Of a stretch of 58,014 nt of DNA, positions 1 through 58,014 are shown piece by piece. The stretch comes from Candidatus Magasanikiibacteriota bacterium (GTDB lineage Bacteria; Patescibacteriota; Patescibacteriia; Magasanikbacterales; 2-02-FULL-50-9b). The translations under genes and the position numbers were made by a program. Within the stretch, counting starts at the first letter, position 1, and every line of letters begins with the position of its first letter. The stretch covers positions 1 through 58,014 of the forward strand of contig CALRDW010000001.1 of assembly GCA_943355025.1 (NCBI GenBank). The letters run 5' to 3'. The notes under the pieces were generated by a model, which did no database searches, was not told the origin of the DNA, and was given only the letters and a program-made list of their open reading frames with translations.

Positions 1-72
1 TGTCCGAGGCGCGCATCATTGGTCGTCAGGATTCAACTCAAAATACATTCGAACTTTGTTTAATACACACCG

Positions 73-113
73 CCAAACAAAAATACCGACCTTGCGTCGG
101 TATTTTTGTTTGG
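73..113. terminator. Perfect 18-bp inverted repeat, bidirectional terminator-like hairpin
   Basis: CCAAACAAAAATACCGAC-cttgc-GTCGGTATTTTTGTTTGG; overlaps CCGCCA (70-75), a tRNA-3'-like end. Confidence 0.8.
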
Positions 114-120
114 GAGAATG

Positions 121-230
121 GCGAGGAGATTCGAAGGGTTTGCACGCGACCGAGTGAACGCAGGTCGCATTGTGCAAACCCAGTACCGAACGCGCCAGAT
201 GCGTGGCGCGCGAGGCGAATCTCTCCCTCG
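121..230 (+). other. Multi-hairpin structured element containing tRNA T-arm-like sequence
   Basis: Closing stem GAGATTCG/CGAATCTC, internal stems GGGTTTGCAC/GTGCAAACCC, GCGACC/GGTCGC, CGCGCCA/TGGCGCG. Confidence 0.65.
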
Positions 231-376
231 TTTACAGAGAAGCTCAAGTTGCACAGACACATAATTTTTGTTACGCTAGTATTATATAAAAAATTGTATG
301 GCAAAAGGCAACAACGCGCAACAACGAAATAGAAAGAAACCTAAGCAGGAGAAGAAAAAATAGAATTTTTTGATTT

Positions 377-733
377 GTGCAAAAGTATAAAATACGCGCC
401 CTTGTTTTGGGCTGCGTGGTTGTTGCAATTACAGCCATCGTTTCTGCCGCACAAAGCAAACAAACTGCACCAACGCCAAAGCCTGCCCAACCACAAGGAC
501 AGTACGCGGCAACAGAAATCGCTATTCACAAAGACGCAACGAGCTGCTGGACATCGATTAACGGTTCGGTTTATGATTTGACTGCGTGGATCGCGTCACA
601 CCCAGGAGGCGAAGGCGCAATTTTGAGTATTTGCGGTAAAGATGGATCAGATGCATTTAACAACCAGCACAGTGGTCAAGGACGTCCTGAGAAAGTGCTT
701 GCGACTTTTATAATCGGCTCGCTCAAAAAATAA
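377..733 (+). CDS. Membrane-anchored or secreted cytochrome b5-like heme/steroid-binding protein
   Basis: N-terminal hydrophobic helix; CW..ING.VYDLT.W...HPGG...I...CGKDG...F...H motif. Confidence 0.9.
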   Translation: MQKYKIRALVLGCVVVAITAIVSAAQSKQTAPTPKPAQPQGQYAATEIAIHKDATSCWTSINGSVYDLTAWIASHPGGEGAILSICGKDGSDAFNNQHSGQGRPEKVLATFIIGSLKK

Positions 734-734
734 T

Positions 735-1130
735 ATGACACACAAACAACTGACTTTATATTCACCTGTAGTGCTCCGTCTTGGCCTTGTCGCCGTAGTT
801 ATCTGGTTTGGTGTATCGCAGCTCATGAATTCGGCACAGTGGGTCGGTGTAGTCCCTGTATGGGCAAAATCCCTCTCGGGAATGAGCGCGCTTTCGATTA
901 TTCGTTTCAACGGTTGCTTCGAAATTCTGACTGGTGCACTCCTCGCAATCGGTTTGTGGACGCGCTGGGTTGCCTTGGCGCTCGCGGTACATTTATTTAT
1001 TATTGCAACTGGTTTCGGCATCAGTCCAATCGGCGTCCGCGATTTTGGTCTTTCTGTGAGCTTACTTGCAGTTGCGATGTTTGGCTCGGATGTATGCAGC
1101 TTTGAACATGTACACGAAGATTCAAAGTAG
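735..1130 (+). CDS. DoxX family membrane protein
   Basis: LRLGL..V.IWFG, E...G.LL..G..TR, RDFGL motifs; about 4 TM helices. Confidence 0.8.
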   Translation: MTHKQLTLYSPVVLRLGLVAVVIWFGVSQLMNSAQWVGVVPVWAKSLSGMSALSIIRFNGCFEILTGALLAIGLWTRWVALALAVHLFIIATGFGISPIGVRDFGLSVSLLAVAMFGSDVCSFEHVHEDSK

Positions 1131-1139
1131 CACTACTAT

Positions 1140-1766
1140 ATGGGGGAGCATGTTGCAGATGTTTACGACAAAATTTATTTGAAGGATGAAAAGCGGTATG
1201 GAGTGGAACCTCTATCGATCGTTCGTGAACTGGCACATATTTTGTCGCCAGGGTGTTCTATTTTTGAAATTGGAGCAGGGCATGGGCGCAACAGCTTGTT
1301 TTTATCTTCAAATGGATTTGATGTAACCGCGGCTGATATTTCGCCACGCGCAGTTGAATTATTAGCGCGTGGCGCACAGGAACGACAGACGAACATGAAG
1401 TCTATGTTTTTTAATGCTGCGCACGACCAAATTCCAGGAGTATTCGACGCGATTATATCAACATTCGTGTTTCATCATCTGTCTGATGCAGAGGCGCACA
1501 AGGCGATTCGGCATATGCAGTACGCAACGCATTCGGGCGGCGTAAATCTGATTTTATCATTTACAAAAAACGGAATGTTTTATCAGAACAATCCTGAAAC
1601 TGGTGATTTTTTTCTTGAAACTAAAGAAGATCTCGCCGAAATGTATCGAGGATGGGATATAATAAAATTATTCGAGCATGCAGGGAGGGCTCGATCTTTG
1701 GGTTCAGAGGGCAGCAGTGAGTTGCAACCTAACGTGTTTGCTGGGCTACTTGCGCGCAAGCCGTAA
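1140..1766 (+). CDS. Class I SAM-dependent methyltransferase (TehB-like)
   Basis: EIGAGHGRNSLFL motif I, VTAADIS, FDAIIS..VFHHL. Confidence 0.85.
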   Translation: MGEHVADVYDKIYLKDEKRYGVEPLSIVRELAHILSPGCSIFEIGAGHGRNSLFLSSNGFDVTAADISPRAVELLARGAQERQTNMKSMFFNAAHDQIPGVFDAIISTFVFHHLSDAEAHKAIRHMQYATHSGGVNLILSFTKNGMFYQNNPETGDFFLETKEDLAEMYRGWDIIKLFEHAGRARSLGSEGSSELQPNVFAGLLARKP

Positions 1767-2337
1767 ATGCGGGCGAGCGTTCAAGTTCGGCAAGGACTTC
1801 GAGTTCTGACAAATCGCCGTTGAGAATTGTTTCAGCAAAACGTGCGCCATGACTTCCATGCATGTCGAACATTGGTACGACAACCTCATAAAAATAATCA
1901 TCGTCCATTTCTGGCCAGCGAGATTTTTTGCGCGCGTATTGCTCCTCGACCGAAACATGGAGATATAATTTTGTATCAAATAAATTTCTGATGCGCGGAT
2001 CGTGATAGAGCAAATATCCTTCAACAAAAACAACGGGCCCTGGAGTTATAAGTTCGGTTCCCGTTTGAATGCCGGTTTTTTTGTCGTACACGGGGAATGT
2101 TGTCGGCTTTCCCGCGCGCAGCTTGCCGAGCGCGTCAAAAAAAGCGTCCCACTCGATATTTTCTGGTGTCTCGCGGTTTATCCATCGACCATATGACGGA
2201 AACGTTTCGTATGCCTTGAAAAAACCGTCTAATCGAATATGAGTTATATGTGGGTAGCGATCAGTTATGCTGCGTACGAGCGTGGTTTTGCCAGCTCCCG
2301 ACGGACCAGCAAGACCAATGAACAGTGGTCGGTTCAT
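1729..2337 (-). CDS. udk: Uridine kinase family P-loop kinase
   Basis: IGLAGPSGAGKTT, PVYDK, VEGYLL, LFDTKLYL; start trimmed to MNRPLF. Confidence 0.75.
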   Translation of the reverse strand: MNRPLFIGLAGPSGAGKTTLVRSITDRYPHITHIRLDGFFKAYETFPSYGRWINRETPENIEWDAFFDALGKLRAGKPTTFPVYDKKTGIQTGTELITPGPVVFVEGYLLYHDPRIRNLFDTKLYLHVSVEEQYARKKSRWPEMDDDYFYEVVVPMFDMHGSHGARFAETILNGDLSELEVLAELERSPAFTACAQVAQQTR

Positions 2338-2623
2338 AGAAATGAAGCTGCGTTCTCTGTGCGGATAATAATTGAGCAGATTATAGCACATGTCTTCGGT
2401 TGCGTTGGTTGGTCTCTGGGTGTCAGATACTGCACATATGATTCATATCAAACTCATTCGTGGAATTGAAATTTTATTTTTGTGTGGCGTGCAGTTGACG
2501 AAGATGGCTGCAAATTGGTTGCGCACACACAACGAAGTGTGGCTTGAAAAAAACGCGCCGCATATGTAGCGGCGGGGATTATTATTACGAGCGGATTTTT
2601 ATGGGAGCTTTGGGAGTTACTTG

Positions 2624-2654
2624 CTGACGCGCCCGAAAAAATCGAGCGCGTCAG
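2624..2654 (-). terminator. Hairpin downstream of the large secreted protein gene
   Basis: CTGACGCGC...GCGCGTCAG inverted repeat; no strong U-tract. Confidence 0.45.
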
Positions 2655-2669
2655 AAGTGTTGTAACTAA

Positions 2670-5030
2670 CTAATTGTAGAGGGGAGATGTAATCGCTGCT
2701 TGTTCAGCTGATGAGCTGAACTGATTTGAAGCAGTGACGTCTGCGCCAAACGTATAGTCACCGAAGAATGCATCTGAGATGTCGTCAATTTGTTTCGCCC
2801 ATGTGTTTCCATAGATTCCGCCAGCAACGGTTTCCGTTGTTACCCAGCGAAGAACACCTCCCTTGGTTACTGCGTAAACAAATTTACCCGTCGTAAATTT
2901 GACCATGCGTACACCTGGACGATACGTAACATTTTTTCCGAGACTGTATGATGCGAGTTGCGTGGTGCTGATTGTACGTACATCGGAGAAATCTTTGTAC
3001 CAGGTGAAGTAGATTTTTGAATTCGGGAATGCGTGGCGGTAGTTGTCAGAGCCAATAAAATATACAGCTCTGCATGAATCGTTTGATCCTGCATTTGCCG
3101 GGCACGCGTATTTTACCAACGAGCCAGGACCAATTGTTGAGTTAGGTGGTGTGACTGGGGCCGGAGATATGCTTGCAAGCGTAAAAGTCATAGGGAACGT
3201 CGCGATCGAGATCCCGTCGACTGTTGCAGTCAGTGTCGAATTTCCGACAGCGCTTGATTTAACATAGAAAACAGCCGAGCCAAGATCGCTCGTTGTGTTT
3301 CCGATGATTGTAATTGTATCAAGTCCTGGTCGCGATGAGAGCAGCTGAACACCTTTGTTTGGGAGCGGTTGTGCAAGGTTGTTTTTTATAACAACGGTAA
3401 CAATCGCTGAGGTGCTGTTGTCTGCGATTACGGTCGGCGTTGGTGAACTAATGAACGAATAAATTGCTGATGGAGTTGTGTTTGTTGGAGTAGGAGCAGG
3501 CGTTGGCGTTACTGCTGTGAGCGTTGAGGCAAAGTTTGACTCAGGACCAACGCTGTTGTTTCCAGCGTTATCAATGCACGATGCTTTGAGCATGTAGTTT
3601 TGAACACCGCTAAAACTTCGATTTACAATGTAATCATTGCTCGAAGCGTCATACACCATAGCACCAATCGCCGCGCCATTCACCAATAATGAACAGCTTG
3701 AAATGCCTGCAGCGTCGGTGACATGCGCATGAAGAGTTACAGCTGTATTAACTGTTCCAGACGTTGGTGTGACTGCTGAGACAGAAGGACCTGTGGTGTC
3801 AACGGTAAATACTACCATGGAGACAGCTCCAAGAAGGCTCACTTCGTCTGCGGCCTGAACCGAGAACGTGTGTGCGCCAGCGCTGAGGCCTGCGGGGATT
3901 TGGTAGCTTAGAAGAGTGCCATTATTGATTGTTGCATTGTTATCAATGCTTATCCAGTATGTAACGGGACCGACATTATCGGTTGCTGCGTTCCAGCTGA
4001 ATGCTGGTGTAATGTTGTTTGTAACTGATCCTGCAAAATTGCCGGCAAGACCTGCAATTACACCTGGTGCGGCACTGTCATAGACAGAGAGGCCGTCTGA
4101 TGAACTGAGAAACACGGCATTTGTTGCACCAGTCGGCACTGCAGCGCTCGTGTAGCCGACAGCGCTTGTTGGTGCGTCCATTTTGATCCAGCTTGAACCA
4201 CCATCGGTTGAGTATGATGCAACACCGTGTGTTCCAACGGTGATTACTTTGCTTGCAGATGGTTGGTAGATGCGGCGAAGCGAACCCCCGCTTAAACTGC
4301 TGGCATCAAGCTTCGTCCAGATGTGGCCAGCGTCAGTTGTTTTAAATACTGAAGGGACTGCAGAAACTGCATAACCAGTCGATCCAAACATGGAAACATC
4401 GGTAATTGTTTCCGTCAGATTTGTTACCGCGGCCCAATTCACGCCGTTATCATTTGTCCAATAGACAGAACTGCCTGCTGCAAGCATGCCGTTTTGTGTG
4501 TCTGTATATGAAAGCGCGGTAATACCGGAACCGCCGGCTGGTGAGCCGAGAAGATTCCACGTTGTACCATCCGTTGTTCGATAGAGATGACCGAGTGCTG
4601 TGCCAACGTATGCGTAGGTATCTCTAGCAACGGAGAGTGCTGAGGCGCTGCTGTTGTCGAGGGATGCGGTTGAAGTCCACGTAACACCACCGTCGGTTGA
4701 GCGGAGAATTCTACCGTTAGAAACGGACGCAAATGCGACCGAGTCTGAGTTACCAAATTGGATGTGTGTGATTTGTGTTCCGGTTCCGGAGCTTACGGAA
4801 TTCCAAGTTTTACCGCCGTCCGTCGTTCTGATTATATTTCCATTGTCTCCTGCTGCTAGACCAATCAAAGCAGAACCGAATGCAACATCTTGGAAGCTGT
4901 GCACTGAATCTTTAACTCCAATGCCTGCAGTCGGGCTCGGAGTTGCGTATACTGATGAAAATGGGGCGAGCGTAAGGGCTGCGGCAACGAGCCAGCGCGC
5001 CGTTGAATTCGTCCACGGTCGTTTTAACAT
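2670..5030 (-). CDS. Large secreted surface protein: YCF48/BNR beta-propeller, Ig-like/invasin-type domains, CPR-type C-terminal domain
   Basis: Signal peptide; repeated T.DGG.TW Asp-boxes; D..AP/D..GP Ig boundaries; IADN......V.IK (Big_1-like); C-terminal AVYFIG.D..RH.FPN..IYFTWY.DFS...YRPG.RMVKF. Confidence 0.85.
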   Translation of the reverse strand: MLKRPWTNSTARWLVAAALTLAPFSSVYATPSPTAGIGVKDSVHSFQDVAFGSALIGLAAGDNGNIIRTTDGGKTWNSVSSGTGTQITHIQFGNSDSVAFASVSNGRILRSTDGGVTWTSTASLDNSSASALSVARDTYAYVGTALGHLYRTTDGTTWNLLGSPAGGSGITALSYTDTQNGMLAAGSSVYWTNDNGVNWAAVTNLTETITDVSMFGSTGYAVSAVPSVFKTTDAGHIWTKLDASSLSGGSLRRIYQPSASKVITVGTHGVASYSTDGGSSWIKMDAPTSAVGYTSAAVPTGATNAVFLSSSDGLSVYDSAAPGVIAGLAGNFAGSVTNNITPAFSWNAATDNVGPVTYWISIDNNATINNGTLLSYQIPAGLSAGAHTFSVQAADEVSLLGAVSMVVFTVDTTGPSVSAVTPTSGTVNTAVTLHAHVTDAAGISSCSLLVNGAAIGAMVYDASSNDYIVNRSFSGVQNYMLKASCIDNAGNNSVGPESNFASTLTAVTPTPAPTPTNTTPSAIYSFISSPTPTVIADNSTSAIVTVVIKNNLAQPLPNKGVQLLSSRPGLDTITIIGNTTSDLGSAVFYVKSSAVGNSTLTATVDGISIATFPMTFTLASISPAPVTPPNSTIGPGSLVKYACPANAGSNDSCRAVYFIGSDNYRHAFPNSKIYFTWYKDFSDVRTISTTQLASYSLGKNVTYRPGVRMVKFTTGKFVYAVTKGGVLRWVTTETVAGGIYGNTWAKQIDDISDAFFGDYTFGADVTASNQFSSSAEQAAITSPLYN

Positions 5031-5093
5031 ACCGACGTGAAAAATAAGATGAATAATAAGTAGGTAGATGGTACCATTTTTTGGCGGTTTAGC

Positions 5094-6350
5094 CTAGAGA
5101 GATGTGACGAGGAGCGCAATCGCAGCTAGCGACATGATACAAGCTATTGTCCAACCAAAAATGTTTGAAAACCATGAGTTTGTGTGGGCACCCATAATTT
5201 TTTTATTGTTTGCGATGCACAGAATTATCATGATGAGTGGTGGCGCAACAATTCCGTTGAGCACAGCCGTGTAATACAGCATTTGAAACGGTTTGATCGG
5301 CGTCAAATTAACGAGTAAGCCAACCAGCGTCGCGAGTATTATTACTAAATAAAATCCGTGCGCGTCCGTAAATTTTTTTCCAAGCCCCGCTTTCCATTTG
5401 AAAGCTTCTGCGAGGGCATACCCGGCGGATCCGGCTAAAATTGGAACGGCTAGGAGGCCTGTTCCGATAATGCCAAGAGCGAATAATAGAAATGCAAAAT
5501 TTCCTGCGATTGGTCGAAGTGCTTCAGCTGCCTGGTCCGCTGTTTCAATGTGTGTGATTCCGTGGAGATGGAGGGTTGATGCGGTTGCAACGATAATAAA
5601 AAACATTACGAGGTTTGAGAAAAACATACCGACGACCGTATCAAGACGCATGTTTTTTATGTCGGTGGTTGTTATGTGTGGGTTACCAACACCCGACGCT
5701 TTGAGTTTGTGATGCTCAATTTCTTCTTCAACTTCCTCGTCAGTTTGCCAGAAAAATAGATATGGCGAAATGGTGGTACCGAGAATTGCAACAACGTTGA
5801 GCAAATAATCTTTATCAAACGTGATGTGTGGAATGAAGGTTGAGAGCGCTATGGCGTGCCAATTCTGCTTGATTGCAAACGCGGTAAAAATATAAGCAAA
5901 CAAGGAGAGTGTTAAATATTTGAGAACGCGGGCGTAGGTCGGATAGGGGATGGTTATTTCAAGAACGAGCGTAAGGAGCGTTATGCCGATGAGCCAAACG
6001 ATGAATGGAAATCCGAAGACAAGTTTTCCTGCCGCGGCCATGGCCCCGAGATCCGCGCCAATATTAATTATGTTCGCAAGAACTAAAATGGATACGGCAG
6101 CGTAAAGTAAGACTTTTCCGTAGCGTTCGCGGAGAATTGTCGCGAGACCTTTACCGGTTACGAGCCCAATGCGCCCACACATTTCTTGGACAACGGTCAT
6201 GAATGGGAAAGAAAAGAGGGCTGTCCACAATTGGCCATAACCGAATTGCGCGCCAGTTTGAGAGTATGTGCCAATACCTGATGGATCGTCGTCTGACGCT
6301 CCTGTAATAAAACCTGGTCCAAGTATTTTGAGAAGTTTTTTAAATTTCAT
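5094..6350 (-). CDS. NRAMP family divalent metal transporter
   Basis: LGPG.ITGASDDDPSGIGTYSQ.GA and GTTISPYLFFWQ motifs; about 11 TM. Confidence 0.92.
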   Translation of the reverse strand: MKFKKLLKILGPGFITGASDDDPSGIGTYSQTGAQFGYGQLWTALFSFPFMTVVQEMCGRIGLVTGKGLATILRERYGKVLLYAAVSILVLANIINIGADLGAMAAAGKLVFGFPFIVWLIGITLLTLVLEITIPYPTYARVLKYLTLSLFAYIFTAFAIKQNWHAIALSTFIPHITFDKDYLLNVVAILGTTISPYLFFWQTDEEVEEEIEHHKLKASGVGNPHITTTDIKNMRLDTVVGMFFSNLVMFFIIVATASTLHLHGITHIETADQAAEALRPIAGNFAFLLFALGIIGTGLLAVPILAGSAGYALAEAFKWKAGLGKKFTDAHGFYLVIILATLVGLLVNLTPIKPFQMLYYTAVLNGIVAPPLIMIILCIANNKKIMGAHTNSWFSNIFGWTIACIMSLAAIALLVTSL

Positions 6351-6399
6351 AGAGCGCGTATGCACATGCATGATAGAATGATTTTGCTTTTTTTGCAAT

Positions 6400-6428
6400 A
6401 AAAAAACCGCCCTTGCGGACGGTTTTTT
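6400..6428 (-). terminator. Rho-independent terminator after the cold-shock gene
   Basis: AAAAAACCG-CC-ttgc-GG-ACGGTTTTTT. Confidence 0.75.
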
Positions 6429-6445
6429 CTCCTTACGTGCGTGGA

Positions 6446-6646
6446 TTACGCGCGTGAAACGCCTGAAGCTTTAGGGCCCTTTGGTGAATCCGTGATTTCG
6501 AATGAAACCGCGTCACCTACTTTAAGGCTGTCAAACTGGACGCCGAGGAGCTCAGTTGAATGGAAGAAAACGTCCTTACCACCATCTTCTGGGGTAATGA
6601 AGCCAAATCCTTTTTCTGAGACAAGGGTTTTAATTGAACCTAACAT
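6446..6646 (-). CDS. Cold-shock domain protein
   Basis: KGFGFI (RNP1), DVFFH (RNP2), KGPKA. Confidence 0.95.
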   Translation of the reverse strand: MLGSIKTLVSEKGFGFITPEDGGKDVFFHSTELLGVQFDSLKVGDAVSFEITDSPKGPKASGVSRA

Positions 6647-6713
6647 AGTACTTGCTTGTTGTGATTGAGTCGACCAAATGTAGACACAAGTGTAGCAGAC
6701 TTCATCAAACCTG

Positions 6714-8237
6714 TCAATAGTGAATTTTTTGCGTGATTACTTGCTCATTTTGCGCAACGATTACGGCTATTTCGAGCTTACCAACCCCTTGTTTCTCACA
6801 CGTAACCAAGTATGCGCCGGGACCAGCCATACAGCCATACCGCCCGCGACTGTCTGAAACCGCTGTTGCGACGAGTTTGTTGTATTGTGTATCAAATACG
6901 CGAATTATTGCATTTGCAACCGGATTATTATTTGAATCTGTGACTGTGCCGAATGCGCGTGGGGAGTGGCGCTTCGCAAAATAGCGGAAGAGAAAGAACA
7001 ATAAAATATTTACAGCAGCAAGCAGTACAACCCACCATTTTGGCGTAAGAAGGGCACTGCCAATCCCAAGAGCCGGGGAGGCGAGGCCAATAAATGCGCT
7101 TGCGCGGCGGCCAGCACGCCGCCATTGTTCTCGGGGTACCGAGGGTTCCTGTACAATTGGATCAACAGGCATAATTCGCTGGACGACTGGCGTCGCCGTA
7201 TCAGTCGTCAGGCGCGGTTCAAGCAAGAGATCACCATGGACAGCTTCGGAAAGTGCTGTGCCGGCAAATTCTGACGGAAATGCGTAACCTGGCTTTACGA
7301 CTTCAACCGCATAAGTACCTGGCCGTGTGAATAGAAAAAAGCGACCGTTTGAATCTGTAACCGCAGAGTGGACGACGCGGTTCGTTTCGGCACTGACAAG
7401 TCGCACAATCGCGAGATCAACAGGTAATTTTGCGAGCGAGTTGACCACGGTTCCGAATTTGTCGGTGCGTCGACGTCGCAGGACGAGCCATACGTTCGAC
7501 AAACCCATGACAACCAAGAGGCCTGTGTCGCGCAGGCCGCCAGTCGCGAGGACGTTTGTTAATGCGATTACAGAAAGCGCTGGCGCTGTTCGCTCAACGT
7601 AACATTGAGAAATAATCGCACTTTCTTTTTCTGTTGGTGCGCTTACGAGTCGGGCAAGGTCGTCGAGGCGCGCGACGCCGAGTTTGTCACGCCCACATTC
7701 AGTTACGGTTGCAATTTTGGTGTAGAGCGGTGCGAGGAGTGATTCGTAGGGTGTTCCGCTGTAGCAATCCGCAATTGCGCCTTGCTCACTTGCGTTCGGC
7801 AAAGTACTACCGCGTAGGTCTGGCGCAAGTTTTTCAAAACACGAATTAATTTTTTGTGCATCAGCGATGGTTAGCTGTATCGCAGCCAATCGTGTGTGAA
7901 GGTCGGGAATGTTTAATCTGAGAGCATCGCTGCTATTCCATAGTGCATCGATTGCACGCGCCGCAGCATCGTTTAATGTTTGGACCTCGTTGGTTGATGT
8001 TACTGTTCGATATGCTGCCGGAATCAAATCGGCAGCGCCTGCCAATCGATAACATCCAATGATTCCAAATTGAAAAGCTTCAAGAGAAATTGCGTGATTT
8101 TGATAATTAGTAATGAGAGACACTGAACATTGACCGATAATTTGTGCCTGCTCCGTCGTAAGTGTTGCTTGGGCATGGGCCACGCTGGGAATGCATAAAA
8201 AAAGCGCGGTTGCTGCAATAAAATTTTTTATTCGCAT
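6714..8237 (-). CDS. Membrane protein with signal peptide, Cys-containing helical ectodomain and two carboxypeptidase-regulatory-like domains
   Basis: AHA signal cleavage; two FG.V.....PV..A.VR.....V..D..GR modules separated by a TM hairpin; start trimmed to MRIKNF. Confidence 0.8.
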   Translation of the reverse strand: MRIKNFIAATALFLCIPSVAHAQATLTTEQAQIIGQCSVSLITNYQNHAISLEAFQFGIIGCYRLAGAADLIPAAYRTVTSTNEVQTLNDAAARAIDALWNSSDALRLNIPDLHTRLAAIQLTIADAQKINSCFEKLAPDLRGSTLPNASEQGAIADCYSGTPYESLLAPLYTKIATVTECGRDKLGVARLDDLARLVSAPTEKESAIISQCYVERTAPALSVIALTNVLATGGLRDTGLLVVMGLSNVWLVLRRRRTDKFGTVVNSLAKLPVDLAIVRLVSAETNRVVHSAVTDSNGRFFLFTRPGTYAVEVVKPGYAFPSEFAGTALSEAVHGDLLLEPRLTTDTATPVVQRIMPVDPIVQEPSVPREQWRRAGRRASAFIGLASPALGIGSALLTPKWWVVLLAAVNILLFFLFRYFAKRHSPRAFGTVTDSNNNPVANAIIRVFDTQYNKLVATAVSDSRGRYGCMAGPGAYLVTCEKQGVGKLEIAVIVAQNEQVITQKIHY

Positions 8238-8301
8238 AAAAACAAGTGGTTTTGTGTGGATAAGTATACCACGATGCACGGGATCGCCGAGTCGATATTT
8301 A

Positions 8302-8331
8302 TTGACAGTATTTGGTGCGGTGGGATACAGT
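8302..8331 (+). promoter_or_regulatory. Sigma70-like promoter for a small basic ORF
   Basis: TTGACA-N18-TACAGT. Confidence 0.5.
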
Positions 8332-8365
8332 GGATGCACCAAACGATTCAAGTCATTTTTAATTT

Positions 8366-8494
8366 ATGAGCGCAGGAAAAATGAACAGCATCGGCCGCCG
8401 GAGTGGTCGACTATCATCGAAAAAAATTTTGGTCCGCAACGTTCCGCGTGCATCAAAAAGTCCTATTGGAGGTCATCCGAGAAAGACTAAGTGA
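8366..8494 (+). CDS. Putative 42-aa highly basic small protein (not in ORF track)
   Basis: MSAGKMNSIGRRSGRLSSKKILVRNVPRASKSPIGGHPRKTK; promoter upstream, bidirectional terminator downstream. Confidence 0.5.
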   Translation: MSAGKMNSIGRRSGRLSSKKILVRNVPRASKSPIGGHPRKTK

Positions 8495-8510
8495 TTTTTG
8501 ATGTTTTAAT

Positions 8511-8543
8511 AAAAAATACCCACCAATCGGCGGGTATTTTTTT
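8511..8543. terminator. Bidirectional terminator
   Basis: AAAAAATACCC.CC-aatc-GG.GGGTATTTTTT. Confidence 0.75.
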
Positions 8544-8562
8544 GTCAGTCAACCAGCAATTG

Positions 8563-9120
8563 TTATTGCATGTAGACCGAGCCCATTATCTTGTCGATCG
8601 CGTCTGTTTTTGCTGGCGCCTGAAACACAACCATGTAATTGATGCTCCAGAATGCAATATTGAACTTAAGATCTGTATATTCTGCTGCACCTGCTATGTA
8701 TTCGTATCCAGGTGTTTTTCGGTTTCCCTCGATCATGAAGGGTTTAACATTTTCTGCGGTTTTTAAGTGGTACATTTTAGTAAAACTTTCTTGCCAGTCT
8801 TTATAGCTGGTGGTTTGTTCTTTTGGAATTTCATTAATATAGAGTTTTGAGTCAGGTGTTCCGTCTGTATAATAACCTGATTCGTTGTATGTAATTTTAC
8901 CGATTGGTTCAAGCGTTACAGCACCTGTGCTGTCAGTTCTCGCAAATTTCCAATTGCTTGGAAATTTCATGGTCACAACTTCTTTACCTGATACGCTGTC
9001 TGTATACGTTGCTGTCTGTTGCGCTGAGTCACCAGACGCAGAGCTACCTGTTTGGCCGCAACCAGCACCACTGAGCAGGAGGGCACCAATCATGGACGAG
9101 GCGATGAAGAGCTTTTTCAT
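8563..9120 (-). CDS. Lipoprotein-like secreted protein (possibly PsbP-like fold)
   Basis: MKKLF...LLLSGAGC lipobox; MKFPSNWK; C-terminal IDKIMGSV. Confidence 0.75.
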   Translation of the reverse strand: MKKLFIASSMIGALLLSGAGCGQTGSSASGDSAQQTATYTDSVSGKEVVTMKFPSNWKFARTDSTGAVTLEPIGKITYNESGYYTDGTPDSKLYINEIPKEQTTSYKDWQESFTKMYHLKTAENVKPFMIEGNRKTPGYEYIAGAAEYTDLKFNIAFWSINYMVVFQAPAKTDAIDKIMGSVYMQ

Positions 9121-9199
9121 ATCGTGAAAAATTTTTAATAGTTACAGTATACACGATCGTTGAAAAAACAAAAGTGTTTAAGATGTTCTATCTTGTATG

Positions 9200-9228
9200 T
9201 TGACAAAAACAGGGAATTGTGCTATAGT
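9200..9228 (+). promoter_or_regulatory. Cassette 1 promoter
   Basis: TTGACA-N17-TATAGT with extended -10 TG. Confidence 0.85.
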
Positions 9229-9311
9229 TTTTTGCTCGCAGGTGAGCCCGCAGTGGGTAATCTTGTTTGAGCACAAGAAGTGAGCGCACAAAATGTGCAG
9301 AGGAAAATGTC

Positions 9312-9884
9312 ATGAAAACTAGCGAAAAAACAGTCGCGGAAGACGTAACAAACGAAAATGAGGGCTGGAAGCCCGCCTATCCGAAACTCACTGTTTTGGC
9401 GGGTGTCCTGGTGACTGTTGCTGTGTTTTGGGGGTTTTGGGCTCTCCTGGAGAACCACGTGCGAACTTTGAAGGCTGCTGCGAGCGTGGAGAAAGCTCAG
9501 CTCGAAACGGTGCAGAAGGGTCTGCGTGCGGCCCACACCGCTAAAATGACGCAGTATCTCAAGCAATTTGAAAAACTCGATGCTGTCGATGACCTTCAAG
9601 AAGAAGATCTGAACGCTGTATTGCAGGAATTTTGCACGGTCGCTGCCGTGCACCGCAGCCAGCCAGTTGGGCGCTTCGTCTACTTTGTCGAATTGAACTA
9701 CTCTCTGGAATGCGCGCGTGCTGTCGCCGTTACGCGTTCATCGCACATGGCAAATCGTTACCAACCGTTTAACCAGGCACACAATTGCGAGGCCGCACAG
9801 CATGGAAAATTGCTGCGCGTGGTCTGCCACGGTTACAACTGGCCAAACGGTTTGATGCCACAAGAAAGAGCCAGAACAGAGTAA
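9312..9884 (+). CDS. ORFan, single TM helix plus helical region (cassette 1)
   Basis: GAGGA SD before ATG 9312; hydrophobic LTVLAGVLVTVAVFWGFWALL. Confidence 0.7.
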   Translation: MKTSEKTVAEDVTNENEGWKPAYPKLTVLAGVLVTVAVFWGFWALLENHVRTLKAAASVEKAQLETVQKGLRAAHTAKMTQYLKQFEKLDAVDDLQEEDLNAVLQEFCTVAAVHRSQPVGRFVYFVELNYSLECARAVAVTRSSHMANRYQPFNQAHNCEAAQHGKLLRVVCHGYNWPNGLMPQERARTE

Positions 9885-9928
9885 CAGCGCTTGCTGTCCG
9901 TAATCCGTTACTCTGCCGCTCTGTTCCC

Positions 9929-9968
9929 GCCGACGTACCGCTTTCATGCTGCGTCGGTTTTTTATTTT
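9929..9968 (+). terminator. Cassette 1 terminator
   Basis: GCCGACG...CGTCGGT followed by TTTTTATTT. Confidence 0.7.
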
Positions 9969-10756
9969 TATAGCTGCTGCGCTACAATGTTTGATACTTG
10001 AACATTCGCATCTTCCGTGTAGAAGCCATATTGGCCGTCAGCAGTTAGCTGATCGTTGCCTGACATGGCGTAGGAAACATATTGTTTGCCATTGACTGTC
10101 ATGGTCACTACGTTGTTTTTTACGTTAAGCACAACGTTGTACGTGTCGTTGACTGGGAAAATATCTTGATTGAATGTAGAGGTGTAGAGGAAGTCCTGAG
10201 CATTATTCAAGAGGGATTCTCCCATTTCAACACCGTAGCCCTGCGGTTTCAAGACAATGTACTTGAATTTACCATCTGGTTTGTATCCGAAGAGTATCCA
10301 ACCAGTTTCCCACGGATTTGGTGTGGAACCTGTGCGAAGCTGCTGAATGGTTTTCATTGTGTAGCTCAATTGAAACGGTTGTTTGAGTGTTTGTGAACTC
10401 ACGACAAGTGAGGCGTGTGTTTCGCTCGGCTGTGTTGCGGCCTGTGGAGCCATGTTTAACTGTTGAAGCGCTGAGTTCCATGTAACAGAACCGTAACCAT
10501 CAAAAATTGTCGTTCCCCATGGGATTGATGTTGAAATTATGTTTGGCGCTGATGGCTGTGTTGGCGCCACTGGTAGGGGTGCTGGTGCCGGAGATGGATC
10601 CAGTGGGGCTGCCTCGGAGTTAGTTTTTTTATAAGAATGATGTGTCTTTGTGTTCTTTGAAGTTCTGGTAGCGCTTGTCTTTTCGGCTGCAAATGTAGGC
10701 GTCGCTGAAACGAGCAGCGCTGTTGCAATAGTGATTGTGGAGATTTTTTTCAACAT
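9968..10756 (-). CDS. Secreted protein with Pro-rich linker and ConA-like (DUF1080/GH16-like) beta-sandwich
   Basis: Signal peptide (TFA); P.AATQPSETHASLV, QLRTGSTPNPWE, GFYTEDANV. Confidence 0.75.
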   Translation of the reverse strand: MLKKISTITIATALLVSATPTFAAEKTSATRTSKNTKTHHSYKKTNSEAAPLDPSPAPAPLPVAPTQPSAPNIISTSIPWGTTIFDGYGSVTWNSALQQLNMAPQAATQPSETHASLVVSSQTLKQPFQLSYTMKTIQQLRTGSTPNPWETGWILFGYKPDGKFKYIVLKPQGYGVEMGESLLNNAQDFLYTSTFNQDIFPVNDTYNVVLNVKNNVVTMTVNGKQYVSYAMSGNDQLTADGQYGFYTEDANVQVSNIVAQQL

Positions 10757-10924
10757 ATTGAATATGAGAAATTAATTAAGCACTGAGTTTGTTGTATAGG
10801 CCGTACTGTTATATACGGAAAAAAGAGACAAAAGGTTTCAAAACTAATTGAAGTTTTGCACAGCTTGAGCATTTTGACACTGGTTGGGGCTCAAAGGAAC
10901 ATTCTATAACTCAGTGCACCACCA

Positions 10925-10953
10925 TTGACAACGCCGCTGTTTTATGATATAAA
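10925..10953 (+). promoter_or_regulatory. Cassette 2 promoter
   Basis: TTGACA-N17-TATAAA with TG; followed by long hairpin GAATTGGTGAG...CTCGCCAATTC. Confidence 0.7.
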
Positions 10954-11039
10954 TGATGGTTCGAATTGGTGAGTGCGCTGCACATTGAGGTGTTTAGCGC
11001 TCTCGCCAATTCAACAACCAGGCGAGGGAGGGTCTGTCC

Positions 11040-11768
11040 ATGAATGGTATTTTGGGGTTTCTGATGATTTTGTTTGTCGTAAGCGCGTGCGGCGCAGTAC
11101 GAGTTAAGGAAGAAGCAAAAAAGGAAACTAAGAGTCTGTTCCGACCCGACCAGCTTGCTGAGATGCAGTTGGTGGTCGAGTCCCTGCAGGCCTATGAAAA
11201 AAAAGTCATTGGCGCGCTGTGGAATGAGAACGAGAAGATTCACATCTCAGCTGAAGAAGCTTGCGTGCAGTACAAAGTCGCCGTGAAACGATGTGGCCAC
11301 GGATTTCGTCCCGACCATGCTCTTGCTGACTCCGAGAATCAATGGTGTGAGGATCAGGCCGCGGAGCTTCTTGCGAAAATTCAAAATTGGGCAGAGCGTA
11401 AGCTTCGATTGTGCGCCGCCATGCGTGCTGCTTACGAAAAGCGGTTTGAGATGGGTAAGCCGCTTGTTGCGCTCTTGCTCATGGAAAATTCGGCACATGT
11501 GCGATACCGCGCGACGATGCTTAGTGACGGCTATGAGGTTGGTGTAGAACTCAGGCCGCTTTACGCGACCTACGATATCTACGATATCGGCTTCATCTTG
11601 GACACTAAAGTGTCTAAACTGCCACATGACTCCTATCAGCGCGCTTTGCTGATCAAGGAAGTTGAAAAGGATTGGCGCGCTGTAAACCACGCGGCGATCG
11701 AGACAGCTGATTATGTGGGCGCGCTGAAGTTTGAAGCGGACGCTCCGAAGGTTATTACGCTGTTCTAA
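11040..11768 (+). CDS. ORFan, putative lipoprotein, helical (cassette 2)
   Basis: GGAGG SD; hydrophobic N-terminus ending VSAC. Confidence 0.75.
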   Translation: MNGILGFLMILFVVSACGAVRVKEEAKKETKSLFRPDQLAEMQLVVESLQAYEKKVIGALWNENEKIHISAEEACVQYKVAVKRCGHGFRPDHALADSENQWCEDQAAELLAKIQNWAERKLRLCAAMRAAYEKRFEMGKPLVALLLMENSAHVRYRATMLSDGYEVGVELRPLYATYDIYDIGFILDTKVSKLPHDSYQRALLIKEVEKDWRAVNHAAIETADYVGALKFEADAPKVITLF

Positions 11769-11810
11769 TAAAACCCACGTTGTACACAGAAAAATCAACA
11801 ACAAATTAAG

Positions 11811-11860
11811 GGCCCCGTCACCACAGTGAAATATATGTGGTCGCGGGGTCGTTTTTTATA
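11811..11860 (+). terminator. Cassette 2 terminator
   Basis: GGCCCCG..ACCACA...TGTGGT.CGGGGTC then T-tract. Confidence 0.75.
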
Positions 11861-11910
11861 TCAAGAGCTATTAAAATTACTTATTTTTAGCTAAATATTC
11901 AGGGCCAGCA

Positions 11911-11939
11911 TTGACAAAACCGCCAATATGTGGTATGCT
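11911..11939 (+). promoter_or_regulatory. Cassette 3 promoter
   Basis: TTGACA-N17-TATGCT with TG; hairpin CTTGGCA...TGCCAAG follows. Confidence 0.85.
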
Positions 11940-12007
11940 TTTTTGTCTTGGCAAACTCTGCCAAGCGACCAGTTTCTTTCAAACGATCCATTACTCAAGG
12001 AGTTCCC

Positions 12008-12676
12008 ATGAAAGCGTTTACACGGATTTTGGTCCTATTTATGCTGGCCTTGGCACTTGTGCCGGCGTGCGTTGCTGAAAATCAGCCGGAAGTGTCGGTG
12101 ATCGACGAATCTGGAATTACGGCCGTGAGCCCAGATCAAATTGAACTGGTGTTCAACGTCAAATACACCGCGGCGGATCGGGCAAAACTTGCCGTCGTGC
12201 CGTTCAGCAAAGAGGATCTGATCGCTGCGCGCAATCAGAACTTCGTTCTCGTGGCCGGGTATCCGATTACGCTTGCAGAAATGCATGCGGCAAAAACGTT
12301 TATCAATGAGGACTACGATGAATTTATTCGTTACCTCACTGAACCGTTAGCTAAAGAGCCGGTTGGAGTACGCTGGTTTCTGATTCGGAAAGGGCTATTG
12401 TCTTGGTCAGAGCATGCGCCGTATGCGGAACAATCCGCCTTGGTTCCTCATGGTGAGCAGATTCCGCCGACGCGTGACATTGTGTTTGCGACATTGGCGT
12501 TGTATCTCACAACGGGTGAGCGGATGCTGGGCAACAGAATGGCGAGTTCAAGCGACCTAAGCCCTGCATATGGGCGGACGTTTGTTGGCCTCTCTGGAAA
12601 CAAGGTTTTCATTGACTTTGAACCGAACGATGAGGGACACCTGGGCATGGGCGTGCTCACAACCATCGAGCCTTGA
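12008..12676 (+). CDS. Secreted or lipoprotein with probable C-type-lectin-like fold (cassette 3)
   Basis: AAGGAG SD; VPAC lipobox; VPFS.E.L, WFLIRK, EQ..L....E.P, YL.TGERM. Confidence 0.75.
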   Translation: MKAFTRILVLFMLALALVPACVAENQPEVSVIDESGITAVSPDQIELVFNVKYTAADRAKLAVVPFSKEDLIAARNQNFVLVAGYPITLAEMHAAKTFINEDYDEFIRYLTEPLAKEPVGVRWFLIRKGLLSWSEHAPYAEQSALVPHGEQIPPTRDIVFATLALYLTTGERMLGNRMASSSDLSPAYGRTFVGLSGNKVFIDFEPNDEGHLGMGVLTTIEP

Positions 12677-12701
12677 TCCGCGTCGTGGTTATACAACCAC
12701 A

Positions 12702-12745
12702 AACTTCTTCGCTAGCTGCAAAGCTGGCGGAGAGTTTTTTTATTT
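12702..12745 (+). terminator. Cassette 3 terminator
   Basis: TTCGCTAGC-tgcaaa-GCTGGCGGA then TTTTTTTATTT. Confidence 0.75.
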
Positions 12746-12806
12746 AATTCTTTTTAAGAAAATTATTTTAGGTGAGATACTACCCCAAAGTTGACCAAGG
12801 TGAGAG

Positions 12807-12835
12807 TTGACAAAAGCGCTGTTTTGTTGTATAGT
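12807..12835 (+). promoter_or_regulatory. Cassette 4 promoter
   Basis: TTGACA-N17-TATAGT; hairpin CCTGC-aaaaa-GCAGG follows. Confidence 0.85.
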
Positions 12836-12913
12836 ATTCAGTCCTGCAAAAAGCAGGCAACTGCATTATTTAGAGAACCTTAACAATAAAACAATAAGGA
12901 ATTGGGGGGTATA

Positions 12914-13588
12914 ATGGCGCATTATTATCGAGTGATGATTTTTGGACAAAATGTTAGATTGAATAAGCTTTCGCAAATGGCAGACTATGCTTTTGCTGCA
13001 GAGATTTACTCTGATCCTGAATCACAGTGGCCAGGCCACGAGCGTGTACTATTCGATTGGGCGCAGGTTCCTGATGACCTTACCGTCGCGGGCGGGAGTA
13101 TCAGATACGCTGTCTATCTCATGTATCGTGATACAGTCATTCGGCGATTCACGAATGTAGAAGATTTACGGTATTATGGTTGGCAACAGCTTAATCCGAA
13201 TGCTGCAGCGATTGTGGAAATTGAATCCAGGCTGGTTATGTACCGTGCACGTTTTCGCGAGGTCAGCAATAGCGAAGGGGATTTTCGTGATTATCGCGTC
13301 CGCACATTTCAGTTTGATCCGCAGCGTGGGTGCCTGAGTTGTATGTTGCCTGAGTTACTTGACGGGTTTCGCGTCGTGTACGTTCCACGGATGGGCAGCC
13401 GTCTGTGTGTAGCCGTGGAGCCGGGCGTTCCATATGCCTGCAGATTTTCGCATGTCTGCATTGAGCATCTGCCAAAGGCTGAACGACCAGGTTTCCAGCT
13501 GATCGAGGTGATCGTGCAGCATGAACATTTTGATCCAGTCGCGAAGATCGCATGGTTGCAGGCACAAATTGCTGCGGGTAATCCGTAG
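12914..13588 (+). CDS. ORFan (cassette 4, gene 1)
   Basis: TAAGGA / GGGGGG upstream of ATG; long ORF with no recognised family. Confidence 0.7.
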   Translation: MAHYYRVMIFGQNVRLNKLSQMADYAFAAEIYSDPESQWPGHERVLFDWAQVPDDLTVAGGSIRYAVYLMYRDTVIRRFTNVEDLRYYGWQQLNPNAAAIVEIESRLVMYRARFREVSNSEGDFRDYRVRTFQFDPQRGCLSCMLPELLDGFRVVYVPRMGSRLCVAVEPGVPYACRFSHVCIEHLPKAERPGFQLIEVIVQHEHFDPVAKIAWLQAQIAAGNP

Positions 13589-13600
13589 TGGAGGAATTCA

Positions 13601-14128
13601 ATGCTCTTTAATCCTGTCACAAGAGGTGCTCATCGGTCACTGAGCCGAATTGAGGCATACGGATGTATCATCGTAGTGATGATATCTGCAGGTGTTTGGA
13701 AATATCAGGCTGATGCGCCGGCACGCGCTGAGGAGGCACGGCTCGCTGCTTTTGGAAAATCTCCGGAGTGGGTTGAAGCCACACGTCCAGATCTTCGGCT
13801 CATCTCGTCAGAATTTTTTAGCGGGTCAGGCACACTGCTTGTTGAAAATCATTCAGGCTCGTGTCGAACGATGCGCGAATTGATTTCTGAAGCCGCAAAA
13901 ATCCGCGGGTACAAAGCGGGACACCGGTTCCTGGTTGGTACTCCACCGGATGACGTGCTTGAACGCGTTTTGGAGCGCGGTGGACTCGACTTCGGTCGTT
14001 GTCGCGTCTTGGTTTGGACGGGGAGGGCGTCCACTGGAGACCCCGACCAATCATTGGTTGAAATTGCGGACTGCGATTTCTTTCCAATGACACGTTGCAT
14101 CAGCCACACAGAACTGTTGGGCTGGTAA
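13601..14128 (+). CDS. ORFan with N-terminal TM helix (cassette 4, gene 2)
   Basis: GGAGG SD; GCIIVVMISAGVW hydrophobic segment. Confidence 0.7.
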   Translation: MLFNPVTRGAHRSLSRIEAYGCIIVVMISAGVWKYQADAPARAEEARLAAFGKSPEWVEATRPDLRLISSEFFSGSGTLLVENHSGSCRTMRELISEAAKIRGYKAGHRFLVGTPPDDVLERVLERGGLDFGRCRVLVWTGRASTGDPDQSLVEIADCDFFPMTRCISHTELLGW

Positions 14129-14134
14129 GTAATT

Positions 14135-14197
14135 GCACCCTGCCTTTAATGGCAATTTTGATCACGACGTGATTGAAAGGGTGCTATTTTTTTATTT
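14135..14197 (+). terminator. Cassette 4 terminator (branched)
   Basis: GCACCCT...AGGGTGC then T-tract and ATTT. Confidence 0.65.
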
Positions 14198-14225
14198 GTA
14201 ACTTCATGTATAATGAGCGCCACAT

Positions 14226-16169
14226 ATGTTTGGCGAAAAAACTTTTTTCGGTGCACCGAAAACTCCAGAACAACTTGATACACAACTACAAAGTGTTCAG
14301 AAACAGTTAGGTCATGAGCCAGAGGTATCTCTGGTGCCTGCGTCTGTTGAGCGTGAAAAAATTTTACAGATGCCCGTGATCGAGTTGCAGGAAAAATACA
14401 CTCGTCGTTTTCAGGCGTATTTTGAATTACTGCGCCAAGAAAATAACCCTGATTTTGTAAGTCGAGATAAATTGACAGCAGATTTTAAAAAATGGTTGAT
14501 TGCGCTCAATTCGTTGGATGTGTATGTTAAAAAACATCATGCTGGAGTTGACGTCACACTCCGTGGCAAGCAGATCGATGTTTTCGATGATCTACACAAT
14601 TTTTTGGAAGCAGGTGGTACAGCTGGATATATAAAATTGCCGACAGGTGTTGGTAAAACGGTTCTGTTTACGGAATTGATCGAGGCGTTGGATTTAAAAA
14701 CGCTGATTGTTGTGCCGACAAATATTTTAATTGATCAGACGGTTGATAAAGCAGAGCAATTTGCGCCGGATATTGAGGTCGGTGTTATTAATCGGACGGC
14801 AAAACAGTATTATAGAAAAGTGACGGTTACGACGTATGCATCACTTGCGCGTCAGGTTGCGCAGGGGCTTATCAAGCCGGAGGAGTTTGAGTGTTTAATT
14901 TTGGATGAAGCGCACGAGGCGCTCAGCGACGCGCGTCAAAAATTAGTGCGAAAGTTTTCAAATGCCGCGAAGATTGGTTTCACCGCGACGCCTACGTTTT
15001 CCGCGGAAAAACAGCTCAGTGATTTATTGCCAACGTGCATTCATTCAATGGAAACACGCGAGGCAGTTGAGAAAGGTTTGCTCTGTTCAGTATCTGCTGT
15101 GGTTGCGAAAACGTCCGTGAATTTATCTAAAGTTCCGAAAAATGCCATGGGAGATTATAGCGAATCTGAGCTCGCATATGCAGTGAATATAGCAAGTCGA
15201 AATAAGGCTGCAGCGCTCCTTTATAAAGAAGTATTTAGCGGTGAGCAAGCTATTGTGTTTTGCGTAGGTATAACGCATGCGCGCGAGGTTGCGCGAGTGT
15301 TTCGCGAGGAAGGTGTTGCTGCTGCATTCATCAGTGGCGAAACCACGAAAGACGAGCGGATTCGGCTGCTCGCAGAGTTTAATCGTGGTGAAATAAAAGT
15401 TTTGTGTAATGCGGATTTATTAACTCGCGGTTTTGATGAGCCGCGAGCAAGTGTATGTTTGAATTTGCGGCCAACATTGTCTTTAGTTATGGCTGAACAA
15501 CGCGGTGGACGTGTGCTCCGATTGGATCCTGATCGACCTGACAAGCACGCGACAGTTGTTGATTTTGTTGATCAATCTGACAGTATTGATGAGTTGCAGG
15601 CAACTGGCCAGGTATTGTTTGCGAAAATCTTGGGCGGTGCGTTTGTTGTGGCCGCTGCGAGCGGTGGGAGGTCTTGGGATTCTGGCGGCCGGCCGGGGCA
15701 TGGAGGTGGGTTTGTTGTTAAAAAACCAAATATTTACATACCAGGGCTTGAGGTATTTTTTGATACTGAAGAAGTGCTCCGTATTGTCGGAAAGGTTGAA
15801 GAAGTCAAAATAGAGAAGAGCCGACTTATTTTGGATTTGGAGGACTTGAAGAAACTGGTGCGACTTGCCAAAGTACAGAGCCAAGTAGAATATTTAGAAA
15901 AACGAGTCAATAATCCAAGTTGGCCACATAGTCCGGATCGATTAGAAGGCTGGGTCAACTGGAATGATTTTTTGGGAAAAACGAGTGTTGAGACGATTAG
16001 TGAATTAGCGGTTCTGCAGCTTGCTGTGCGTGTGGCACACGTTCGAAACAGGTTTGAATATGAGGCGCAGCGGGAAACTCATCCTGCGTGGCCCGGTCGG
16101 CCGGATTATTTGGCCGGTTGGACGAATTGGTTCGATTTTTTGGGAAAAAAGAAGCGTGATCGGCGATAG
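14226..16169 (+). CDS. SF2 DEAD/DEAH-box helicase with two C-terminal integrase-repeat-like units
   Basis: LPTGVGKT, DEAH, TAT, GFDEP, QRGGRVLR; two WP..PD...GW.NW.DFLGK repeats. Confidence 0.9.
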   Translation: MFGEKTFFGAPKTPEQLDTQLQSVQKQLGHEPEVSLVPASVEREKILQMPVIELQEKYTRRFQAYFELLRQENNPDFVSRDKLTADFKKWLIALNSLDVYVKKHHAGVDVTLRGKQIDVFDDLHNFLEAGGTAGYIKLPTGVGKTVLFTELIEALDLKTLIVVPTNILIDQTVDKAEQFAPDIEVGVINRTAKQYYRKVTVTTYASLARQVAQGLIKPEEFECLILDEAHEALSDARQKLVRKFSNAAKIGFTATPTFSAEKQLSDLLPTCIHSMETREAVEKGLLCSVSAVVAKTSVNLSKVPKNAMGDYSESELAYAVNIASRNKAAALLYKEVFSGEQAIVFCVGITHAREVARVFREEGVAAAFISGETTKDERIRLLAEFNRGEIKVLCNADLLTRGFDEPRASVCLNLRPTLSLVMAEQRGGRVLRLDPDRPDKHATVVDFVDQSDSIDELQATGQVLFAKILGGAFVVAAASGGRSWDSGGRPGHGGGFVVKKPNIYIPGLEVFFDTEEVLRIVGKVEEVKIEKSRLILDLEDLKKLVRLAKVQSQVEYLEKRVNNPSWPHSPDRLEGWVNWNDFLGKTSVETISELAVLQLAVRVAHVRNRFEYEAQRETHPAWPGRPDYLAGWTNWFDFLGKKKRDRR

Positions 16170-16337
16170 AAATCACGGTGGAATGCTAGGCTTGTCGCTA
16201 CCACCTAATTGGCTGCTTCGCAGTTTTATGCGAGGCGGTTATTTTTTACTGACAATGTATTTTTGCATAAAAATGCTAAATAACCTAAAATAAATTTATA
16301 GAGCTATTTGGAATTACAGCATCAATTAGAAAAAACT

Positions 16338-16805
16338 ATGGCTAAATATAAACACACTCAAATTGGCTACTTGATGCTGGTCATCACGCTGGCCGTGCTG
16401 GCGCTTTTCGTATGGGTTCATATTACGGTCGCGGTCGAGCCTCCTTCGATTGATTCCGGTTCAAACTTTCTCGTTACTGCTGTAATGGCGCTAATTTTGC
16501 TTATCATTGGATCGTTTGTAACGCTCGCAACATCCATTGATGAAAAATTTCTTCAGATCAAATTTGGATATGGAATTTTCGCCAAAAAGTTTCCACTTAA
16601 TCAAATTGCTTCAGTCCAGTCAGTCAAAAATCATTGGTACTACGGATGGGGAGTGAAAGTTTGGTTCTGGCCGTATATGTGGGTTTACGGTGTTTCCGGT
16701 TTTGATGCGGTTGAAATAATCCTGAGAAACGGAAAAATTTATCGTATTGGGACAGATGCGCCGAACGAATTAGAAGCTGCAATTAAGCAAGCCATAAATA
16801 TCTAA
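16338..16805 (+). CDS. Conserved hypothetical membrane protein (2 TM plus PH-like domain)
   Basis: YKHTQIG start; I.FG.G.F.K, WYYGWG, G..YRIGTD.P..L. Confidence 0.8.
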   Translation: MAKYKHTQIGYLMLVITLAVLALFVWVHITVAVEPPSIDSGSNFLVTAVMALILLIIGSFVTLATSIDEKFLQIKFGYGIFAKKFPLNQIASVQSVKNHWYYGWGVKVWFWPYMWVYGVSGFDAVEIILRNGKIYRIGTDAPNELEAAIKQAINI

Positions 16806-16822
16806 AAAGATTTTTCACGGGT

Positions 16823-17050
16823 ATGGTGCATAAACTCCCAGAGGATTTACGAAAAGCAATTGATTCACTTCCTGCGGCGCGAGCAGTGTGGGACGACATC
16901 ACGCCGCTTGCGCGCAATGAGTGGATTTGTTGGGTAACGTCCGGCAAAAAAGTCGAGACGCGGAGTATTCGAATCGAAAAAGCGCTCTCGAAGCTGAAAG
17001 GCGGAATGCGACGGCCGTGTTGTTGGGCTGGGTGCACACACCGTTCTTAG
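16823..17050 (+). CDS. YdeI/OmpD-associated family protein
   Basis: LPEDL...W..ITPLARNEWICWV...K..ETR..RI....RRPCCWAGC. Confidence 0.85.
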   Translation: MVHKLPEDLRKAIDSLPAARAVWDDITPLARNEWICWVTSGKKVETRSIRIEKALSKLKGGMRRPCCWAGCTHRS

Positions 17051-17061
17051 ATTATATTTTT

Positions 17062-17328
17062 ATGAAGGACAAAATCATTTTTTCTGAAACGCTCTCTGGT
17101 TTGACGCCAAAAAAATTAGAAGGATTTTTTGTTGGTTGGCCAAAAAAACCATCATCAAAAACACTTCTGACATTGCTCAGAAAAAGTGATTATCGAATTA
17201 TAGCTCGGAATAGTAATGGGCGCGTGGTAGGTTTTATTACTGCAATTAGCGATAGCACGCTTGCCGCGAAGAGAACGAAAAAGTCTCCCTTTCGGAGAGG
17301 CTCATTCATGGCGGGGCGTAGTGGATGA
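17062..17328 (+). pseudogene. Truncated GNAT acetyltransferase
   Basis: GFFVGWP..PS...L..S.Y...A....VVGFITAISD, then homology stops near 17268; acetyl-CoA motif A absent. Confidence 0.7.
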
Positions 17329-17384
17329 AGTTGGGAGGTGTTTTCGAACTGGTCAGCATGTCCAGTTTATGCTATAATCGCTTC

Positions 17385-17624
17385 ATGTTAACAGCAATAC
17401 GCGTGCCAAAATCAATTATTCCAGTGCTTTGGGACGTGCCGAATCCTGCGAAAATTGATATCAAAAAATATCAAAATTTTATTATTGCGCGCGTTGCAGA
17501 AAAGGGTGGATGGACGGATGTACAATGGCTCAAAAAAACGTATGGCGTTGCAGCGATTCGTCGCGTGGTTGCTCGCAGTAAAAATGTTGGGAAGAAAACT
17601 AAGAATTTTTGGAAGATTGTATGA
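17385..17624 (+). CDS. Putative antitoxin (DUF6922-like)
   Basis: LWDV....ID.....FII.RV.E.G...D..WL...YG...NFW; TATAAT 6 nt before ATG; ATGA overlap with toxin. Confidence 0.75.
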   Translation: MLTAIRVPKSIIPVLWDVPNPAKIDIKKYQNFIIARVAEKGGWTDVQWLKKTYGVAAIRRVVARSKNVGKKTKNFWKIV

Positions 17625-18244
17625 TGCATGAAACTGCATTAAATTCGGCGACAAGAAGTGTATTTGAGAAATTACGACACGCTTCATTTTTGAAAAAATT
17701 TTATTTAGCAGGTGGCACCGCGCTTGCGTTGCAGTATGGTCATCGTGAGTCAGTGGACTTAGATTTTTTTTGTGCGAAGCCGTTTAAAACAGAAACGCTC
17801 ATTGCTGCAATTTCAAAGCTGGGAAAATTTAAGTTGGTGAATGAAGAAGAAAATACTGTTGATGGCGTGCTCGACGGAGTTAAGGTGAGTTTTTTTACAT
17901 ATCCATATAAACTATTGCGCAAGACAAAAATGTTTGAAGGTGTTGCTGTTGCCAGCGTTGTAGATATTGCGTGCATGAAAATCAATGCGATCGCAGGGCG
18001 CAATGCACGTAAGGATTTTGTGGATCTGTATTTTATTTTGGATCATGAAGGATGGCGCGTTGAAGATGTGCTGCATCTGTGCAATAAAAAATTTGGTGCA
18101 GGTGCACGGGATCCTTATCATATTTTGAAAGCGTTGGTGTTTTTTGAAGAGGCTGATGGGCAGCCAGAGGTGGCGAGTAAACCTATTGTCAAATGGATAA
18201 GGGTGAAGAAATTTTTTGTGAATGAGGTTGAGGGAATACAGTAA
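17621..18244 (+). CDS. AbiEii/AbiGii-family nucleotidyltransferase toxin
   Basis: FYLAGGTALAL..GHR.S.DLDFF, MK..AI..R..RKDFVDLY. Confidence 0.9.
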   Translation: MMHETALNSATRSVFEKLRHASFLKKFYLAGGTALALQYGHRESVDLDFFCAKPFKTETLIAAISKLGKFKLVNEEENTVDGVLDGVKVSFFTYPYKLLRKTKMFEGVAVASVVDIACMKINAIAGRNARKDFVDLYFILDHEGWRVEDVLHLCNKKFGAGARDPYHILKALVFFEEADGQPEVASKPIVKWIRVKKFFVNEVEGIQ

Positions 18245-18325
18245 TGTGAAGGATATTTTTTAGCGTAGTTTTGGGGAAAAATATTATTTTTTTGCTTAAA
18301 TTAGCTAAATAATGCTAAATTAGGG

Positions 18326-18354
18326 TTGACAGAGTCAGCTTTTTGTGTTATAGT
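18326..18354 (+). promoter_or_regulatory. Cassette 5 promoter
   Basis: TTGACA-N17-TATAGT with TG; hairpin TCCAG...CTGGA follows. Confidence 0.85.
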
Positions 18355-18426
18355 GCTTGGTTCCAGCAAAAAGTTTGGTTCTGGACATTGAAATTTCGAT
18401 CATTAAAACTTGTAAGGAGATATATC

Positions 18427-18975
18427 ATGGAACTCAAACGTAAAGTTATAGGTCTCTTCGTCGATGGCGTTTTGTTTGATGGATTTGAAAAGGGGTTCGA
18501 CAAAAATGCCAATAAGTTATTTGCAGGTAAGTACGATTACGTGCAAATGTTACCAGGAGCGTTGGATTCTGTGAAACTTCTTATTGAGAAAGGGTGGGAG
18601 GTCCATTTGCTTGTTTGTACTTTTAAGCGCGATCTGCCATATTGGCGGGCAGTTACGAAATGGGCAAAGCACAATGGATTTTTTGGTGAAGGCTTGCTTA
18701 AGCCGAAACAGATTCACTGTATGACCTATGCAGCCTTGCCGCGTTATGCAAAGCGCCTCAAATTCATCAAGGTGTACATGACATTTCCTGAACAGCACTA
18801 TTGTTTCACACTCCACGGCTTCTCTCAGATTCCCAGCCATCCTTTTGGTCAAATTAGTCCAGCTGGATGTCTCAAAGACCATGTTGCGTTTCAAAAGATG
18901 GTGTATAGCAATGAGGATTTTGAAGCTAGGGCAGCTCTTGTTGATGGCGACAAGTTTTGGGATGAAGCTGTCTAG
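18427..18975 (+). CDS. Degenerate HAD-fold ORFan (cassette 5)
   Basis: TAAGGAG SD; VIGLFVDGVL (motif I without the nucleophile Asp), LPGALD..K.L...G.EVHL. Confidence 0.7.
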   Translation: MELKRKVIGLFVDGVLFDGFEKGFDKNANKLFAGKYDYVQMLPGALDSVKLLIEKGWEVHLLVCTFKRDLPYWRAVTKWAKHNGFFGEGLLKPKQIHCMTYAALPRYAKRLKFIKVYMTFPEQHYCFTLHGFSQIPSHPFGQISPAGCLKDHVAFQKMVYSNEDFEARAALVDGDKFWDEAV

Positions 18976-19031
18976 GGCTAAGGGCATATCTAGAATCTAA
19001 GTTCTGAACAGCAACTCTAAACGTTATGTAA

Positions 19032-19082
19032 GACCCCATGATTACATCTGAACAGATGTGGTCGCGGGGTCATTTTTTTTAT
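19032..19082 (+). terminator. Cassette 5 terminator
   Basis: GACCCC.TGATTACATCTG-aa-CAGATGTGGTCGCGGGGTC then T-tract. Confidence 0.8.
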
Positions 19083-19095
19083 CAAAACTTTTTTC

Positions 19096-19223
19096 GGAAC
19101 TCTCCGGTTCGCAAAAGATGCGAGCCGGCCCGGGCAGTCGGAATGTCCGCTGGACATTCCTTGGTTCCTGGGCCTGCGCACGCTCGGCCCGCCTTTGGCC
19201 CCTTCGAGTCCCTTCCAGTCCGC
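19096..19223 (-). repeat. tRNA-Asp 3'-associated structured element with a 21-bp inverted copy of the tRNA 3' end
   Basis: 19203-19223 is the exact reverse complement of 19265-19285; three further hairpins. Confidence 0.8.
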
Positions 19224-19230
19224 GTCCAAA

Positions 19231-19260
19231 GAAAAAACCACCCTTGCGGGTGGATTTTTT
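19231..19260 (-). terminator. Terminator after tRNA-Asp
   Basis: AAAAAA.CCACCC-GCAA-GGGTGG-TTTTTT on the minus strand. Confidence 0.8.
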
Positions 19261-19262
19261 CA

Positions 19263-19339
19263 TGGCGGACTGGAAGGGACTCGAACCCTCGACCTTCCGC
19301 GTGACAGGCGGACGTTCTAACCAGCTGAACTACCAGTCC
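19263..19339 (-). tRNA. tRNA-Asp (GTC)
   Basis: Cloverleaf GGACTGG/CCAGTCC, anticodon loop CT-GTC-AC, GGTTCGAGTCC, encoded CCA. Confidence 0.97.
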
Positions 19340-19425
19340 AAGTGAGGCTGACAATGAGTGTTTACACTCGATTGTCATGCCGAGCGCGGACGCCGTAGTT
19401 ACGAATGTAACTACCAGTCCAGCGC
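19340..19425 (-). repeat. tRNA-Asp 5' leader element with duplicated tRNA 5' end
   Basis: 13-bp direct repeat 19328-19340/19409-19421 inside a long hairpin; second hairpin with a GTAAAC loop. Confidence 0.75.
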
Positions 19426-19491
19426 GGTACTACGTAAATTTTTTTTGCACCGCGTGTTCAGTTTGTCATGCTGAGAACGCTCAAAAGGCCT

Positions 19492-19848
19492 TTACGCCTT
19501 TACAACCTGCACTTTTTTAACAATGCCTTCAAATACCTTTGGGTATTTCTGTGCGAGTTCTGCCAAAACCTTACGATTCAACGTGATGTTTGCTTTTTTC
19601 AAAGCATCCATGAAGCGTGAATAGGTCATACCGTACTGGCGAACAGCTGCGTTGATCGAAATGTGCCAAGCTGCGCGGAACACAGCTTTCTTTTTGCGGC
19701 GAGCCTGCATGGAGTTGACGCCAGAGTGAAGAATGGCTTCCTTTGCCATTTTTACACGGTTCTTGCGACCCCACATGAAGCCTTTTGTATTTTTGAGCAG
19801 TTTTGTGCGCTTTCGTGCGCGAACTGTTCCTCGTTTAACGCGTGGCAT
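19492..19848 (-). CDS. rplT: 50S ribosomal protein L20
   Basis: MPRVKRG...FR..W...INAA.R..G..YS.FM..LKK..I.LNRKVLAELA. Confidence 0.98.
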   Translation of the reverse strand: MPRVKRGTVRARKRTKLLKNTKGFMWGRKNRVKMAKEAILHSGVNSMQARRKKKAVFRAAWHISINAAVRQYGMTYSRFMDALKKANITLNRKVLAELAQKYPKVFEGIVKKVQVVKA

Positions 19849-19859
19849 ATATCAAACAA

Positions 19860-20054
19860 TTAATTCTGGATTGAGTTCACAATCAACTTGGTGTGTGTAC
19901 CAGCAAGTGATTTATCGGTGCGTTTCTTGCGGGTGGTGTTACCGCTTTCACGGCCATTAAAATGGTCCTGGCCTGCTGCACGGTGAATAACCTTCCCTGT
20001 ACGTGTTACGCGGAAGCGCTTTGCAATCATTTTTTTCGTTTTCATCTTACCCAT
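19860..20054 (-). CDS. rpmI: 50S ribosomal protein L35
   Basis: KMKTKK..AKRF.VT.TGKV; lies between infC and rplT. Confidence 0.95.
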   Translation of the reverse strand: MGKMKTKKMIAKRFRVTRTGKVIHRAAGQDHFNGRESGNTTRKKRTDKSLAGTHTKLIVNSIQN

Positions 20055-20115
20055 AGTCTGCAAAATAAGTGACAGGAGTATATCAGTAAACCCGCACCGC
20101 CGTCAAGCTGGCACC

Positions 20116-20664
20116 CTATATCTTGGTGAGCAGGGCAATAATCTTGTTTTCTTGCTTGGTTGGGGCCTGTTCGATTCTGAGAGGCACGGCTGTTTTGAGC
20201 TCAATAATAAAGGCATTCACAACCTTAAACGCGTTTTCAACGAACTGTCGCTCGCGACCGCGCAAAATGAGCTCTACCTTAACCTTGTTGCCATCCTCAA
20301 AAAAGCCTTTGGCCTGGTTGAGTCTGAGCTCCTTATCATGTTCACCAATACGGAGCGACAAACGAACACCCTTAACTTCGGTTTCCTTTTGCTTCTTTTT
20401 TTGGATGCGCTCCTCCTTATCTTTTTGATATTTAAATTGACCGTATTCCGTAATTTTTACAACCGGTGGCAATGCTTCCGGATTGATTTCAATGAGATCA
20501 AGCCCTCGTTCGTCCGCGAGTTTGAGCGCGTCCGCGATTGACATAACTCCGACATGCGCGCCAGCATCATCAATAACACGCACCTCTTCGGCACGAATCA
20601 TTTCGTTGAAGCGAATTTTGATTTTTGCTACCTCTGGTTTAAATCGTTTTCGGGCAATACGCAT
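20116..20664 (-). CDS. infC: Translation initiation factor IF-3
   Basis: NE.IRA.EVRVID, GLDL.E..P.A.PPV.KI, G.KVKV...RGRE. Confidence 0.97.
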   Translation of the reverse strand: MRIARKRFKPEVAKIKIRFNEMIRAEEVRVIDDAGAHVGVMSIADALKLADERGLDLIEINPEALPPVVKITEYGQFKYQKDKEERIQKKKQKETEVKGVRLSLRIGEHDKELRLNQAKGFFEDGNKVKVELILRGRERQFVENAFKVVNAFIIELKTAVPLRIEQAPTKQENKIIALLTKI

Positions 20665-20752
20665 ATGTGTGGCTGAGTATAGCGAATAGCGGGCGATTGC
20701 GCAAGGGTGCCTCCGCTTGCATGGCGTCCCGCGTGCTGCTAAACTACTGTCC

Positions 20753-21391
20753 ATGTTTGATCTTGTTTCTATTATTAAAGCAGGTGGCTATTTTGCGGTC
20801 TTCGGAATTATATTTGCGGAGTCTGGTCTTTTGATTGGGTTTTTTCTTCCCGGTGACAGCTTACTATTTACCGCTGGATTTTTATCATCGCAGGGCTACC
20901 TTGACATTCGTATTCTTGCACCGCTGTGTTTTATTGCAGCGCTTTCTGGCGATTCGTTTGGCTATGCAATTGGCAAACGGCTTGGCCCAAAAATTTTTAC
21001 ACGCGAAGACTCGCTTATTTTTAATAAAAATCACGTCGCACGCGCACAAGCCTTTTATGAACGTCACGGTGGAAAAGCGATCACTCTCGCCCGATTTACA
21101 CCCGTTATCCGCACGTTTGCACCGATTGTTGCGGGCGTTGGTAAGATGCGATATTCAGCTTTTTTATTTTACAACACACTCGGCGCGCTTATCTGGGCTG
21201 TTGGCGTCAGTCTCGCTGGTTATTTCCTCGGCAACCGCTTTCCGGGAATCGATCATTATTTGTTACCCATAATTTTGGTCATAATGCTTACGTCAATCAT
21301 GCCGGGCATTATTCACATTGTGCGTGACGGAGCAGACCGTGCAAAAATAAAAGCGGGGATCAAAAAAATATTTTCAGGTAAGGAAAAATAA
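20753..21391 (+). CDS. DedA/VTT family membrane protein
   Basis: [29 protein letters not shown]. Confidence 0.93.
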
Positions 21392-21396
21392 TTTGT

Positions 21397-22332
21397 ATGA
21401 AAACTATTGTTGTAACGGGCGGAGCTGGATTTATTGGTTCGCATTTGTGTGAGGCGCTGCTTACGAATGGGGACCGCGTGATCTGCGTTGATAATTTTGT
21501 GAGTGGTTCTGCGACAAACATTGAGCCGTTCCGCGCAAATCCGCATTTTGCTTTTATTGAACACAACGTGTGTGAACCGCTCGTGATTGATGATCATATT
21601 GATCAGGTCTATAATCTTGCGTGCCCTGCGTCGCCTGTGCATTATCAGCGCGATGCGGTTTTGACACTTGAGACAAATGTGATTGGAACGCACAATATGA
21701 TTCGGCTTGCGCTTGGGGCTGGTGCGCGCATTCTCCAGGCAAGTACGTCGGAGGTTTATGGAGATCCGCTCGAACACCCACAAAAGGAGACTTATTGGGG
21801 AAATGTAAATCCGATCGGTGTTCGTGCGTGTTATGATGAAGGAAAGCGCGCGGCGGAAACGTTGTGCTTTGATTATTCTAGACAACGCGGTGCGGATATT
21901 CGAGTTGTGCGGATTTTTAACACCTATGGTCCGCGCATGGCAGAGCATGATGGACGCGTAGTCTCAAATTTCATTGTTGCAGCACTGCGTGGAGAGCCGA
22001 TTACAATTTACGGCGACGGCTCGCAGACGCGCAGTTTTCAATTTGTGAGCGATCTCGTGCGCGGATTAATTTTGATGATGAATAATGAATCATTTATCGG
22101 GCCGGTTAATTTAGGAAACCCGGGCGAGTTCAATATGCTTGAGCTTGCGGAAAAAGTTTTGAGAATGACGGGATCAGCTTCTGATCTCATAACTAAGCCG
22201 CTGCCGAGTGACGATCCACGGCGTCGAAAGCCAGACATTTCGGTTGCGAAAAAAGAACTTGGCTGGGAGCCAGTCGTTGGGCTCGATGAGGGGCTCGAAA
22301 AAACCATTGCTTATTTTGCAACAGTGGTGTAG
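21397..22332 (+). CDS. UDP-glucuronic acid decarboxylase family SDR
   Basis: [46 protein letters not shown]. Confidence 0.93.
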
Positions 22333-22379
22333 CGCGCATGTAGTGGTTCGTGATAGAATAAACAATAAGTTATTTTTAT

Positions 22380-22520
22380 ATGACAGATACAGAACTCAAA
22401 GCAATTGCAGCAAAGATTAAGGACGGATCAGCAACTGATGACGAAAAACTTCAGTTCGCACAAGGCGTGGACGGACTTCTTGACGAGCTCGATGAAGCTG
22501 TAGGACAGCCAAATAATTAG
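22380..22520 (+). CDS. 46-aa helical small protein (not in ORF track)
   Basis: MTDTELKAIAAKIKDGSATDDEKLQFAQGVDGLLDELDEAVGQPNN; TG.TAGAAT -10 upstream; 5 nt from next ATG. Confidence 0.65.
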   Translation: MTDTELKAIAAKIKDGSATDDEKLQFAQGVDGLLDELDEAVGQPNN

Positions 22521-22525
22521 TTTTT

Positions 22526-22933
22526 ATGTCACAACATGAATTTGTTCCAGCAGATTATGAACTAGAAAGACCCGGTGAACAGGCGCTTGCAAAGATGAAC
22601 AAACGGCTTCACGAACGAGTGATTCAACCAAAGCCTGAATTTTGGGATAAGATTCGTGTCCGACTCGTTAATGATAAACGCCTTGCTCAAACAACCTATA
22701 AACTATTTGAGGCGCTCAGCGCTGCAGGGCTTCTTGGGGGTATTATATCAGCCGCTGTTCTGAATGGTGGCGGAGAAGGAGCGGGAATTGCAGCTTTTGG
22801 AGCTGTGGTGGCTGGGGGCCTTGAGCTTGCGCGTCGCAACTCAGCGGCAGAAGCGGATGAAAAGATTGCAAAGACGGAACATCGGTTGCACGCTGCGTTG
22901 AGTCGTGAAGCTACTCCAGAACAAGGCACATAA
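22526..22933 (+). CDS. Hypothetical Gly/Ala-rich helical-hairpin protein, paralog A
   Basis: YKLFEALSAAG...GLELARR..AAEA. Confidence 0.75.
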   Translation: MSQHEFVPADYELERPGEQALAKMNKRLHERVIQPKPEFWDKIRVRLVNDKRLAQTTYKLFEALSAAGLLGGIISAAVLNGGGEGAGIAAFGAVVAGGLELARRNSAAEADEKIAKTEHRLHAALSREATPEQGT

Positions 22934-22942
22934 TACTTTCAT

Positions 22943-23326
22943 ATGGAACATTCCGAAATTGAGGCTCATGGAGCAGATGGGCAAGGCACGAAACTAATGC
23001 ATGAGGAGCAACGCGCACTGCGAGAAACGGGGTCAGAACACTTGTCTGCTGTTGGGACGCGCATGCAGCACACAGGCGAAACTTTGCGTATTAAAAATGC
23101 AGCAGGCGACGCTTTTTTTGACAAGCCACCCGTGCGCCAAGTCATGTATCGTCTTGCCGAAGTTATGTCTGCTGCGGGCATAGGCGGGCTTTCTGTGATG
23201 GCGATGCTTGAAAGTTCAACTGGTCGTGGCATTGGTGGCGGTTTGGCAGGCGCTGCAATTGCCGCACTTTTGACTGCCGGACTCGAACTCTGCCGTAAAG
23301 AAGAAGCGGCCGAAGCCGCAAAATAA
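22943..23326 (+). CDS. Hypothetical Gly/Ala-rich helical-hairpin protein, paralog B
   Basis: YRLAEVMSAAG...GLELCRK..AAEA. Confidence 0.75.
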   Translation: MEHSEIEAHGADGQGTKLMHEEQRALRETGSEHLSAVGTRMQHTGETLRIKNAAGDAFFDKPPVRQVMYRLAEVMSAAGIGGLSVMAMLESSTGRGIGGGLAGAAIAALLTAGLELCRKEEAAEAAK

Positions 23327-23329
23327 GGG

Positions 23330-23929
23330 TTATAAATTTTGTCGTGCGCGCAGCGCGCCTGCGAGCGTGACTTCATCAGCGTATTCGACAGAGCCGCCTG
23401 AGGGCAGGCCTGTCGCGAGACGTGTTATTTTTAAATTTTCTCTTTTGAGTTGCTTATTTAAATACTGAATTGTTGTTTCGCCCTCAATTGTTGGGTCAAA
23501 CGCAAAAATAATTTCCACGATGGGTGTTTCTGAATTTTTCGCGCGCGTGATAAGTTCCGCGGCTTTGATTTGATGCGTTCCTGCGTCGATAAGTGGATCG
23601 ATAAGGCCACGGAGTACGTGGTACACGCCTTTGTAGTCATGCGTTTTTTCAATTGCAATGATATCTTGTGGTTCTGCGACAACACAAATCGTTGTATGAT
23701 CGCGCCGCGAGTCCGCGCAAATTTCGCAGGGGCTGAGAGCGGAAAAATTATGGCACTCTTCGCAGGACTTTACTGATTGCAGCAAATCTTCGAGTGCACG
23801 TTCGAGTCGTGACACTTCGCCGCGTCCAGACTTCAGTAAAAACATAACAAAGCGCTCGGCGGTTTTTGGACCAACGCCCGGGAGACGTATGAACGCTTCG
23901 ATGAGTCGCTGAATCGGGGGAGCAAACAT
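23330..23929 (-). CDS. recR: Recombination mediator RecR
   Basis: LPGVGPKTAER, C4 zinc finger, YHVL.G, EGE.T, EYADEVTL. Confidence 0.97.
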   Translation of the reverse strand: MFAPPIQRLIEAFIRLPGVGPKTAERFVMFLLKSGRGEVSRLERALEDLLQSVKSCEECHNFSALSPCEICADSRRDHTTICVVAEPQDIIAIEKTHDYKGVYHVLRGLIDPLIDAGTHQIKAAELITRAKNSETPIVEIIFAFDPTIEGETTIQYLNKQLKRENLKITRLATGLPSGGSVEYADEVTLAGALRARQNL

Positions 23930-23975
23930 AGAAAGGAAGTGGCGCGTGCAGTGCAGAGCGCAGGATCTTCATTCA

Positions 23976-24278
23976 TTAGCCAAGATCAGGCATTTGAAAA
24001 TCTCCCATCGAATCCTTCATTTTTTCTGCCATGACTTTGTGGCATTTCTGAATTGCATCGTTCGCTGCATCTTTGATGAGATCCTGTAATTTATTTTTAT
24101 TTCCCGGCGCAATTAAATTTTCGTCAATATCAACGCTCTCGATTTGTTGCGCGCCGTTGATCATGATTTTTACTTTTCCAAAACCAGCGGAACCTTCGAC
24201 ATGTTCTTGTGAAAGTTTTTCATGAATAACTTTTGCTTTGTCGCGCATGTTTTTGAACTGTTTGAGTTTCTGGAACAT
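23976..24278 (-). CDS. ybaB: YbaB/EbfC nucleoid-associated protein
   Basis: EG.AG.G.V....NG...I..V.ID; adjacent to recR. Confidence 0.92.
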   Translation of the reverse strand: MFQKLKQFKNMRDKAKVIHEKLSQEHVEGSAGFGKVKIMINGAQQIESVDIDENLIAPGNKNKLQDLIKDAANDAIQKCHKVMAEKMKDSMGDFQMPDLG

Positions 24279-24287
24279 AGAAAATAA

Positions 24288-25661
24288 TTAGAATGAATGT
24301 TTGGTGTCGAGACTGCGGAAGTTCGCTGTGTTTTCGTTGAAAAATAATTGTACCACACCGGTTGGGCCGTTTCTGTGTTTTGCAATATGAATTTCTGCGA
24401 TGTTGCGTTCGTCCTGCGGAATTTCGTCTGCTCGATAATTTCGGTCAACAGCTTTGCGATAAATGAACATTACGATATCCGCATCTTGTTCAATACTACC
24501 ACTTTCACGGAGGTGCGCCAGTTTTGGAATTGCTGGTTTGCTTTGTTCAACGGCGCGCGAAAGCTGCGAGAGCGCAATGACGGGAATATTGAGCTCGCGC
24601 GCCAAACCCTTAAGACCACGAGTGATTTCTGCGACTTCTTGAACGCGATTATCCGAATTGCCGCCAGACTTTGATTCCATCAGTTGCAGATAATCAACGA
24701 TGACCATCCCAAGACCGTTTTCCATTTGAAGGCGACGCGCTTTAGTTCTGATTTGTGTAATGTTGAGTGACGCCGTGTCATCGATGAACAACGGCGCATC
24801 CGAGAGCGTGCCCATCGCGTGGCCGAGACGTGCAAAATCATCCGAGTCTTCACGTTCTGCAAGATTACCGGTTCGCAGTTTCCACAAATCAATGTTTGAT
24901 TCCGCACAGAGAAGTTTATCCACGAGTTGCTCCTTTGACATTTCAAGAGCAAAAATTCCAACAGGGATTTGATGTTTTGTTGCAGCAATACGCGCCATGT
25001 CAAGAACCAAACTTGTTTTACCAACTGATGGACGCGCAGCAATAATAATGAGATCTGATTTTTGAAAACCAGAAAGCATATTGTCGAGCGCGGGGAAGCC
25101 AGTTGGAATGCCACGAAGTTTTCCGCGCTCCCTATGCAATTCATCAATGCGATCAAACGCGGTAACAATTACATCACGAATCGGAACAAATGCAGTTCCA
25201 CCGAATGATGATGACACGCCGTAAATTTGTTGTTGCGCCTTGTCGAGTACATCTTCGATCTCATCCGCTTCTTCAAACGCAAGGCGCGTAATTGTTTCCG
25301 CGGCTTTGAGCAATCGGCGAAGAACCCCTTTACGATGCACAATGTGCGCATAGTTGACCACGTGCGCGGCAGTCGGGACAGAGTTTGTAATGGATGCGAG
25401 CGCTGTTGTCCCACCGACAAGGTCTAATTGATTTTTATCGCGCAGACGATTGCTCAAACTGAGGAGATCGATAGGTTCGTGTTTGAGCGAGAGTTCGCTG
25501 CACGCTTCAAAAATTAATTTGTGTGCCTCACGATAAAAATCGTTGGGATCTATGATGTCGTGGATTTTAAAAATCGCTTCTTTGTCAATTAAAATAGCAC
25601 CGAGCAGAGATTGTTCCGCTTCGTCATTGTGTGGTGGAATTCGGCCGAGAGGGTCTGCCAT
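24288..25661 (-). CDS. dnaB: Replicative DNA helicase
   Basis: PPH..EAEQ, AARPSVGKT, VDYLQL, LSQLSR, LRESGSIEQDAD, AKHRNGP; no intein. Confidence 0.98.
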   Translation of the reverse strand: MADPLGRIPPHNDEAEQSLLGAILIDKEAIFKIHDIIDPNDFYREAHKLIFEACSELSLKHEPIDLLSLSNRLRDKNQLDLVGGTTALASITNSVPTAAHVVNYAHIVHRKGVLRRLLKAAETITRLAFEEADEIEDVLDKAQQQIYGVSSSFGGTAFVPIRDVIVTAFDRIDELHRERGKLRGIPTGFPALDNMLSGFQKSDLIIIAARPSVGKTSLVLDMARIAATKHQIPVGIFALEMSKEQLVDKLLCAESNIDLWKLRTGNLAEREDSDDFARLGHAMGTLSDAPLFIDDTASLNITQIRTKARRLQMENGLGMVIVDYLQLMESKSGGNSDNRVQEVAEITRGLKGLARELNIPVIALSQLSRAVEQSKPAIPKLAHLRESGSIEQDADIVMFIYRKAVDRNYRADEIPQDERNIAEIHIAKHRNGPTGVVQLFFNENTANFRSLDTKHSF

Positions 25662-25761
25662 AGGGAGGGGTGGAGTTATCTTACTCTACAAGAGGGGTCG
25701 CGTGAAGCCTATTCGTACACAGGTAATACACAGGCAGGCACGACCAGTGTATACTACGGTT

Positions 25762-26976
25762 ATGAAGCTGTGTATCATATCAAATTTGTATCCGCCCTAC
25801 GTTCGTGGCGGCGCTGAGCGGATTGCCGAACGATTGGCGGAGGAATCAGCGGCGCGCGGCGACGTGGTGCATGTGATTACATCGGCGCCGTTTTCGCATA
25901 CGGGTTTTGGTGACGCATTGCATGTAGAGCGTGGCGTGCATGTGCATCGCTTGTTCCACTCGAATGTTTATTTTAATTTGTATAGTTCGCATCACGCATT
26001 TTTTTTGAGGTTCGTTTCATTTGTGTGGACAGAATTTAATTTTGTGTATGCATTTCATGTGTGGAAATTGCTCCGCGAAATCAAGCCCGACGTTATACAT
26101 ACACACAATCTTGCAGGCACAAGTTTTTTAATTCCGCGCGTAATAAAATTATTGCGCATACCGCACATTCATACTGTGCATGATATTCAACTCGCGATTC
26201 CATCCGGCCGGCTATTGGTCGGCGAAGAATTTGATTTTATTAATTCTGGCGCACTTGTCCTGGCGTTTCAATGGCTGCAACGAAAGCTGTGGGGTTCGCC
26301 GCGCATTATTACCGCACCATCCGAGTGGTTGCTTTCGTATTATCGTACACGAAAATATTTTCGAGGTAGTCGGTTTCAACTCGTCCGACATTTTTTTCCG
26401 CCAGAACAGTCGCTCGCACTTCGTGATTCGCAGGCACATATAAAGCGTCCGCAATTTACGCTTGTGTATGTTGGACAAATGGAGCGCGCGAAAGGTGTGA
26501 TTATGCTCGTGCAATTATTTGGCGCGCTCTGTACGGAAGGTCTCGCGCAGAACGCCGAACTCATTTTTGTCGGAACGGGCGCTGATGAAAAAATTGTTGC
26601 AACACTTGCGGCGCCATTCAAACAAATTTCTGTGCTTGGCCATTTGCACCATGATGAAGTTGAGGCTGTTATTCGATCCGCCGATGTTGTTCTCGTGCCG
26701 TCGTTGTTATACGAAAATTCACCCACCATTGTAGTTGAGGCGCTTGCTGCGGGACGCCCACTTGTTGTGTCTGACGTTGGCGGCGCGGCCGAGCTTGTGC
26801 GAGCAACTCCGGACGGGGGTTTTGTTGTTGAACCAAACGAGACGGCGTGGCGCGAGCAGCTCGCAGGGCTTTTGCAAAACCCCCAAACTGTGCTACAAAT
26901 GAATCCGCAATTTACCGCGCCGAGCAGCGTCCTGGCGTTTCACGAATTATATGTATGGCTGAACCAAAAATCTTAA
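25762..26976 (+). CDS. Glycosyltransferase family 4
   Basis: YPP...GGAE, PDVIHTHN, YVG.....KG, PS...ENSP....EA...G.P; TATACT 6 nt before ATG. Confidence 0.9.
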   Translation: MKLCIISNLYPPYVRGGAERIAERLAEESAARGDVVHVITSAPFSHTGFGDALHVERGVHVHRLFHSNVYFNLYSSHHAFFLRFVSFVWTEFNFVYAFHVWKLLREIKPDVIHTHNLAGTSFLIPRVIKLLRIPHIHTVHDIQLAIPSGRLLVGEEFDFINSGALVLAFQWLQRKLWGSPRIITAPSEWLLSYYRTRKYFRGSRFQLVRHFFPPEQSLALRDSQAHIKRPQFTLVYVGQMERAKGVIMLVQLFGALCTEGLAQNAELIFVGTGADEKIVATLAAPFKQISVLGHLHHDEVEAVIRSADVVLVPSLLYENSPTIVVEALAAGRPLVVSDVGGAAELVRATPDGGFVVEPNETAWREQLAGLLQNPQTVLQMNPQFTAPSSVLAFHELYVWLNQKS

Positions 26977-27833
26977 CAACGCATCCAACGCTTAGTTACG
27001 CGCTGCTCGACAGCGGCGATGGTGAAAAACTAGAACGCTACGGCGCTATTGTTGTTGCCAGGCCAGATCCGCAAGCGCTGTGGAAAAAGCTTCGCGCACC
27101 TGCGCAGTGGGCTGCGGCTGATGCAATTTTTACGCGTGATGACGAAGACGCTGGTTGGAAAATAGGTAAACAAGTTCCAGAGCGGTGGAACATTGAACTT
27201 GCAGGGATTAAACTCTGGGTGCGACCCACCTCGTTTAAACACATGGGAGTTTTTCCTGAACAGGTCCCAAATTGGACGTGGATTTCTGATTTAATTTTGC
27301 GTGCCGCGCGCCCGATTACTGTTTTAAATTTATTTGGATATACGGGCGGCGCATCGCTTGCTGCTGCCGCGGCTGGCGCCGAAGTATGTCATGTTGATGG
27401 TTCGCGCGTTGCGATCAACTGGGCGCGCGACAATGCGAAGCTCGCGGGTCTTGAAAACAAACCTGTTCGATGGATTTTGGATGACGTTCGCGGATTTTTG
27501 AAGCGAGAACTTAAACGTGGTCGAAGATATGATGGCATTATTATGGATCCTCCTGCGTTTGGTCATGGCGCTGACAAAGAAGTGTGGAAAATCGAAGATG
27601 ATTTTTTACCGCTGCTTGATTTATGCCGCGAAATTTTGAGTGATAAGCCACTTTTTTTTCTCATCAACGGTTATGCATCGGGCTATTCATCAATCGCATA
27701 CGAAAATAATTTGACTGGACTCGTGGCAGGACTTGGTGGTGCAATTGAAATCGGCGAGTTAACGATTGCTGAGGAATTGGCGGGCCGCTTATTGCCGAGC
27801 GGTATTTTTGCTCGGTGGAACGCAATTGTTTAA
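26955..27833 (+). CDS. SAM-dependent methyltransferase (RlmI/RlmK-like)
   Basis: LLDSG.GEKLERYG, GVFPEQ, LNLFGYTG, IMDPPAFG. Confidence 0.88.
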   Translation: MAEPKILTTHPTLSYALLDSGDGEKLERYGAIVVARPDPQALWKKLRAPAQWAAADAIFTRDDEDAGWKIGKQVPERWNIELAGIKLWVRPTSFKHMGVFPEQVPNWTWISDLILRAARPITVLNLFGYTGGASLAAAAAGAEVCHVDGSRVAINWARDNAKLAGLENKPVRWILDDVRGFLKRELKRGRRYDGIIMDPPAFGHGADKEVWKIEDDFLPLLDLCREILSDKPLFFLINGYASGYSSIAYENNLTGLVAGLGGAIEIGELTIAEELAGRLLPSGIFARWNAIV

Positions 27834-27834
27834 T

Positions 27835-28512
27835 ATGCAACTCGAGGTTTTGTATGAGGATAATCATGCGATTGTCGTGCGTAAACCAGCGGGTGTACTC
27901 GTGCAGGGAGACGCGAGTGGGGATACACCACTGCTCGACGAAGTAAAAAAATATTTAAAAGCTCACTACAATAAACCAGGCAATGTTTTTGTTGGCCTTG
28001 TGCACCGACTTGATCGTCCGGTTGAAGGTGTTATTTTATTTGCAAAAACAAGTAAGGGTGCAGCGCGTTTTTCTGAACAGTTTCGTGAACACACGACAGA
28101 AAAAATATATCACGCAGTTGTTGTCGGAGAGCCGAAAAAAAAATCTGACACGCTCGTACATTTTTTACGCAAACGCGAAGATGAGGTGACAGCTGTTATT
28201 TTTGATGAGTCAGGGCCAGATACGCAGCACGCCGAGCTTGCATATGAAATTGTTGAAGCGGGAAAAAAATATTCATTGCTCAGAATTATTTTGAAGACAG
28301 GTCGCGCGCATCAGATTCGCGCACAATTTTCTCATATCGGACACCCGATAGTCGGCGACACAAAATATGGTGGGCCACATTCACAATTTATTTCGCGCAA
28401 CGCAATCGCACTCGCAGCCACACAGCTTACATTCGCAGCGGCAACAATGGCCGAACGTGTTACGGTTAGCTCGCCGATTCCAAAAAAATGGTTTGAGCTT
28501 ATTGCGTCGTAG
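27835..28512 (+). CDS. RluA-family pseudouridine synthase
   Basis: KPAG, VHRLDRP, TGR.HQIRAQ, GD.KYG. Confidence 0.95.
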   Translation: MQLEVLYEDNHAIVVRKPAGVLVQGDASGDTPLLDEVKKYLKAHYNKPGNVFVGLVHRLDRPVEGVILFAKTSKGAARFSEQFREHTTEKIYHAVVVGEPKKKSDTLVHFLRKREDEVTAVIFDESGPDTQHAELAYEIVEAGKKYSLLRIILKTGRAHQIRAQFSHIGHPIVGDTKYGGPHSQFISRNAIALAATQLTFAAATMAERVTVSSPIPKKWFELIAS

Positions 28513-30364
28513 CCGTGTCAATTGATGTGTGACCAATGTACGCACCATTGATAATCCACCAGTCCGCTGAATTATTTTTAAGCATCGTGATTTGCGCAGG
28601 TGTTGGTTCCCAGTATGGTTTGATAACGAAAAAAATTTCACGCACATTCGCTGCTCGTGCTGCATCAACAATTATTTTTTTTGTAAGCACTCCGTATGTC
28701 GCGGGTAAAAAAAATTTTGTATACAGCACATCGCCTGTTGGGATCGGATAAAAATAAAAATCTCGGTCAGGCAATTGACGCTCAGTAAAACCAAACACGT
28801 TGAGCGCCGCAGCAGAGGTTGGTTGATCCGCGAGCACAACATACGGTTTGTGTGCGGCGTGTTCGTCGATGCTTTTGACAAGTGCTATGTCGGAGGGACT
28901 CACAGAAATATTTTTTGAGTGCTGAACCGTATTCCACGCGGGGTAGGCAAGATACCATGAAGAAGCAGCGACGCATGTAAGTGCCATCAGAAGAATTCGA
29001 CGATTAATTTTTGGGATGCGCGCAAGAAAATTCGTTAGACCAATCGTCGCGAGCGGTACCATACAAATATATGCAGCAATCAGAAGGCGATTCGATAATC
29101 CTGACTCTTCATAGCTGATGATACCTCCGACGTGGATGGAGAGTAATAGTATGCCGCTCGTCGCGATCGCAAGCGAAGACAAAAAAAGTTGCGTGGCACG
29201 TCGATGATCCTGTCGATGCCGAAAAAAACCATAGAGCGCTCCGAGAATAATTATAAGCGGCCCGCATAGACGCGCGCTGTAAGCAAGTCGCGTTATGATA
29301 AATGAATGAAATGACTGTGGTGGAATAAAAAATAAATGTAAAAACTGCGTCGCAGTTGGGAAAGAAAAAATTATTTGTTTTGATGTAGCAGCAATAAGGG
29401 TTGCAGGTAGAAGTGCGATAAAAATAAAAGTGCTTATGAGCGATGTATGGCGCAGACCGGTAGTTTTTATTTTTGAGCACAACTCCCACAGCACGATGGC
29501 GAACGCTGGTATTCCGCTGAGTGGATGAATACACGCGATGCCTCCCGCAATGAAGAGGTGTGTTTTTATCGCCGTTGTGCTATTTCGTTTTTCATAAAAC
29601 AAGTATATGACAAAACCAAGTAATAAAAAGTGGCCGAGCGCTTGCGGTGTGCTCGTAATCCAGAGTTCGGAAAATAAAATAAAAATGAGGAGTGGCAAAG
29701 TTTTTTTTGCAGCGCACGTAATAATTGTTGCGCCAATACAGGGAGTAGCCCACGCAAGGATTGTTTTGATGTGCACGGGGAACGTGGTTGCGATCGCGGC
29801 AATCAGCGCATGGAATCCGTTATATAGAAAACCGATTGGCGTAATTGAACCCTGCTGCATCCATGCCCGCACAGTCGCTTCATGTACAAAAATATCAAAT
29901 CCAAAACCAAGTGGAAACAATTGTGCTGAGAGTGAAATAAAACTGAGCGCTGATAGCCAGACAGCAACTGGGTGTAGCAGCTGTTTATACAGCGCAATTA
30001 ACCACAAGCCGAAAAAAAGAATATATACGATTTGAAATCGTGGCGAGATGAGTTGCCACGGCGACGAATCCCACCCTGCTGAGCGGTGGTGGACTAAATA
30101 CCACGAGGCGAGCACCGAGCCAAGAAGTGCAGCAAGTGAGCAGACGACGCGCAAGAGCACGGTGCTGGCCCCTGTCTGATGTGCCGCAGTATGGGGCGTT
30201 GTATCCTCATCATCCTTCAGACTTTTATTAAAAAACACTAACAAAAAGCCCACGAAAGTGCTTATAAGCAAAAAAATACTTGAGAATGCTGCGCCCGCTG
30301 GCCAGCCGTATACATGATATATTAAAGTACCAAAAATGGACCCAGCAGAAACAGAGCCAAGCAA
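28499..30364 (-). CDS. Large polytopic membrane protein (GT-C-like, putative glycosyltransferase)
   Basis: More than 12 hydrophobic segments; GFGFD.F.H.A loop, HPLSGIPA, VLA.Q..SAAAL...G; start uncertain. Confidence 0.7.
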   Translation of the reverse strand: MLGSVSAGSIFGTLIYHVYGWPAGAAFSSIFLLISTFVGFLLVFFNKSLKDDEDTTPHTAAHQTGASTVLLRVVCSLAALLGSVLASWYLVHHRSAGWDSSPWQLISPRFQIVYILFFGLWLIALYKQLLHPVAVWLSALSFISLSAQLFPLGFGFDIFVHEATVRAWMQQGSITPIGFLYNGFHALIAAIATTFPVHIKTILAWATPCIGATIITCAAKKTLPLLIFILFSELWITSTPQALGHFLLLGFVIYLFYEKRNSTTAIKTHLFIAGGIACIHPLSGIPAFAIVLWELCSKIKTTGLRHTSLISTFIFIALLPATLIAATSKQIIFSFPTATQFLHLFFIPPQSFHSFIITRLAYSARLCGPLIIILGALYGFFRHRQDHRRATQLFLSSLAIATSGILLLSIHVGGIISYEESGLSNRLLIAAYICMVPLATIGLTNFLARIPKINRRILLMALTCVAASSWYLAYPAWNTVQHSKNISVSPSDIALVKSIDEHAAHKPYVVLADQPTSAAALNVFGFTERQLPDRDFYFYPIPTGDVLYTKFFLPATYGVLTKKIIVDAARAANVREIFFVIKPYWEPTPAQITMLKNNSADWWIINGAYIGHTSIDTATTQ

Positions 30365-30438
30365 AAAAAGAAGAAAATTATTGCGCGAATAAGCTATTTT
30401 TCGTATACTACCTCTATATTACCTGTGCTCATACCTTT

Positions 30439-31014
30439 GTGACAAGTACTCCGACCGAAGTGTTTTTACACGACAGAATTTTAGACAAAGCCTTACTTTG
30501 GATGATTCCGCGTTGGGTGACGCCAAATTCTATCACGTGGCTCCGATTTTTCTTGGTGCCGTTTGTCGTGTATATTAATTATCGAGGAAATTATGCTGTG
30601 GGCGTGCCACTTTTCTTGTTCGCCGCATTTACGGATGCAGTTGACGGCTCTTTGGCACGAACGCGTGACCAGATTACAAATTTTGGAAAACTATTTGATC
30701 CGTTTGCCGATAAGTTGCTCATAGGCTCGATGGTAGTACTTCTGGTTTTTAAATATCTCAGTCAAAAAATTGGCTATATTGTTGTTGGGCTTGAAATTTT
30801 ATTTATTGTGGTTGGAACTGTGCAGTGGCTTTTGGGTAAAGTGAGTCAGGCAAATTTGTGGGGGAAAATTAAAATGTTATTGCAGGTTTTAGCAGTGTGT
30901 TTAATTTTATTAGGCCTTACATTTGGTTATCCAATACTTTTTGCTTGCGCAACATGGATTTTTGGTGCGGCGATTATTTTTGCCTGCATCAGTCTTTTTT
31001 TTCACGGCATATAA
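30439..31014 (+). CDS. CDP-alcohol phosphatidyltransferase (PgsA-like)
   Basis: PN.IT..R, D..DG..AR...G...D...DK motif. Confidence 0.92.
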   Translation: MTSTPTEVFLHDRILDKALLWMIPRWVTPNSITWLRFFLVPFVVYINYRGNYAVGVPLFLFAAFTDAVDGSLARTRDQITNFGKLFDPFADKLLIGSMVVLLVFKYLSQKIGYIVVGLEILFIVVGTVQWLLGKVSQANLWGKIKMLLQVLAVCLILLGLTFGYPILFACATWIFGAAIIFACISLFFHGI

Positions 31015-31016
31015 TT

Positions 31017-32600
31017 ATGAATCGTAGATTTTTTAATCGAATTCCATCGCTCTTAATTGTCGGGTGTCTCTCATTTATTTTTATTTTGTCGCCAGTTGTT
31101 TATTTAATGCATGGAACTGTAAATTCTCCGGATGAGCGCGCAACAGAACTTTTTGCAACGTCATGGGCCGAGCGGCGCGAACTAAAAATTCCAGTTTCAA
31201 TACAACAACCAGAGAGTTATCCCTTGTTTGCTCGCAGCACGCAGCCGCACGGGCAAGAACTCGTCCCGTCTGGATTTGTTGGGCAGCCGATTTTTTTTGG
31301 AAGTTTGATAGGTGTGTTCGGCGCGCAGTCGATTTTTTATATTACAATTTTACTTACCGCGCTTGCCGCAATCGCATGGTGGTTTATCATGTGTCAGATT
31401 TTTGGAAGACCTGTCGCGGACTATTCTTTTTTGTTTTTTTTATTTCATCCAGCCGTTTTGTATTATTCAGCACGCGGGCTTTTTCCAAACATGGCGATGC
31501 TCGATTTACTTATCATGAGTATCGCATCAGGTTGGTATGTGTGGAATATTCGAACACATGCGCGCGAAAATTTGCAAAAATGTTTAATGGTTTCATTATG
31601 CATTGCAGCAACTGTTGGTGCAATTGCATTTCGACCGCCTGAAGCGCTCATGGTTTATGCGTGGATTTGTATCGCGATGCTTATTTTTGGATCGCGCGCT
31701 GTACTAAAGTTCGCATGCATGATCGTTGCAATGCTTATGGTGCTCGCCGGAATTTTTTGGTTCGCACGAAGTTCAGGAAATTTTGCGGGCAGTTATTCAT
31801 TCGTGCATATCACGTCGCTCACACAAGTATTATTTCCTTTTGGAATACACATTGCACTCGTGTGGCATACAGCAATACGATTCATCGTTAAATTATTTTC
31901 ACCGTGGGTCCTTGTTTCCTCAACAGGCCTTCTCGTGTGGCTTTGGCGGCTTTATAAATATAAAGAATTTGATCGTGCAGTCGCAGGGTATGTGTGCGTA
32001 ATCGTCCCTGTGAGTTTTTGGTTGTTTATTGTTTACGGCAGTTGGTCGATTAGTGATAATCCTGCAGATGCAAGCGCCGTCACGCTCGGCTCCTCGTATG
32101 TACGGTATTGGTTGCCGCATCTTATTTTTAGAATGCCATTTGCCGCGTATTTAATTCATTTGATTATTGTGCATTGGAAAGGGTTCCGTCGGTGGATGCT
32201 TGTTGCTGCACTTTCCCTCAGTGTAATCGGTGGTGTTTGGCGGGCGTCTGACGGTGTCGATGGTTTGATTGCTGTTGTGCAGTCTGTGCGGGAGGCAGGA
32301 ATTATTCGTACGGAAGTTTTAGAACGTTTGCCGAAGGGGAGTGTGCTTGCAGTGCGTGCGTGGGATAAAATTTTTGTTGGGTACGTTCCTGTGCTTCAAC
32401 CATTTCCGCGCGATGTGCGAACGCTCAGTGCGGCGCGTGAACTTCTTCTACGTGGTGGTGTTCCTGTGTGGGCATTTATTGAAACATTAGCGGAGGTTGA
32501 TGAACGTTGGCTGCGCGATAATAAAATTTTTGCCAAAAAAATTGCACCATACGGTGTGCACACGCTATACGAATTACAACTATGGAACGTCGCGCAATAA
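31017..32600 (+). CDS. Polytopic membrane protein, GT-C (ArnT/PMT-like) candidate
   Basis: NSPDE in first loop, many TM helices, SY.RYWLP. Confidence 0.7.
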   Translation: MNRRFFNRIPSLLIVGCLSFIFILSPVVYLMHGTVNSPDERATELFATSWAERRELKIPVSIQQPESYPLFARSTQPHGQELVPSGFVGQPIFFGSLIGVFGAQSIFYITILLTALAAIAWWFIMCQIFGRPVADYSFLFFLFHPAVLYYSARGLFPNMAMLDLLIMSIASGWYVWNIRTHARENLQKCLMVSLCIAATVGAIAFRPPEALMVYAWICIAMLIFGSRAVLKFACMIVAMLMVLAGIFWFARSSGNFAGSYSFVHITSLTQVLFPFGIHIALVWHTAIRFIVKLFSPWVLVSSTGLLVWLWRLYKYKEFDRAVAGYVCVIVPVSFWLFIVYGSWSISDNPADASAVTLGSSYVRYWLPHLIFRMPFAAYLIHLIIVHWKGFRRWMLVAALSLSVIGGVWRASDGVDGLIAVVQSVREAGIIRTEVLERLPKGSVLAVRAWDKIFVGYVPVLQPFPRDVRTLSAARELLLRGGVPVWAFIETLAEVDERWLRDNKIFAKKIAPYGVHTLYELQLWNVAQ

Positions 32601-33142
32601 TTTTTTTAGGCGTATTGACTGCAGTAATTCCACTCGTGGTTATTTTATGGTCGCATACAGCTGCATGGCCGGAGATATTTGCGTCGCGCACTGATACGTT
32701 TTATCCAGGCGGTCCGAATATCATTTTTAATGATTTCACACCATCTTTTCGAACTGACATTGTGCGCGCTGACGAATATGGTGTTCGCGTGCGTCCAATA
32801 ACTGCGTTGCCTGTTTATTTGTTGTTTCAGCCACGTCGACACTCAAAATATATTCGTGTTGTCATAGAGGGTCATGGTGCTGATAATGAGGATGTGGAAA
32901 TTGGATATCGCCGCGACGGCCCTGCAAACGGTTTTTATCCAGAGAATAATATTATGCAGGGAGCTACAAATGAAATGCATTTTCTTGAAAACGGCATGCG
33001 CGAGTGGGAAAACAAATTTTTGTTTTCTGACATGCTTCGAGAGCGAACGGACGCGCGGCGAATTGTGTTCCGTACTGTCCAGGCAACTTCGACCGCACCA
33101 TTTTTTGTTCGCCACGTTAGATTATATTATGAAGACAAATAA
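32582..33142 (+). CDS. Hypothetical protein with N-terminal anchor
   Basis: Overlaps neighbours in an operon; N-terminal TM; PVY motif. Confidence 0.7.
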   Translation: MERRAIIFLGVLTAVIPLVVILWSHTAAWPEIFASRTDTFYPGGPNIIFNDFTPSFRTDIVRADEYGVRVRPITALPVYLLFQPRRHSKYIRVVIEGHGADNEDVEIGYRRDGPANGFYPENNIMQGATNEMHFLENGMREWENKFLFSDMLRERTDARRIVFRTVQATSTAPFFVRHVRLYYEDK

Positions 33143-33320
33143 AAACCTGAATATTTTTTTTGGATCTGTTGCGTGGAGTTGGTTCGCTTTCGGAATTCTT
33201 AGTGTTGTGTTTGAATTTTTTCGCCCGGGGTATGTTGACTACTTAGTGCCGGTCTGGGTATTCTTTTTTGTGGCCGCATGTTCGAGCGCGCTATCAAATA
33301 TATTTAAATCAAAAATATGA
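33129..33320 (+). CDS. Small 2-TM membrane protein
   Basis: MKTNKNL...FE..RPG.V; overlaps both neighbours. Confidence 0.6.
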   Translation: MKTNKNLNIFFGSVAWSWFAFGILSVVFEFFRPGYVDYLVPVWVFFFVAACSSALSNIFKSKI

Positions 33321-33739
33321 ATTGTGTTTTTTGTAAAATCATTGCTGGTGAAATTCCGCACAAGCGCGTGTACGAAGATGATCGTGTCATAGCATTTTTA
33401 GATCAGAATCCTGTAAATCCCGGCCACACGCTTCTTGTTCCAAAAAATCATTCTGAAAATTCTATCGAAGCCTCGACGATTGATTTGTGCGCGCTCGTTT
33501 CAGCCCTGCAGAAGATTTCGCCCGTTATCCGAGACGTTGTTGGTGCTAATGGGATTAATTTTTTAATTAACAACGGTGTAGCAGCAGGACAGGCCATCAT
33601 GCATACACATTGGCATATTATTCCACGTTTTTATACTGACGGTCTTAAGCTCTGGAACAGTGTAGATCTGTTGCCGGAGGACGCGACGCGCATTGCAGAC
33701 AAAATTATCATGGGTTTGCGTGGCAGGATCGACACATGA
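33317..33739 (+). CDS. HIT family hydrolase
   Basis: CVFCKI..GEIP, GH.L.VPK.H, HTHWHIIPR. Confidence 0.95.
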   Translation: MNCVFCKIIAGEIPHKRVYEDDRVIAFLDQNPVNPGHTLLVPKNHSENSIEASTIDLCALVSALQKISPVIRDVVGANGINFLINNGVAAGQAIMHTHWHIIPRFYTDGLKLWNSVDLLPEDATRIADKIIMGLRGRIDT

Positions 33740-33817
33740 GGACTGCGTTTGAGTCAATTACTGCGCGATGCGTTAAACTTGAAAATTTTTGACGCACCTG
33801 GTAGGCTTGAATTAACT

Positions 33818-34834
33818 ATGGAAACTCTTTTGGTCGGCGGTGGTGCCGGATTTATTGGCTCCAATTTTGTGCGATGGATGTTGAACAAGCATCCGGATTT
33901 AAAAATTGTTAATGTCGATAAATTAACGTACGCAGGGAACTTGGATAATCTTGCGGATGTGCCGGCGGATCGCCATGTGTTTATACAGGCCGATATTGCC
34001 GATGAGGCGCGGATGCATGAGATTATTGCGGCGGAGCGCCCGGACGCGATTGTTAATTTTGCGGCCGAGACGCATGTCGATCGCTCGATTCACGGCGGCC
34101 TACGCGATTTTGTTTTGGCGAATACGCTCGGGCCACAGGTGCTCGCAGAGGCGACGAAAAAATTTAGCATACCTTTATATATTCAAATTTCAACGGACGA
34201 GGTTTTTGGTGCACTTGAACTTGACGAGGATCGTTTGTTTCACGAAGAAACCGCGTTTGCGCCGAACATGCCGTATGCAGCGTGCAAGGCTGGGGGTGAT
34301 TTAATTTGCCGGTCATATTTTAAGACATTTGGTACGCCAATCATAGTCACGCACTGCTCAAACAATTACGGGCCGTATCAGTTTCCGGAAAAATTTATTC
34401 CGCAAGCAATTTCTAAAGCGATGCGCGATGAGAAGATTCCGATTTACGGGGACGGATTATATGTGCGCGATTGGATTCATGTAAATGATCATTGCAGCGC
34501 GATTGATTTATTGTTGGAGCGCGGAGTTCCCGGCGAAGTATATAACATTGGCGTTGACAATGAGCGTTCTAATTTAGAAATTGTAAAACTATTATTGCGG
34601 ATGCTCGGCAAACCTGAAGACTTGACTGTAACGGTGCAGGATCGTCCGGGCCATGATCGCCGGTATGCAATTGACGCGCGAAAAATTACCGCGCTTGGAT
34701 GGGTTCCAGAATTTACGCGCGAAAATTTTGAAGCGGGCCTGCGCGCGAAAATTGATTGGTACTTAGCGAACGGGGAGTGGGTTGAAAAATTGCGTGCGCG
34801 TGCAGAGGAAATTAATGCACATATAAAAGTATGA
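33818..34834 (+). CDS. rfbB: dTDP-glucose 4,6-dehydratase
   Basis: [52 protein letters not shown]. Confidence 0.96.
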   Translation: METLLVGGGAGFIGSNFVRWMLNKHPDLKIVNVDKLTYAGNLDNLADVPADRHVFIQADIADEARMHEIIAAERPDAIVNFAAETHVDRSIHGGLRDFVLANTLGPQVLAEATKKFSIPLYIQISTDEVFGALELDEDRLFHEETAFAPNMPYAACKAGGDLICRSYFKTFGTPIIVTHCSNNYGPYQFPEKFIPQAISKAMRDEKIPIYGDGLYVRDWIHVNDHCSAIDLLLERGVPGEVYNIGVDNERSNLEIVKLLLRMLGKPEDLTVTVQDRPGHDRRYAIDARKITALGWVPEFTRENFEAGLRAKIDWYLANGEWVEKLRARAEEINAHIKV

Positions 34835-35355
34835 GTGCTGAAAAACCAGATTTCTTGTATCATGCGTCACCTAATCGAGATCTCGTTGAACTAACTCCTC
34901 AGCGCAAGTCTGTGAGAGATGCGTTTGAAGGTAAACGCATATTTGCTTCCCCCGACAAGAATTTTGTGACGACATTCATGATGTCGCACATCAAACCGTT
35001 TGAGTCGGGCTTTTCCAATGGTGTGCCATGGTTTGCCGCGATTGAGGAACAATTTAGAAAAGAAGATGTGGGGGGTGCGGTATATCATGTTCCTGCTGAT
35101 ACGTTTGTTACTGATGAAAAAAAAGGACTTGGAAATAAAGAATGGACGAGCGCTGTACCAGTGGTACCAACTCAAAAAGATATTTATGAAAGTTCACTTG
35201 AAGCCATGATTGATCATGGTGTTCAGGTATTTTTGATGGATGAAATGACTTTTAAGGCATTGCAAGAATCACCTATTAAGGCAGATATTCTTGAAGTTTA
35301 TAAATCGATAAATCAGCAACGTGGGAAAAATATAAAAGAAATTAAATATGTTTAA
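34831..35355 (+). CDS. Hypothetical protein, possible ADP-ribosyltransferase-like fold
   Basis: LYHAS, IFASP, G.VY.V, EW.S; overlaps both neighbours. Confidence 0.7.
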   Translation: MSAEKPDFLYHASPNRDLVELTPQRKSVRDAFEGKRIFASPDKNFVTTFMMSHIKPFESGFSNGVPWFAAIEEQFRKEDVGGAVYHVPADTFVTDEKKGLGNKEWTSAVPVVPTQKDIYESSLEAMIDHGVQVFLMDEMTFKALQESPIKADILEVYKSINQQRGKNIKEIKYV

Positions 35356-35755
35356 ACTCTGGCCGCTTAAAGTTTGGACGAATAAAAGCTATCACCTCAC
35401 GCCGTTTGAATTATACGAGCACGTTCCATTTGATGTGAAACGCGTATATTGGGTGACACACAGTGGCGGGATTCCAACTGGTCAGCACTGTCACATGGAA
35501 GAGCAAGAAGTTTTTGTGTGCGCGGCTGGCATGATGACGGCGGTGATTGATCGCGGGCAGGGCAAAGAATTTTTTGAAATGAAAGAAGGGGATGCATTGT
35601 ATGCGCCGAACTATGTGTGGCATGGTTTTGAAAATTTATCGGACGATGCGGTGATGCTCGCGTTTTCCTCGACGAATTATAGCGCGGATCGGAGTGATTA
35701 TTGTGAGGATTATGAGGAATATCTGAGAGAATATCGCGGTAAGATACTTAATTGA
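35348..35755 (+). CDS. FdtA/QdtA (WxcM-like) sugar 3,4-ketoisomerase cupin
   Basis: VPF.VKRVY, G.H.H....E, VWH, DY..DY. Confidence 0.85.
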   Translation: MFKLWPLKVWTNKSYHLTPFELYEHVPFDVKRVYWVTHSGGIPTGQHCHMEEQEVFVCAAGMMTAVIDRGQGKEFFEMKEGDALYAPNYVWHGFENLSDDAVMLAFSSTNYSADRSDYCEDYEEYLREYRGKILN

Positions 35756-35804
35756 CACCATTTCTTGAAGAAAATTGCGCTTTGTAGTAACGTACAGGCT
35801 ACTT

Positions 35805-36647
35805 ATGCGTGTCATGATCCTCGGCTCACAGGGAATGCTTGGACAGGAATTGGTGCGAATTGCCGGTGAACGCGGCGACGAGATTTTTGCGTGGGACAAA
35901 ATCGATATCGATCTGACGGAACATGGCGCGTTCGACAAGATTCGCGCGGTCGCGCCGGAATTAATTATTAACACCGTTGCATACAATGCAGTTGACGACT
36001 GCGAAGGCGATGGCTGGGCGATTGCAGAAAAAATTAATGGCGTGCTGCCCGGGCAACTTGCAGCTCTCGCGCGAGAGCTGGACGCGACATTCGTGCATTT
36101 TTCAAGCGACTATGTGTTTGATGGTGATTGCGACGCGGGCTACACCGAAGACGCGGAGCCGCAGCCGGTCAATGCATACGGGCGCAGTAAAATGTTGGGC
36201 GAGGACGCAGTAAAAATGCTCGGCGAAAAATTTTATATTATTCGATTGTCACGATTGTTTGGAAAACCGGCAGCGTCGGCGGGTGCGAAACGAAGTTTTG
36301 TTGATTTGATGATTGAACTCGGATCCACGCGCGAGACAATTAATATGGTTGACGAAGAACGCGATTGTGCAACATATGCGCCGGATTTGGCGCGTGAGGT
36401 TTTTGCACTCGTGGATGAGGGCGCGCCGTTTGGGATTTACCATATTACAAATGCCGGTGCTGCGACGTGGTACGAATTTGGATGCGAAATTTTCCGCCTC
36501 GTTGGTTCAAAAATTATTGCATCACCAGTGGGTGCTGATGCGTTTCCGCGACCCGCGCGTCGTCCGCGCACATCAGAATTATTGAACACGAAGCGCGCGC
36601 CGATGCGTTCGTGGCAAGATGCTTTGTGCGAATATGTCGGAAGTTGA
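35805..36647 (+). CDS. rfbD: dTDP-4-dehydrorhamnose reductase
   Basis: G..GMLG, AY.AVD..E, S.DYVFDG, YG.SK..GE, A.RP. Confidence 0.93.
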   Translation: MRVMILGSQGMLGQELVRIAGERGDEIFAWDKIDIDLTEHGAFDKIRAVAPELIINTVAYNAVDDCEGDGWAIAEKINGVLPGQLAALARELDATFVHFSSDYVFDGDCDAGYTEDAEPQPVNAYGRSKMLGEDAVKMLGEKFYIIRLSRLFGKPAASAGAKRSFVDLMIELGSTRETINMVDEERDCATYAPDLAREVFALVDEGAPFGIYHITNAGAATWYEFGCEIFRLVGSKIIASPVGADAFPRPARRPRTSELLNTKRAPMRSWQDALCEYVGS

Positions 36648-37503
36648 TATTTCAATCGTCACAGTTGGTTTTAAAAGTTGCGAGTATGTTCGCGAGTTAT
36701 TGAATTCGCTTTTTACAGCACGCGGAAATTTATCGATCGAATATTTTATTTTGGATAATGCATCGGGCGATGGTTTAATTGAAATGGTTGAAAAAGAATT
36801 TGTGCCGCGTGTCGACGAACGATTAAAAATTTTTGCGCTTCAGAATCTAGAAAATTTTGGTTTTGCGAAAGCGAATAATATGGGTATCGCACGTGCGCGT
36901 GGGCGATACATCCTGCTACTCAATCCAGACATGCGACTTTTTCCAGATACATTGACGAACATGGTCACCTGGATGGATACTAATGCTCAGGCAGGTATTG
37001 CGGGATGTAAACTGATAACGCAAACAGGCGCAGTCCAGCCGCATGTGCGCCGTTTTCCGGGCGTGGTCGATCAGCTTGCAATCATGCTTAAAATTCCACA
37101 TGTCTGGCCAGGCGTTTTGAATTCATATTTGGCAACGGATTTTGATTATGATTCAACTGTCCGTGTTGACTCAATTCGCGGCTCATTCTTCATGATTCGT
37201 CGGAGCGTAATTGAAAAATTGGGAGAACTCGACGAACGTTTTTTTATTTGGTTCGAAGAAGTTGATTATTGTAAACAGGCCGCGGCAAATAATTTCGAGG
37301 TGTGGTTTACAAATGCTGCAACATGCATCGATCATGTCGGTAGAAGTTTTTCACTCGTGGGCGGTTTACAAAAGCAAAAATATTTTACGGACAGCATGAT
37401 AAAATATTTCGCAAAATGGCATCCAAAAAGCGCGTGGATTTTTCGCGCGCTGCGACCATTCGCACTTGCAGGAGCGTGGGCTGCTGAAAAAATGCATATA
37501 TGA
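36634..37503 (+). CDS. Glycosyltransferase family 2 (WbbL-like)
   Basis: DNAS.DG, N.GFAKANN, LLNPD, FEEVD.C. Confidence 0.92.
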   Translation: MSEVDISIVTVGFKSCEYVRELLNSLFTARGNLSIEYFILDNASGDGLIEMVEKEFVPRVDERLKIFALQNLENFGFAKANNMGIARARGRYILLLNPDMRLFPDTLTNMVTWMDTNAQAGIAGCKLITQTGAVQPHVRRFPGVVDQLAIMLKIPHVWPGVLNSYLATDFDYDSTVRVDSIRGSFFMIRRSVIEKLGELDERFFIWFEEVDYCKQAAANNFEVWFTNAATCIDHVGRSFSLVGGLQKQKYFTDSMIKYFAKWHPKSAWIFRALRPFALAGAWAAEKMHI

Positions 37504-38516
37504 CACCGATCATCATTCAGCTCGTAACATGGAACGGCGAAAAATATATTCCGCATCTTTTTAAGTCATTGCGAGAACAAAAATTTCAGGATTTTGAATT
37601 GTGGATTTTGGATAATGGCTCTATAGACGCAACAGCTCAGCTTACACAAAAAGAATTGGAAACAATAAAACAACCGCATCGTTTTATACAAAAAGAAATA
37701 AATATTGGATTTGCACCAGGTCATAATGAATTGTTTCGTTCGAGTCTCGACGCAGCGCCGTATGTGGTTCTTTTAAATCAAGACATGATGTTGCCGTCAG
37801 AATTTTTAGAAAAACTTTTTTATTTTGTCGAAAGCCATCCCGATGCCGGTGCAGTGAGTGGTCGTTTAATGAAATGGGCATTTCCTGAAAAAACAAACTT
37901 GATTGATTCGCTTGGACTCAAGTCATTTAAAAATCATCGTTTCATTGATATGAATGGCGGGGAAGAATGGCGGAGTCTTGAGGATGATATAAAAGCGGTC
38001 GAGGTATTTGGAGTTTCGGGCGCGCTTCCGCTGTATCGAACTAATGCACTGAGGGATGTTTTGTATAATGAACAAATTTTTGATGAAGATTTTTTTTCGT
38101 ACAAAGAAGATGTAGATTTGGCGTGGCGTCTCCGCGAGGCAGGGTGGAGTGCTTTTTCTATTCTCGACGCGATTGCTTATCATGATCGGTCGGCATCTGG
38201 CCCACAGGGCATGAGCGACAAAGCGGCGATCGATAATCGAAAATATAAATCAAAACTCGTAAAATTTTATTCGTATCGGAACCATATTTTAATGCTTATA
38301 AAAAATTATTCATTTGAAGGTGGTGTAATGGGGTTTTTTGCAACTCTCTGGTATGAGTTGAAAAAAGCGATATATCTTTTTATTTTTACAACACGTGTAT
38401 TTGTCAAAACCTGGGTTGATGTGTTACGGTTGCTCCCAATCATGCTCCGAAAACGTGCATTTATACAGAAAAATAAACACAGCGCAGCGGACGAACTTGA
38501 CAATTGGTTTAAATAA
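37500..38516 (+). CDS. Glycosyltransferase family 2
   Basis: DNGS.D, N.GFA..HN, LLNQD, YKEDVDL.WR. Confidence 0.92.
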   Translation: MTPIIIQLVTWNGEKYIPHLFKSLREQKFQDFELWILDNGSIDATAQLTQKELETIKQPHRFIQKEINIGFAPGHNELFRSSLDAAPYVVLLNQDMMLPSEFLEKLFYFVESHPDAGAVSGRLMKWAFPEKTNLIDSLGLKSFKNHRFIDMNGGEEWRSLEDDIKAVEVFGVSGALPLYRTNALRDVLYNEQIFDEDFFSYKEDVDLAWRLREAGWSAFSILDAIAYHDRSASGPQGMSDKAAIDNRKYKSKLVKFYSYRNHILMLIKNYSFEGGVMGFFATLWYELKKAIYLFIFTTRVFVKTWVDVLRLLPIMLRKRAFIQKNKHSAADELDNWFK

Positions 38517-38519
38517 ATT

Positions 38520-39353
38520 ATGGTTGATGTTGGTATCGTAATTCTAAATTTTAAAATGCGCGCGCTTGTTGAGACTTGCCTCACAACGCTTTTTAATGAT
38601 ATTAAATCGGCTGGTCTGAGTGTATCAGTTATCGTAACTGATAATAAATCTGAAGACGGATTGGTTGAATGGATTGCCGAAAATTTTCCGCAAGTTACAA
38701 CAATAATTACAGAAGGGAACATTGGATTTGCGCGGGGCGTTAATCCTGGACTTCGCGCGCTTGAAGCGCGATATTATTTTGTGTTAAATCCGGACACGCA
38801 ATTTATCGAGCCAGAGACGATTCGTCGTTTGTACGACTGGATGGAAGAACATCCGAAAGTTGGTGTTTCAGCGCCACGTCTTCTGTATGGTGATGGTACG
38901 CTTCAATACTCTTGTCACCAATTTCCGAGTCTGAGTGTCCAACTCATTCGCCGCTCTCCATTATCGCGTCATTCTTTTTTTAAGAAACGCATCGATTCGT
39001 TTTTGCTCAAGGATATAGATCGCACGCAGGCGCGCCCCGTTGATTGGGTTCAGGGCAGCGCTATGTTTATTCGCCACGAAGCATTGCAAGAGGTTGGACT
39101 GCTCGACGAAGGTTTTTGGATGTATTTTGAAGACACGGATTGGTGCCGTCGTTTTTGGCAGCGCGGTTGGCTCATTTATTATGTGCCGCAGATTGCACTC
39201 GTGCATCATCATGGTCGTGGCAGTGCGTCGGTTCCAGGAATAATTGCACCGCTCTTTAAAAATCCGCTTGCTCGTGCGCATCTTAAAAGTTGGGCGCGTT
39301 ATTTTTGGAAGTGGCGCGGCTCACGTTCTCAAAATATTCAACCAATTCTATGA
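38520..39353 (+). CDS. Glycosyltransferase family 2 (WbbL-like)
   Basis: DN.S.DG, LNPD, VDWVQG, YFEDTDWC. Confidence 0.92.
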   Translation: MVDVGIVILNFKMRALVETCLTTLFNDIKSAGLSVSVIVTDNKSEDGLVEWIAENFPQVTTIITEGNIGFARGVNPGLRALEARYYFVLNPDTQFIEPETIRRLYDWMEEHPKVGVSAPRLLYGDGTLQYSCHQFPSLSVQLIRRSPLSRHSFFKKRIDSFLLKDIDRTQARPVDWVQGSAMFIRHEALQEVGLLDEGFWMYFEDTDWCRRFWQRGWLIYYVPQIALVHHHGRGSASVPGIIAPLFKNPLARAHLKSWARYFWKWRGSRSQNIQPIL

Positions 39354-40438
39354 AACGCATCGCAATAATTTATTTGTCATTCCACTGCGAGCCGTACATT
39401 GATGATGTGGTCAAAGGGCTCGAATCGGTAAAGTATCCGAAAGAAGCGCTTGAGCTTATTATTGTTGACAATCCACACCCGCAGCACGGCCTGAGCGTTC
39501 CATTTTTGGAGCAACATGTCATGCCAAAGTCCGGCATCACACTTCCAAAAGTTACAATTTTACCGCAAACAGAAAATTTAGGTTTTGCTGGTGGGAACAA
39601 TGCTGGCGTTGAATATGCAGAAAAAAATAATTTTGATTTTGTTTTTTTCTTGAACAACGATGCGTATCCGACAGAAAATACTTTTTCTGAATTAGTGAAA
39701 GTTTTTGAATCGGATCCAAAAATCGCAATTGCACAGTCATTAATTTTATTGCAGCAGCGACCGGAACTTATTAATTCAAGCGGCAACATGATTCAGTTTT
39801 GCGGGTTTGGATATTGTCGTGATTACCAAGTGCCTATCAAAGAACGCAATTTTAAAGATGTTGAAGATGTTCCGTATGCATCTGGCTGCGCGTTAATGAT
39901 TCCAACTGTTCTTTGTAAAAAATTTGGCTCATGGGACAAAGATTTTTTCATGTACCACGAAGATATGGAGTGGTCGCTCAGACTTAAATCTATGGGCTAT
40001 CGAACGGTTCTTGCGTCAAAATCAATTGTGTACCATGCGTATGAATTTCAGCGATCCATCACAAAATTTTATTGGATGGAACGCAATCGTTTCGGTGTGC
40101 TGCTTATGTTTTTAAAATGGCCGACACTAGTTTTGATCGCGCCCGCAGTTCTTATTTATGAAATCGGCACATATGCTTTTGCGTGGCGCGGGGGCTGGTG
40201 GCGCGAAAAACACAAGTTGTATGTGTATTGGTCTCAGGCCTCAACGTGGCGTATGTGGCTCGAAAAACGAGCTCGCATTCAAAGACAGCGCTCTGTTTCT
40301 GATAGCGAATTGACCAAGGATTTTGTCGGGCACGTCAGTTTTCAAGAATCACGCGTTGAAAACCCGATATTGCGTTATATTGTGAACCCCTTCATGTCGC
40401 TTTACTGGGGTATTGCACATTGGCTCATTTTTTGGTAA
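39350..40438 (+). CDS. Glycosyltransferase family 2
   Basis: NLGFAGGNN, LNNDA, SGCA, FFMY.ED. Confidence 0.92.
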   Translation: MKRIAIIYLSFHCEPYIDDVVKGLESVKYPKEALELIIVDNPHPQHGLSVPFLEQHVMPKSGITLPKVTILPQTENLGFAGGNNAGVEYAEKNNFDFVFFLNNDAYPTENTFSELVKVFESDPKIAIAQSLILLQQRPELINSSGNMIQFCGFGYCRDYQVPIKERNFKDVEDVPYASGCALMIPTVLCKKFGSWDKDFFMYHEDMEWSLRLKSMGYRTVLASKSIVYHAYEFQRSITKFYWMERNRFGVLLMFLKWPTLVLIAPAVLIYEIGTYAFAWRGGWWREKHKLYVYWSQASTWRMWLEKRARIQRQRSVSDSELTKDFVGHVSFQESRVENPILRYIVNPFMSLYWGIAHWLIFW

Positions 40439-40450
40439 GGTCGGCGCACT

Positions 40451-41524
40451 ATGCGAGCACTTATCGCTGCGGGTGGTCACGCGACGCGCCTGCGCCCAAT
40501 TACCTACACCATCAACAAACACATCATTCCGCTTGCAAACAAGCCCATGATTTTTAATGCCATTGAAAAATTGGCGGGTGTTGGCGTCAAGGAAATTTTT
40601 ATAAACGTTAATCCTGGTGAGCAAGAGATGCAGCGGTACGTCGGCGATGGGAGTGAGTGGGGAGTTAAAATTCATTATATCGAGCAATCCGGCGGCCCGA
40701 AAGGTCTTGCGCATATTATCAAAAATGCGGAACCGTATTTGCGTGGTGAGCCGTTTATTTTTTATCTGGGCGATAACATTATCTTGGGCTCGCTTCAAAG
40801 ATTTGTTGAGCGTTTTGAACGCGACGGATTAGATTGTCTGCTTGCATTTGCGCGCGTGAAAGATCCGTCACGCTTTGGCGTCGCGGTAATTGAAAATGGG
40901 AAGCTCATACGCGTTGAAGAAAAACCGATAAATCCAAAATCTGATCTCGCTCAAACAGGAATTTATTTATATAACGATTCAATTTTTGACGCGGTAAATA
41001 AAATTGAACCAAGTTCGCGCGGCGAATATGAAATTTCAGATGCGAACACATACTTAATTACATCGGGGCGTCGCGTTGGATGGGAAGAAATTACAGGTTG
41101 GTGGAAAGACACGGGGAAGCCCGAAGATTTACTTGAGGGAAATCAATTACTTCTCGATGAATTTATAACGACCTCGAAAAATGATGCGATGGTCGGTCCC
41201 GACGTTGTGATTCAAGGACGTGTTTCAATCGGAAAAGGAACGGTTATTTGGGACAATGTTTTGATACGTGGACCAGTGATTATTGGAGAAAACGCAGTTA
41301 TTAAAAATAGTTATATTGGGCCGTATAGTTCAATCGGAAATAATTGTACTATTGAAAATACTGAAATCGAGCACTCAATCGTGCTTGAACATGCGAATAT
41401 TAATGCGGATACACGCATCGTTGATTCTATCATTGGAAAGAATGCAATCATTCGAAGTGCAAAATCGTCATTGCCGCTTGGACACAAATTGGTAGTCGGA
41501 GATAATTCGCAAGTTGAAATTTAA
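40451..41524 (+). CDS. rfbA: Glucose-1-phosphate thymidylyltransferase, long form
   Basis: GG.ATRLRP.T....K...P.ANKP, LGDN, EEKP, RGEYEI, WKDTG; hexapeptide C-terminus. Confidence 0.93.
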   Translation: MRALIAAGGHATRLRPITYTINKHIIPLANKPMIFNAIEKLAGVGVKEIFINVNPGEQEMQRYVGDGSEWGVKIHYIEQSGGPKGLAHIIKNAEPYLRGEPFIFYLGDNIILGSLQRFVERFERDGLDCLLAFARVKDPSRFGVAVIENGKLIRVEEKPINPKSDLAQTGIYLYNDSIFDAVNKIEPSSRGEYEISDANTYLITSGRRVGWEEITGWWKDTGKPEDLLEGNQLLLDEFITTSKNDAMVGPDVVIQGRVSIGKGTVIWDNVLIRGPVIIGENAVIKNSYIGPYSSIGNNCTIENTEIEHSIVLEHANINADTRIVDSIIGKNAIIRSAKSSLPLGHKLVVGDNSQVEI

Positions 41525-41525
41525 T

Positions 41526-42512
41526 TTAACGATACGTTCGGCTGTATTGGAATGTGCTGGATGTGTTTTCGGTTGTATAAATGAGCGCTGTTTGATCATC
41601 AGAAACAAATGCAGCAGAAATTCCGCTTGCCGAGACAAGCTCGATCGGTGTTGCTTGCGGCTCGCTGAGCTCATACGCAACTATTTGATCAGCAAAGACA
41701 ACTGCGACAACATTTAACGGCGTGAGCGGTAGTACAGTCACAATCGGTTTGCTTTGGCGAGTGACGAGTGCCGCACCACCGGTTGCTGTATTAATTTGCC
41801 AGACTTCAAATTTAGAAAATGCAAACAGTGTTGTTGTGCCTTTATATATATAAGGAACGATTGTGTCGCCAGAAATTGAAACAATGGGGGTGTCAATTGA
41901 GTCCCAGCGACGGAGCACGAGATCGTGTGTGACCGAGTGGAAGAGCGCGAGCATGTTCGCGTCGCCGCCGGCGACACGCCATGAGCCGACGCCTAAGTCG
42001 CGCGACGCGAGGGTACCGTCAATAATAAGTTGTGTGCCGCGCGCCGCTGTTGTTGTCACGCTCACCACGTGGCCTGCAACGGTAACGGGGTCGGACGCGA
42101 GAAACGTCTGCACGATAAATCGCGCAGCGGTGCTTGTTGCGGCAGTGCCAAGTAGTTTTGCAGGGCCACTCGTCGGTAAATAAATATCATTAACAAATGC
42201 TGTTGTTCGCGGTTCGATATGGATATCTCGTTTGTAGGAGATGAATCCATCTTTTGATATTTCAATATGGTGCGAGCCTGGGAACAACGCACGAATACGG
42301 GCTGGTGAGGAATTTGTAATCAGAACTTCGTCTACATAAACATTCGCGTTTGTCGGTGTAAATGTTGCCAAAATGTTTCCTGTTTGTGCAAAACGAAGTG
42401 GTGCGAATCGTAATCGATATCCATTTGCAAATAAAAGTATGGCCGTTGCAGTTACAAAATAACAAACGACCATTAACCAAAAAACAAAGCGACGGGTTTT
42501 AAGTCTGAGCAT
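41526..42512 (-). CDS. PEGA-domain membrane-anchored protein
   Basis: N-terminal TM, A.GYR, TG.I....P..A.VYVD, L.PG.H.I.ISK.G. Confidence 0.82.
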   Translation of the reverse strand: MLRLKTRRFVFWLMVVCYFVTATAILLFANGYRLRFAPLRFAQTGNILATFTPTNANVYVDEVLITNSSPARIRALFPGSHHIEISKDGFISYKRDIHIEPRTTAFVNDIYLPTSGPAKLLGTAATSTAARFIVQTFLASDPVTVAGHVVSVTTTAARGTQLIIDGTLASRDLGVGSWRVAGGDANMLALFHSVTHDLVLRRWDSIDTPIVSISGDTIVPYIYKGTTTLFAFSKFEVWQINTATGGAALVTRQSKPIVTVLPLTPLNVVAVVFADQIVAYELSEPQATPIELVSASGISAAFVSDDQTALIYTTENTSSTFQYSRTYR

Positions 42513-42566
42513 GGGGTTGAAAAAAATTCATGTTTACTGTACACTTCTGAGTAAATATCAGCAAGT

Positions 42567-43838
42567 ATGGCGTACTTCCGCATCAACGGTCAAAAACCAA
42601 TTTCAGGGGAAATTTCAGTTACTGGCGCAAAAAATGCAGCGCTTAAGTTTATTGCAGCTTCGCTCGTATGCGACGGACCTGTTCGGTTAACGAACATGCC
42701 GGACATTCAAGATGTGCGTCGCATGCTTACTCTTGTTGCAGCGCTCGGCGTTGGCGTAAAACACGATCGCGAAGCGCACGTAGTCGAACTCGACCCCCGC
42801 ACACTTTCAAGTTTTGAAATTCCGGCAGATCTTGCAAAGACAATTCGTACCTCAATCATGCTCGTTGGCCCACTCCTCACGCGTTTTAATAAAGCGTGTA
42901 TCGGTTTTCCTGGCGGCTGCGTTATTGGACGACGACCGATTGATTTATATTTGAAAGGATATGAATTATTTGGTGCGAGCATTCACGATGTTGGTGACGC
43001 GTTTGAATTTGTTGCGCCGCATCTGCAACCAATGACATTTGTTTTTCCAATCATTAGCGTTGTTGCAACAGAAACATTTCTTATAACAGCGTCGCGCATT
43101 CCGGGAATAACAATTCTCAAAAATGCTGCACAAGAGCCGGAGGTTGTTGCGCTCGCAGAATTTTTATCTGCATGTGGTGCGCGAATTACAGGTGCGGGAA
43201 CGCCAACAATTACGATAGAGGGCGTTGCATCGCTTTCCGGCGGAGAATTTGAAATCATTCCTGACAGAATCGAAGCAGGAACGTTTGTTATTTTGGGCGC
43301 GCTGACACGTGGTCGTGTGCGCGTCACGAATTGTAATCCAGAACATCTTGAAAATTTATTAGCACACCTTGAAATGGCTGGTGCGCCGTTTGATGTTGGC
43401 GAAAATTGGATCGAAACAAAACCGTATCAGCATGCTTTGCGTGCAGTAAATGTAAAGACGCACGAGTATCCAGGTTTTGTCACTGATGTGCAAGCGCCGT
43501 TTACGGTTTTGCTCACACAAGCTGAAGGGAACTCGCTCGTGCACGAAACGATTTTTGAGGGCCGCATGTTTTATACGGATCTTCTCAATCGCATGGGTGC
43601 GAATATTATTTTGTGTGATCCACATCGCGCAATTGTTCAAGGAGCGACGCCGCTTATGGGCCGCAAATTGGAGAGCCCTGATATTCGTGCGGGCATAGCA
43701 ATGGTACTAGCCGGACTTATTGCGAAAGGCGAAACCATTATTGCAAATATCGAGATGATTGATCGCGGGTATGAAAATATTGATGCGCGCCTGCGATCAC
43801 TCGGAGCCGATATTGTGCGAGTACAAGACATCGAATAA
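42567..43838 (+). CDS. murA: UDP-N-acetylglucosamine 1-carboxyvinyltransferase
   Basis: GAKNAAL, PGGC.IG.RP, NAA.EPE, PDRIEAGT, DRGYE. Confidence 0.97.
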   Translation: MAYFRINGQKPISGEISVTGAKNAALKFIAASLVCDGPVRLTNMPDIQDVRRMLTLVAALGVGVKHDREAHVVELDPRTLSSFEIPADLAKTIRTSIMLVGPLLTRFNKACIGFPGGCVIGRRPIDLYLKGYELFGASIHDVGDAFEFVAPHLQPMTFVFPIISVVATETFLITASRIPGITILKNAAQEPEVVALAEFLSACGARITGAGTPTITIEGVASLSGGEFEIIPDRIEAGTFVILGALTRGRVRVTNCNPEHLENLLAHLEMAGAPFDVGENWIETKPYQHALRAVNVKTHEYPGFVTDVQAPFTVLLTQAEGNSLVHETIFEGRMFYTDLLNRMGANIILCDPHRAIVQGATPLMGRKLESPDIRAGIAMVLAGLIAKGETIIANIEMIDRGYENIDARLRSLGADIVRVQDIE

Positions 43839-43846
43839 TTATTTCT

Positions 43847-45157
43847 ATGGATAAAGTTGAATCAACAGCACCGGCGGTTACACCAACAACCTCAAAAATT
43901 GGACGCTACGTCATCGGTATTTTTTTGCTCGCGGCTTTTGGCGCTGGTATTGAAGTCGGTCAAGCAATTACTCACTCAAGCGCCACCCTTTCGGAGGTTT
44001 TTGGACCAGCCGCAACAAATACGGTAAAAATTATTAATAAAAACGCAAAAGGCACTGCGAGTAAAAATGTTGATTTCAGTCAGTTTTGGGATGTATGGAG
44101 TAAAATTCAGGAAAAATCAGTGAAGCGCCCAATTGATGAAAAGCAAATGTATTACGGCGCTGTCAGCGGGTTGGTTGCGTCTCTTGGCGATCCATACTCG
44201 GTTTTTTTCACGCCACAAGTTGCAACGGAATTCCAAGAAGAACTCGCAGGATCATTTTCAGGCATTGGCGCAGAAGTCGGCGCAAAGGATGGACGAGTCG
44301 TTGTCGTTGCCCCGCTTCCAGATTCGCCAGCGGAACGTGCAGATGTGCGCGCCGGGGATTTTATAAATTCAGTTGATGGAAAAGCAACCGCCGGTCTTAC
44401 CGTTGATGAAGTGGTAAAACAAATTCGAGGGCCGCAGGGAACGAGCGTGACACTTGTTGTTGAGCGAACCGACGTTAAAGAGCCGATTAAGATTGTGCTC
44501 AAACGCGAGAAAATAGAATTGAAAAGTGTACTCACGCAGCAGCTTCCAAATAATGTCCTGCTCGTTACAGTGACAAGTTTTAATGATCAAACGTGGCCGC
44601 AATTTAATCAGGCCATTTCGTTAGCGCAAAGTAAAAAATCGCAAGGGATTGTAGTTGATCTTAGAAATAATCCTGGTGGATTTTTTGAAACCGCAATTGA
44701 TTTTGCGAGTGAATGGTTGGATTCCGGAGCAGTTGTTGTTTCAGAACGCGGTGCTGATAAAACAAAACGGCAGGATTACACGACAACAGGAAATCATCGT
44801 CTCAAAGGAATACCAACTGTGGTGCTCGTGAATGGCGGCTCGGCAAGCGCGTCTGAAATTGTTGCCGGTGCACTTCAGGATCAAGGCAAGGCAAAAATTA
44901 TTGGCACAAAATCTTTTGGCAAAGGTTCGGTTCAAGAATACGAAGAATTGCCTGATGGATCGGCGCTCAAATTAACGATTGCATTGTGGTATACACCGAA
45001 GGACCGCTCTATCAATGAGTTAGGTATTACGCCAGACATCACAATTGACGAAAAACTTATAAAAGACGAGGGACAGCAGAGCATCGTAATTCGCCGCGAC
45101 GTTTCAAAGGATGTATTTATTCAACGCGCTCTTCAGTTTTTGAAAAGCGGGAAATAA
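43847..45157 (+). CDS. ctpA: S41 C-terminal processing peptidase with PDZ domain
   Basis: DPYS, GIGA, DLRNNPGG, SASASEI.AGAL, GKGSVQ. Confidence 0.93.
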   Translation: MDKVESTAPAVTPTTSKIGRYVIGIFLLAAFGAGIEVGQAITHSSATLSEVFGPAATNTVKIINKNAKGTASKNVDFSQFWDVWSKIQEKSVKRPIDEKQMYYGAVSGLVASLGDPYSVFFTPQVATEFQEELAGSFSGIGAEVGAKDGRVVVVAPLPDSPAERADVRAGDFINSVDGKATAGLTVDEVVKQIRGPQGTSVTLVVERTDVKEPIKIVLKREKIELKSVLTQQLPNNVLLVTVTSFNDQTWPQFNQAISLAQSKKSQGIVVDLRNNPGGFFETAIDFASEWLDSGAVVVSERGADKTKRQDYTTTGNHRLKGIPTVVLVNGGSASASEIVAGALQDQGKAKIIGTKSFGKGSVQEYEELPDGSALKLTIALWYTPKDRSINELGITPDITIDEKLIKDEGQQSIVIRRDVSKDVFIQRALQFLKSGK

Positions 45158-45158
45158 T

Positions 45159-45539
45159 ATGGTGCCTCTTGAGAGTGTGAGCGGCCCGATTGTGCGCGGA
45201 TCTGAGGAAGGTCGCGCACTCGGATACCCAACGATCAATGTTTCATATAGTGAACGACCGTTTGTTTCGCTACCTGGGGTTTATGCTGCACGAGTGTGGA
45301 TTGACGGCGAAAAATTTCAAGGTGCTGCTGTGGTCGGCGGAGATTTTTTAGTTTCGCGTACGCCAAAGCTCGAAGTTTTTTTGCTTGGAGACACTGTGGC
45401 GGATCGATACGGTCAAAATGCAGAAGTTGAATTACTTGAATTCATAAGTGCGCTCGAGAAAATACCTGTAATTGACGAGCTCATAAAAAAAATTGAGCAG
45501 GATATTCTACGGGTGAAAGAATACTTTTTGCGAGATTAG
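45159..45539 (+). CDS. Stand-alone riboflavin kinase domain
   Basis: G...GR.LGYPT.N, GVY, L...I..D. Confidence 0.85.
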   Translation: MVPLESVSGPIVRGSEEGRALGYPTINVSYSERPFVSLPGVYAARVWIDGEKFQGAAVVGGDFLVSRTPKLEVFLLGDTVADRYGQNAEVELLEFISALEKIPVIDELIKKIEQDILRVKEYFLRD

Positions 45540-45540
45540 T

Positions 45541-46131
45541 ATGTTTACGGGAATTATTACGGAAGTTGGTGAAATCATTGATGCTCGCGATGAACAGGGG
45601 TGGCGAGTTGTACAGGTGAGCGGACCAAAAACAGCTGCGCGAGTTCTCCGTGGTTCGAGTGTTGCAATAAATGGTGTGTGTTTGACTGTTCAAACAATAG
45701 CCGAGAATGGCAGCATGCAATTTTCAATTTTGCCGCAGACCCTTGCTGTAACACTGATCAGTAATTGGCAACCGGGTACAAAAGTTAATTTAGAAAATGC
45801 GCTTCGTGTTGGCGACGAACTCGGTGGCCATTTTGTATATGGCCACGTCGACGGCACAGCAACTGTTGTAGCAGTTACACAGGAGGGTGAATCCACGCGC
45901 ATTCGTATGACGCTTCCACCCGAACTCCATAAATTTACGGCGCCTAGAGGATCTATTTCGATAAATGGAACAAGCCTTACAATAGCGGAACGTGGCGATG
46001 CATATATTGAAGTCGCACTTGTTGCATACACACTTTTAAATACAACATTGGGGGAATTGAAGGTTGGTGACGCTGTGCATGTCGAGTGTGATATGCTTTT
46101 AAAATTTATTGCGCAGGCGGCTGTGCATTGA
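45541..46131 (+). CDS. ribE: Riboflavin synthase alpha chain
   Basis: MFTGII, S.A.NGVCLTV, VNLE, GGH.V.GHVD, G.SLT. Confidence 0.96.
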   Translation: MFTGIITEVGEIIDARDEQGWRVVQVSGPKTAARVLRGSSVAINGVCLTVQTIAENGSMQFSILPQTLAVTLISNWQPGTKVNLENALRVGDELGGHFVYGHVDGTATVVAVTQEGESTRIRMTLPPELHKFTAPRGSISINGTSLTIAERGDAYIEVALVAYTLLNTTLGELKVGDAVHVECDMLLKFIAQAAVH

Positions 46132-46156
46132 CAAAAAGCGCTCCAAATGCTAGTGT
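46128..46156 (+). promoter_or_regulatory. Cassette 6 promoter
   Basis: TTGACA (contains the ribE TGA stop)-N17-TAGTGT with TG; hairpin GTAGG-ga-CCTAC. Confidence 0.75.
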
Positions 46157-46181
46157 AGGGACCTACAAAATGAGGTGTATC

Positions 46182-46514
46182 ATGTGGCTCATTGATATCT
46201 TTAGAGAGTGGTCAAAAAAGAAGTCTGGACGCAATAAACGGCAGCCTTTTACGTACGAAGCCGTGTTGCTGGCGCTTGAAAAAGCGGGTGGTATGCGGAT
46301 TGAGCTTGAGCTGCGCGAAGAGCTCGGATATTACGAGGTGAGCCCTGTGTGCGACCACGTTGTTGCACGCTTGGCGAGTCGCGGGCACATTAAAATTGTT
46401 TCGCACTTTGTCGCCGGCGAGTCGATGGTGTCTCGTGCGCTTCAAATCACAGACTGTGGGCGTACCACGCTCGATACTGAGCATATGAGGAATTATCGAT
46501 GCAAGTCGAATTAA
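46182..46514 (+). CDS. Winged-helix-like ORFan (cassette 6, gene 1)
   Basis: GAGGTG SD; ELREELG...V....L..RG.I....SRALQIT..G. Confidence 0.65.
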   Translation: MWLIDIFREWSKKKSGRNKRQPFTYEAVLLALEKAGGMRIELELREELGYYEVSPVCDHVVARLASRGHIKIVSHFVAGESMVSRALQITDCGRTTLDTEHMRNYRCKSN

Positions 46515-47092
46515 ATGCCGCGGTTACGACTGTTGCGACGAGCGATGACGAGGTGCTCTTGCTCAAAGCGGCGGCGATTGTTCTTGAAAAGATGAAAGGA
46601 GCGAAGGATCACGGCAACTTTGGATTCAGCATCATCCTTCATGGACAGCAGGACTCAGGCAAATTTTCCGCACATACAGGGGCCGGCGGTAATGTGAGTA
46701 TCGATTCAGGTCCGGATACAAAGAAAACACGTGTGTTTTCAAACGTGACCCCTGAGCGCGTTGGTCAGTGGCGCGTGTGGCGTGAAGTCGATTCCATTCT
46801 GGTTCAGAATTTTCAGGACTACAAACGCGACCAGGAACAAATTTCGGCATCGATGCGCCCATATAGGTGTATCAAATTTGATCAGCGAACGTTTGACATC
46901 GTCGACGTCAGCCAGATCGAGTTTCCTGAGGAATTGACGATGAGGCTGTTCTTTATTACGTTTCGCGGAAGTTCCGTTGAGTACCTGACGGGACCGAATA
47001 AAGGGTTTGTTGATGAGGAAACTGTTTTCCCACGACTGATCGCTCTGCGGAATTGGTGGCGTAGTCTGTGGAATCGCGATAAGAAGAAGTAA
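46499..47092 (+). CDS. ORFan (cassette 6, gene 2)
   Basis: GAGGA SD; long ORF followed by a terminator. Confidence 0.7.
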   Translation: MQVELNAAVTTVATSDDEVLLLKAAAIVLEKMKGAKDHGNFGFSIILHGQQDSGKFSAHTGAGGNVSIDSGPDTKKTRVFSNVTPERVGQWRVWREVDSILVQNFQDYKRDQEQISASMRPYRCIKFDQRTFDIVDVSQIEFPEELTMRLFFITFRGSSVEYLTGPNKGFVDEETVFPRLIALRNWWRSLWNRDKKK

Positions 47093-47115
47093 GTCGCGCA
47101 ACAGCGACTGACGGG

Positions 47116-47155
47116 TGCCGGCAATTCCTTTGAGAATCGTCGGCATTTTTATTTT
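47116..47155 (+). terminator. Cassette 6 terminator
   Basis: TGCCGGC.ATTC...GAAT.GTCGGCA then TTTTTATTTT. Confidence 0.7.
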
Positions 47156-47203
47156 CAACAGGATTCCAAAGTTTAGTAACTAGTCCAATACATTAGTTCA
47201 ACA

Positions 47204-47362
47204 TATACCCAAAGAAATTATTTGTGCTGTTCGTGGTACGTGTCGATTTTCTCAGCAGAAAATCGCACTCATTCTCGGTGCTGCTCGTCCGCGTTTACGC
47301 GGACACTGACCCGCAGCACCTCCGAGAGCCCCCTCGCAGCACAAATAATTTCTTTGGGTATA
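47204..47362. mobile_element. 159-bp MITE/REPIN-like element with perfect 26-bp terminal inverted repeats
   Basis: TATACCCAAAGAAATTATTTGTGCTG ... CAGCACAAATAATTTCTTTGGGTATA enclosing two hairpins. Confidence 0.6.
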
Positions 47363-47478
47363 CCTCCATTCGCGTGTTATTCTACTCCCATACTTCCTAA
47401 TCCTTTTGAAAAACCTCTTATAGAGCTTTTGGAGGATTGCGGTGCAAGCTCTGCCGTTGGGTAAAATTGATGATTTTT

Positions 47479-48342
47479 TTAAATAAGGTCTGCCCAGTGC
47501 GCGTTGGTTTCGACTTCGAGATCTAAAAAAACTTTTGTGTTGAGGCGTTCTTCAAGGTCGCGGCGCGCAACGGTTCCAATTTCTTTGATTGTGCGTCCGC
47601 CTGCGCCAATGATCATTTTTTTGTAACGATCTGCGGCCGTTACGATGCGCGCTTCGATCACGTACATAAATTCATTTCCGTTTGGCGCGATTTTTTCTTT
47701 GACGCTATCCACAACCACATGCATAGCATACGGAAGTTCTTGGCGCATTTCGTTGAGTGCTTTTTCACGGATGATTTCCGCGATCCACTGTTCTTTGCTG
47801 AGATTTGTGCGTTGATTTTCCGGATACATCGCTTCACCTTCTGGAAGTGCATCGAATACTTTATTCAAAAGCCCTTGCGTGTGCGTTCCGGCAAACGCAG
47901 AAATTTCGATTGTTTCAGTAAAGTCCGAGGCGCCAAGTGCGCGATAGTCTTCTAAAAATGGTTTTTTTGCAACGTCGATTTTATTGATAACTAAAATTTT
48001 CGGGATTGTTGCTGCGCGAACAAGCGACAATGTGTAGCGCTCTTCCGCACCGACCGCGCGTGTTGGATCAACAACATACACAATCACATCAATGCCCTTG
48101 AGTGCGTCTTTAACTTTCTCAACGAGCTGACCTGTAAGTTCAGAATGGGAGCCTTTTAAAATACCCGGTGTATCGACGAACACAACTTGACCACGCTCAT
48201 CAGTGACGATGCCGTGGATAATCATGCGAGTGGTTTGTGGCTTGTTCGTCGTAATTGCAATTTTACTGCCAACGAGTGCGTTGATCAGTGTTGATTTGCC
48301 GACGTTCGAGCGGCCAATGATGATTGCGAATCCAGATTTCAT
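47479..48342 (-). CDS. era: GTPase Era
   Basis: GRSNVGKSTL, KPQTTR, DTPG, NKID, IIG.GG..IK KH domain. Confidence 0.97.
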   Translation of the reverse strand: MKSGFAIIIGRSNVGKSTLINALVGSKIAITTNKPQTTRMIIHGIVTDERGQVVFVDTPGILKGSHSELTGQLVEKVKDALKGIDVIVYVVDPTRAVGAEERYTLSLVRAATIPKILVINKIDVAKKPFLEDYRALGASDFTETIEISAFAGTHTQGLLNKVFDALPEGEAMYPENQRTNLSKEQWIAEIIREKALNEMRQELPYAMHVVVDSVKEKIAPNGNEFMYVIEARIVTAADRYKKMIIGAGGRTIKEIGTVARRDLEERLNTKVFLDLEVETNAHWADLI

Positions 48343-48425
48343 GCGAAAAGCGTATCACAGCGCGGAGGATTAGGCAAGGTTGAGAGGATTACAAAACGAA
48401 GCGCCTGGGTTAACTCAGACGCTTG

Positions 48426-48608
48426 TTATTTTGTTTTATGTGCAAAGCTGAGAATAATAGAGCCAACCGAGGTAGAGATAAGACCAGCGACAAAAATGTG
48501 AGTGCCGCCCGTTTTCCATGTAACGGCGCCATATACAAGCCCTAACCAGCCAATGACTGCGAAACAGCGACCGATGAGAACTAACATTCGGTTATTTTGT
48601 TGCTCCAT
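48426..48608 (-). CDS. Small 2-TM membrane protein
   Basis: Two hydrophobic segments; hairpin at 48399-48424 downstream. Confidence 0.55.
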   Translation of the reverse strand: MEQQNNRMLVLIGRCFAVIGWLGLVYGAVTWKTGGTHIFVAGLISTSVGSIILSFAHKTK

Positions 48609-48612
48609 AAAA

Positions 48613-48645
48613 TAAAAATACTGCTAAAGTATAGCAGTATTTTTA
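48613..48645 (-). terminator. Terminator after rpmA
   Basis: Perfect 14-bp inverted repeat TAAAAATACTGCTA/TAGCAGTATTTTTA. Confidence 0.7.
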
Positions 48646-48661
48646 GCGACTCACCAAAAAA

Positions 48662-48952
48662 TTATTTTGCAGCTACTTTTCGGCCAACGTTCGCAAACGT
48701 GCGAAGCGCAAGTGAACCATCAAATGCTTTGACTTTCCGTCGGGTATACGTAACCAAGCCAGCAATTGCTGCGTAGAGTGTATCGTCTTTGCCGCGGCGG
48801 ACATTTTTGCCGGGGTGGACTTTTGTTCCACGCTGGCGAAAAATGATCTGACCTGCGAGTGCCTTTTGTCCATCATGAAGCTTGGCACCGAGACGTTGCG
48901 CTTGCGAGTCTCGGCCCAGTTGGGTGGAACCGGCGGATTTTTTTGTTGCCAT
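48662..48952 (-). CDS. rpmA: 50S ribosomal protein L27
   Basis: MA.KK..GS...GRDS...RLG.K, RQRGTK.HPG.NV..G.D.TL. Confidence 0.97.
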
Positions 48953-49006
48953 AGCGGGATAATTGCCAAAATCAAGTGAAAGGATTATACTCTAGGAACT
49001 ATAGCT

Positions 49007-49294
49007 ATGTCAAGAACACAAGAGGAAATCGAGACAGCTATCAAGCTCGTTCTCGTGGAAAAGATCGCACCCCTCCTTGCTCGCCACCGTGGCGGCGCTG
49101 AATTGGTGTCGTTTGAGGCGGAAAATGGAGTGGCAACACTACGTTTTTTGGGTACCTGCGTTGGCTGTCCCATGTCAACAATTACCCTTAAATCAGGGGT
49201 CGAAAGCGAGATCATCGACGCGGTTCCTGAAGTAAACGAAGTCCACGCTGAGGGTGTGGATGAGGACGCATTTGAGTTCATTGGTGAAGAATAA
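49007..49294 (+). CDS. NifU/Nfu C-terminal domain protein
   Basis: P.L..H.G, G.CVGCP.S..TLK.GVE. Confidence 0.9.
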   Translation: MSRTQEEIETAIKLVLVEKIAPLLARHRGGAELVSFEAENGVATLRFLGTCVGCPMSTITLKSGVESEIIDAVPEVNEVHAEGVDEDAFEFIGEE

Positions 49295-49298
49295 ACAC

Positions 49299-49664
49299 AT
49301 GAGACACGCCTGGTATCCACCCCAGCTTTTTGTACGCAAGTGGGAAGTTGTAACCCCACTGGCTGTTACGTTAGTGAGCATGATTGCTCTCATTATTTGG
49401 ATTGAAGTCGCGCTCCGGCACGTTGCGCAGCCATTATTTTTACACTATTCGGTTGAACTTGGTGTAGATTCGGTCGGAAGCGCGCTGCAGGTGCTCCTGC
49501 TCCCGATCGCGGTTATTTTGGCCGCTGTCATCAATACTTTTTTGACCAACCTTCTTTTGTTATCTGCGCGGCCGCTTGCGCTCATGGTTGCATGGAGCAC
49601 CGTGCCGCTTGCGGGACTTGCGTATTGGCTTGCATGGCTCGTCCTCCGAGTAAACGGTGTTTAA
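49299..49664 (+). CDS. Hypothetical 3-TM membrane protein
   Basis: LHYS...GVD..G motif. Confidence 0.7.
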   Translation: MRHAWYPPQLFVRKWEVVTPLAVTLVSMIALIIWIEVALRHVAQPLFLHYSVELGVDSVGSALQVLLLPIAVILAAVINTFLTNLLLLSARPLALMVAWSTVPLAGLAYWLAWLVLRVNGV

Positions 49665-49665
49665 T

Positions 49666-50739
49666 ATGGATCCACGCTCAGCTCTTATCATCATCGCGCT
49701 TCTGTCTCTGCTCGGTTTTCTTGTGGCGTTTAGCGCTGCTCCGATACTCGCGAAAATTTTGTATAAGTATAAATGTTGGAAAAAAGCGGTGCGAACAGTT
49801 GCGCCAGATGGAAGTGCGACACCTATTTTTTCAATGCTCCACAAAGACAAGGAAATGAACACTCCTCGCATGGCAGGCCTCCTTTTGTGTGGTTCCGTTA
49901 TCGTCGTCGGGCTGTTCGGCGCTGTGATGTCACATTTTTTCCCAGAAACCGTTCTTGCAGATTTTAATTTTTTCAATCGTTCGCAAACGTGGATCCCGAT
50001 TTTTACGTTTATTGCCGCGTGTTTGCTCGGCCTCATGGATGATTTACTGGTTGTCGGCGGCTTTGGCGGCGTTGAAAAAGGAGGGGGCATTAAATTTCGC
50101 CACAGACTCGCATTAGTTTTTTTAATCGGTATCATCGGCGCATACTGGTTCCACTACAAACTTGGATGGGATGTTTTGCATGTGCCACTATTTGGGGATT
50201 TTTTCATCGGTGTTTGGTATATTCCACTTTTCATTCTCGTGATCGTTGGGATTTTTAGCAGCTCTGTTGTTGATGGTCTCGATGGATTGGCAGGTGGCAT
50301 TTTCGCAATTTTATTTGCGACATTTGCAGCAATCGCTTTTGCGCGCGGGCAATTTTATCTAAGCTCTTTTTGCGCTGTGATCGTTGGAAGCATTCTTGCG
50401 TTTCTCTGGTTCAACATTCCGCCAGCACTTTTTTACATGGGCGAGACCGGCATTCTTGCGTTGACAACAACGCTTGGCGTCGTCGCATTTTTTACGAACA
50501 GCGTTTTGTTGCTACCGATAGCGGGAATTGTTCTTGTGATTGAAGCAGGATCTGTTGCGCTCCAATTATTTTCGAAAAAAGTTTTCAAACGAAAGATTTT
50601 TTTGGTTGCTCCCTATCATCATCACCTCGAAGCTAAAGGCTGGCCCGCACACAGAGTAACGATGCGTATGTGGCTCATCACGGGTGTTGCGTGCATGATA
50701 ACGCTTGTACTTGCACTGCTTGACATTATTAACAAATAA
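49666..50739 (+). CDS. mraY: Phospho-N-acetylmuramoyl-pentapeptide transferase
   Basis: TP.MAG, G..DD, DGLDGLA, FL.FN..PA...MG.TG, AP.HHH.E..GW. Confidence 0.94.
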   Translation: MDPRSALIIIALLSLLGFLVAFSAAPILAKILYKYKCWKKAVRTVAPDGSATPIFSMLHKDKEMNTPRMAGLLLCGSVIVVGLFGAVMSHFFPETVLADFNFFNRSQTWIPIFTFIAACLLGLMDDLLVVGGFGGVEKGGGIKFRHRLALVFLIGIIGAYWFHYKLGWDVLHVPLFGDFFIGVWYIPLFILVIVGIFSSSVVDGLDGLAGGIFAILFATFAAIAFARGQFYLSSFCAVIVGSILAFLWFNIPPALFYMGETGILALTTTLGVVAFFTNSVLLLPIAGIVLVIEAGSVALQLFSKKVFKRKIFLVAPYHHHLEAKGWPAHRVTMRMWLITGVACMITLVLALLDIINK

Positions 50740-50741
50740 GT

Positions 50742-51872
50742 ATGGAGAGCGAGGAGGGACGCAGCTCATCTACAACATTATTTGCGGTTGTCGGGAGCGT
50801 TCTTGCATTCGGCCTTGTTATGCTTGGATCCGCGACTGCACCGATAGGCGCAGAACATTTTGGAAACGCTTATTATTTTTTGATTCGTCAGATCGGGTTT
50901 GGACTCATTCCAGGTTTGTTACTGTTTCTAATTTTGCGAAAAATTCCGACCTCGCTTTGGGAACGTTCGTGGAAGAGCGCTTTTTGGGTATCGGTTGCGC
51001 TTTTGGGACTTGTATTTATTCCAGGGCTTGGTATTCGAATCAATCATTCTCTCAGTTGGATTAAACTCGGCCCAACATCGTTTCAACCAGGCGAGCTTGT
51101 TAAATTAACATTCGTCATCTTTTTATCAGGCTGGCTTGCGGAGAATCAAAAACTGCTTGGCCGTGCGTTTGAGGACGGGTTGCTTAAATATTTGGTGTAT
51201 TTGGGAATTATTTGCGGCCTATTTATGTTGCAACCAGACTTTGGAACCATGCTTGTACTTGCGGGAACCGCGCTCGTGCTTGCGTTTGTTGCGGGTGCAC
51301 AGATGAAACACCTTGGTGCAATTGTGGGTGTAGGTGTTATTGCGATCGCGGTTTTGATTGCGATTGCGCCGTATCGGTTGGAGCGCATCACGGTTCTCTT
51401 TAATCCAAATAAAGATCCGTATGGAAGCGGATACCACATTAAACAATCGCTTGTTGCAATCGGGAGTGGAGGTTTTTTTGGTAAAGGTCTTGGGAATTCC
51501 CGACAGAAGTTTCAGTATTTGCCAGAAGTGAGCGCGGATTCAATTTTTGCTGTGATCGCCGAAGAAATGGGCTTTATTGTTTCAGCGGCGCTCATTGCGG
51601 CTTATGCATTCGTTGTTCTTCGCGGCTACCAGCTTTCACGTATTGCGCCAACCGAATGGTCGCGTTATTTTATTATTGGCACCGTGACATGGCTTGGAAT
51701 TCAGATTTTCTTGAACATTGGCGCAATGCTTGCGGTATTGCCTCTGACTGGGTTACCATTGCCGCTTGTAAGTCATGGCGGCTCATCACTTATGGTGACG
51801 CTCGCCTCATTCGGTATTATCTCGGCAATTATTATTCCGCCAGAGTCAAAGCGACAACGCGGTCGAACGTAA
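50742..51872 (+). CDS. ftsW: SEDS peptidoglycan glycosyltransferase FtsW
   Basis: FQP.E..K, QPDFGT, LPE...D.IFA...EE.G, P.TG.PLP..S.GGSS. Confidence 0.94.
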   Translation: MESEEGRSSSTTLFAVVGSVLAFGLVMLGSATAPIGAEHFGNAYYFLIRQIGFGLIPGLLLFLILRKIPTSLWERSWKSAFWVSVALLGLVFIPGLGIRINHSLSWIKLGPTSFQPGELVKLTFVIFLSGWLAENQKLLGRAFEDGLLKYLVYLGIICGLFMLQPDFGTMLVLAGTALVLAFVAGAQMKHLGAIVGVGVIAIAVLIAIAPYRLERITVLFNPNKDPYGSGYHIKQSLVAIGSGGFFGKGLGNSRQKFQYLPEVSADSIFAVIAEEMGFIVSAALIAAYAFVVLRGYQLSRIAPTEWSRYFIIGTVTWLGIQIFLNIGAMLAVLPLTGLPLPLVSHGGSSLMVTLASFGIISAIIIPPESKRQRGRT

Positions 51873-51873
51873 T

Positions 51874-52950
51874 ATGAAGATTTTATTTTCTGGTGGTGGT
51901 ACGCTTGGGCCAGTCACACCATTGCTCGCTGTCATCGAAGAGTTGCGATTGCAGGATGACGCTTCGGCACATCAATTTTTGTGGATTGCAACTGAGCGTG
52001 GTGTTGAAATTCCGCTTTTGCGTAAAGCTGGGGTTGAAGTCGTGACAATCCCATCAGGTAAATTTCGACGGTATGTTGATTTTAAAAATTTGAGCGACCT
52101 CGGCAACATCGTGCGTGGGTTTTTCGCGGCGCGAAAAATTATCCGTGAATTTAAGCCAGACGTTGTTGTGACTGCAGGGGGCTTTGTTTCTGTTCCGGTA
52201 CATTATGCAGCGCGGTTTTTGGGTGTTCCAAGCCTGGTGCATCAGCAAGATCTCCGTATCGGTCTTGCCAACAAGCTCATGTCATGGGTTGCGCGGCGCG
52301 TTACGGTTTCGGTAGAGGCTCAACGTGCAGAGTTTTCAAAATTGAAAACCGTTTATACAGGAAACCCTGTGCGACTGAGTGTACTTGCGGGTTCGCGCGA
52401 GCGAGCGATTGAATTGTTTCGATTGAATAGCGATCTTGCGACAATTTTTGTATTTGGCGGCGGAACGGGTTCAACGAACATCAATCGTATCATCGAGCAA
52501 ATCGCGCGAGAGAGCTCTGGTCAATTTCAAATTATACATTTAACCGGTGCGCAGAGAACACAATCTGTGGTTCATGATGTGCCGACATATCATCCGTACC
52601 CGTTTTTTACTGGTGAGATGGCGCACGCGTATGCGGCGGCGGACATTGTTGTTGCGCGCGCTGGTTTTAACACGATTACAGAGGTTGCCGCATGGGGAAA
52701 GCCCTCGATTTTGATTCCGATTTTTGGTTCGCATCAAACTGAGAATGCTCTATGGGCTGGGGAGCGGGGAGCTACGTTTGTGCAGGATGAATTAGCACTG
52801 ACACCACATGATTTGCTCCAGGAACTGCGCGATATTTTGAATAACGCCGAGCGGTATGAATCAATGTCGGTCGCGGCTTCTGAGTTGTTTCCTGTTGGGG
52901 CACGTGAGCGATTGGCTACGGAAATTTTAGCTGTGGGCAGCGGAAAGTAG
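51874..52950 (+). CDS. murG: Lipid I N-acetylglucosaminyltransferase
   Basis: GGGT.G...P, GGFVS.P, GNPVR, GG..G, HQ..NA. Confidence 0.95.
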   Translation: MKILFSGGGTLGPVTPLLAVIEELRLQDDASAHQFLWIATERGVEIPLLRKAGVEVVTIPSGKFRRYVDFKNLSDLGNIVRGFFAARKIIREFKPDVVVTAGGFVSVPVHYAARFLGVPSLVHQQDLRIGLANKLMSWVARRVTVSVEAQRAEFSKLKTVYTGNPVRLSVLAGSRERAIELFRLNSDLATIFVFGGGTGSTNINRIIEQIARESSGQFQIIHLTGAQRTQSVVHDVPTYHPYPFFTGEMAHAYAAADIVVARAGFNTITEVAAWGKPSILIPIFGSHQTENALWAGERGATFVQDELALTPHDLLQELRDILNNAERYESMSVAASELFPVGARERLATEILAVGSGK

Positions 52951-52972
52951 GCTATTTTTGCGGGCCGCAGGG

Positions 52973-53001
52973 TTGACAAAATAGCACAAATGTGCTATAG
53001 T
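52973..53001 (+). promoter_or_regulatory. Cassette 7 promoter with overlapping palindrome
   Basis: TTGACA-N17-TATAGT with TG; ATAGCACA-aa-TGTGCTAT at 52981-52998. Confidence 0.85.
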
Positions 53002-53037
53002 TTTTTTCAGTCAACCATAACCTTATTGGAGGGTTAC

Positions 53038-53571
53038 GTGCTAAAGTTCAATAAAATTGCGGCTATCTGGGTGGCGGTACTGCCCGTGCTTTACTTGGCC
53101 GTGCAGATTGGATTTTTGTGTTTGGGGGCAGCCGTTTTTGCGTCGGTCGCATATCTCGCGGTTCCACGAATGTTGTTTATGTTCATTCTGGCGCCCGCTG
53201 TGGTTGTGTTAGTAGCATGGGCTGAGTGCATCTGGAAAGACCACTTTGGCGAGGTTTACACATGGGATTTTCCAGAGTGGAAGCGCGCCGTGGTGTTCAT
53301 AGTCGCCGGGCTTGTCAGCATGTGGCTGACGTTCTGTGTAAAGCAGGTGTTTTTTAAAGGCTCTGTCGTGCTCAACGACCACGTGACTTTTACTGGCTAC
53401 ACTCTTATTTTGGCCATAGTCTATGTTGGCGTTGAGTGTGGAAGCAGCGCGCTGGTGATCGATCGGAATATCGGTCGTTGGCGCAACTGGCTCGGCTATT
53501 ATGGCCAGCAGCCGTCGCCGGACCGGTGGCGCGCGATCAAAGAAATTCTTCGTGGTCGGGCTGAGCACTAA
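53038..53571 (+). CDS. Polytopic membrane ORFan (cassette 7)
   Basis: GGAGG SD, GTG start; 4-5 hydrophobic segments. Confidence 0.7.
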   Translation: MLKFNKIAAIWVAVLPVLYLAVQIGFLCLGAAVFASVAYLAVPRMLFMFILAPAVVVLVAWAECIWKDHFGEVYTWDFPEWKRAVVFIVAGLVSMWLTFCVKQVFFKGSVVLNDHVTFTGYTLILAIVYVGVECGSSALVIDRNIGRWRNWLGYYGQQPSPDRWRAIKEILRGRAEH

Positions 53572-53592
53572 GATGCGCGTCCGCTCTGAGCA

Positions 53593-53644
53593 AGGCGATT
53601 CGGTGGTTTGTGGAAACACAACTACCTGAGTCGCTTTTTTATTT
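53593..53644 (+). terminator. Cassette 7 terminator
   Basis: AGGCGATTC...GAGTCGCTT then TTTTATTT. Confidence 0.7.
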
Positions 53645-53702
53645 AACGAGGGACTTGCAAAAAATTGGGTTTTAGATATAATGATGCAGTTCAAGTTCGT
53701 TT

Positions 53703-53849
53703 GACCCACAGATCCTTCGCAGTTCGCAGAATTGCTCGGAACTTCTGGACTTCGACCCGTAGATCCTTCGCAGCCTTCGGCTGCTCGGGGCTACCGGGTC
53801 TCGCTCGCGAGAAAACCCGTACGTAAACGTCCAGTTTTCTCACTCACTC
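53703..53849 (+). repeat. tRNA-Lys 5' leader element with sense and antisense copies of the tRNA 5' end
   Basis: GACCC..AGATCCTTCGCAG twice; GCTACCGGGTC (53790-53800) complementary to tRNA nt 1-11. Confidence 0.75.
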
Positions 53850-53922
53850 GACCCGGTAGCTCAGCTGGTAGAGCAGTAGCCTTTTAAGCTAACGGTCGTG
53901 GGTTCAAATCCCACCCGGGTCA
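53850..53922 (+). tRNA. tRNA-Lys (TTT), CCA not encoded
   Basis: GACCCGG/CCGGGTC acceptor, loop CT-TTT-AA, GGTTCAAATCC. Confidence 0.95.
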
Positions 53923-53923
53923 T

Positions 53924-53957
53924 AATAAAAATCCCTCTGTAAGGAGGGATTTTTATT
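53924..53957 (+). terminator. Terminator after tRNA-Lys
   Basis: AATAAAAATCCCTC/GAGGGATTTTTATT. Confidence 0.85.
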
Positions 53958-53987
53958 TTGCGCGTTAAATGCTACACTGATACGGTT

Positions 53988-55316
53988 ATGATTGCCACGC
54001 TTCGTAAAATAATACCACAGCCAATTTTTAAACTATATCACTGGCTCATGTCAGTGAGTGGTGCTTTTTATTACGGCTATCCAACAAAACGAATGATGGT
54101 TGTTGGTATAACAGGCACGAGTGGAAAATCGACAACGGTTTTTTTATTGCACAAAATTTTGACGCACGCAGGGCTTAAAGTTGGCTCAAGTTCGACGATT
54201 GAATTTTGTATCGGCGCGGAGTGCACGCTCAATAAAACAAAGATGACGCAACTTGGTCGGTGGGGGACACAGGCGATGCTTGCTCGAATGCGCACAGCCG
54301 GCTGCGATATCGCGATTGTTGAAACCACATCACAGGGTGTTGAACAATTTCGACACATTGGAATTTTTTACGACGCTCTGATGCTCACAAATTTATATCC
54401 GGAACATATTGAAGCGCACGGAAGTTTTGAAAATTATAAAAATGCAAAGAAAAAATTATTTGCCTATCTCGCGACCCTGCCACTCAAGAAAAAATTTAAA
54501 ATTCCGAAAACAATCATTGTAAACGGAGCCGTAAAGGAGGCTGCAGAATTTATCGCGTTTCCTGTTGAGCGAAAGTGGGCACTCGGCCAATCGATTCCAG
54601 GCTCTAGCCGCGTTTTAGCTGCAGAAAATTCTAATATCACAGCCTCGGGCGTTGAATTCGATCTCGACCTCATACATTTTTCGGTGCCGCTCCTCGGAGG
54701 CCATGTTATTGATAATGCAGTTGCTGCAACTGCTGCTGCGGCTGCGCTTGGTATTAGCTTAGACACGTCTGCGGAAGCGCTTCGAGAAATCAGATCGGTT
54801 CCTGGACGCACAGAACTTATCGACGAGGGGCAGCCATTTAAAATAATGGTTGATTTTGCGTTCGAGCCCGTTGCAATGTCAAAATTATATGAGTTGGTAA
54901 AATTAATTCCACACAATCGTATTTTGCACGTGCTTGGAGGAACCGGTGGTGGGCGTGATGCGGCGCGTCGGCCGCTGCTTGGAAACATTGCCGGAGATAA
55001 CGCCGCGCTTGTTTTTGTCACAAATGAAGATCCGTATGATGAAGATCCGCAAAAAATTATGGATGACGTTGCAGCTGGCGTGCGTGGCGTTGGAAAACGT
55101 GATGGCGTAGATTTTTTTGTGATTCCAGATCGACGTGCCGCAATTGCGCGCGCAGTGCAATTAGCTGAAAAAAATGATATCATTTTAATTACAGGTAAAG
55201 GTTGTGAGCAAGCGATCATCGGGCCAGAGCGTTCGATGACGCCGTGGGATGACCGTGCAGTTGTCCGTGAAGAGCTCGCAAAATTAAAATCAACATGGGA
55301 ATTGTCGGCAAAATAA
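53988..55316 (+). CDS. murE: UDP-N-acetylmuramoyl-tripeptide synthetase
   Basis: GITGT.GKSTT, E.TS.G, TNL..EH...HG, VPGR.E, RD..RRP..G, NEDP, GKG.E. Confidence 0.92.
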   Translation: MIATLRKIIPQPIFKLYHWLMSVSGAFYYGYPTKRMMVVGITGTSGKSTTVFLLHKILTHAGLKVGSSSTIEFCIGAECTLNKTKMTQLGRWGTQAMLARMRTAGCDIAIVETTSQGVEQFRHIGIFYDALMLTNLYPEHIEAHGSFENYKNAKKKLFAYLATLPLKKKFKIPKTIIVNGAVKEAAEFIAFPVERKWALGQSIPGSSRVLAAENSNITASGVEFDLDLIHFSVPLLGGHVIDNAVAATAAAAALGISLDTSAEALREIRSVPGRTELIDEGQPFKIMVDFAFEPVAMSKLYELVKLIPHNRILHVLGGTGGGRDAARRPLLGNIAGDNAALVFVTNEDPYDEDPQKIMDDVAAGVRGVGKRDGVDFFVIPDRRAAIARAVQLAEKNDIILITGKGCEQAIIGPERSMTPWDDRAVVREELAKLKSTWELSAK

Positions 55317-55861
55317 GTCTAAAGCCGCATGAACTGGTATTGCACGTGTATCGGCGATACCCGATCATTGATTTTTGGCACTATATAATCAGCGTTATTT
55401 TTATGTTGGTGCCTTTTTTCTTTTTGTTTCCGCTTTTAAAAATGGGCGCACTTGGGATTGCGCTCGGAAGCTTTATTTTTTTAATTGGCGCCTGTATCAT
55501 GGCGCGCACATTATTTTTGTGGGTTCATAATGTTTTTGTCGTAACGACTGAACGCATAATTGATTTTGATCAACGCGGATTTTTTGAGCGCGTTGTTTCG
55601 CAGTCGTCATTTGAAAAAATTCAGGACGTCTCGTTTCACATTCACGGCGCGTTTGAAACGCTTTTTAATTATGGAGATCTCAATATTAAAACAGGATGGG
55701 GCTCAGTCGACCTTTGTGTGCCGAGAATATATAGGCCGAGTCGTGCGCAACGGCAATTGCTTGATGCACAAGAAGAATTTATGGCGCGAATAAGCGATCA
55801 CAAGCCGCACAAATCTAAATCTACTCACGCATATGGCTCATCCGAAGAATCAGCTTCATAA
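55295..55861 (+). CDS. Bacterial PH-domain membrane protein
   Basis: 2 TM; VT..RIID..Q.G.F....KIQDVS....G....FNYG. Confidence 0.85.
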   Translation: MGIVGKISLKPHELVLHVYRRYPIIDFWHYIISVIFMLVPFFFLFPLLKMGALGIALGSFIFLIGACIMARTLFLWVHNVFVVTTERIIDFDQRGFFERVVSQSSFEKIQDVSFHIHGAFETLFNYGDLNIKTGWGSVDLCVPRIYRPSRAQRQLLDAQEEFMARISDHKPHKSKSTHAYGSSEESAS

Positions 55862-56234
55862 ACTTCGCGTCATCACGCTGTTGGCCGTGATTATTTTTTT
55901 ATTTTTGCTGGTAAGTTTTTTGCGTGTCTTTTTTAAGGACTATGCACTTCGACAAGAGATTTCTCGTGTGCAAGGTGATGTTGGAAAATTGGAGAAGCGA
56001 AAAATAGAATCTCTTGAGGTGCTTAAGCGATTGCAGAGCGATGCATATGTCGAAGACCGAGGCCGCGCAGAATTACAGGCGGTAAAGTCGGGTGAAGCGG
56101 TGCTTGTTGTTCCAGGGCTCACAGTTACGTCGAGCGCCCCGTCGTCGCTTGTTTTAACTGATGAAAAAGCGAAGCCGCTTTCCAATCCTAATAAGTGGTG
56201 GTATTATTTCTTTCGACCTGACAATTCACAATAA
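55833..56234 (+). CDS. Septum formation initiator (FtsB/DivIC)
   Basis: TM plus coiled coil, S..YVE...R..L...K.GE, N..KWW.YFF. Confidence 0.85.
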   Translation: MAHPKNQLHKLRVITLLAVIIFLFLLVSFLRVFFKDYALRQEISRVQGDVGKLEKRKIESLEVLKRLQSDAYVEDRGRAELQAVKSGEAVLVVPGLTVTSSAPSSLVLTDEKAKPLSNPNKWWYYFFRPDNSQ

Positions 56235-56242
56235 TTTTTTCT

Positions 56243-57205
56243 ATGGAAACGAATGAGCAGCCACCTGTCCACACAGTATTCATGAAAGGTGTAATATCCG
56301 GCATCTCGGCACTAGTTGGGATTGTTATTGTCGGCGGAATTGTATTGGCCTATCGGAAGCCTGATTCAACTCCAGTAGTTCCTCGTATTTTGATGGCTCT
56401 TCATGCGCCGGCGGCTTCGGTTAACGGCTCGTTTGTCTCGTGGAATGATATTCAAGTTGACTCTGATGCGCTTACAAAAATTTTATCAAAGAACCCCGCA
56501 GGACTTGGAATGACGACCGATGAACTTCGAACGCGTGTTTTGCATCGATTACTTTTTTCAAAAGTCGCAGAGAGCATGGTTAACGAGCGGGGTATTAAAA
56601 TTACGGACGCACTGATGTCGGACGTAACAGCAAATGTTGAAAAAGCGCTTGGCGGAAGAGAGGCTATGGCAGCGGAAATTCAGAAACAATACGGGTGGAC
56701 ATATGATCAATATCGTGATCGTGTTGTTCGCGCCACAGTTATTTTGAATGAATTGCAAAAAGCTCTCGACGCGGATCCTACAATTTCCGGACCCGTTGAA
56801 GTACAGGCGAAAAATATTTTGGCAGAGATTCAGTCGGGCAAAGATTTTATAGAGGAGGCAAAACAGTTTAGCGAGGATACAAGCGCAGCAGACGGCGGAG
56901 ATATTGGGTTTATAAAAAAGGGTCAGACGGTTGAGCCGTTTGAAACATCTGCGTTTGCTCTTAAAAAGGGGCAAGTGAGTGGCGTCGTTAAAAGTGAATT
57001 TGGGTATCACATAATTCGAGTTGATGAAATAAAGAAAAACGCAAAGGGTGAAGTTGAGGAAGTTCGTGTTCGGCACATTTTGTTCAAAACACCTGCGGCA
57101 AGCGAAATTGTCGAGAAGCGTTTGCAACAGGCGACCGTACACCAGTTCATTCATACAAACACACGAGCGCAAAGTGGTCTTGACAGTAAAGTGGCGAATA
57201 GGTAA
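56243..57205 (+). CDS. PrsA/SurA-like parvulin peptidyl-prolyl isomerase
   Basis: F...AK..SED......GGD.G, FE..AF.L..G.VS..V.S.FGYHII. Confidence 0.92.
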   Translation: METNEQPPVHTVFMKGVISGISALVGIVIVGGIVLAYRKPDSTPVVPRILMALHAPAASVNGSFVSWNDIQVDSDALTKILSKNPAGLGMTTDELRTRVLHRLLFSKVAESMVNERGIKITDALMSDVTANVEKALGGREAMAAEIQKQYGWTYDQYRDRVVRATVILNELQKALDADPTISGPVEVQAKNILAEIQSGKDFIEEAKQFSEDTSAADGGDIGFIKKGQTVEPFETSAFALKKGQVSGVVKSEFGYHIIRVDEIKKNAKGEVEEVRVRHILFKTPAASEIVEKRLQQATVHQFIHTNTRAQSGLDSKVANR

Positions 57206-57270
57206 ACTGCATTGGCAAAAAGTGGAAATTCGAGACGTCTCACAGGGCGCTATTGGAGATGACCCTGCGT

Positions 57271-57344
57271 GCGGGGTTAGTACAATGGTAGTATGCGTGC
57301 TTCCCAAGCATGAGACGCGAGTCCGATTCTCGTACCCCGCTCCA
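57271..57344 (+). tRNA. tRNA-Gly (CCC)
   Basis: GCGGGGT/ACCCCGC, loop TT-CCC-AA, discriminator T plus CCA. Confidence 0.93.
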
Positions 57345-57357
57345 CACGCGATGCCTC

Positions 57358-57432
57358 GCGGGTATCGTATAATGGCTATTATGCGTCCTTGCCAAGGACG
57401 AGAAACGGGTCCGATTCCCGTTACCCGCTCCA
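57358..57432 (+). tRNA. tRNA-Gly (GCC)
   Basis: GCGGGTA/TACCCGC, loop TT-GCC-AA, discriminator T plus CCA. Confidence 0.93.
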
Positions 57433-57470
57433 AAGAAAAAATCCCATCCCTCGGATGGGATTTTTTCTTT
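57432..57470 (+). terminator. Terminator after the tRNA-Gly pair
   Basis: AAAGAAAAAATCCCATCC-ctc-GGATGGGATTTTTTCTTT. Confidence 0.85.
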
Positions 57471-57512
57471 TGTAGTATACTGGGGGCAGTTATTAAATCG
57501 ATTATTTTTTCT

Positions 57513-58014
57513 ATGTCGCTTGCAACACTTATTCTTATTGGTTTTGCTGTTTTACTCGCAGCGCTTATTGGCGTTTATAATTCATTGGTAACAAAAAGAA
57601 ATCGTGTTCGTGGGGCATGGGCAGACATCGATGTTCAACTCAAGCGCAGATATGATCTTGTGCCAAATCTTGTTGAGACAGTTAAGGGGTACACAGGATA
57701 CGAGGCAGCAACACTTGAAAAGGTGACTGCGGCGCGAACGCAGGCCATGAGTGCTGAGAAAGGTACGGGTTTGGCGGGACGAGCGCAAGCGGAAGCAATG
57801 CTCTCAAGCGCTTTGACCGGATTTTTTGGGCTCGCAGAAGGTTACCCAGAACTCAAAGCTTCAGAAAATTTTAAACAATTACAAGAACAACTTTCGTCGC
57901 TTGAAAATGATATTCAATCCGCGCGGCGTTATTATAATGCAGCTGTTCGAGAATTTAATACTGCCACGCAGTCATTTCCGACAAATTTAATTTCAGGGCC
58001 GCTTAATTTTAAGC
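57513..58014 (+). CDS. lemA: LemA family protein (runs off the window end)
   Basis: TM then YNSLV...N....W.DIDVQLKRRYDL.PNLVETVKGY, YPELKA..NF, RRYYN. Confidence 0.93.
   Translation, partial: MSLATLILIGFAVLLAALIGVYNSLVTKRNRVRGAWADIDVQLKRRYDLVPNLVETVKGYTGYEAATLEKVTAARTQAMSAEKGTGLAGRAQAEAMLSSALTGFFGLAEGYPELKASENFKQLQEQLSSLENDIQSARRYYNAAVREFNTATQSFPTNLISGPLNFK

Follow-up and report, generated by a model that had tools for sequence, protein, structure and literature searches.

Seven predicted stand-alone transcription units in a Patescibacteria genome: probable independent accessory genes in variable gaps between core genes

Phage morons are autonomous units that consist of a promoter, a gene and a terminator. 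Integron cassettes, by comparison, are promoterless, bounded by attC sites, dependent on IntI and expressed from a common Pc promoter. Housekeeping sigma-70 promoters of the extended -10 type combine TTGACA, a 17-nt spacer, TGn and TAnnnT. Hotspots of gene turnover between core genes that are free of mobile genetic elements (MGEs) have also been described (Oliveira, Touchon, Cury and Rocha 2017, Nat Commun, PMC5635113), and transcription start site data for the CPR bacterium Nanosynbacter lyticus are used in PMC12641261.

We compared these systems with seven loci, called cassettes 1 to 7 here, in a 58,014-nt stretch of DNA (the window; CALRDW010000001.1, positions 1 to 58,014) from a Candidatus Magasanikiibacteriota bacterium (GCA_943355025.1). 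Like morons, the cassettes are self-contained, inserted between unrelated genes and loaded with cargo of obscure function; unlike morons, they lie between chromosomal core genes instead of in a prophage, they use the host's consensus promoter, and the two cargoes that were searched (c4a and c6b, of nine) have no phage match. Their neighbours (RibE, Era, MurG, tRNA-Lys, tRNA-Asp, a helicase and AbiE) do not fit the description of a moron in a prophage. Like integron cassettes, the units are unrelated, single-gene, often ORFan and co-oriented, but each has its own promoter, a single pair shares a terminator and no integron integrase was found. An integron cassette array was rejected: there is no IntI beside an array, there are no attC-like boundaries and the units are not promoterless.

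The units also resemble the MGE-free hotspots. In both cases, variable content is confined to intervals between syntenic core genes, some of them beside tRNA genes, recognisable mobile-element genes are absent and a DNA-uptake toolkit is carried (ComEC and DprA here). The hotspots were defined among strains within species, whereas our comparison is among genera of one family, and here each fill is one ORFan unit, 0.6-1.3 kb long. The cassette promoters are the same in kind as sigma-70 extended -10 promoters, having TTGACA, TAnnnT, a spacer of 17 +/- 1 nt, TG and a position upstream of genes (20-110 nt before start codons); what stands out is how frequent the full consensus is in a small genome. 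The comparison suggests accessory genes that occupy variable gaps in a conserved backbone, rather than a cassette system of a special kind.

The source genome belongs to an uncultured member of the Patescibacteria (CPR), is 0.99 Mb long and is 91% coding. We used 200 other genomes of the order to search for cargo relatives, 31 sampled genomes to count promoters and the family relatives G001, G002, G003, G005 and G006 to examine synteny. The nearest available genomes represent other genera (MurG is 58-64% identical), a distance at which intergenic DNA is unalignable. The window has 49 genes on the + strand and 21 on the - strand, and its GC skew is positive in 29 of 29 bins; all seven cassettes lie on the + strand because of this leading-strand gene bias. 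The coordinates of their predicted features are collected in Table 1.

Table 1. Predicted promoters, cargo ORFs and terminators of the seven cassettes (positions counted from the first letter of the window).
Feature	Coordinates	Strand	Description
Cassette 1 promoter	9200..9228	+	TTGACA-N17-TATAGT, TG extension
c1	9312..9884	+	190 aa; N-terminal hydrophobic segment; no Pfam; 0/200 other genomes
Cassette 1 terminator	9930..9965	+	Hairpin, T6, AT
Cassette 2 promoter	10925..10953	+	TTGACA-N17-TATAAA, TG extension
c2	11040..11768	+	242 aa; lipoprotein-like N-terminus (by eye); no Pfam; 0/200 other genomes
Cassette 2 terminator	11810..11859	+	Hairpin, T-run, AT
Cassette 3 promoter	11911..11939	+	TTGACA-N17-TATGCT, TG extension
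c3	12008..12676	+	222 aa; signal-/lipoprotein-like N-terminus (by eye); no Pfam
Cassette 3 terminator	12705..12744	+	13-bp stem, T7, AT
Cassette 4 promoter	12807..12835	+	TTGACA-N17-TATAGT, without canonical TG
c4a	12914..13588	+	224 aa; no Pfam
c4b	13601..14128	+	175 aa; N-terminal hydrophobic segment; no Pfam
Cassette 4 terminator	14135..14195	+	Hairpin, T7, AT
Cassette 5 promoter	18326..18354	+	TTGACA-N17-TATAGT, TG extension
c5	18427..18975	+	182 aa; corrected start; HAD/NT5C-like lead (ESM Atlas look-alikes); 0/200 other genomes
Cassette 5 terminator	19032..19082	+	Hairpin, T8, AT; homologous to cassette 2 terminator
Cassette 6 promoter	46128..46156	+	TTGACA-N17-TAGTGT, TG extension; overlaps last ribE codons
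c6a	46182..46514	+	110 aa; corrected start; winged-helix-like lead (ESM Atlas look-alikes); 0/200 other genomes
c6b	46499..47092	+	197 aa; no Pfam
Cassette 6 terminator	47116..47152	+	Hairpin, T5, AT
Cassette 7 promoter	52973..53001	+	TTGACA-N17-TATAGT, TG extension; 22 nt past murG stop
c7	53038..53571	+	177 aa; corrected GTG start; multi-pass membrane protein (by eye); credible relatives in 0/200 other genomes
Cassette 7 terminator	53593..53642	+	Hairpin, T6, AT; tRNA-Lys promoter directly after

A first-pass annotation had proposed that the seven loci form one family of cassettes with an expression grammar of its own, possibly mobile or co-regulated. Its promoters are real as sequence: TTGACA-N17-TANNNT has 8 matches in the window, compared to 0.50 expected (a count that none of 100 shuffles attained), and six of these are the loci at 9200, 11911, 12807, 18326, 46128 and 52973, the others being at 6717 (-) and 57180 (+). 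The seventh locus, at 10925, has a -10 box without the final T and falls outside the pattern. TG stands one base before the -10 box at six of the seven loci; at 12807 it abuts the hexamer. The annotated likeness between promoters 1 and 7 also held, as a common 16-mer (TGTGCTATAGTTTTTT), while TTAGCTAAATA is found upstream of the c3 and c5 promoters alike and the 10-mer TAGCTAAATA has two copies in the genome. The annotation had placed a leader hairpin at each locus; folding was stronger than in shuffles for two of the six leaders tested (z = -2.6 and -2.0), but not for the other four (z = -0.7 to +0.4). In none of 2000 random sets of six do the promoters resemble one another as closely as the six in the window; the excess lies mainly at consensus positions (0.59 versus 0.34), with a smaller one in the flanks in comparisons uncontrolled for AT-richness (upstream 0.316 versus 0.258, downstream 0.305 versus 0.257).

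The same promoter is used throughout the genome and the order. We found 109 perfect TTGACA-N17-TANNNT sites, compared to about 8.5 expected when the window's shuffle expectation is scaled to the genome, at a density of one per 9.1 kb, where the window has one per 7.3 kb. Most lie outside crude ORFs (83 of 109), 50 carry the TG extension and 10 precede tRNA or tmRNA transcription units. Among the 73 classified protein genes behind perfect promoters, 35 have no Pfam family and 38 have one; the latter include nine ribosomal-protein genes (S2, S6, S15, S16, S20, L1, L10, L19 and L21) and others such as EF-Tu, IF-1, GroES, HrcA, TopA and ParB. Within the window, a cold-shock gene and a tRNA-Gly pair use the perfect promoter outside the cassettes, and L27 has the same promoter type with an 18-nt spacer. 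TTGACA-N14-TGNTANNNT has 15-136 matches per genome in all 31 sampled genomes of the order, compared to 0-3 for a reversed control. The grammar is thus genome- and order-wide, and the idea of a cassette-specific one fell; the annotation had counted equal frequency before core genes against itself, and this is largely what the scan returned.

A hairpin, a T-run of 5-8 and AT close all seven units, as annotated, and T-run plus AT is the commonest terminator ending in the genome (72 of 174 terminator-like sites). The 3' half and T-run of the cassette 2 terminator (30 nt) are 93% identical to those of cassette 5, and these are the sole two copies in the genome. When 12 non-coding flanks were compared to the whole genome, only this pair matched, revealing no other shared boundary repeat and no attC-like conserved site at the cassette boundaries. 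The only tyrosine recombinase that a PF00589 profile search recovered from the genome is on contig C8, outside the window, in agreement with the annotation's remark that no integrase is visible; no phage gene turned up among the window's genes either. With neither common boundaries nor flanking repeats, and the sole tyrosine recombinase on another contig, the suggested mobility or co-regulation found no backing.

The cargo proved as unfamiliar as the annotation had said. All nine ORFs score below the Pfam cut-offs (T2SSM comes nearest, with 19.4 bits versus a cut-off of 27.8), and a search of the genome for paralogs of them gave nothing at E<0.01. Good Shine-Dalgarno sites precede the ORFs, and five of the nine have signal or TM segments, judged by eye only. 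The annotated resemblance to diverged known folds survives in part, ESM Atlas look-alikes offering HAD-like (c5) and winged-helix-like (c6a) folds as leads only; some of the look-alike clusters of both are viral. An AbiE toxin-antitoxin pair adjoins c5. No credible relative of c1, c2, c5, c6a or c7 was detected among the 200 other genomes, and c6a matched only itself among 1.84 billion representative proteins; by these searches, the five are taxonomically restricted (ORFan) genes. Judged by the same standard, c3 is not an ORFan, as the only cargo with family-level relatives (four of six family genomes, 34-41% identity, plus two elsewhere in the order). The remaining cargoes are sparsely represented: c4a by one relative (G055, 30% identity), c4b by two tandem copies in G002 alone (31-35% identity) and c6b by one solid relative (G009, 22% identity). 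Relatives of c3, c4a, c4b and c6b also have their own perfect promoters.

The core gene order is colinear in G001, G002, G003, G005 and G006, and the flanks of cassettes 6 (RibE and Era) and 7 (MurG and tRNA-Lys) are those annotated. Between ribE and era lie 1347 nt in the present genome, as against about 24 nt in G001 and about 137 nt in G005; the corresponding 485-nt gap of G003 contains another ORF, of 105 aa, behind a perfect promoter of its own. The murG-tRNA-Lys gap measures 900 nt here compared to 155 (G003), 218 (G005) and about 174 nt (G006), while in G002 and G001 it is occupied by small membrane ORFs that are unrelated and come with TTGACAAAA promoters of their own. Both gaps are therefore variable intervals, with other genes or none in family relatives. 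Some other gaps show the reverse, being occupied in relatives and empty in the present genome. The region of cassettes 1-5 has no counterpart in relatives; this 11-kb variable region adjoins tRNA-Asp, past which each relative differs. Aligning with relatives thus yielded empty sites for cassettes 6 and 7, though no common boundaries, and the cargoes do not behave as syntenic vertical orthologs.

We consider it probable (roughly 0.7) that the cassettes are accessory ORFans, lineage-specific and independent of one another, that occupy variable gaps between core genes and use the order's standard promoter and terminator signals. Each would be a stand-alone transcription unit in which a promoter and a Shine-Dalgarno site precede one or two ORFs and an intrinsic terminator follows, provided that the predicted signals function as their sequences suggest. 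The common chassis would be the order's housekeeping sigma-70 consensus (TTGACAaaa-N-TGnTAtagT) together with its usual hairpin, T-run and AT terminator, and the loci would look alike because each is near consensus, not through descent from one element. For a gene in such a gap, expression may depend on a promoter that arrives with it, and tolerance on a terminator of its own that insulates it. We infer that the genes were gained, rather than inherited here and lost elsewhere; because the genome encodes ComEC and DprA, DNA uptake followed by recombination at the flanking core genes would be the most plausible route.

The genome-wide data leave room for a distinct class of ORFans with a shared source. 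No-Pfam genes are enriched behind perfect promoters (35 of 73, versus 3 of 20 other genes picked at random; Fisher p=0.0097). Compared to Pfam-bearing genes behind the same promoters, they more often have their own terminator (17/35 versus 9/38, p=0.03), these terminators more often end in T-run plus AT (12/17 versus 2/9, p=0.04) and their median GC3 is higher (0.524 versus 0.440, p=2.5e-4). Their pooled dinucleotide signature is also deviant: its distance from the genome was not equalled in any of 200 randomly drawn gene sets. Together with the promoter likeness and the c2/c5 terminator, these differences could be read as marks of units drawn from an unsampled external pool and slotted whole at terminator-promoter junctions between core operons, which we regard as quite unlikely. 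The units would then be GC3-rich, dinucleotide-deviant, more often TG-extended and self-terminated, and uniform in their T-run plus AT end; their source might be CPR phages, plasmids or other cells via transformation, and the shared terminator and the TTAGCTAAATA junction motif might be scars of module exchange. If so, a moron-like cassette economy would operate in the chromosome of a cell, with no integrase dedicated to it.

Against the preferred reading of independent gains, the cargoes might instead be old, vertically inherited slot genes that have diverged beyond recognition and been lost in some lineages, an unlikely alternative. Membrane and secreted proteins are a fast-evolving class, most cargoes belong to it, and the c3 relatives show that fast divergence occurs within the family. 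The G003 ORF between ribE and era matches c6a in orientation and promoter type and nearly in size, and a TTGACAAAA promoter lies right behind the murG stop in G000, G001 and G002 alike, followed by small membrane proteins. However, slot-mates have no similarity by BLASTP and score at the reversed-control level in single-sequence HHalign; members of a single genus (g3) differ at the murG slot, which is occupied in G002 but not in G003 or G005; and the c4a relative in G055 occupies a different slot, beside era. That displaced relative would suit a pool of mobile promoter-gene-terminator modules, moved in an integron-like or other site-specific manner with recombination at terminator or junction sequences, as would the c2/c5 terminator, the motif upstream of c3 and c5, the different cargo in identical slots of different genera and the distinctive composition and terminators of the no-Pfam genes. 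We find such a pool very unlikely: beyond the one terminator pair no repeat is common to the boundaries, the lone recombinase is on contig C8, the units, in contrast to integron cassettes, each bring a promoter, a second genome copy of any cargo was not found, and relatives only 22-41% identical give no sign of recent transfer. Contigs from four runs of one study contained no empty-site joints either, at depths of 3-9 at which holes are uninformative.

It is highly improbable that the units are what is left of phage morons or of cargo carried by a prophage, despite the moron-like architecture, the viral clusters among the c5 and c6a look-alikes and the AbiE pair next to c5, given that the flanks are core genes, no phage gene turned up in the window, the promoter is the host's own consensus and tblastn of c4a and c6b (two of nine cargoes) against 50,697 phage records returned nothing. 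Birth of the genes de novo, where a strong promoter arose by chance ahead of intergenic DNA, seems scarcely credible, even though five cargoes have no detectable relative in anything searched. Eight of the nine cargoes rank at the 77th-95th genome percentile for GC and GC3, unlike the product of an AT-rich spacer, and they encode 110-242 aa behind good Shine-Dalgarno sites. Moreover, c5 and c6a resemble known folds, and a strain variant of c4a has substitutions biased to third codon positions (11 of 19).

The seven plus-strand loci, with predicted promoters at 9200, 10925, 11911, 12807, 18326, 46128 and 52973 (cassettes 1 to 7; the nine cargo ORFs are numbered by cassette, c1 to c7), are real, self-contained ORFan transcription units. 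The first-pass annotation had read their common design as the private expression grammar of a possibly mobile gene pool. That design is the ordinary promoter and terminator grammar of the order, and the trait specific to the loci is that they hold lineage-restricted genes, placed where an otherwise conserved backbone has variable gaps. The apparent cassette family resolves into two facts: strict signals that are used order-wide, and insulated ORFans that occupy a few variable gaps.

A pattern search of the window found eight perfect promoters (TTGACA-N17-TANNNT) against 0.50 expected, a count reached in none of 100 shuffles. Six of the eight belong to the seven loci, as had been claimed; the seventh locus, at 10925, has a −10 of TATAAA, and the remaining two perfect sites lie upstream of a cold-shock gene (6446–6646, minus strand) and of a tRNA-Gly pair. 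All units close with a hairpin followed by a T-run of 5–8 and AT, and the flanking RibE, Era, MurG and tRNA-Lys genes were also as first described. None of the nine cargoes reaches the Pfam cut-off or has a paralog in its own genome, and c1, c2, c3, c4b and c7 carry signal, lipoprotein or transmembrane segments by eye, as had been reported. In a strain variant of c4a, 11 of 19 substitutions fall at third codon positions, which fits a genuine coding gene. The proposal that several cargoes are heavily diverged known folds survives as leads for two of them: judging by ESM Atlas look-alikes, c5 may have a HAD/NT5C-like fold (feature score 0.93, TM 0.6–0.7) and c6a a winged helix of the PadR/MarR type (TM ~0.6). 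Both calls remain leads because the AlphaFold2 models made without alignments were too poor for a fold search (pLDDT 42.9 for c6a and 45.3 for the ORF in the equivalent slot of G003, a family relative). The c5 protein seemingly lacks the first Asp of the HAD DxD motif. A 30-nt stretch, 93% identical, is common to the terminators of cassettes 2 and 5 (11835–11864 and 19056–19085); it has no further copy in the genome, and the 5′ halves of the two stems differ. The promoters of cassettes 3 and 5 are both preceded by the string TTAGCTAAATA.

The genome has 988,540 bp in 33 contigs, and the window covers 58 kb from the start of contig C1. Its CPR placement is supported by a conserved window protein, whose closest named relatives belong to Parcubacteria, Komeilibacteria, Yonathbacteria, Patescibacteria and Saccharibacteria MAGs (five of the eight matches listed). 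The genome contains 109 perfect sites, a density of one per 9.1 kb (window, one per 7.3 kb). Although crude ORFs cover 91% of the genome, 83 of the 109 sites lie outside them, and ten are followed, at 6–154 nt, by a tRNA or tmRNA gene. Outside the window, we classified 73 of 101 sites by an ORF on the same strand that is 70 aa or longer and starts between −60 and +200 nt with no intervening tRNA; nine others stand before a tRNA or tmRNA gene, and 19 are unclassified. When all 73 downstream ORFs were scanned against Pfam, 38 carried a family above the cut-off (24/40 in batch 1, listed at E ≤ 1e-3, and 14/33 in batch 2, where a borderline family was possibly missed because the listing was stricter, at E ≤ 1e-5). 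These families include ribosomal proteins S2, S6, S15, S16, S20, L1, L10, L19 and L21, as well as EF-Tu, IF-1, GroES, HrcA, TopA, ParB, a class-I tRNA synthetase and an H+-PPase; perfect promoters also precede core genes. Within the order, TTGACA-N14-TGNTANNNT was matched 15–136 times per genome in all 31 sampled genomes, compared to 0–3 times for its reversed control, and a T-run followed by AT is the most frequent terminator ending genome-wide (72 of 174 sites). The same promoter is found before tRNA, ribosomal-protein and other core genes, and the notion of a cassette-specific grammar was abandoned. Core and accessory genes of these ultra-small bacteria share, across the order, a sigma-70 consensus that is unusually strict and has an extended −10, along with a uniform terminator. 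A literature search found no paper joining Patescibacteria, promoter and TTGACA. Such strict signals make it easier to delimit transcription units when uncultured CPR genomes are annotated, and they can guide the choice of portable promoters.

The additional strings that had been noted as common to several promoters are explained by the genome-wide consensus (TTGACAaaa...T.TG.TAtagT, from a position matrix). The six perfect window promoters are more similar to one another than random six-promoter sets of perfect sites (0 of 2000 sets), and the excess lies mostly in consensus positions (0.59 vs 0.34), with a smaller excess in the AT-rich flanks and none at spacer positions 9–14. A leader hairpin had been described at every locus; significant folding (z < −1.5) was found in two of the six leaders tested and not in the rest, and the hairpin was rejected as a common feature. 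Genome-wide, 25% of 109 leaders fold at this threshold compared to 11% of 150 random 45-mers. The co-orientation of the seven loci, which had been noted, matches a local strand bias (49 window genes on the plus strand and 21 on the minus, with positive GC skew in 29 of 29 bins), and the chance of seven of seven on the plus strand is ~0.08. Two more ORFans in the variable region that holds cassettes 1–5 (8563–9120 and 9968–10756) are on the minus strand and have no near-perfect promoter.

We compared the loci with six family relatives (MurG identity 58–64%, none of the same genus). Core gene order is colinear over ~20 kb in the relatives G001, G002, G003, G005 and G006, and gaps in this backbone vary in length and content.

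Lengths and contents of backbone gaps in the studied genome (G000) and in family relatives
Gap	G000	G001	G002	G003	G005	G006
ribE–era	1347 nt: c6a, c6b and a solo repeat element	~24 nt	without ribE	485 nt: own perfect promoter and 105-aa ORF	~137 nt	not seen (ribE on another contig)
era–L27	empty	empty	empty	empty	filled, 1.9 kb	filled, 1.6 kb
murG–tRNA-Lys	900 nt: c7	filled, at least 640 nt: two cassettes	filled, 983 nt: two small membrane ORFs	155 nt	218 nt	~174 nt
tRNA-Lys–murC	36 nt	contig ends	~200 nt	~295 nt	filled, 955 nt	~230 nt

The expected empty sites were present: the ribE–era and murG–tRNA-Lys gaps are empty in some relatives and otherwise filled in others. The G003 ribE–era ORF has no BLASTP or HHalign similarity to c6a, and its single-sequence HHalign score against c6a equals that of a reversed control. 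In G001 and G002, the murG–tRNA-Lys fills are not related to c7 and bring their own terminators and promoters, the latter of the TTGACAAAA type. Cassettes 1–5 occupy a variable region of 11 kb where synteny breaks: IF3-L20-tRNA-Asp is kept in all four relatives where IF-3 was found (G001, G002, G003 and G006), the sequence past tRNA-Asp differs in each of them, the helicase at 14226–16169 has no ortholog in the relatives, and Nramp and IF3 lie on separate contigs there. The cargoes are flexible, lineage-specific genes in variable gaps, of the kind known as flexible islets or hotspots. The ribE–era, era–L27, murG–tRNA-Lys, tRNA-Lys–murC and tRNA-Asp slots are places where gene gain and loss could be followed in CPR populations.

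The cargoes themselves are rarely found elsewhere. Among 200 other genomes of the order, c1, c2, c5 and c6a had no matches, c7 had no credible match, c4a and c4b had one each, c6b had one solid match and c3 had six; the relatives of c3, c4a, c4b and c6b each have their own perfect promoter. A phmmer search of c6a against 1.84 billion representatives returned only c6a. Homologous-protein searches with c5, c6b and c3 each found only the query, blanks that are weak because the same search missed the c3 relatives found in the genomes. The sole relative of c4a found in the 200 genomes, in another member of the order (G055, L120 1248–3111), abuts the 3′ end of era behind its own perfect promoter, and the same kind of era-side slot in the window carries the unrelated cassette 6.

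That the ORFan units form a mobile pool has a low probability, a reading that we retain because genes lacking a Pfam family behind perfect promoters differ from others in frequency, terminators, GC3 and dinucleotides. In the 73 + 20 genes classified, a Pfam family is missing from 35 of the 73 with a perfect promoter and from 3 of the 20 drawn at random from the others (P = 0.0097). Much of this excess reflects stand-alone ORFan units, since random genes heading a transcription unit give 3 of 12. Among perfect-promoter genes, those without a Pfam family more often have their own terminator (17/35 vs 9/38), which more often ends in a T-run plus AT (12/17 vs 2/9), and their median GC3 is higher (0.524 vs 0.440, P = 2.5e-4; translation genes lie at the genome mean of 0.438). 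Their pooled dinucleotide deviation reaches 50.8, where the null is 18.1 ± 6.2 and none of 200 sets is as extreme; for the nine cargoes alone it is 59.3 against 38.5 ± 16.6 (P ~0.10). The lineage-specific ORFans, which differ from core genes in composition, offer concrete candidates for host-interaction or surface genes. The TG extension, one base before the −10, proved a weak ORFan marker: it separated the classes in batch 1 (14/16 genes without a Pfam family vs 6/24 with one, P = 2e-4), was not replicated in batch 2 (7/19 vs 6/14, P = 1), and gave 21/35 vs 12/38 when pooled (P = 0.019).

The suggestion of mobility gained no mechanism from flanking repeats, recombinases, phage matches or empty-site joints. 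No convincing direct repeats or target duplications flank cassettes 5, 6, 7 or the 11-kb region, and a comparison of 12 non-coding flanks with the whole genome returned, as the only significant common stretch, the 30 nt of the cassette 2 and 5 terminators. The genome's one tyrosine recombinase is on a contig other than C1, and phage tblastn searches with two of the nine cargoes (c4a and c6b) gave no match. Contigs from four sequencing runs of one study revealed no empty-site joints across 8000–20000; those of one run (X2) have a hole at ~10.9–13.5 kb, which does not count as evidence. The genome encodes ComEC and DprA, and flexible genes in variable gaps could be gained by DNA uptake and recombination at the flanking core genes, a route that PMC5635113 proposes for MGE-free hotspots.

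Several elements adjoin the cassettes. Next to c5, a DUF6922/AbiEii pair (17325–18244) has relatives at 76–81% amino acid identity in G001 (L112 4551–5152), likewise a few kb beyond tRNA-Asp; this identity, well above the 58–65% typical of core proteins, suggests recent transfer or strong constraint. Just past the tRNA-Asp terminator is a 21-nt perfect inverted copy of the tRNA-Asp 3′ end (19203–19223 and 19265–19285), and a 41-nt stretch beside it (19165–19205) has a counterpart with 90% identity close to tRNA-Val on contig C14 (25580–25620). Together they could be a rearrangement or integration scar at the tRNA, or alternatively a trailer module of the tRNA. A multi-copy element, present here as a solo copy (47151–47420), separates the c6b terminator from the 3′ end of era and has two conserved arms of ~67 and ~72 nt around a hairpin of 26-nt perfect inverted repeats (47204–47229 and 47337–47362). 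No gene follows it, and blastn with the arms found 25 left-arm and 28 right-arm matches genome-wide, many at contig ends. The L27 promoter is TTGACA-N18-TATAAT, and its gene is probably the 96-aa frame at 48662–48952 (minus strand), judging by position and the relatives' N-terminal sequence; a longer overlapping frame (48673–48975), read as spurious, nonetheless gave tblastn matches in relatives. The tRNA-Lys unit (53655–53860) has its own TTGCAA...TATAAT promoter and a ~160-nt leader, similar in length in G003 and G005. The leader contains a 23-nt direct repeat (53700–53722 and 53751–53773), and over 27 nt it is 78% complementary to the 5′ end of the tRNA. By eye, the tRNA-Lys promoter of G003 appears to include the murG stop codon.

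Follow-up and report, generated by a model that had tools for sequence, protein, structure and literature searches.

A structured, multicopy leader cassette carrying sense and antisense copies of the adjoining tRNA start in Candidatus Magasanikbacteria

The tRNA-Asp locus

The window considered here is a 58,014-nucleotide stretch comprising the first 58 kb of contig 1 in a genome of 988,540 bases, 33 contigs, and 44 tRNA genes, estimated to be 98% complete. The host lineage is the Candidatus Magasanikbacteria family of tiny uncultured bacteria, the genomes of which measure roughly 1 Mb each. Within the window, a tRNA-Asp gene follows infC-rpmI-rplT on the same strand, and the leader described below occupies the space between the rplT mRNA and the tRNA. 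Its features, in order of coordinate and thus opposite to the direction of transcription, are as follows.

19263..19339, minus strand: tRNA-Asp(GTC), the gene behind the leader (ARAGORN; Rfam tRNA model, 71 bits)
19340..19422, minus strand: whole Asp cassette (covariance model R1, 39.2 bits, E 1.8e-5; the Asp copy is absent from the seed)
19340..19346, minus strand: linker 2, CTCACTT, unpaired in the predicted native fold and reaching to the tRNA 5′ processing site
19347..19380, minus strand: hairpin 2, 34 nt, with a G-UAAA-C tip and one bulged C in the 5′ strand
19381..19387, minus strand: linker 1, GCGCTCG, the Asp form of the family TCGCTCG / TCCGTTCG linker
19388..19400, minus strand: 3′ arm of hairpin 1, AACTACGGCGTCC, an imperfect antisense of tRNA nt 1–12 that pairs with the 5′ arm around a small internal loop
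19401..19408, minus strand: loop of hairpin 1, 8 nt
19409..19421, minus strand: 5′ arm of hairpin 1, TGGACTGGTAGTT, 13 nt identical to position −1 and tRNA nt 1–12

The initial annotation of this DNA had pointed to a 13-nt duplicate of the tRNA start followed by a loop and an imperfect antisense copy, and all of these elements are present on the minus strand. The 5′ arm TGGACTGGTAGTT recurs at 19340–19328, which is the start of tRNA-Asp; the window contains the 13-mer 2 times, whereas 0.02 would be expected on the basis of 100 shuffles. Alignment of the 3′ arm yields 11 matches with gaps, and the hairpin-1 module has a predicted folding energy of −17.4 kcal/mol (RNAfold). The two self-copies lie 81 nt apart with no plausible gene between them. 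A consensus scan found no promoter-like site at the tRNA-Asp cassette.

The same annotation had noted a series consisting of CGCTCG, a hairpin with a GTAAAC loop, and CTCACT ahead of the tRNA, and had reported it again before a tRNA-Lys. This holds: the ordered motif has exactly two occurrences in the window, one ahead of tRNA-Asp and one ahead of tRNA-Lys(UUU) (53802–53848), and none in 100 shuffles. Contigs from two public runs (X1 and X2) each cross window positions 19100–19600 with 0 differences; this agreement is not independent proof because those runs may be the source sample of the assembly, and the contigs of X3 and X4 stop short of spanning the leader. Comparison with the copies described below identifies the Asp leader as a reduced member of a cassette family of ~95–100 nt.

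Copies elsewhere in the genome

A full cassette lies ahead of tRNA-Lys(UUU), with the following arrangement.

53655..53682, plus strand: promoter-like TTGCAA and TATAAT boxes with a 16-nt spacer, 20 nt before the first module (consensus match only)
53703..53753, plus strand: decayed second hairpin-1 module upstream, without hairpin 2 (−12.6 kcal/mol)
53752..53849, plus strand: full cassette (R1, 86 bits)
53754..53762, plus strand: 5′ arm, followed by an inner CUUCGCA..UGCUCG hairpin
53791..53800, plus strand: 3′ arm, 10/10 antisense to the tRNA
53801..53807, plus strand: linker, followed by hairpin 2
53843..53849, plus strand: linker adjoining the tRNA
53850..53922, plus strand: tRNA-Lys(UUU) (tRNA search and Rfam tRNA model)

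A consensus match to a promoter also lies 27 nt upstream of the first module at tRNA-Lys(CUU), and at both Lys loci the cassettes therefore fall inside the predicted transcripts. In the fuller copies, hairpin 1 forms a rod composed of the 5′ arm, CUUCGCA, an inner stem-loop, UGCUCG, and the antisense 3′ arm.

Self-copies were sought by comparing the 160 nt upstream of all 44 tRNA genes of the genome. A 10/10 antisense copy of the first 10 nt of the tRNA, no more than 160 nt upstream, was found at both tRNA-Lys genes and in 0 of 1884 mismatched tRNA/upstream pairings, while a 10/10 sense copy was found at Asp and Ser(UGA), compared with 0.37% of control pairings. For a search independent of the Asp copy, the covariance model R1 and its alignment A2 were assembled from 15 units with the Asp copy excluded. 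In the window's own genome, R1 returned exactly 5 places, the Asp leader included, all directly 5′ of a tRNA; the tRNAs so equipped (5/44) are Asp(GTC), Lys(UUU), Lys(CUU), Thr(GGU), and Val(UAC). Recovery of the Asp leader by a model built from other copies bears out the earlier proposal of a shared element customised to its tRNA. An extra upstream hairpin-1 module is present at Lys(UUU) and Val(UAC), the one at Val being located inside the spacer after tRNA-Leu(GAG).

Distribution of the family

Searching other tRNA loci for the motif, as had been recommended at the outset, revealed a family largely confined to close relatives. R1 matched 12 of 151 genomes of the order: every one of the 7 in the window's family and, with weaker matches, 5 of the 144 others; the family genomes carry 5, 3, 6, 4, 8, 5, and 9 matches, 40 in total. 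R1 found none in 150 further genomes of the phylum. Of 60 relatives, 3 contained the element by a strict sequence pattern, the reversed form of which, used as a control, gave 0 matches. Applied to a public collection holding one genome per species, the strict pattern retrieved 17 stretches, 2 of them real (directly 5′ of tRNAs in Candidatus Magasanikbacteria MAGs) and 15 not beside a tRNA. Metagenome contigs contributed 31 stretches, of which 23 were not tRNA-adjacent and 8 were real, the latter with a GC content of 0.46–0.51 and located directly 5′ of Val(GAC), Ile(UAU), or Lys(UUU).

Among the 60 matches at the loci examined, 52 end no more than 2 nt from the start of a tRNA on the same strand. 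The other 8 comprise 3 upstream members of tandem pairs, 2 that touch a tRNA start (one at a contig end), and 3 away from any tRNA; two of these last 3 come from genome G015, where they precede ORF-like starts and where Rfam detected nothing beside them. The tRNAs served are Lys(CUU, UUU), Ile(UAU, GAU), Val(GAC, UAC, CAC), Thr(GGU, CGU, UGU), Asp, Pro(UGG), Phe, Gly(CCC), and Arg(GCG).

At gathering thresholds, Rfam recognized only tRNA in the window, and no family was returned for the Lys leader at E values up to 10. No description of such a leader was found in the literature searched.

Architecture and covariation

Over ~95–100 nt, the cassette runs 5′ to 3′ from hairpin 1 through a linker of the UCGCUCG type to hairpin 2, and from there through a linker of the CUCACUC type to the tRNA. 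The closing stem of hairpin 1 consists of nt 1–7(–12) of the cassette's own tRNA paired with their complement, and it is therefore a replica of the tRNA acceptor helix. Hairpin 2 is capped by a G-YNNR-C tip, with forms including UAAA, CAAG, CGAG, CACG, and UGAA, and the linker before it is pyrimidine-rich. Among the 42 units counted, the 3 nt preceding the tRNA are CTC in 21, TAC in 8, and TTC in 4, and the 3 nt preceding the 5′ arm are TTC or CTC in 24, with an ending in TC in at least 27; the two contexts are thus alike, and the direct repeat reaches 2 nt into the leader. A consensus scan for terminators (GC-rich hairpin plus U tract) flagged hairpin 2 of Lys(CUU), and not that of Lys(UUU) or Asp.

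That the arms match each locus's own tRNA, as first suggested from two loci, is upheld across the family. Identity over nt 1–7 is perfect for the 5′ arm in 14 and for the 3′ arm in 8 of 52 copies, compared with 0% and 0.2%, respectively, of non-cognate pairings (n = 2552). Mean conservation of the two arms is about equal (8.8/12 for the 5′ arm, 8.3/12 for the 3′ arm), and the 3′ arm is complementary to the tRNA itself at 10 or more of 12 positions in about 20 of the 52. At different tRNAs, many copies have a 5′ arm that is short of 1–2 nt near position 6–7 while the 3′ arm is a perfect complement; in other copies the pattern is reversed, the 3′ arm being the imperfect one. Arms also follow changes in the tRNA: tRNA-Asp of family genome G001 begins with GGACC rather than GGACT, and both of its cassette arms carry the same change, with comparable tracking in G005, at Lys(CUU), and in G006, where the 5′ arm at Lys(UUU) follows its tRNA. 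In some copies, the arms do not track the tRNA change. Two further impressions were dropped: that both arms are never perfect together (0/52 versus about 2 expected, not significant) and that the 3′ arm is the more faithfully preserved of the two, which the means do not bear out.

Both hairpins covary strongly. In a model-based alignment of the 60 matches, which is fitted to the model and hence biased toward the structure, standard base pairs occupy 89.8% of cells, compared with 65.9% after shuffling and 38–46% with slid partners, and changes on both sides were seen in 30 of 30 pairs. Helices 5–7 of the family structure are 86–93% paired, with every pair changed on both sides. The slid controls and the variety of stems across copies speak for genuine maintenance of both hairpins.

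Several routes to this architecture were considered and rejected. Simple extension of a palindrome around hairpin 2 does not apply, the linkers not being complementary to each other. Snap-back copying at the tRNA 5′ terminus would place the axis of hairpin 1 before nt 1, and the axis lies after nt 12. Nor does the tRNA's 3′ half qualify as the source of the 3′ arm, since the arm also complements nt 8–12 and that half does not.

Turnover and exchange between loci

The occupied tRNAs and the number of copies differ among relatives. tRNA-Asp was found in 6 of the 7 family genomes, 5 of which carry the cassette there: G001, G004, and G006 each have two units, and G002 shows rplT, a plain hairpin, and then tRNA-Asp with no cassette. 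Decayed modules exist, and one metagenome locus holds three tandem hairpin-1 modules.

The interiors form a mosaic. For hairpin 2 plus linkers, 14 of 48 copies have their closest relative at the same tRNA species; for the hairpin-1 interior, 2 of 48 do, and identities across loci of different tRNAs reach 100%. In G006, for example, the cassettes at Ile(GAU) and Val(GAC) are 100% identical in the interior and 96% identical in hairpin 2; their 5′ arms are each perfect to their own tRNA, and their 3′ arms are nearly alike. At Thr(GGU), two subtypes of linker 1 plus hairpin 2 occur in different genomes. Cassette interiors are exchanged between tRNA loci, and the arms follow the local tRNA. Because the flanks did not align, no insertion boundaries could be drawn from a comparison of empty and filled sites between the genome and its relatives at Ile(UAU), Thr(CGU), Phe, Pro(UGG), and Ile(GAU).

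A mirror-image cassette at the 3′ end

Past the terminator of tRNA-Asp lies a second cassette, arranged as a mirror image of the leader.

19238..19253, minus strand: bidirectional terminator-like hairpin between tRNA-Asp and the 3′ cassette
19100..19223, minus strand: mirror-image 3′ cassette past the tRNA-Asp terminator
19203..19223, minus strand: 21-nt inverted copy of the tRNA 3′ end
19175..19185, minus strand: hairpin with a GAGCGTGCGCA loop
19140..19160, minus strand: second hairpin, accompanied by a decayed direct copy of the tRNA 3′ end

Alone among the 44 tRNAs, tRNA-Asp has a 14/14 inverted copy of its own 3′ end downstream. The same conserved 3′ element follows Val(UAC) in the genome and was found at 10 of 77 tRNAs examined, with the order inverted 3′-end copy, GAGCGTGCGCA-loop hairpin, further hairpin, direct 3′-end copy, and often a second terminator.

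Relation to known systems

The closest parallel is provided by the tRNA-linked repeats (TLRs) of Escherichia coli, such as the tyrT repeats, a set of 22 repeats that end in 18–19 bp identical to the 3′ end of the upstream gene and have no established function (PMC8144298). Like the cassette, TLRs reside inside tRNA/rRNA operons, copy the end of the adjacent gene, and occur in one to several copies per locus (PMC8144298). They are also co-transcribed (PMC8144298), which compares with the location of the cassette inside a predicted transcript, and their residence in a tRNA/rRNA transcription unit has its equivalent in the 52 of 60 cassette matches at a tRNA start. The differences are equally clear: a TLR lies downstream with a copy of 18–19 bp from the 3′ end, whereas the cassette lies upstream with a 7–13-nt copy of the 5′ end plus an antisense copy, and in addition has a second conserved hairpin and two conserved linkers. 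A copied 3′ end of 18–19 bp is absent from the leader cassette but present in the separate 3′ cassette at several loci. With its direct tRNA 3′-end copy followed by a second terminator, the 3′ cassette adheres closely to the TLR layout (PMC8144298). In a homology search against Rfam, a library that includes a model for RtT, the window matched no family besides tRNA, and the Lys leader matched none.

Ordinary leaders removed by RNase P share with the cassette a location between a promoter-like site and the tRNA and an end at the RNase P site. To our knowledge, ordinary pre-tRNA leaders have not been reported to contain sense and antisense copies (7–12 nt) of their own tRNA or to form a multilocus family. 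The REP/REPIN/BIME elements mobilised by RAYT are likewise short, multicopy hairpin repeats with covarying stems and tandem arrangements. They differ in being scattered through intergenic DNA without copying a neighbour, whereas in its own genome the cassette occurs only at tRNA starts (5/5 matches directly 5′ of tRNAs), and that genome has no Y1 (RAYT) gene. The t-elements of plant mitochondria are tRNA-like processing signals in which an acceptor helix is stacked on a T-arm-like hairpin. They resemble the cassette in presenting an acceptor-like helix within a longer transcript where tRNA-processing enzymes could cut; in the cassette, however, the acceptor replica continues into a rod of ~13 bp with no T-arm or T-loop, the Rfam tRNA model gives no match, and the helix copies one specific neighbouring tRNA. 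Attachment (att) sites, too, pair an intact tRNA gene with a neighbouring direct repeat of one of its segments. The cassette is unlike such duplications in having ~80–100 nt between repeats and no integrase or cargo, in copying the 5′ end, and in including an antisense copy and shared hairpins. Group II intron domain V, self-cleaving ribozymes, and the T-box were considered and rejected, there being no likeness by eye and no Rfam match.

Predicted folds

The precursor could adopt two folds, since it contains two copies of the acceptor sequence in each sense. In valid comparisons within the genome (Asp, Lys(UUU), Thr, and Val, with Lys(CUU) left out), these folds are predicted to lie within about 5 kcal/mol of each other, and at Lys(UUU), Lys(CUU), and Val(UAC) the swapped form is the one predicted to be lowest in energy. 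Among the predicted optima of 52 precursors with cognate leaders, 23 have the tRNA 5′ strand bound to the leader and 22 have it bound to the tRNA 3′ strand; with non-cognate leaders, the corresponding figures are 14 and 125 of 156 folds. This outcome follows from the way the sequence is built and does not show that a switch is used.

Interpretation

The feature is real, multicopy, structured, and tRNA-specific. Chance resemblance or an assembly artefact can be practically dismissed: the shuffle controls, the own-versus-other controls, the recovery by R1 of an Asp copy it had not seen, the 0 matches in 150 unrelated genomes, and the contigs of two runs without differences all speak against it. 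The initial annotation had offered two interpretations of a shared customised element, a folding or processing switch and the footprint of an inserting element. The shared customised element stands; each of the two interpretations has points in its favour, and the data do not choose between them.

The reading we rank first, and hold tentatively at somewhat short of even confidence, is that of a tRNA-linked repeat cassette renewed by recombination, co-transcribed, self-folding, and cut off by RNase P. Duplication of, or recombination with, the adjoining tRNA gene would generate and refresh the cassette, and the interior would be swapped between loci. Cassette and tRNA would share one transcript, in which the two self-copies may pair as soon as they are made, so that neither would compete with the real acceptor stem, while hairpin 2 and the 7-nt single-stranded linker would keep the true cleavage site accessible. 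RNase P, the RNA of which is present in the genome (contig C33, 267–729), would then remove the cassette and probably also cut at the pseudo-start, which has the same TC|G context. The host would need nothing from the cassette beyond harmlessness. The exact position at the tRNA start, patchy occupancy, tandem and decayed modules, mosaic interiors, and the 3′ counterpart all favour a repeat of this kind. Conserved unpaired motifs, covariation, and retention in 7 of 7 family genomes would also fit a host function, however, and no mechanism has been identified that would write the antisense arm. Furthermore, the recurrent loss of 1–2 nt from the 5′ arm looks selected rather than accidental, and a cost would be expected of a purely passive cassette, given that the tRNA 5′ strand is trapped in 23 of 52 predicted folds.

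The reading ranked second, which we consider unlikely but the main rival, is a two-state maturation switch for each tRNA, in which a signal or folding kinetics sets the ratio of states and so gates the supply of a particular tRNA. In the ON state, hairpin 1 and the cloverleaf would form with the leader single-stranded at the RNase P site; in the OFF state, the 3′ arm would pair with tRNA nt 1–12 and the 5′ arm with the tRNA 3′ strand. The precursor does contain four matched strands (5′ arm, 3′ arm, tRNA 5′ strand, and tRNA 3′ strand), its predicted folds are near-isoenergetic with the swapped state lowest at the three loci named above, and capture of the tRNA 5′ strand by the leader is predicted far more often for cognate than for non-cognate combinations (23/52 versus 14/156). 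Many 3′ arms that are perfect to tRNA nt 1–11/12 opposite a 5′ arm with a 1–2-nt deletion, together with conserved linkers and covarying hairpins, point the same way, and modulation of bacterial RNase P by leader structure is on record (PMC9433436, PMC7897497). The fold predictions, however, are not independent evidence because duplicated helices give two isoenergetic states automatically, and they take no account of co-transcriptional folding or tRNA tertiary structure. The arms are about equally conserved overall (8.8 versus 8.3 of 12), close relatives differ in occupancy (as at the bare tRNA-Asp of G002), and there is no evident ligand-like pocket or sensor. A wider version, in which the cassette is a tRNA-specific riboregulator whose decoy and anti-acceptor strands use competing folds to gate RNase P maturation and the 3′ cassettes are versions of the same principle, appears doubtful to us; if true, organisms with almost no conventional regulators could tune individual tRNA supplies. 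Ranked third, and in our judgment improbable, is a nonautonomous, site-specific mobile element that targets the outer edges of tRNA genes, takes its arms from the target, and depends on an enzyme encoded elsewhere. Exact position and orientation, near-identical interiors at nonorthologous tRNAs of one genome (Ile(GAU) and Val(GAC) of G006), the extension of the direct repeat 2 nt into the leader, and the counterpart at tRNA 3′ ends are what such an element might leave behind. Candidate enzymes are scarce, though: searches of the 98% complete genome gave 0 matches to Y1 transposase (PF01797) and no TnpB-type nuclease, and its single tyrosine recombinase gene lies on a different contig from the window. 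The genome also contains 4 reverse-transcriptase-like matches. Moreover, no known transposition chemistry makes an inverted copy of the target, the repeat lengths vary, and alignment of empty and filled sites gave no insertion ends. A final suggestion, that the excised two-hairpin RNA of ~95 nt acts in trans as an antisense of the tRNA or its fragments or as a protein sponge, we regard as a long shot. Its release would be expected if RNase P cuts both TC|G sites, its 3′ arm is antisense to the tRNA, and sRNAs derived from E. coli pre-tRNA spacers provide an analogy; reported examples are a functional 3′ external spacer fragment and, among TLRs, the processing of repeat RNAs and their binding to Hfq and CsrA in vitro (PMC8144298). 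The antisense arm is nevertheless buried in hairpin 1, and neither the linkers nor the inner motifs have a complement in the genome's RNase P RNA.

Implications

Should the cassette prove to be only a repeat, as the first-ranked reading has it, it would be a richer, 5′-side, hairpin-forming counterpart, in streamlined uncultured bacteria, of the TLRs, an E. coli curiosity unexplained since 1978, and a clear instance of DNA that repeatedly copies its neighbour both in sense and in antisense. Should it be functional, it would represent a natural leader that mimics or masks the acceptor stem of its own tRNA to control processing, a principle described in the literature as an engineered RNase P riboswitch. 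For annotation, structured leaders of ~100–200 nt and pseudo-tRNA starts are to be expected beside tRNA genes in these lineages, and R1 and the alignment A3 provide a starting point for a family description.

A mirror-image cassette at tRNA 3′ ends

Beyond the terminator of tRNA-Asp lies a mirror image of the 5′ leader cassette that copies the 3′ rather than the 5′ end of the tRNA, and the same genome carries another such element:

Window 19100-19223, minus strand: conserved 3′ cassette, 3′ of tRNA-Asp and the tRNA-Asp terminator
Contig C14, about 25570-25640: second 3′ cassette of this genome

At tRNA-Asp, the element opens with 21 nt that repeat the tRNA 3′ end in inverted orientation, and it contains a hairpin with a GAGCGTGCGCA loop. 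Across the loci examined, a 3′ cassette was present at 10 of 77 tRNAs. Its last parts in the relatives are a tRNA 3′-end copy in direct orientation and another terminator, an arrangement that resembles the tRNA-linked repeats of E. coli.

Genomic setting and hairpin 2 of the 5′ cassette

Ribosomal protein and initiation factor genes precede the Asp cassette:

Window 19492-20754, minus strand: infC, rpmI and rplT, immediately 5′ of the Asp cassette and in its orientation

Two genomes of the same family (G001 and G006) retain the order rplT, cassette(s), tRNA-Asp; in a third (G002), rplT is followed by tRNA-Asp without a cassette.

A consensus scan classed one copy of hairpin 2, the stem–loop between the two linkers, as terminator-like:

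Locus L001, 161-174: hairpin 2 of the Lys(CUU) cassette

Because many hairpin-2 copies flank a GC-rich tip with a 5′ strand rich in A and a 3′ strand rich in U, a weak attenuator role for this hairpin is conceivable from its sequence.

RNase P RNA

The RNase P RNA of this genome was located on a separate contig:

C33:267-729: RNase P RNA match

The match spans 463 nt versus the 367 positions of the model; this RNA therefore carries extra sequence.

Cassette-like and other sequences elsewhere

The leaders of tRNA-Ile(GAU) at C12:6491 and tRNA-Glu(UUC) at C7:18057 terminate in the linker-2 motif (TTCACTAC, CTCACTT), the former also having a 5′-arm remnant ~36 nt upstream; both may be decayed cassettes. 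An exact 10-nt sense copy of its own start, without cassette motifs, lies ~34 nt upstream of tRNA-Ser(UGA) (contig C12, 32057), and a 9/10 copy of the tRNA start directly precedes tRNA-Glu(CUC) on C1.

Away from tRNAs, the covariance model gave two weak matches (~27 bits) in genome G015, at L072 and L082, each with a hairpin-2-like part followed by a common ACTTGATTATG and then apparent ORF starts instead of tRNAs. An Rfam search at these two sites found no family.

Four reverse-transcriptase-like matches were also observed in the ~1-Mb genome of the window:

C30:3582-4040, C24:7983-8288, C13:915-1545: reverse-transcriptase-like matches

Separately, a near-identical stretch of ~45 nt with CGTTCGGGACGTTGTCAGA recurs on contigs C2, C24 and C28.

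Follow-up and report, generated by a model that had tools for sequence, protein, structure and literature searches.

A conserved hairpin cassette in the 5′ leader of tRNA-Lys and other tRNA precursors of Patescibacteria, with a possible role in tRNA maturation

Bacterial pre-tRNA leaders are usually regarded as short, disposable single strands, and a natural family of structured leaders able to read or mask the tRNA they precede is not known to us. Several described systems come closest. Amino-acid operon attenuators work by a choice between 1:2/3:4 pairing and 2:3 pairing. REP/BIME elements with their RAYT enzymes, and elements derived from IS200/IS605, are scattered after genes, are alike in sequence from copy to copy and depend on a Y1 enzyme; IS200/IS605 elements use a guide that pairs with the target at their flank. 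The tRNA duplications at attL and attR flank kilobases of foreign DNA, include no inverted copy and usually involve the tRNA 3′ end, and external guide sequences for RNase P act in trans and have a 3′ CCA-like tail. The engineered RNase P riboswitches described by Ender et al. 2021 (PMC7897497) are synthetic and ligand-driven, and mask the leader only.

We analyzed the leader of tRNA-Lys in a window of 58,014 nt, the whole stretch of DNA under study, from a Candidatus Magasanikiibacteriota genome. Positions 53703-53849 hold a decayed unit followed by a complete cassette. The tandem units, the 11-nt antisense of the tRNA start, the GTAAAC hairpin and its flanking motifs, all listed in the initial annotation, were each found where it had placed them. 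The features of the locus, in window coordinates, are as follows.

53655..53682, plus strand: sigma-70-like promoter (TTGCAA, 16 nt, TATAAT) reading into the leader and tRNA-Lys
53703..53753, plus strand: decayed upstream unit, hairpin A′, with a tRNA-start copy, core motif and degraded 3′ arm
53754..53762, plus strand: decoy ('mimic') arm of hairpin A, copying tRNA-Lys nt 1-6 and 8-10 with one G missing
53763..53789, plus strand: conserved core of hairpin A, with a short stem, a UUC/UC internal loop and a variable apical hairpin (R1 alignment)
53790..53800, plus strand: anti-acceptor arm of hairpin A, the exact reverse complement of tRNA-Lys nt 1-11 (53850-53860)
53801..53806, plus strand: linker L1 (TCGCTC; R2 alignment), of which columns 3-4 pair with L2
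53807..53843, plus strand: hairpin B, with C.A mismatches in the stem, an internal loop and a G-UAAA-C apex (R2 match, 68 bits)
53844..53849, plus strand: linker L2 (TCACTC), ending at the RNase P site -1/+1; columns 74/75 pair with L1 columns 4/3
53850..53922, plus strand: tRNA-Lys(UUU), from ARAGORN and Rfam; CCA not encoded
53931..53959, plus strand: terminator-like hairpin and T run 3′ of tRNA-Lys, read from the sequence and not listed by a simple scan
19340..19420, minus strand: second cassette in the window, the tRNA-Asp(GUC) leader (R2 match at 19330-19387, 63.3 bits)

The two units start with GACCCACAGATCCTTCGCAG at 53703 and GACCCGTAGATCCTTCGCAG at 53754, and hairpin A′ of the first is a weak R1 match (E 0.0034-0.04). 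The linkers with their adjoining bases read TCGCTCGC at 53801-53808 and ACTCACTC at 53842-53849, and the hairpin with the GTAAAC apex was read at 53809-53841. When both strands of 53500-54100 were scanned for promoter-like sites, the plus-strand site at 53655-53682 was the only one. Because the cassette lies on the tRNA's strand, abuts its +1 and is downstream of this same-strand promoter, it is necessarily contained in the sense pre-tRNA. The iterated architecture, described at the outset as common to other tRNAs, did recur, including at the tRNA-Asp gene of the window. Hairpin A of the Asp leader (19420-19388) is simplified to an exact copy of tRNA nt 1-12, a loop and an imperfect antisense; its L1 is GCGCTC, its hairpin B has the same GTAAAC apex as the Lys copy and its L2 is CTCACTT.

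In the genome of origin the cassette stands in front of 5 of the 44 tRNA genes, tRNA-Asp included. All five copies abut tRNA +1, with arms specific to the tRNA in each case, and a search with the unit covariance model returned six copies, counting the decayed one at 53703-53753. Family genomes hold 2-9 copies each (2-6 by the unit covariance model in each of the six others). Beyond the family, carriers made up 11/150 other genomes of the order, 4/150 of the class and 1/150 in a sample of the phylum, and the cassette was also found in named Patescibacteria MAGs of several CPR groups. Of 30 module-A units, 29 were followed by a same-strand ARAGORN tRNA 3-142 nt downstream, and the 30th was truncated by a contig end. 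For module B, 61 of 76 distinct hits had a tRNA start ≤2 nt from the predicted +1, with 19 anticodon types represented. Promoters comparable to that of the Lys leader were present on the same strand upstream of 13/26 homologous leaders. A pattern scan of genome contigs gave 46 stretches, 12 of which were set aside as unrelated, with R2 scores of 14.6-28.8 bits versus 30-76 bits for the tRNA-linked copies. The discarded stretches were four repeat copies in a 'delta proteobacterium' MAG, seven repeat copies in Gastranaerophilales/Melainabacteria MAGs and one Butyrivibrio coding region. With covariance matches in this genome and in six family genomes, and with the shuffles reported below, the cassette is beyond chance.

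The structure of the cassette is supported by covariation. Across 76 sequences, compensatory changes occurred at 16/16 pairs of hairpin B. When the L1:L2 pairs were included, double changes were seen in 18/18 pairs and 92.2% of cells were paired versus 66.7% in shuffles, and none of 500 shuffles reached the observed values. The L1:L2 pairs lie outside the model and were GC in 70, AU in 3 and GU in 3 sequences at one pair, and UA in 31 and CG in 23 at the other (Fisher p = 2e-5). They make a 2-bp helix flanked by two 2×2 loops. The TC dinucleotide of L1 (columns 5-6) was present in 76/76 sequences and that of L2 in 74/76; the UC/UC loop beside hairpin B was invariant in 74-76/76. In hairpin A, columns 13/38 covaried from C-G to A-U, and 141/146 cells of the apical stem were Watson-Crick. 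We also looked by eye at whether L1 pairs with the upper part of the hairpin B stem, and dropped this reading because the correlation was weak.

The arms of hairpin A follow the tRNA that they precede. The duplex between the Lys anti-acceptor and its own tRNA has a predicted energy of -23.8 kcal/mol, versus a mean of -11.3 for 27 other tRNAs, none of which pairs equally well. Over all units, the anti-acceptor with nt 1-12 of its own tRNA averaged -13.9 kcal/mol, compared with -8.7 over 764 mismatched pairings. In 14/29 units no more than one foreign tRNA pairs equally well, and specificity of the anti-acceptor is only moderate in about half of the units. The acceptors of Lys-UUU and Lys-CUU differ, and each has an exact antisense. 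In Asp, a U5 to C change in the tRNA (G001 versus G003) was mirrored in both the decoy and the anti-acceptor. This co-variation of decoy, anti-acceptor and tRNA within orthologues implies selection on the pairing. Moreover, the nucleotides bulged from hairpin A (C, CC or T) are complementary to tRNA nt 6-7, which argues for pairing with the tRNA itself. The minimum free energy fold of the whole precursor had the anti-acceptor paired with the tRNA 5′ end. For 23 leaders, we compared the fold with this pairing (OFF) to that in which the anti-acceptor pairs with the decoy (ON): with tRNA tertiary structure and modifications ignored, the mean E(OFF)-E(ON) was -1.6 kcal/mol, and OFF was lower in 11/23. 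Thus the two helices are predicted to be mutually exclusive and of comparable stability, as for an attenuator-like RNA switch.

The cassette did not match any catalogued family that we searched. With Rfam 15 at gathering thresholds, the matches in the window were its 4 tRNAs only; with E up to 10, the region 53600-53960 gave 13 matches, all starting at or after 53850 (tRNA or terminator) and none in the leader. The cassette was not found in the main text of a survey of 224 motifs (PMC5737381), and its absence from the survey as a whole is judged solely from Rfam 15. In our literature searches, structured tRNA leaders of CPR bacteria were not found described. A T-box leader was rejected, as Rfam gave no match, what follows the leader is the tRNA itself and no U tract precedes it. 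The boxA/nut antitermination signal was likewise rejected: the 16S and Ile-23S leaders carry GCTCGTTTACAAC and GCTCTTAGTTCAAAA, of which only GCTC(G) recurs in L1 and L2, and an R2 search of these leaders gave no match. An archaeal bulge-helix-bulge site would have two 3-nt bulges separated by 4 bp rather than 2×2 loops and a 2-bp helix, and the splicing endonuclease EndA (PF01974) was found in 0/5 genomes. Self-cleaving ribozyme and K-turn readings were dropped, as the sense strand has no visible known core motif of either. The best explanation of the region is a structured RNA that acts in cis within the tRNA-Lys precursor, as a cassette in its 5′ leader, and belongs to an uncatalogued Patescibacteria family.

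The leader cassette probably accompanies or gates the trimming of the tRNA precursor. As to how, the reading that we favor, tentatively and at somewhat less than an even chance, is a bistable RNase P gate in a leader transcribed together with its tRNA: the anti-acceptor would pair with either the decoy or the tRNA 5′ strand. Transcription from the promoter at 53655-53682 would cover the leader and tRNA-Lys, presenting in order hairpin A (decoy, segment 1; core; anti-acceptor, segment 2), L1, hairpin B, L2, the tRNA 5′ strand (segment 3) and the 3′ acceptor strand (segment 4). In the ON state, segment 2 would pair with segment 1, hairpin A would form, the tRNA would fold, and L2 would be accessible, so that RNase P could cut after it. 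In the OFF state, segment 2 would pair with segment 3 in a helix of 11-13 bp, joined through the L1:L2 mini-helix stacked on hairpin B into one rod; the cloverleaf would be prevented and leader positions -3/-4 would be paired. The logic would be that of an attenuator (1:2 + 3:4 versus 2:3) transferred to tRNA maturation. An effect of such pairing on RNase P is plausible from engineered constructs, in which masking leader positions -1 to -4 is reported to block the enzyme (PMC7897497), and from the reported inhibition of RNase P by leader pairing that extends the acceptor stem (PMC9433436). Both RNase P RNA and RnpA are encoded in the genome and are standard; the RNase P RNA, on contig C33 at 267-729, was examined and contains no GAGYGA-type complement to L2. 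The invariant UC/UC loop is probably a docking site for a protein that stabilizes one of the two states or cuts there.

The two strands of the cassette differ in how well they fold. For 53754-53860, RNA parameters gave -47.1 kcal/mol for the plus strand (z -5.06) and -61.7 for the minus strand (z -7.56), and DNA parameters gave -27.3 and -30.4, respectively; neither strand's value was reached by any shuffle. This agrees with the initial annotation, in which the opposite strand was held to fold best. Among homologues, the minus strand was better folded in 20/28 A modules and 14/24 B modules. The non-Watson-Crick pairs of hairpin B, in sense orientation, were A.C in 30 cases versus G.U in 16, and those at the L1:L2 pair were C.A in 17 versus U.G/G.U in 4, whereas hairpin A had no strand bias (G.U 21 versus A.C 19). 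The conserved TC in L1 and L2 corresponds on the minus strand to tandem G.A, and the purine linkers of that strand, GAGYGA and GARCGA, are conserved as the complement of the invariant UC dinucleotides. The cGAAg loop that had been pointed out on the minus strand is real in the Lys copy, but it is specific to that copy, as apical loops vary among homologues. The opposite strand is thus favored by the mispairs of hairpin B and L1:L2; a sense RNA helix normally shows the reverse, which speaks against a gate.

Patchy spread, variable copy number and near-identical copies at unrelated tRNAs fit a spreading cassette better than an essential regulator. A selfish or duplicative insertion that settles exactly at tRNA 5′ boundaries, in line with the insertion events suggested in the initial annotation, is nevertheless unlikely. 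The decoy would be a duplicated piece of the target; the hairpins, the purine-rich linkers of the bottom strand and the anti-acceptor as a 'guide' would serve propagation, which might proceed through folded bottom-strand ssDNA. Because RNase P removes the cassette from the transcript, it would be harmless. The distribution is patchy, and every family member carries 2-9 copies. Orthologous tRNAs occur with and without the cassette: at Ile-gat it is present in G002, G004 and G006 and absent from the genome of origin (G000), where only an L2-like TCACTAC is left. Arrays and decayed units exist, and unit number varies among relatives, as the initial annotation had supposed: at Val-tac, G000 has two A units, G003 has A-B-A-B and G002 a single unit, and at Asp the number is two in G001 against one in G003. 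With the asymmetry conserved and the unit number variable, and with the motif found elsewhere, the results were the opposite of those that the initial annotation had set against its own proposal. In G006, the Ile-gat and Val-gac copies are near-identical from the core to L2 although their upstream flanks are unrelated; their decoys are specific to their own tRNAs, and no re-adaptation is seen in the anti-acceptor arms. Such copies could equally have arisen by gene conversion among paralogous leaders. An L2-like motif is frequent 5′ of hairpin A, as if an old tRNA leader had been displaced, but terminal inverted repeats are absent and the apparent duplication varies in length (5-7 nt). The minus strand folds better and tolerates tandem G.A and G.T; hairpin A, however, is unbiased between strands, and for co-oriented tRNA genes the bottom strand would be the leading-strand template. 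The co-variation of decoy, anti-acceptor and tRNA within orthologues also argues against mere insertion.

The enzymes that such an insertion might use were searched for in carrier genomes. The HUH-type enzyme suggested for the element did not materialize: Y1_Tnp (PF01797) had no match in the genome of origin (98% complete) or in any of five other carriers, and so was absent from 6/6 carriers tested, while control genomes matched. This absence speaks against an HUH-type element (REP/RAYT, IS200/IS605), as do five copies tied to tRNA +1 and tRNA-specific arms. The IS110 DEDD transposase (PF01548) was found in 0/5 genomes, and viral contigs scanned with the cassette pattern gave 0 matches. A GIY-YIG gene flanked by similar hairpins had also been suggested. 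GIY-YIG domains gave 11 matches in 7 genomes, in UvrC-sized proteins and small ORFs of 87-95 aa, but in the genome of origin these matches fall on C16 and C5, and the contigs with cassettes are C1, C3, C10 and C14; the small ORF (G000:C16:14529-14750) is 75 nt from tRNA-Trp and not beside any cassette, C16 having none.

A simpler reading, which we consider quite unlikely, is that the motifs punctuate processing and no switch exists: a single-stranded UC-R-Y-UC would precede each G-started helix (hairpin A, hairpin B and the tRNA), and RNase P or another endonuclease would cut at each junction, so that a long leader ends up as stable hairpins with no role beyond protecting or timing the precursor. 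One motif is directly repeated as L1 and L2, many leaders have an L2-like motif 5′ of hairpin A, and in arrays the decoy takes the tRNA's place after L2; the RNase P RNA and protein are standard. This leaves unexplained why hairpin A holds both a copy and a complement of its own tRNA and why L1 and L2 pair with each other, and most tRNAs of the genome do with leaders of a few bases in which the motif is absent. More novel, and distinctly unlikely, is a new mobile or self-copying element for which RNase P would serve as the 'splicing' enzyme. Its internal strand complementary to the first 11 tRNA bases would guide it to the exact 5′ boundary of tRNA genes, where those bases would be duplicated as the decoy; excision from every transcript would keep its cost to the host low, and it would propagate through a folded bottom-strand intermediate rich in G.A and G.T, handled by an enzyme that is not a known HUH or IS110 transposase. 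The host may since have co-opted the cassette as a gate on tRNA maturation.

It is improbable that the functional molecule is instead an antisense RNA, or a cDNA of the leader, forming a long rod with tandem G.A and G.U wobbles. This reading, akin to the ssDNA or antisense RNA of the initial annotation, has in its favor the minus-strand RNA fold, the conserved purine linkers and the excess of A.C over G.U in sense orientation. It is opposed by the same-strand promoter and tRNA, by 53500-54100 containing no minus-strand promoter-like site, by the hairpin flanked with A and T runs that closes the tRNA on its 3′ side, and by an asymmetry that is modest (~2:1) and absent in hairpin A. Least of all do we expect a functionless scar, left as a partial tRNA copy by an integrase (attL/attR) or by homing-endonuclease 'break-and-restore': a direct copy of the tRNA 5′ end does lie upstream of an intact gene, but only ~90 nt separate the copies, the covarying structure is conserved in members of an order and a class and in named MAGs from several CPR groups, the inverted copy is left unexplained and none of the five copies in the genome adjoins an integrase or endonuclease gene. 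An integrase att-site duplication was rejected for the Lys locus itself, where the copies stand ~96 nt apart with the conserved hairpin cassette between them, and neither foreign DNA nor an integrase.

Several Patescibacteria lineages share the cassette with its covarying structure, and the tRNAs that it serves number at least 19 species. The arrangement, in which a strand can hold the tRNA 5′ end and is itself held by a decoy, has so far been only synthetic. If the RNase P gate is true, it would add a new layer of control on the supply of tRNAs in organisms whose tRNA genes are single-copy and whose regulation is minimal. If a self-spreading insertion neutralized by RNase P is true, it would be a new lifestyle of selfish DNA, analogous to introns. 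Either reading offers constructs for in vitro RNase P assays and a sequence model with which to annotate CPR leaders.

Among known systems, tRNA duplications at attL and attR resemble the cassette in placing a direct copy of a tRNA end beside an intact gene, but only the cassette has conserved covarying hairpins and an inverted copy. REP/BIME and IS200/IS605 elements are likewise short, multi-copy, strand-asymmetric intergenic hairpins; in contrast, cassette copies abut tRNA +1, their arm differs for each tRNA and no Y1 gene was found. Like an external guide sequence, the anti-acceptor strand would pair with its target in a helix that begins exactly at the RNase P cleavage site, although it is in cis and is followed by UCGYUC. 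Attenuators share four consecutive segments with mutually exclusive pairings; in the cassette, however, the 3:4 helix is the acceptor stem of the tRNA rather than a terminator, and there is neither leader peptide nor U tract. The engineered RNase P riboswitches, as described in PMC7897497, also have a structured 5′ leader in which alternative pairing of a sequestering strand controls processing of the adjacent tRNA. Unlike them, the cassette is natural, and its strand targets tRNA nt 1-11 and is itself masked by the decoy.

The tRNA-Lys(UUU) leader in the window lies behind a single promoter-like site, the only one found when both strands were scanned from 53500 to 54100. Every leader feature listed in the initial annotation was found between this site and the tRNA:

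53655-53682, plus strand: sigma-70-like promoter TTGCAA-16 nt-TATAAT, from the promoter-like site scan
from 53703, plus strand: upstream unit of the leader
from 53754, plus strand: second, better-preserved unit
53790-53800, plus strand: exact 11-nt reverse complement of the tRNA-Lys start
3′ of the 11-nt antisense and 5′ of the GTAAAC hairpin, plus strand: TCGCTCGC
between TCGCTCGC and ACTCACTC, plus strand: hairpin with apex GTAAAC
immediately 5′ of tRNA-Lys +1, plus strand: ACTCACTC
53850-53922, plus strand: tRNA-Lys(UUU), as called
53931-53959, plus strand: hairpin followed by a T run, 3′ of tRNA-Lys

When the 200 nt 5′ of each of the 44 tRNA genes in the 988-kb genome were surveyed, the same layout was found at five of them: tRNA-Lys(UUU) and tRNA-Asp(GUC) in the window, and tRNA-Lys(CUU), tRNA-Thr(GGU) and tRNA-Val(UAC) on other contigs. 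This cassette consists of the following elements, ending at tRNA +1:

hairpin A, 5′ arm (decoy): copy of the first bases of its own tRNA
hairpin A, core: UUC/UC internal loop and variable apical hairpin, between decoy and anti-acceptor
hairpin A, 3′ arm (anti-acceptor): complement of the first bases of its own tRNA
linker L1: TCGYTC, between hairpins A and B
hairpin B
linker L2: TCRCTY, between hairpin B and the tRNA

Elsewhere in the window, tRNA-Gly(CCC) and tRNA-Gly(GCC) (57271-57432), 13 nt apart behind a single promoter-like site, have an ordinary leader without the cassette.

A covariance model of the hairpin A unit (R1) matched six sites in this genome, including a decayed copy at 53703-53753, and two to six in each of the six other genomes of the family, with no match in 34 genomes from nine other families of the order. 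A same-strand ARAGORN tRNA follows 3-142 nt downstream of 29 of the 30 units (E ≤ 0.0034); the 30th is interrupted by a contig end, with the start of a tRNA-Ile still readable. The iterated, shared architecture proposed initially was thus borne out, both in this genome and throughout the family.

A model of L1, hairpin B and L2 (R2) matched 11 of 150 other genomes of the order, spread over five families, 4 of 150 in a class sample and 1 of 150 in a phylum sample. When one genome per species was scanned for an exact pattern, 46 stretches came up, of which 34 were kept and 12, unrelated repeats or coding sequence with R2 scores of only 14.6-28.8 bits, were excluded. The kept stretches belong to MAGs titled Patescibacteria, Parcubacteria, Paceibacteria, Magasanikbacteria, Zambryskibacteria, Kaiserbacteria, Nomurabacteria, Gracilibacteria and 'Saccharibacteria', a few more carrying doubtful automatic names, and 25 of the 34 have an ARAGORN tRNA directly 3′. 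Among 76 distinct R2 matches, 61, representing 19 anticodon types, have a tRNA start within 2 nt of the predicted +1; the other 15 meet a contig end, an interrupted tRNA, the next decoy in an array or an unclear context, and one precedes an ORF. The last (L067, G015:C21:6061-6112; 34 bits) is the only module-B-like match before an ATG-started ORF, in a position like an mRNA 5′ UTR, and no other cassette was found apart from tRNA leaders. The cassette is a real, conserved element of pre-tRNA leaders.

In two stretches from named Patescibacteria-type MAG contigs (L097 and L107), tRNA-Thr(GGU)-like genes begin normally after L2 and are interrupted just 3′ of the anticodon by unrelated sequence, with no ARAGORN call; the interruption may be an anticodon-loop intron. 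Multi-copy repeats containing TCGCTC-GGAA..hairpin..TTCC-TCGCTY, with flanking inverted repeats of their own and no adjoining tRNA, occur in Gastranaerophilales/Melainabacteria MAGs (L085, L098, L099, L104, L113, L118 and L122) and in one 'delta proteobacterium' MAG (L083, L087, L096 and L111). These were rejected as cassettes on their R2 scores (14.6-28.8 bits) and their distance from tRNAs.

In the 76-sequence alignment, 92.2% of cells in the hairpin B and linker pairs were paired, compared with 66.7% after shuffling, and all 18 pairs showed two-sided changes. None of 500 shuffles came near the observed pairing, nor did any slid register. Two of the 18 pairs join L1 to L2; they were modelled as unpaired in R2, so the alignment could not have favoured them. 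The first is GC in 70 sequences, AU in 3 and GU in 3, and the second is UA in 31, CG in 23, U.G/G.U in 4 and C.A in 17 (Fisher p = 2e-5). Between this mini-helix and hairpin B each strand has an invariant dinucleotide, TC in 76/76 sequences for L1 and in 74/76 for L2. Hairpin B is thus extended by a UC/UC loop (2x2), then a helix of 2 bp and then another pyrimidine loop, which is looser. Hairpin A commonly takes a plain form in the more distant lineages, a copy of tRNA nt 1-12 being joined to its complement through a short loop. The linkers and hairpin B are unchanged in form there.

The arms of hairpin A track their own tRNA. Pairing of anti-acceptors with nt 1-12 of their own tRNA averages -13.9 kcal/mol, compared with -8.7 kcal/mol for 764 foreign pairings, and for 14 of 29 units no more than one foreign tRNA pairs equally well. 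The two lysine tRNAs of this genome differ in their acceptor stems, and each leader carries the exact antisense; where position 5 of tRNA-Asp changes from U to C between two relatives, decoy and anti-acceptor have both changed likewise. In several leaders the decoy is short by one or two bases, and the bulged anti-acceptor bases are complementary to nt 6-7 of the tRNA (C or CC opposite G or GG, T opposite A), indicating that complementarity is kept towards the tRNA itself, beyond the decoy.

In the minimum free energy fold of the whole sense precursor, the anti-acceptor is paired with tRNA nt 1-13 and the cloverleaf is broken; in the predicted folds L1:L2 joins this helix to hairpin B in a single stacked rod. 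We folded 23 leaders twice, once with the acceptor stem forced and once with tRNA nt 1-7 constrained to pair upstream. The energy difference averaged -1.6 kcal/mol (range -10.9 to +4.4), and the 'off' state was lower in 11 of the 23. As modelled, the arrangement is of the attenuator type, in which decoy:anti-acceptor plus the acceptor stem (1:2 + 3:4) compete with anti-acceptor:tRNA 5′ strand (2:3). The genome encodes a type A RNase P RNA (116 bits) and RnpA. Engineered leaders masking positions -1 to -4 are described as blocking RNase P (PMC7897497), and leader pairing that extends the acceptor stem is described as inhibiting it (PMC9433436); the L1:L2 pairs sit at -3/-4. Taken together, the near-equal states, the presence of RNase P, these precedents and the position of L1:L2 lead us to favour, tentatively, a leader co-transcribed with its tRNA that would act as a bistable gate or timing device on 5′ maturation. 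The switch would presumably act on RNase P, and the invariant UC/UC loop would be a likely docking site for a putative factor.

The main rival, which we consider unlikely, is a self-copying insertion that is harmless since RNase P removes it. Outside the family the cassette is patchy, and unit number varies among relatives: Val-UAC leaders have two A units in this genome, A-B-A-B in G003 and one unit in G002, the Asp leader has two units in G001, and the Arg-GCG leader of G010 is A-B-A-B. The cassette comes and goes at orthologous tRNAs: Ile-GAU has one in three relatives but in this genome retains only an L2-like TCACTAC, preceded by a boxA-like leader. (Boxes of this kind lie 3′ of promoters at G000:C12:3620-3640, in the 16S rRNA leader, and C12:6461-6475, in the tRNA-Ile(GAU) leader; the two genes are ~1.27 kb apart with seemingly separate promoters.) In one relative, G006, the tRNA-Ile and tRNA-Val leaders are near-identical from the core through L2 with unrelated upstream flanks, the decoys match their own tRNAs and the anti-acceptor arms are not re-adapted. 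It looks as though the cassette had been copied, the decoy acting like a target duplication, which would agree with the 'repeated insertion events' suggested initially. Gene conversion among paralogous leaders would produce an identical pattern, and the length of the apparent duplication varies, so self-copying insertion is kept as a rival. That the cassette is plain processing punctuation seems to us rather improbable.

The minus-strand preference claimed initially is real and conserved. For 53754-53860, the RNA fold was -61.7 kcal/mol on the minus strand and -47.1 on the plus strand, and the DNA fold -30.4 and -27.3 kcal/mol, with z-scores below -5 in all four folds. When RNA parameters were used, the minus strand gave the better fold in 20 of 28 A modules and in 14 of 24 B modules, and DNA parameters led to a similar outcome. 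On this strand the invariant UC dinucleotides read as tandem G.A pairs with G-C on either side. In the sense orientation, A.C exceeds G.U in the family (24 vs 8), in the named MAGs (16 vs 7) and on the R2 alignment (30 vs 16 in hairpin B, 17 vs 4 in the L1:L2 pair), as expected if the minus-strand helix were selected, although the asymmetry is modest, about two to one among related sequences. An excess of A.C could equally arise if a sense helix were selected to be deliberately imperfect. Hairpin A has no such bias (17 vs 12; 21 vs 19 in a second count). Several results speak against a DNA-hairpin or antisense function: the minus strand has no promoter in 53500-54100, and searches for a HUH/Y1 transposase in this genome and five other carriers were negative, as were those for an IS110 enzyme in five genomes and for copies on viral contigs. 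A functional antisense molecule is in our view very improbable, and the HUH/ssDNA mechanism proposed initially was not backed. GIY-YIG genes of this genome are not adjacent to cassettes; a small GIY-YIG-domain ORF (87-aa open frame, G000:C16:14529-14750, minus strand) lies 75 nt from, and divergent to, a tRNA-Trp (C16:14826-14901, plus strand) without a cassette. That the cassette is a scar is barely credible.

The initial observation is thus confirmed and greatly extended, and its interpretation is supported in part, for asymmetry and iteration. The cassette is apparently undescribed: no Rfam 15 family matches the leader, full-text literature searches returned nothing on such tRNA leaders, and the main text of a 224-motif survey contains no matching mention. 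REP/RAYT, IS200/IS605, IS110, bulge-helix-bulge, boxA/nut, T-box and att-site scar each fall short in one or more defining features. The closest parallels lie in function, with synthetic RNase P riboswitches and attenuators.
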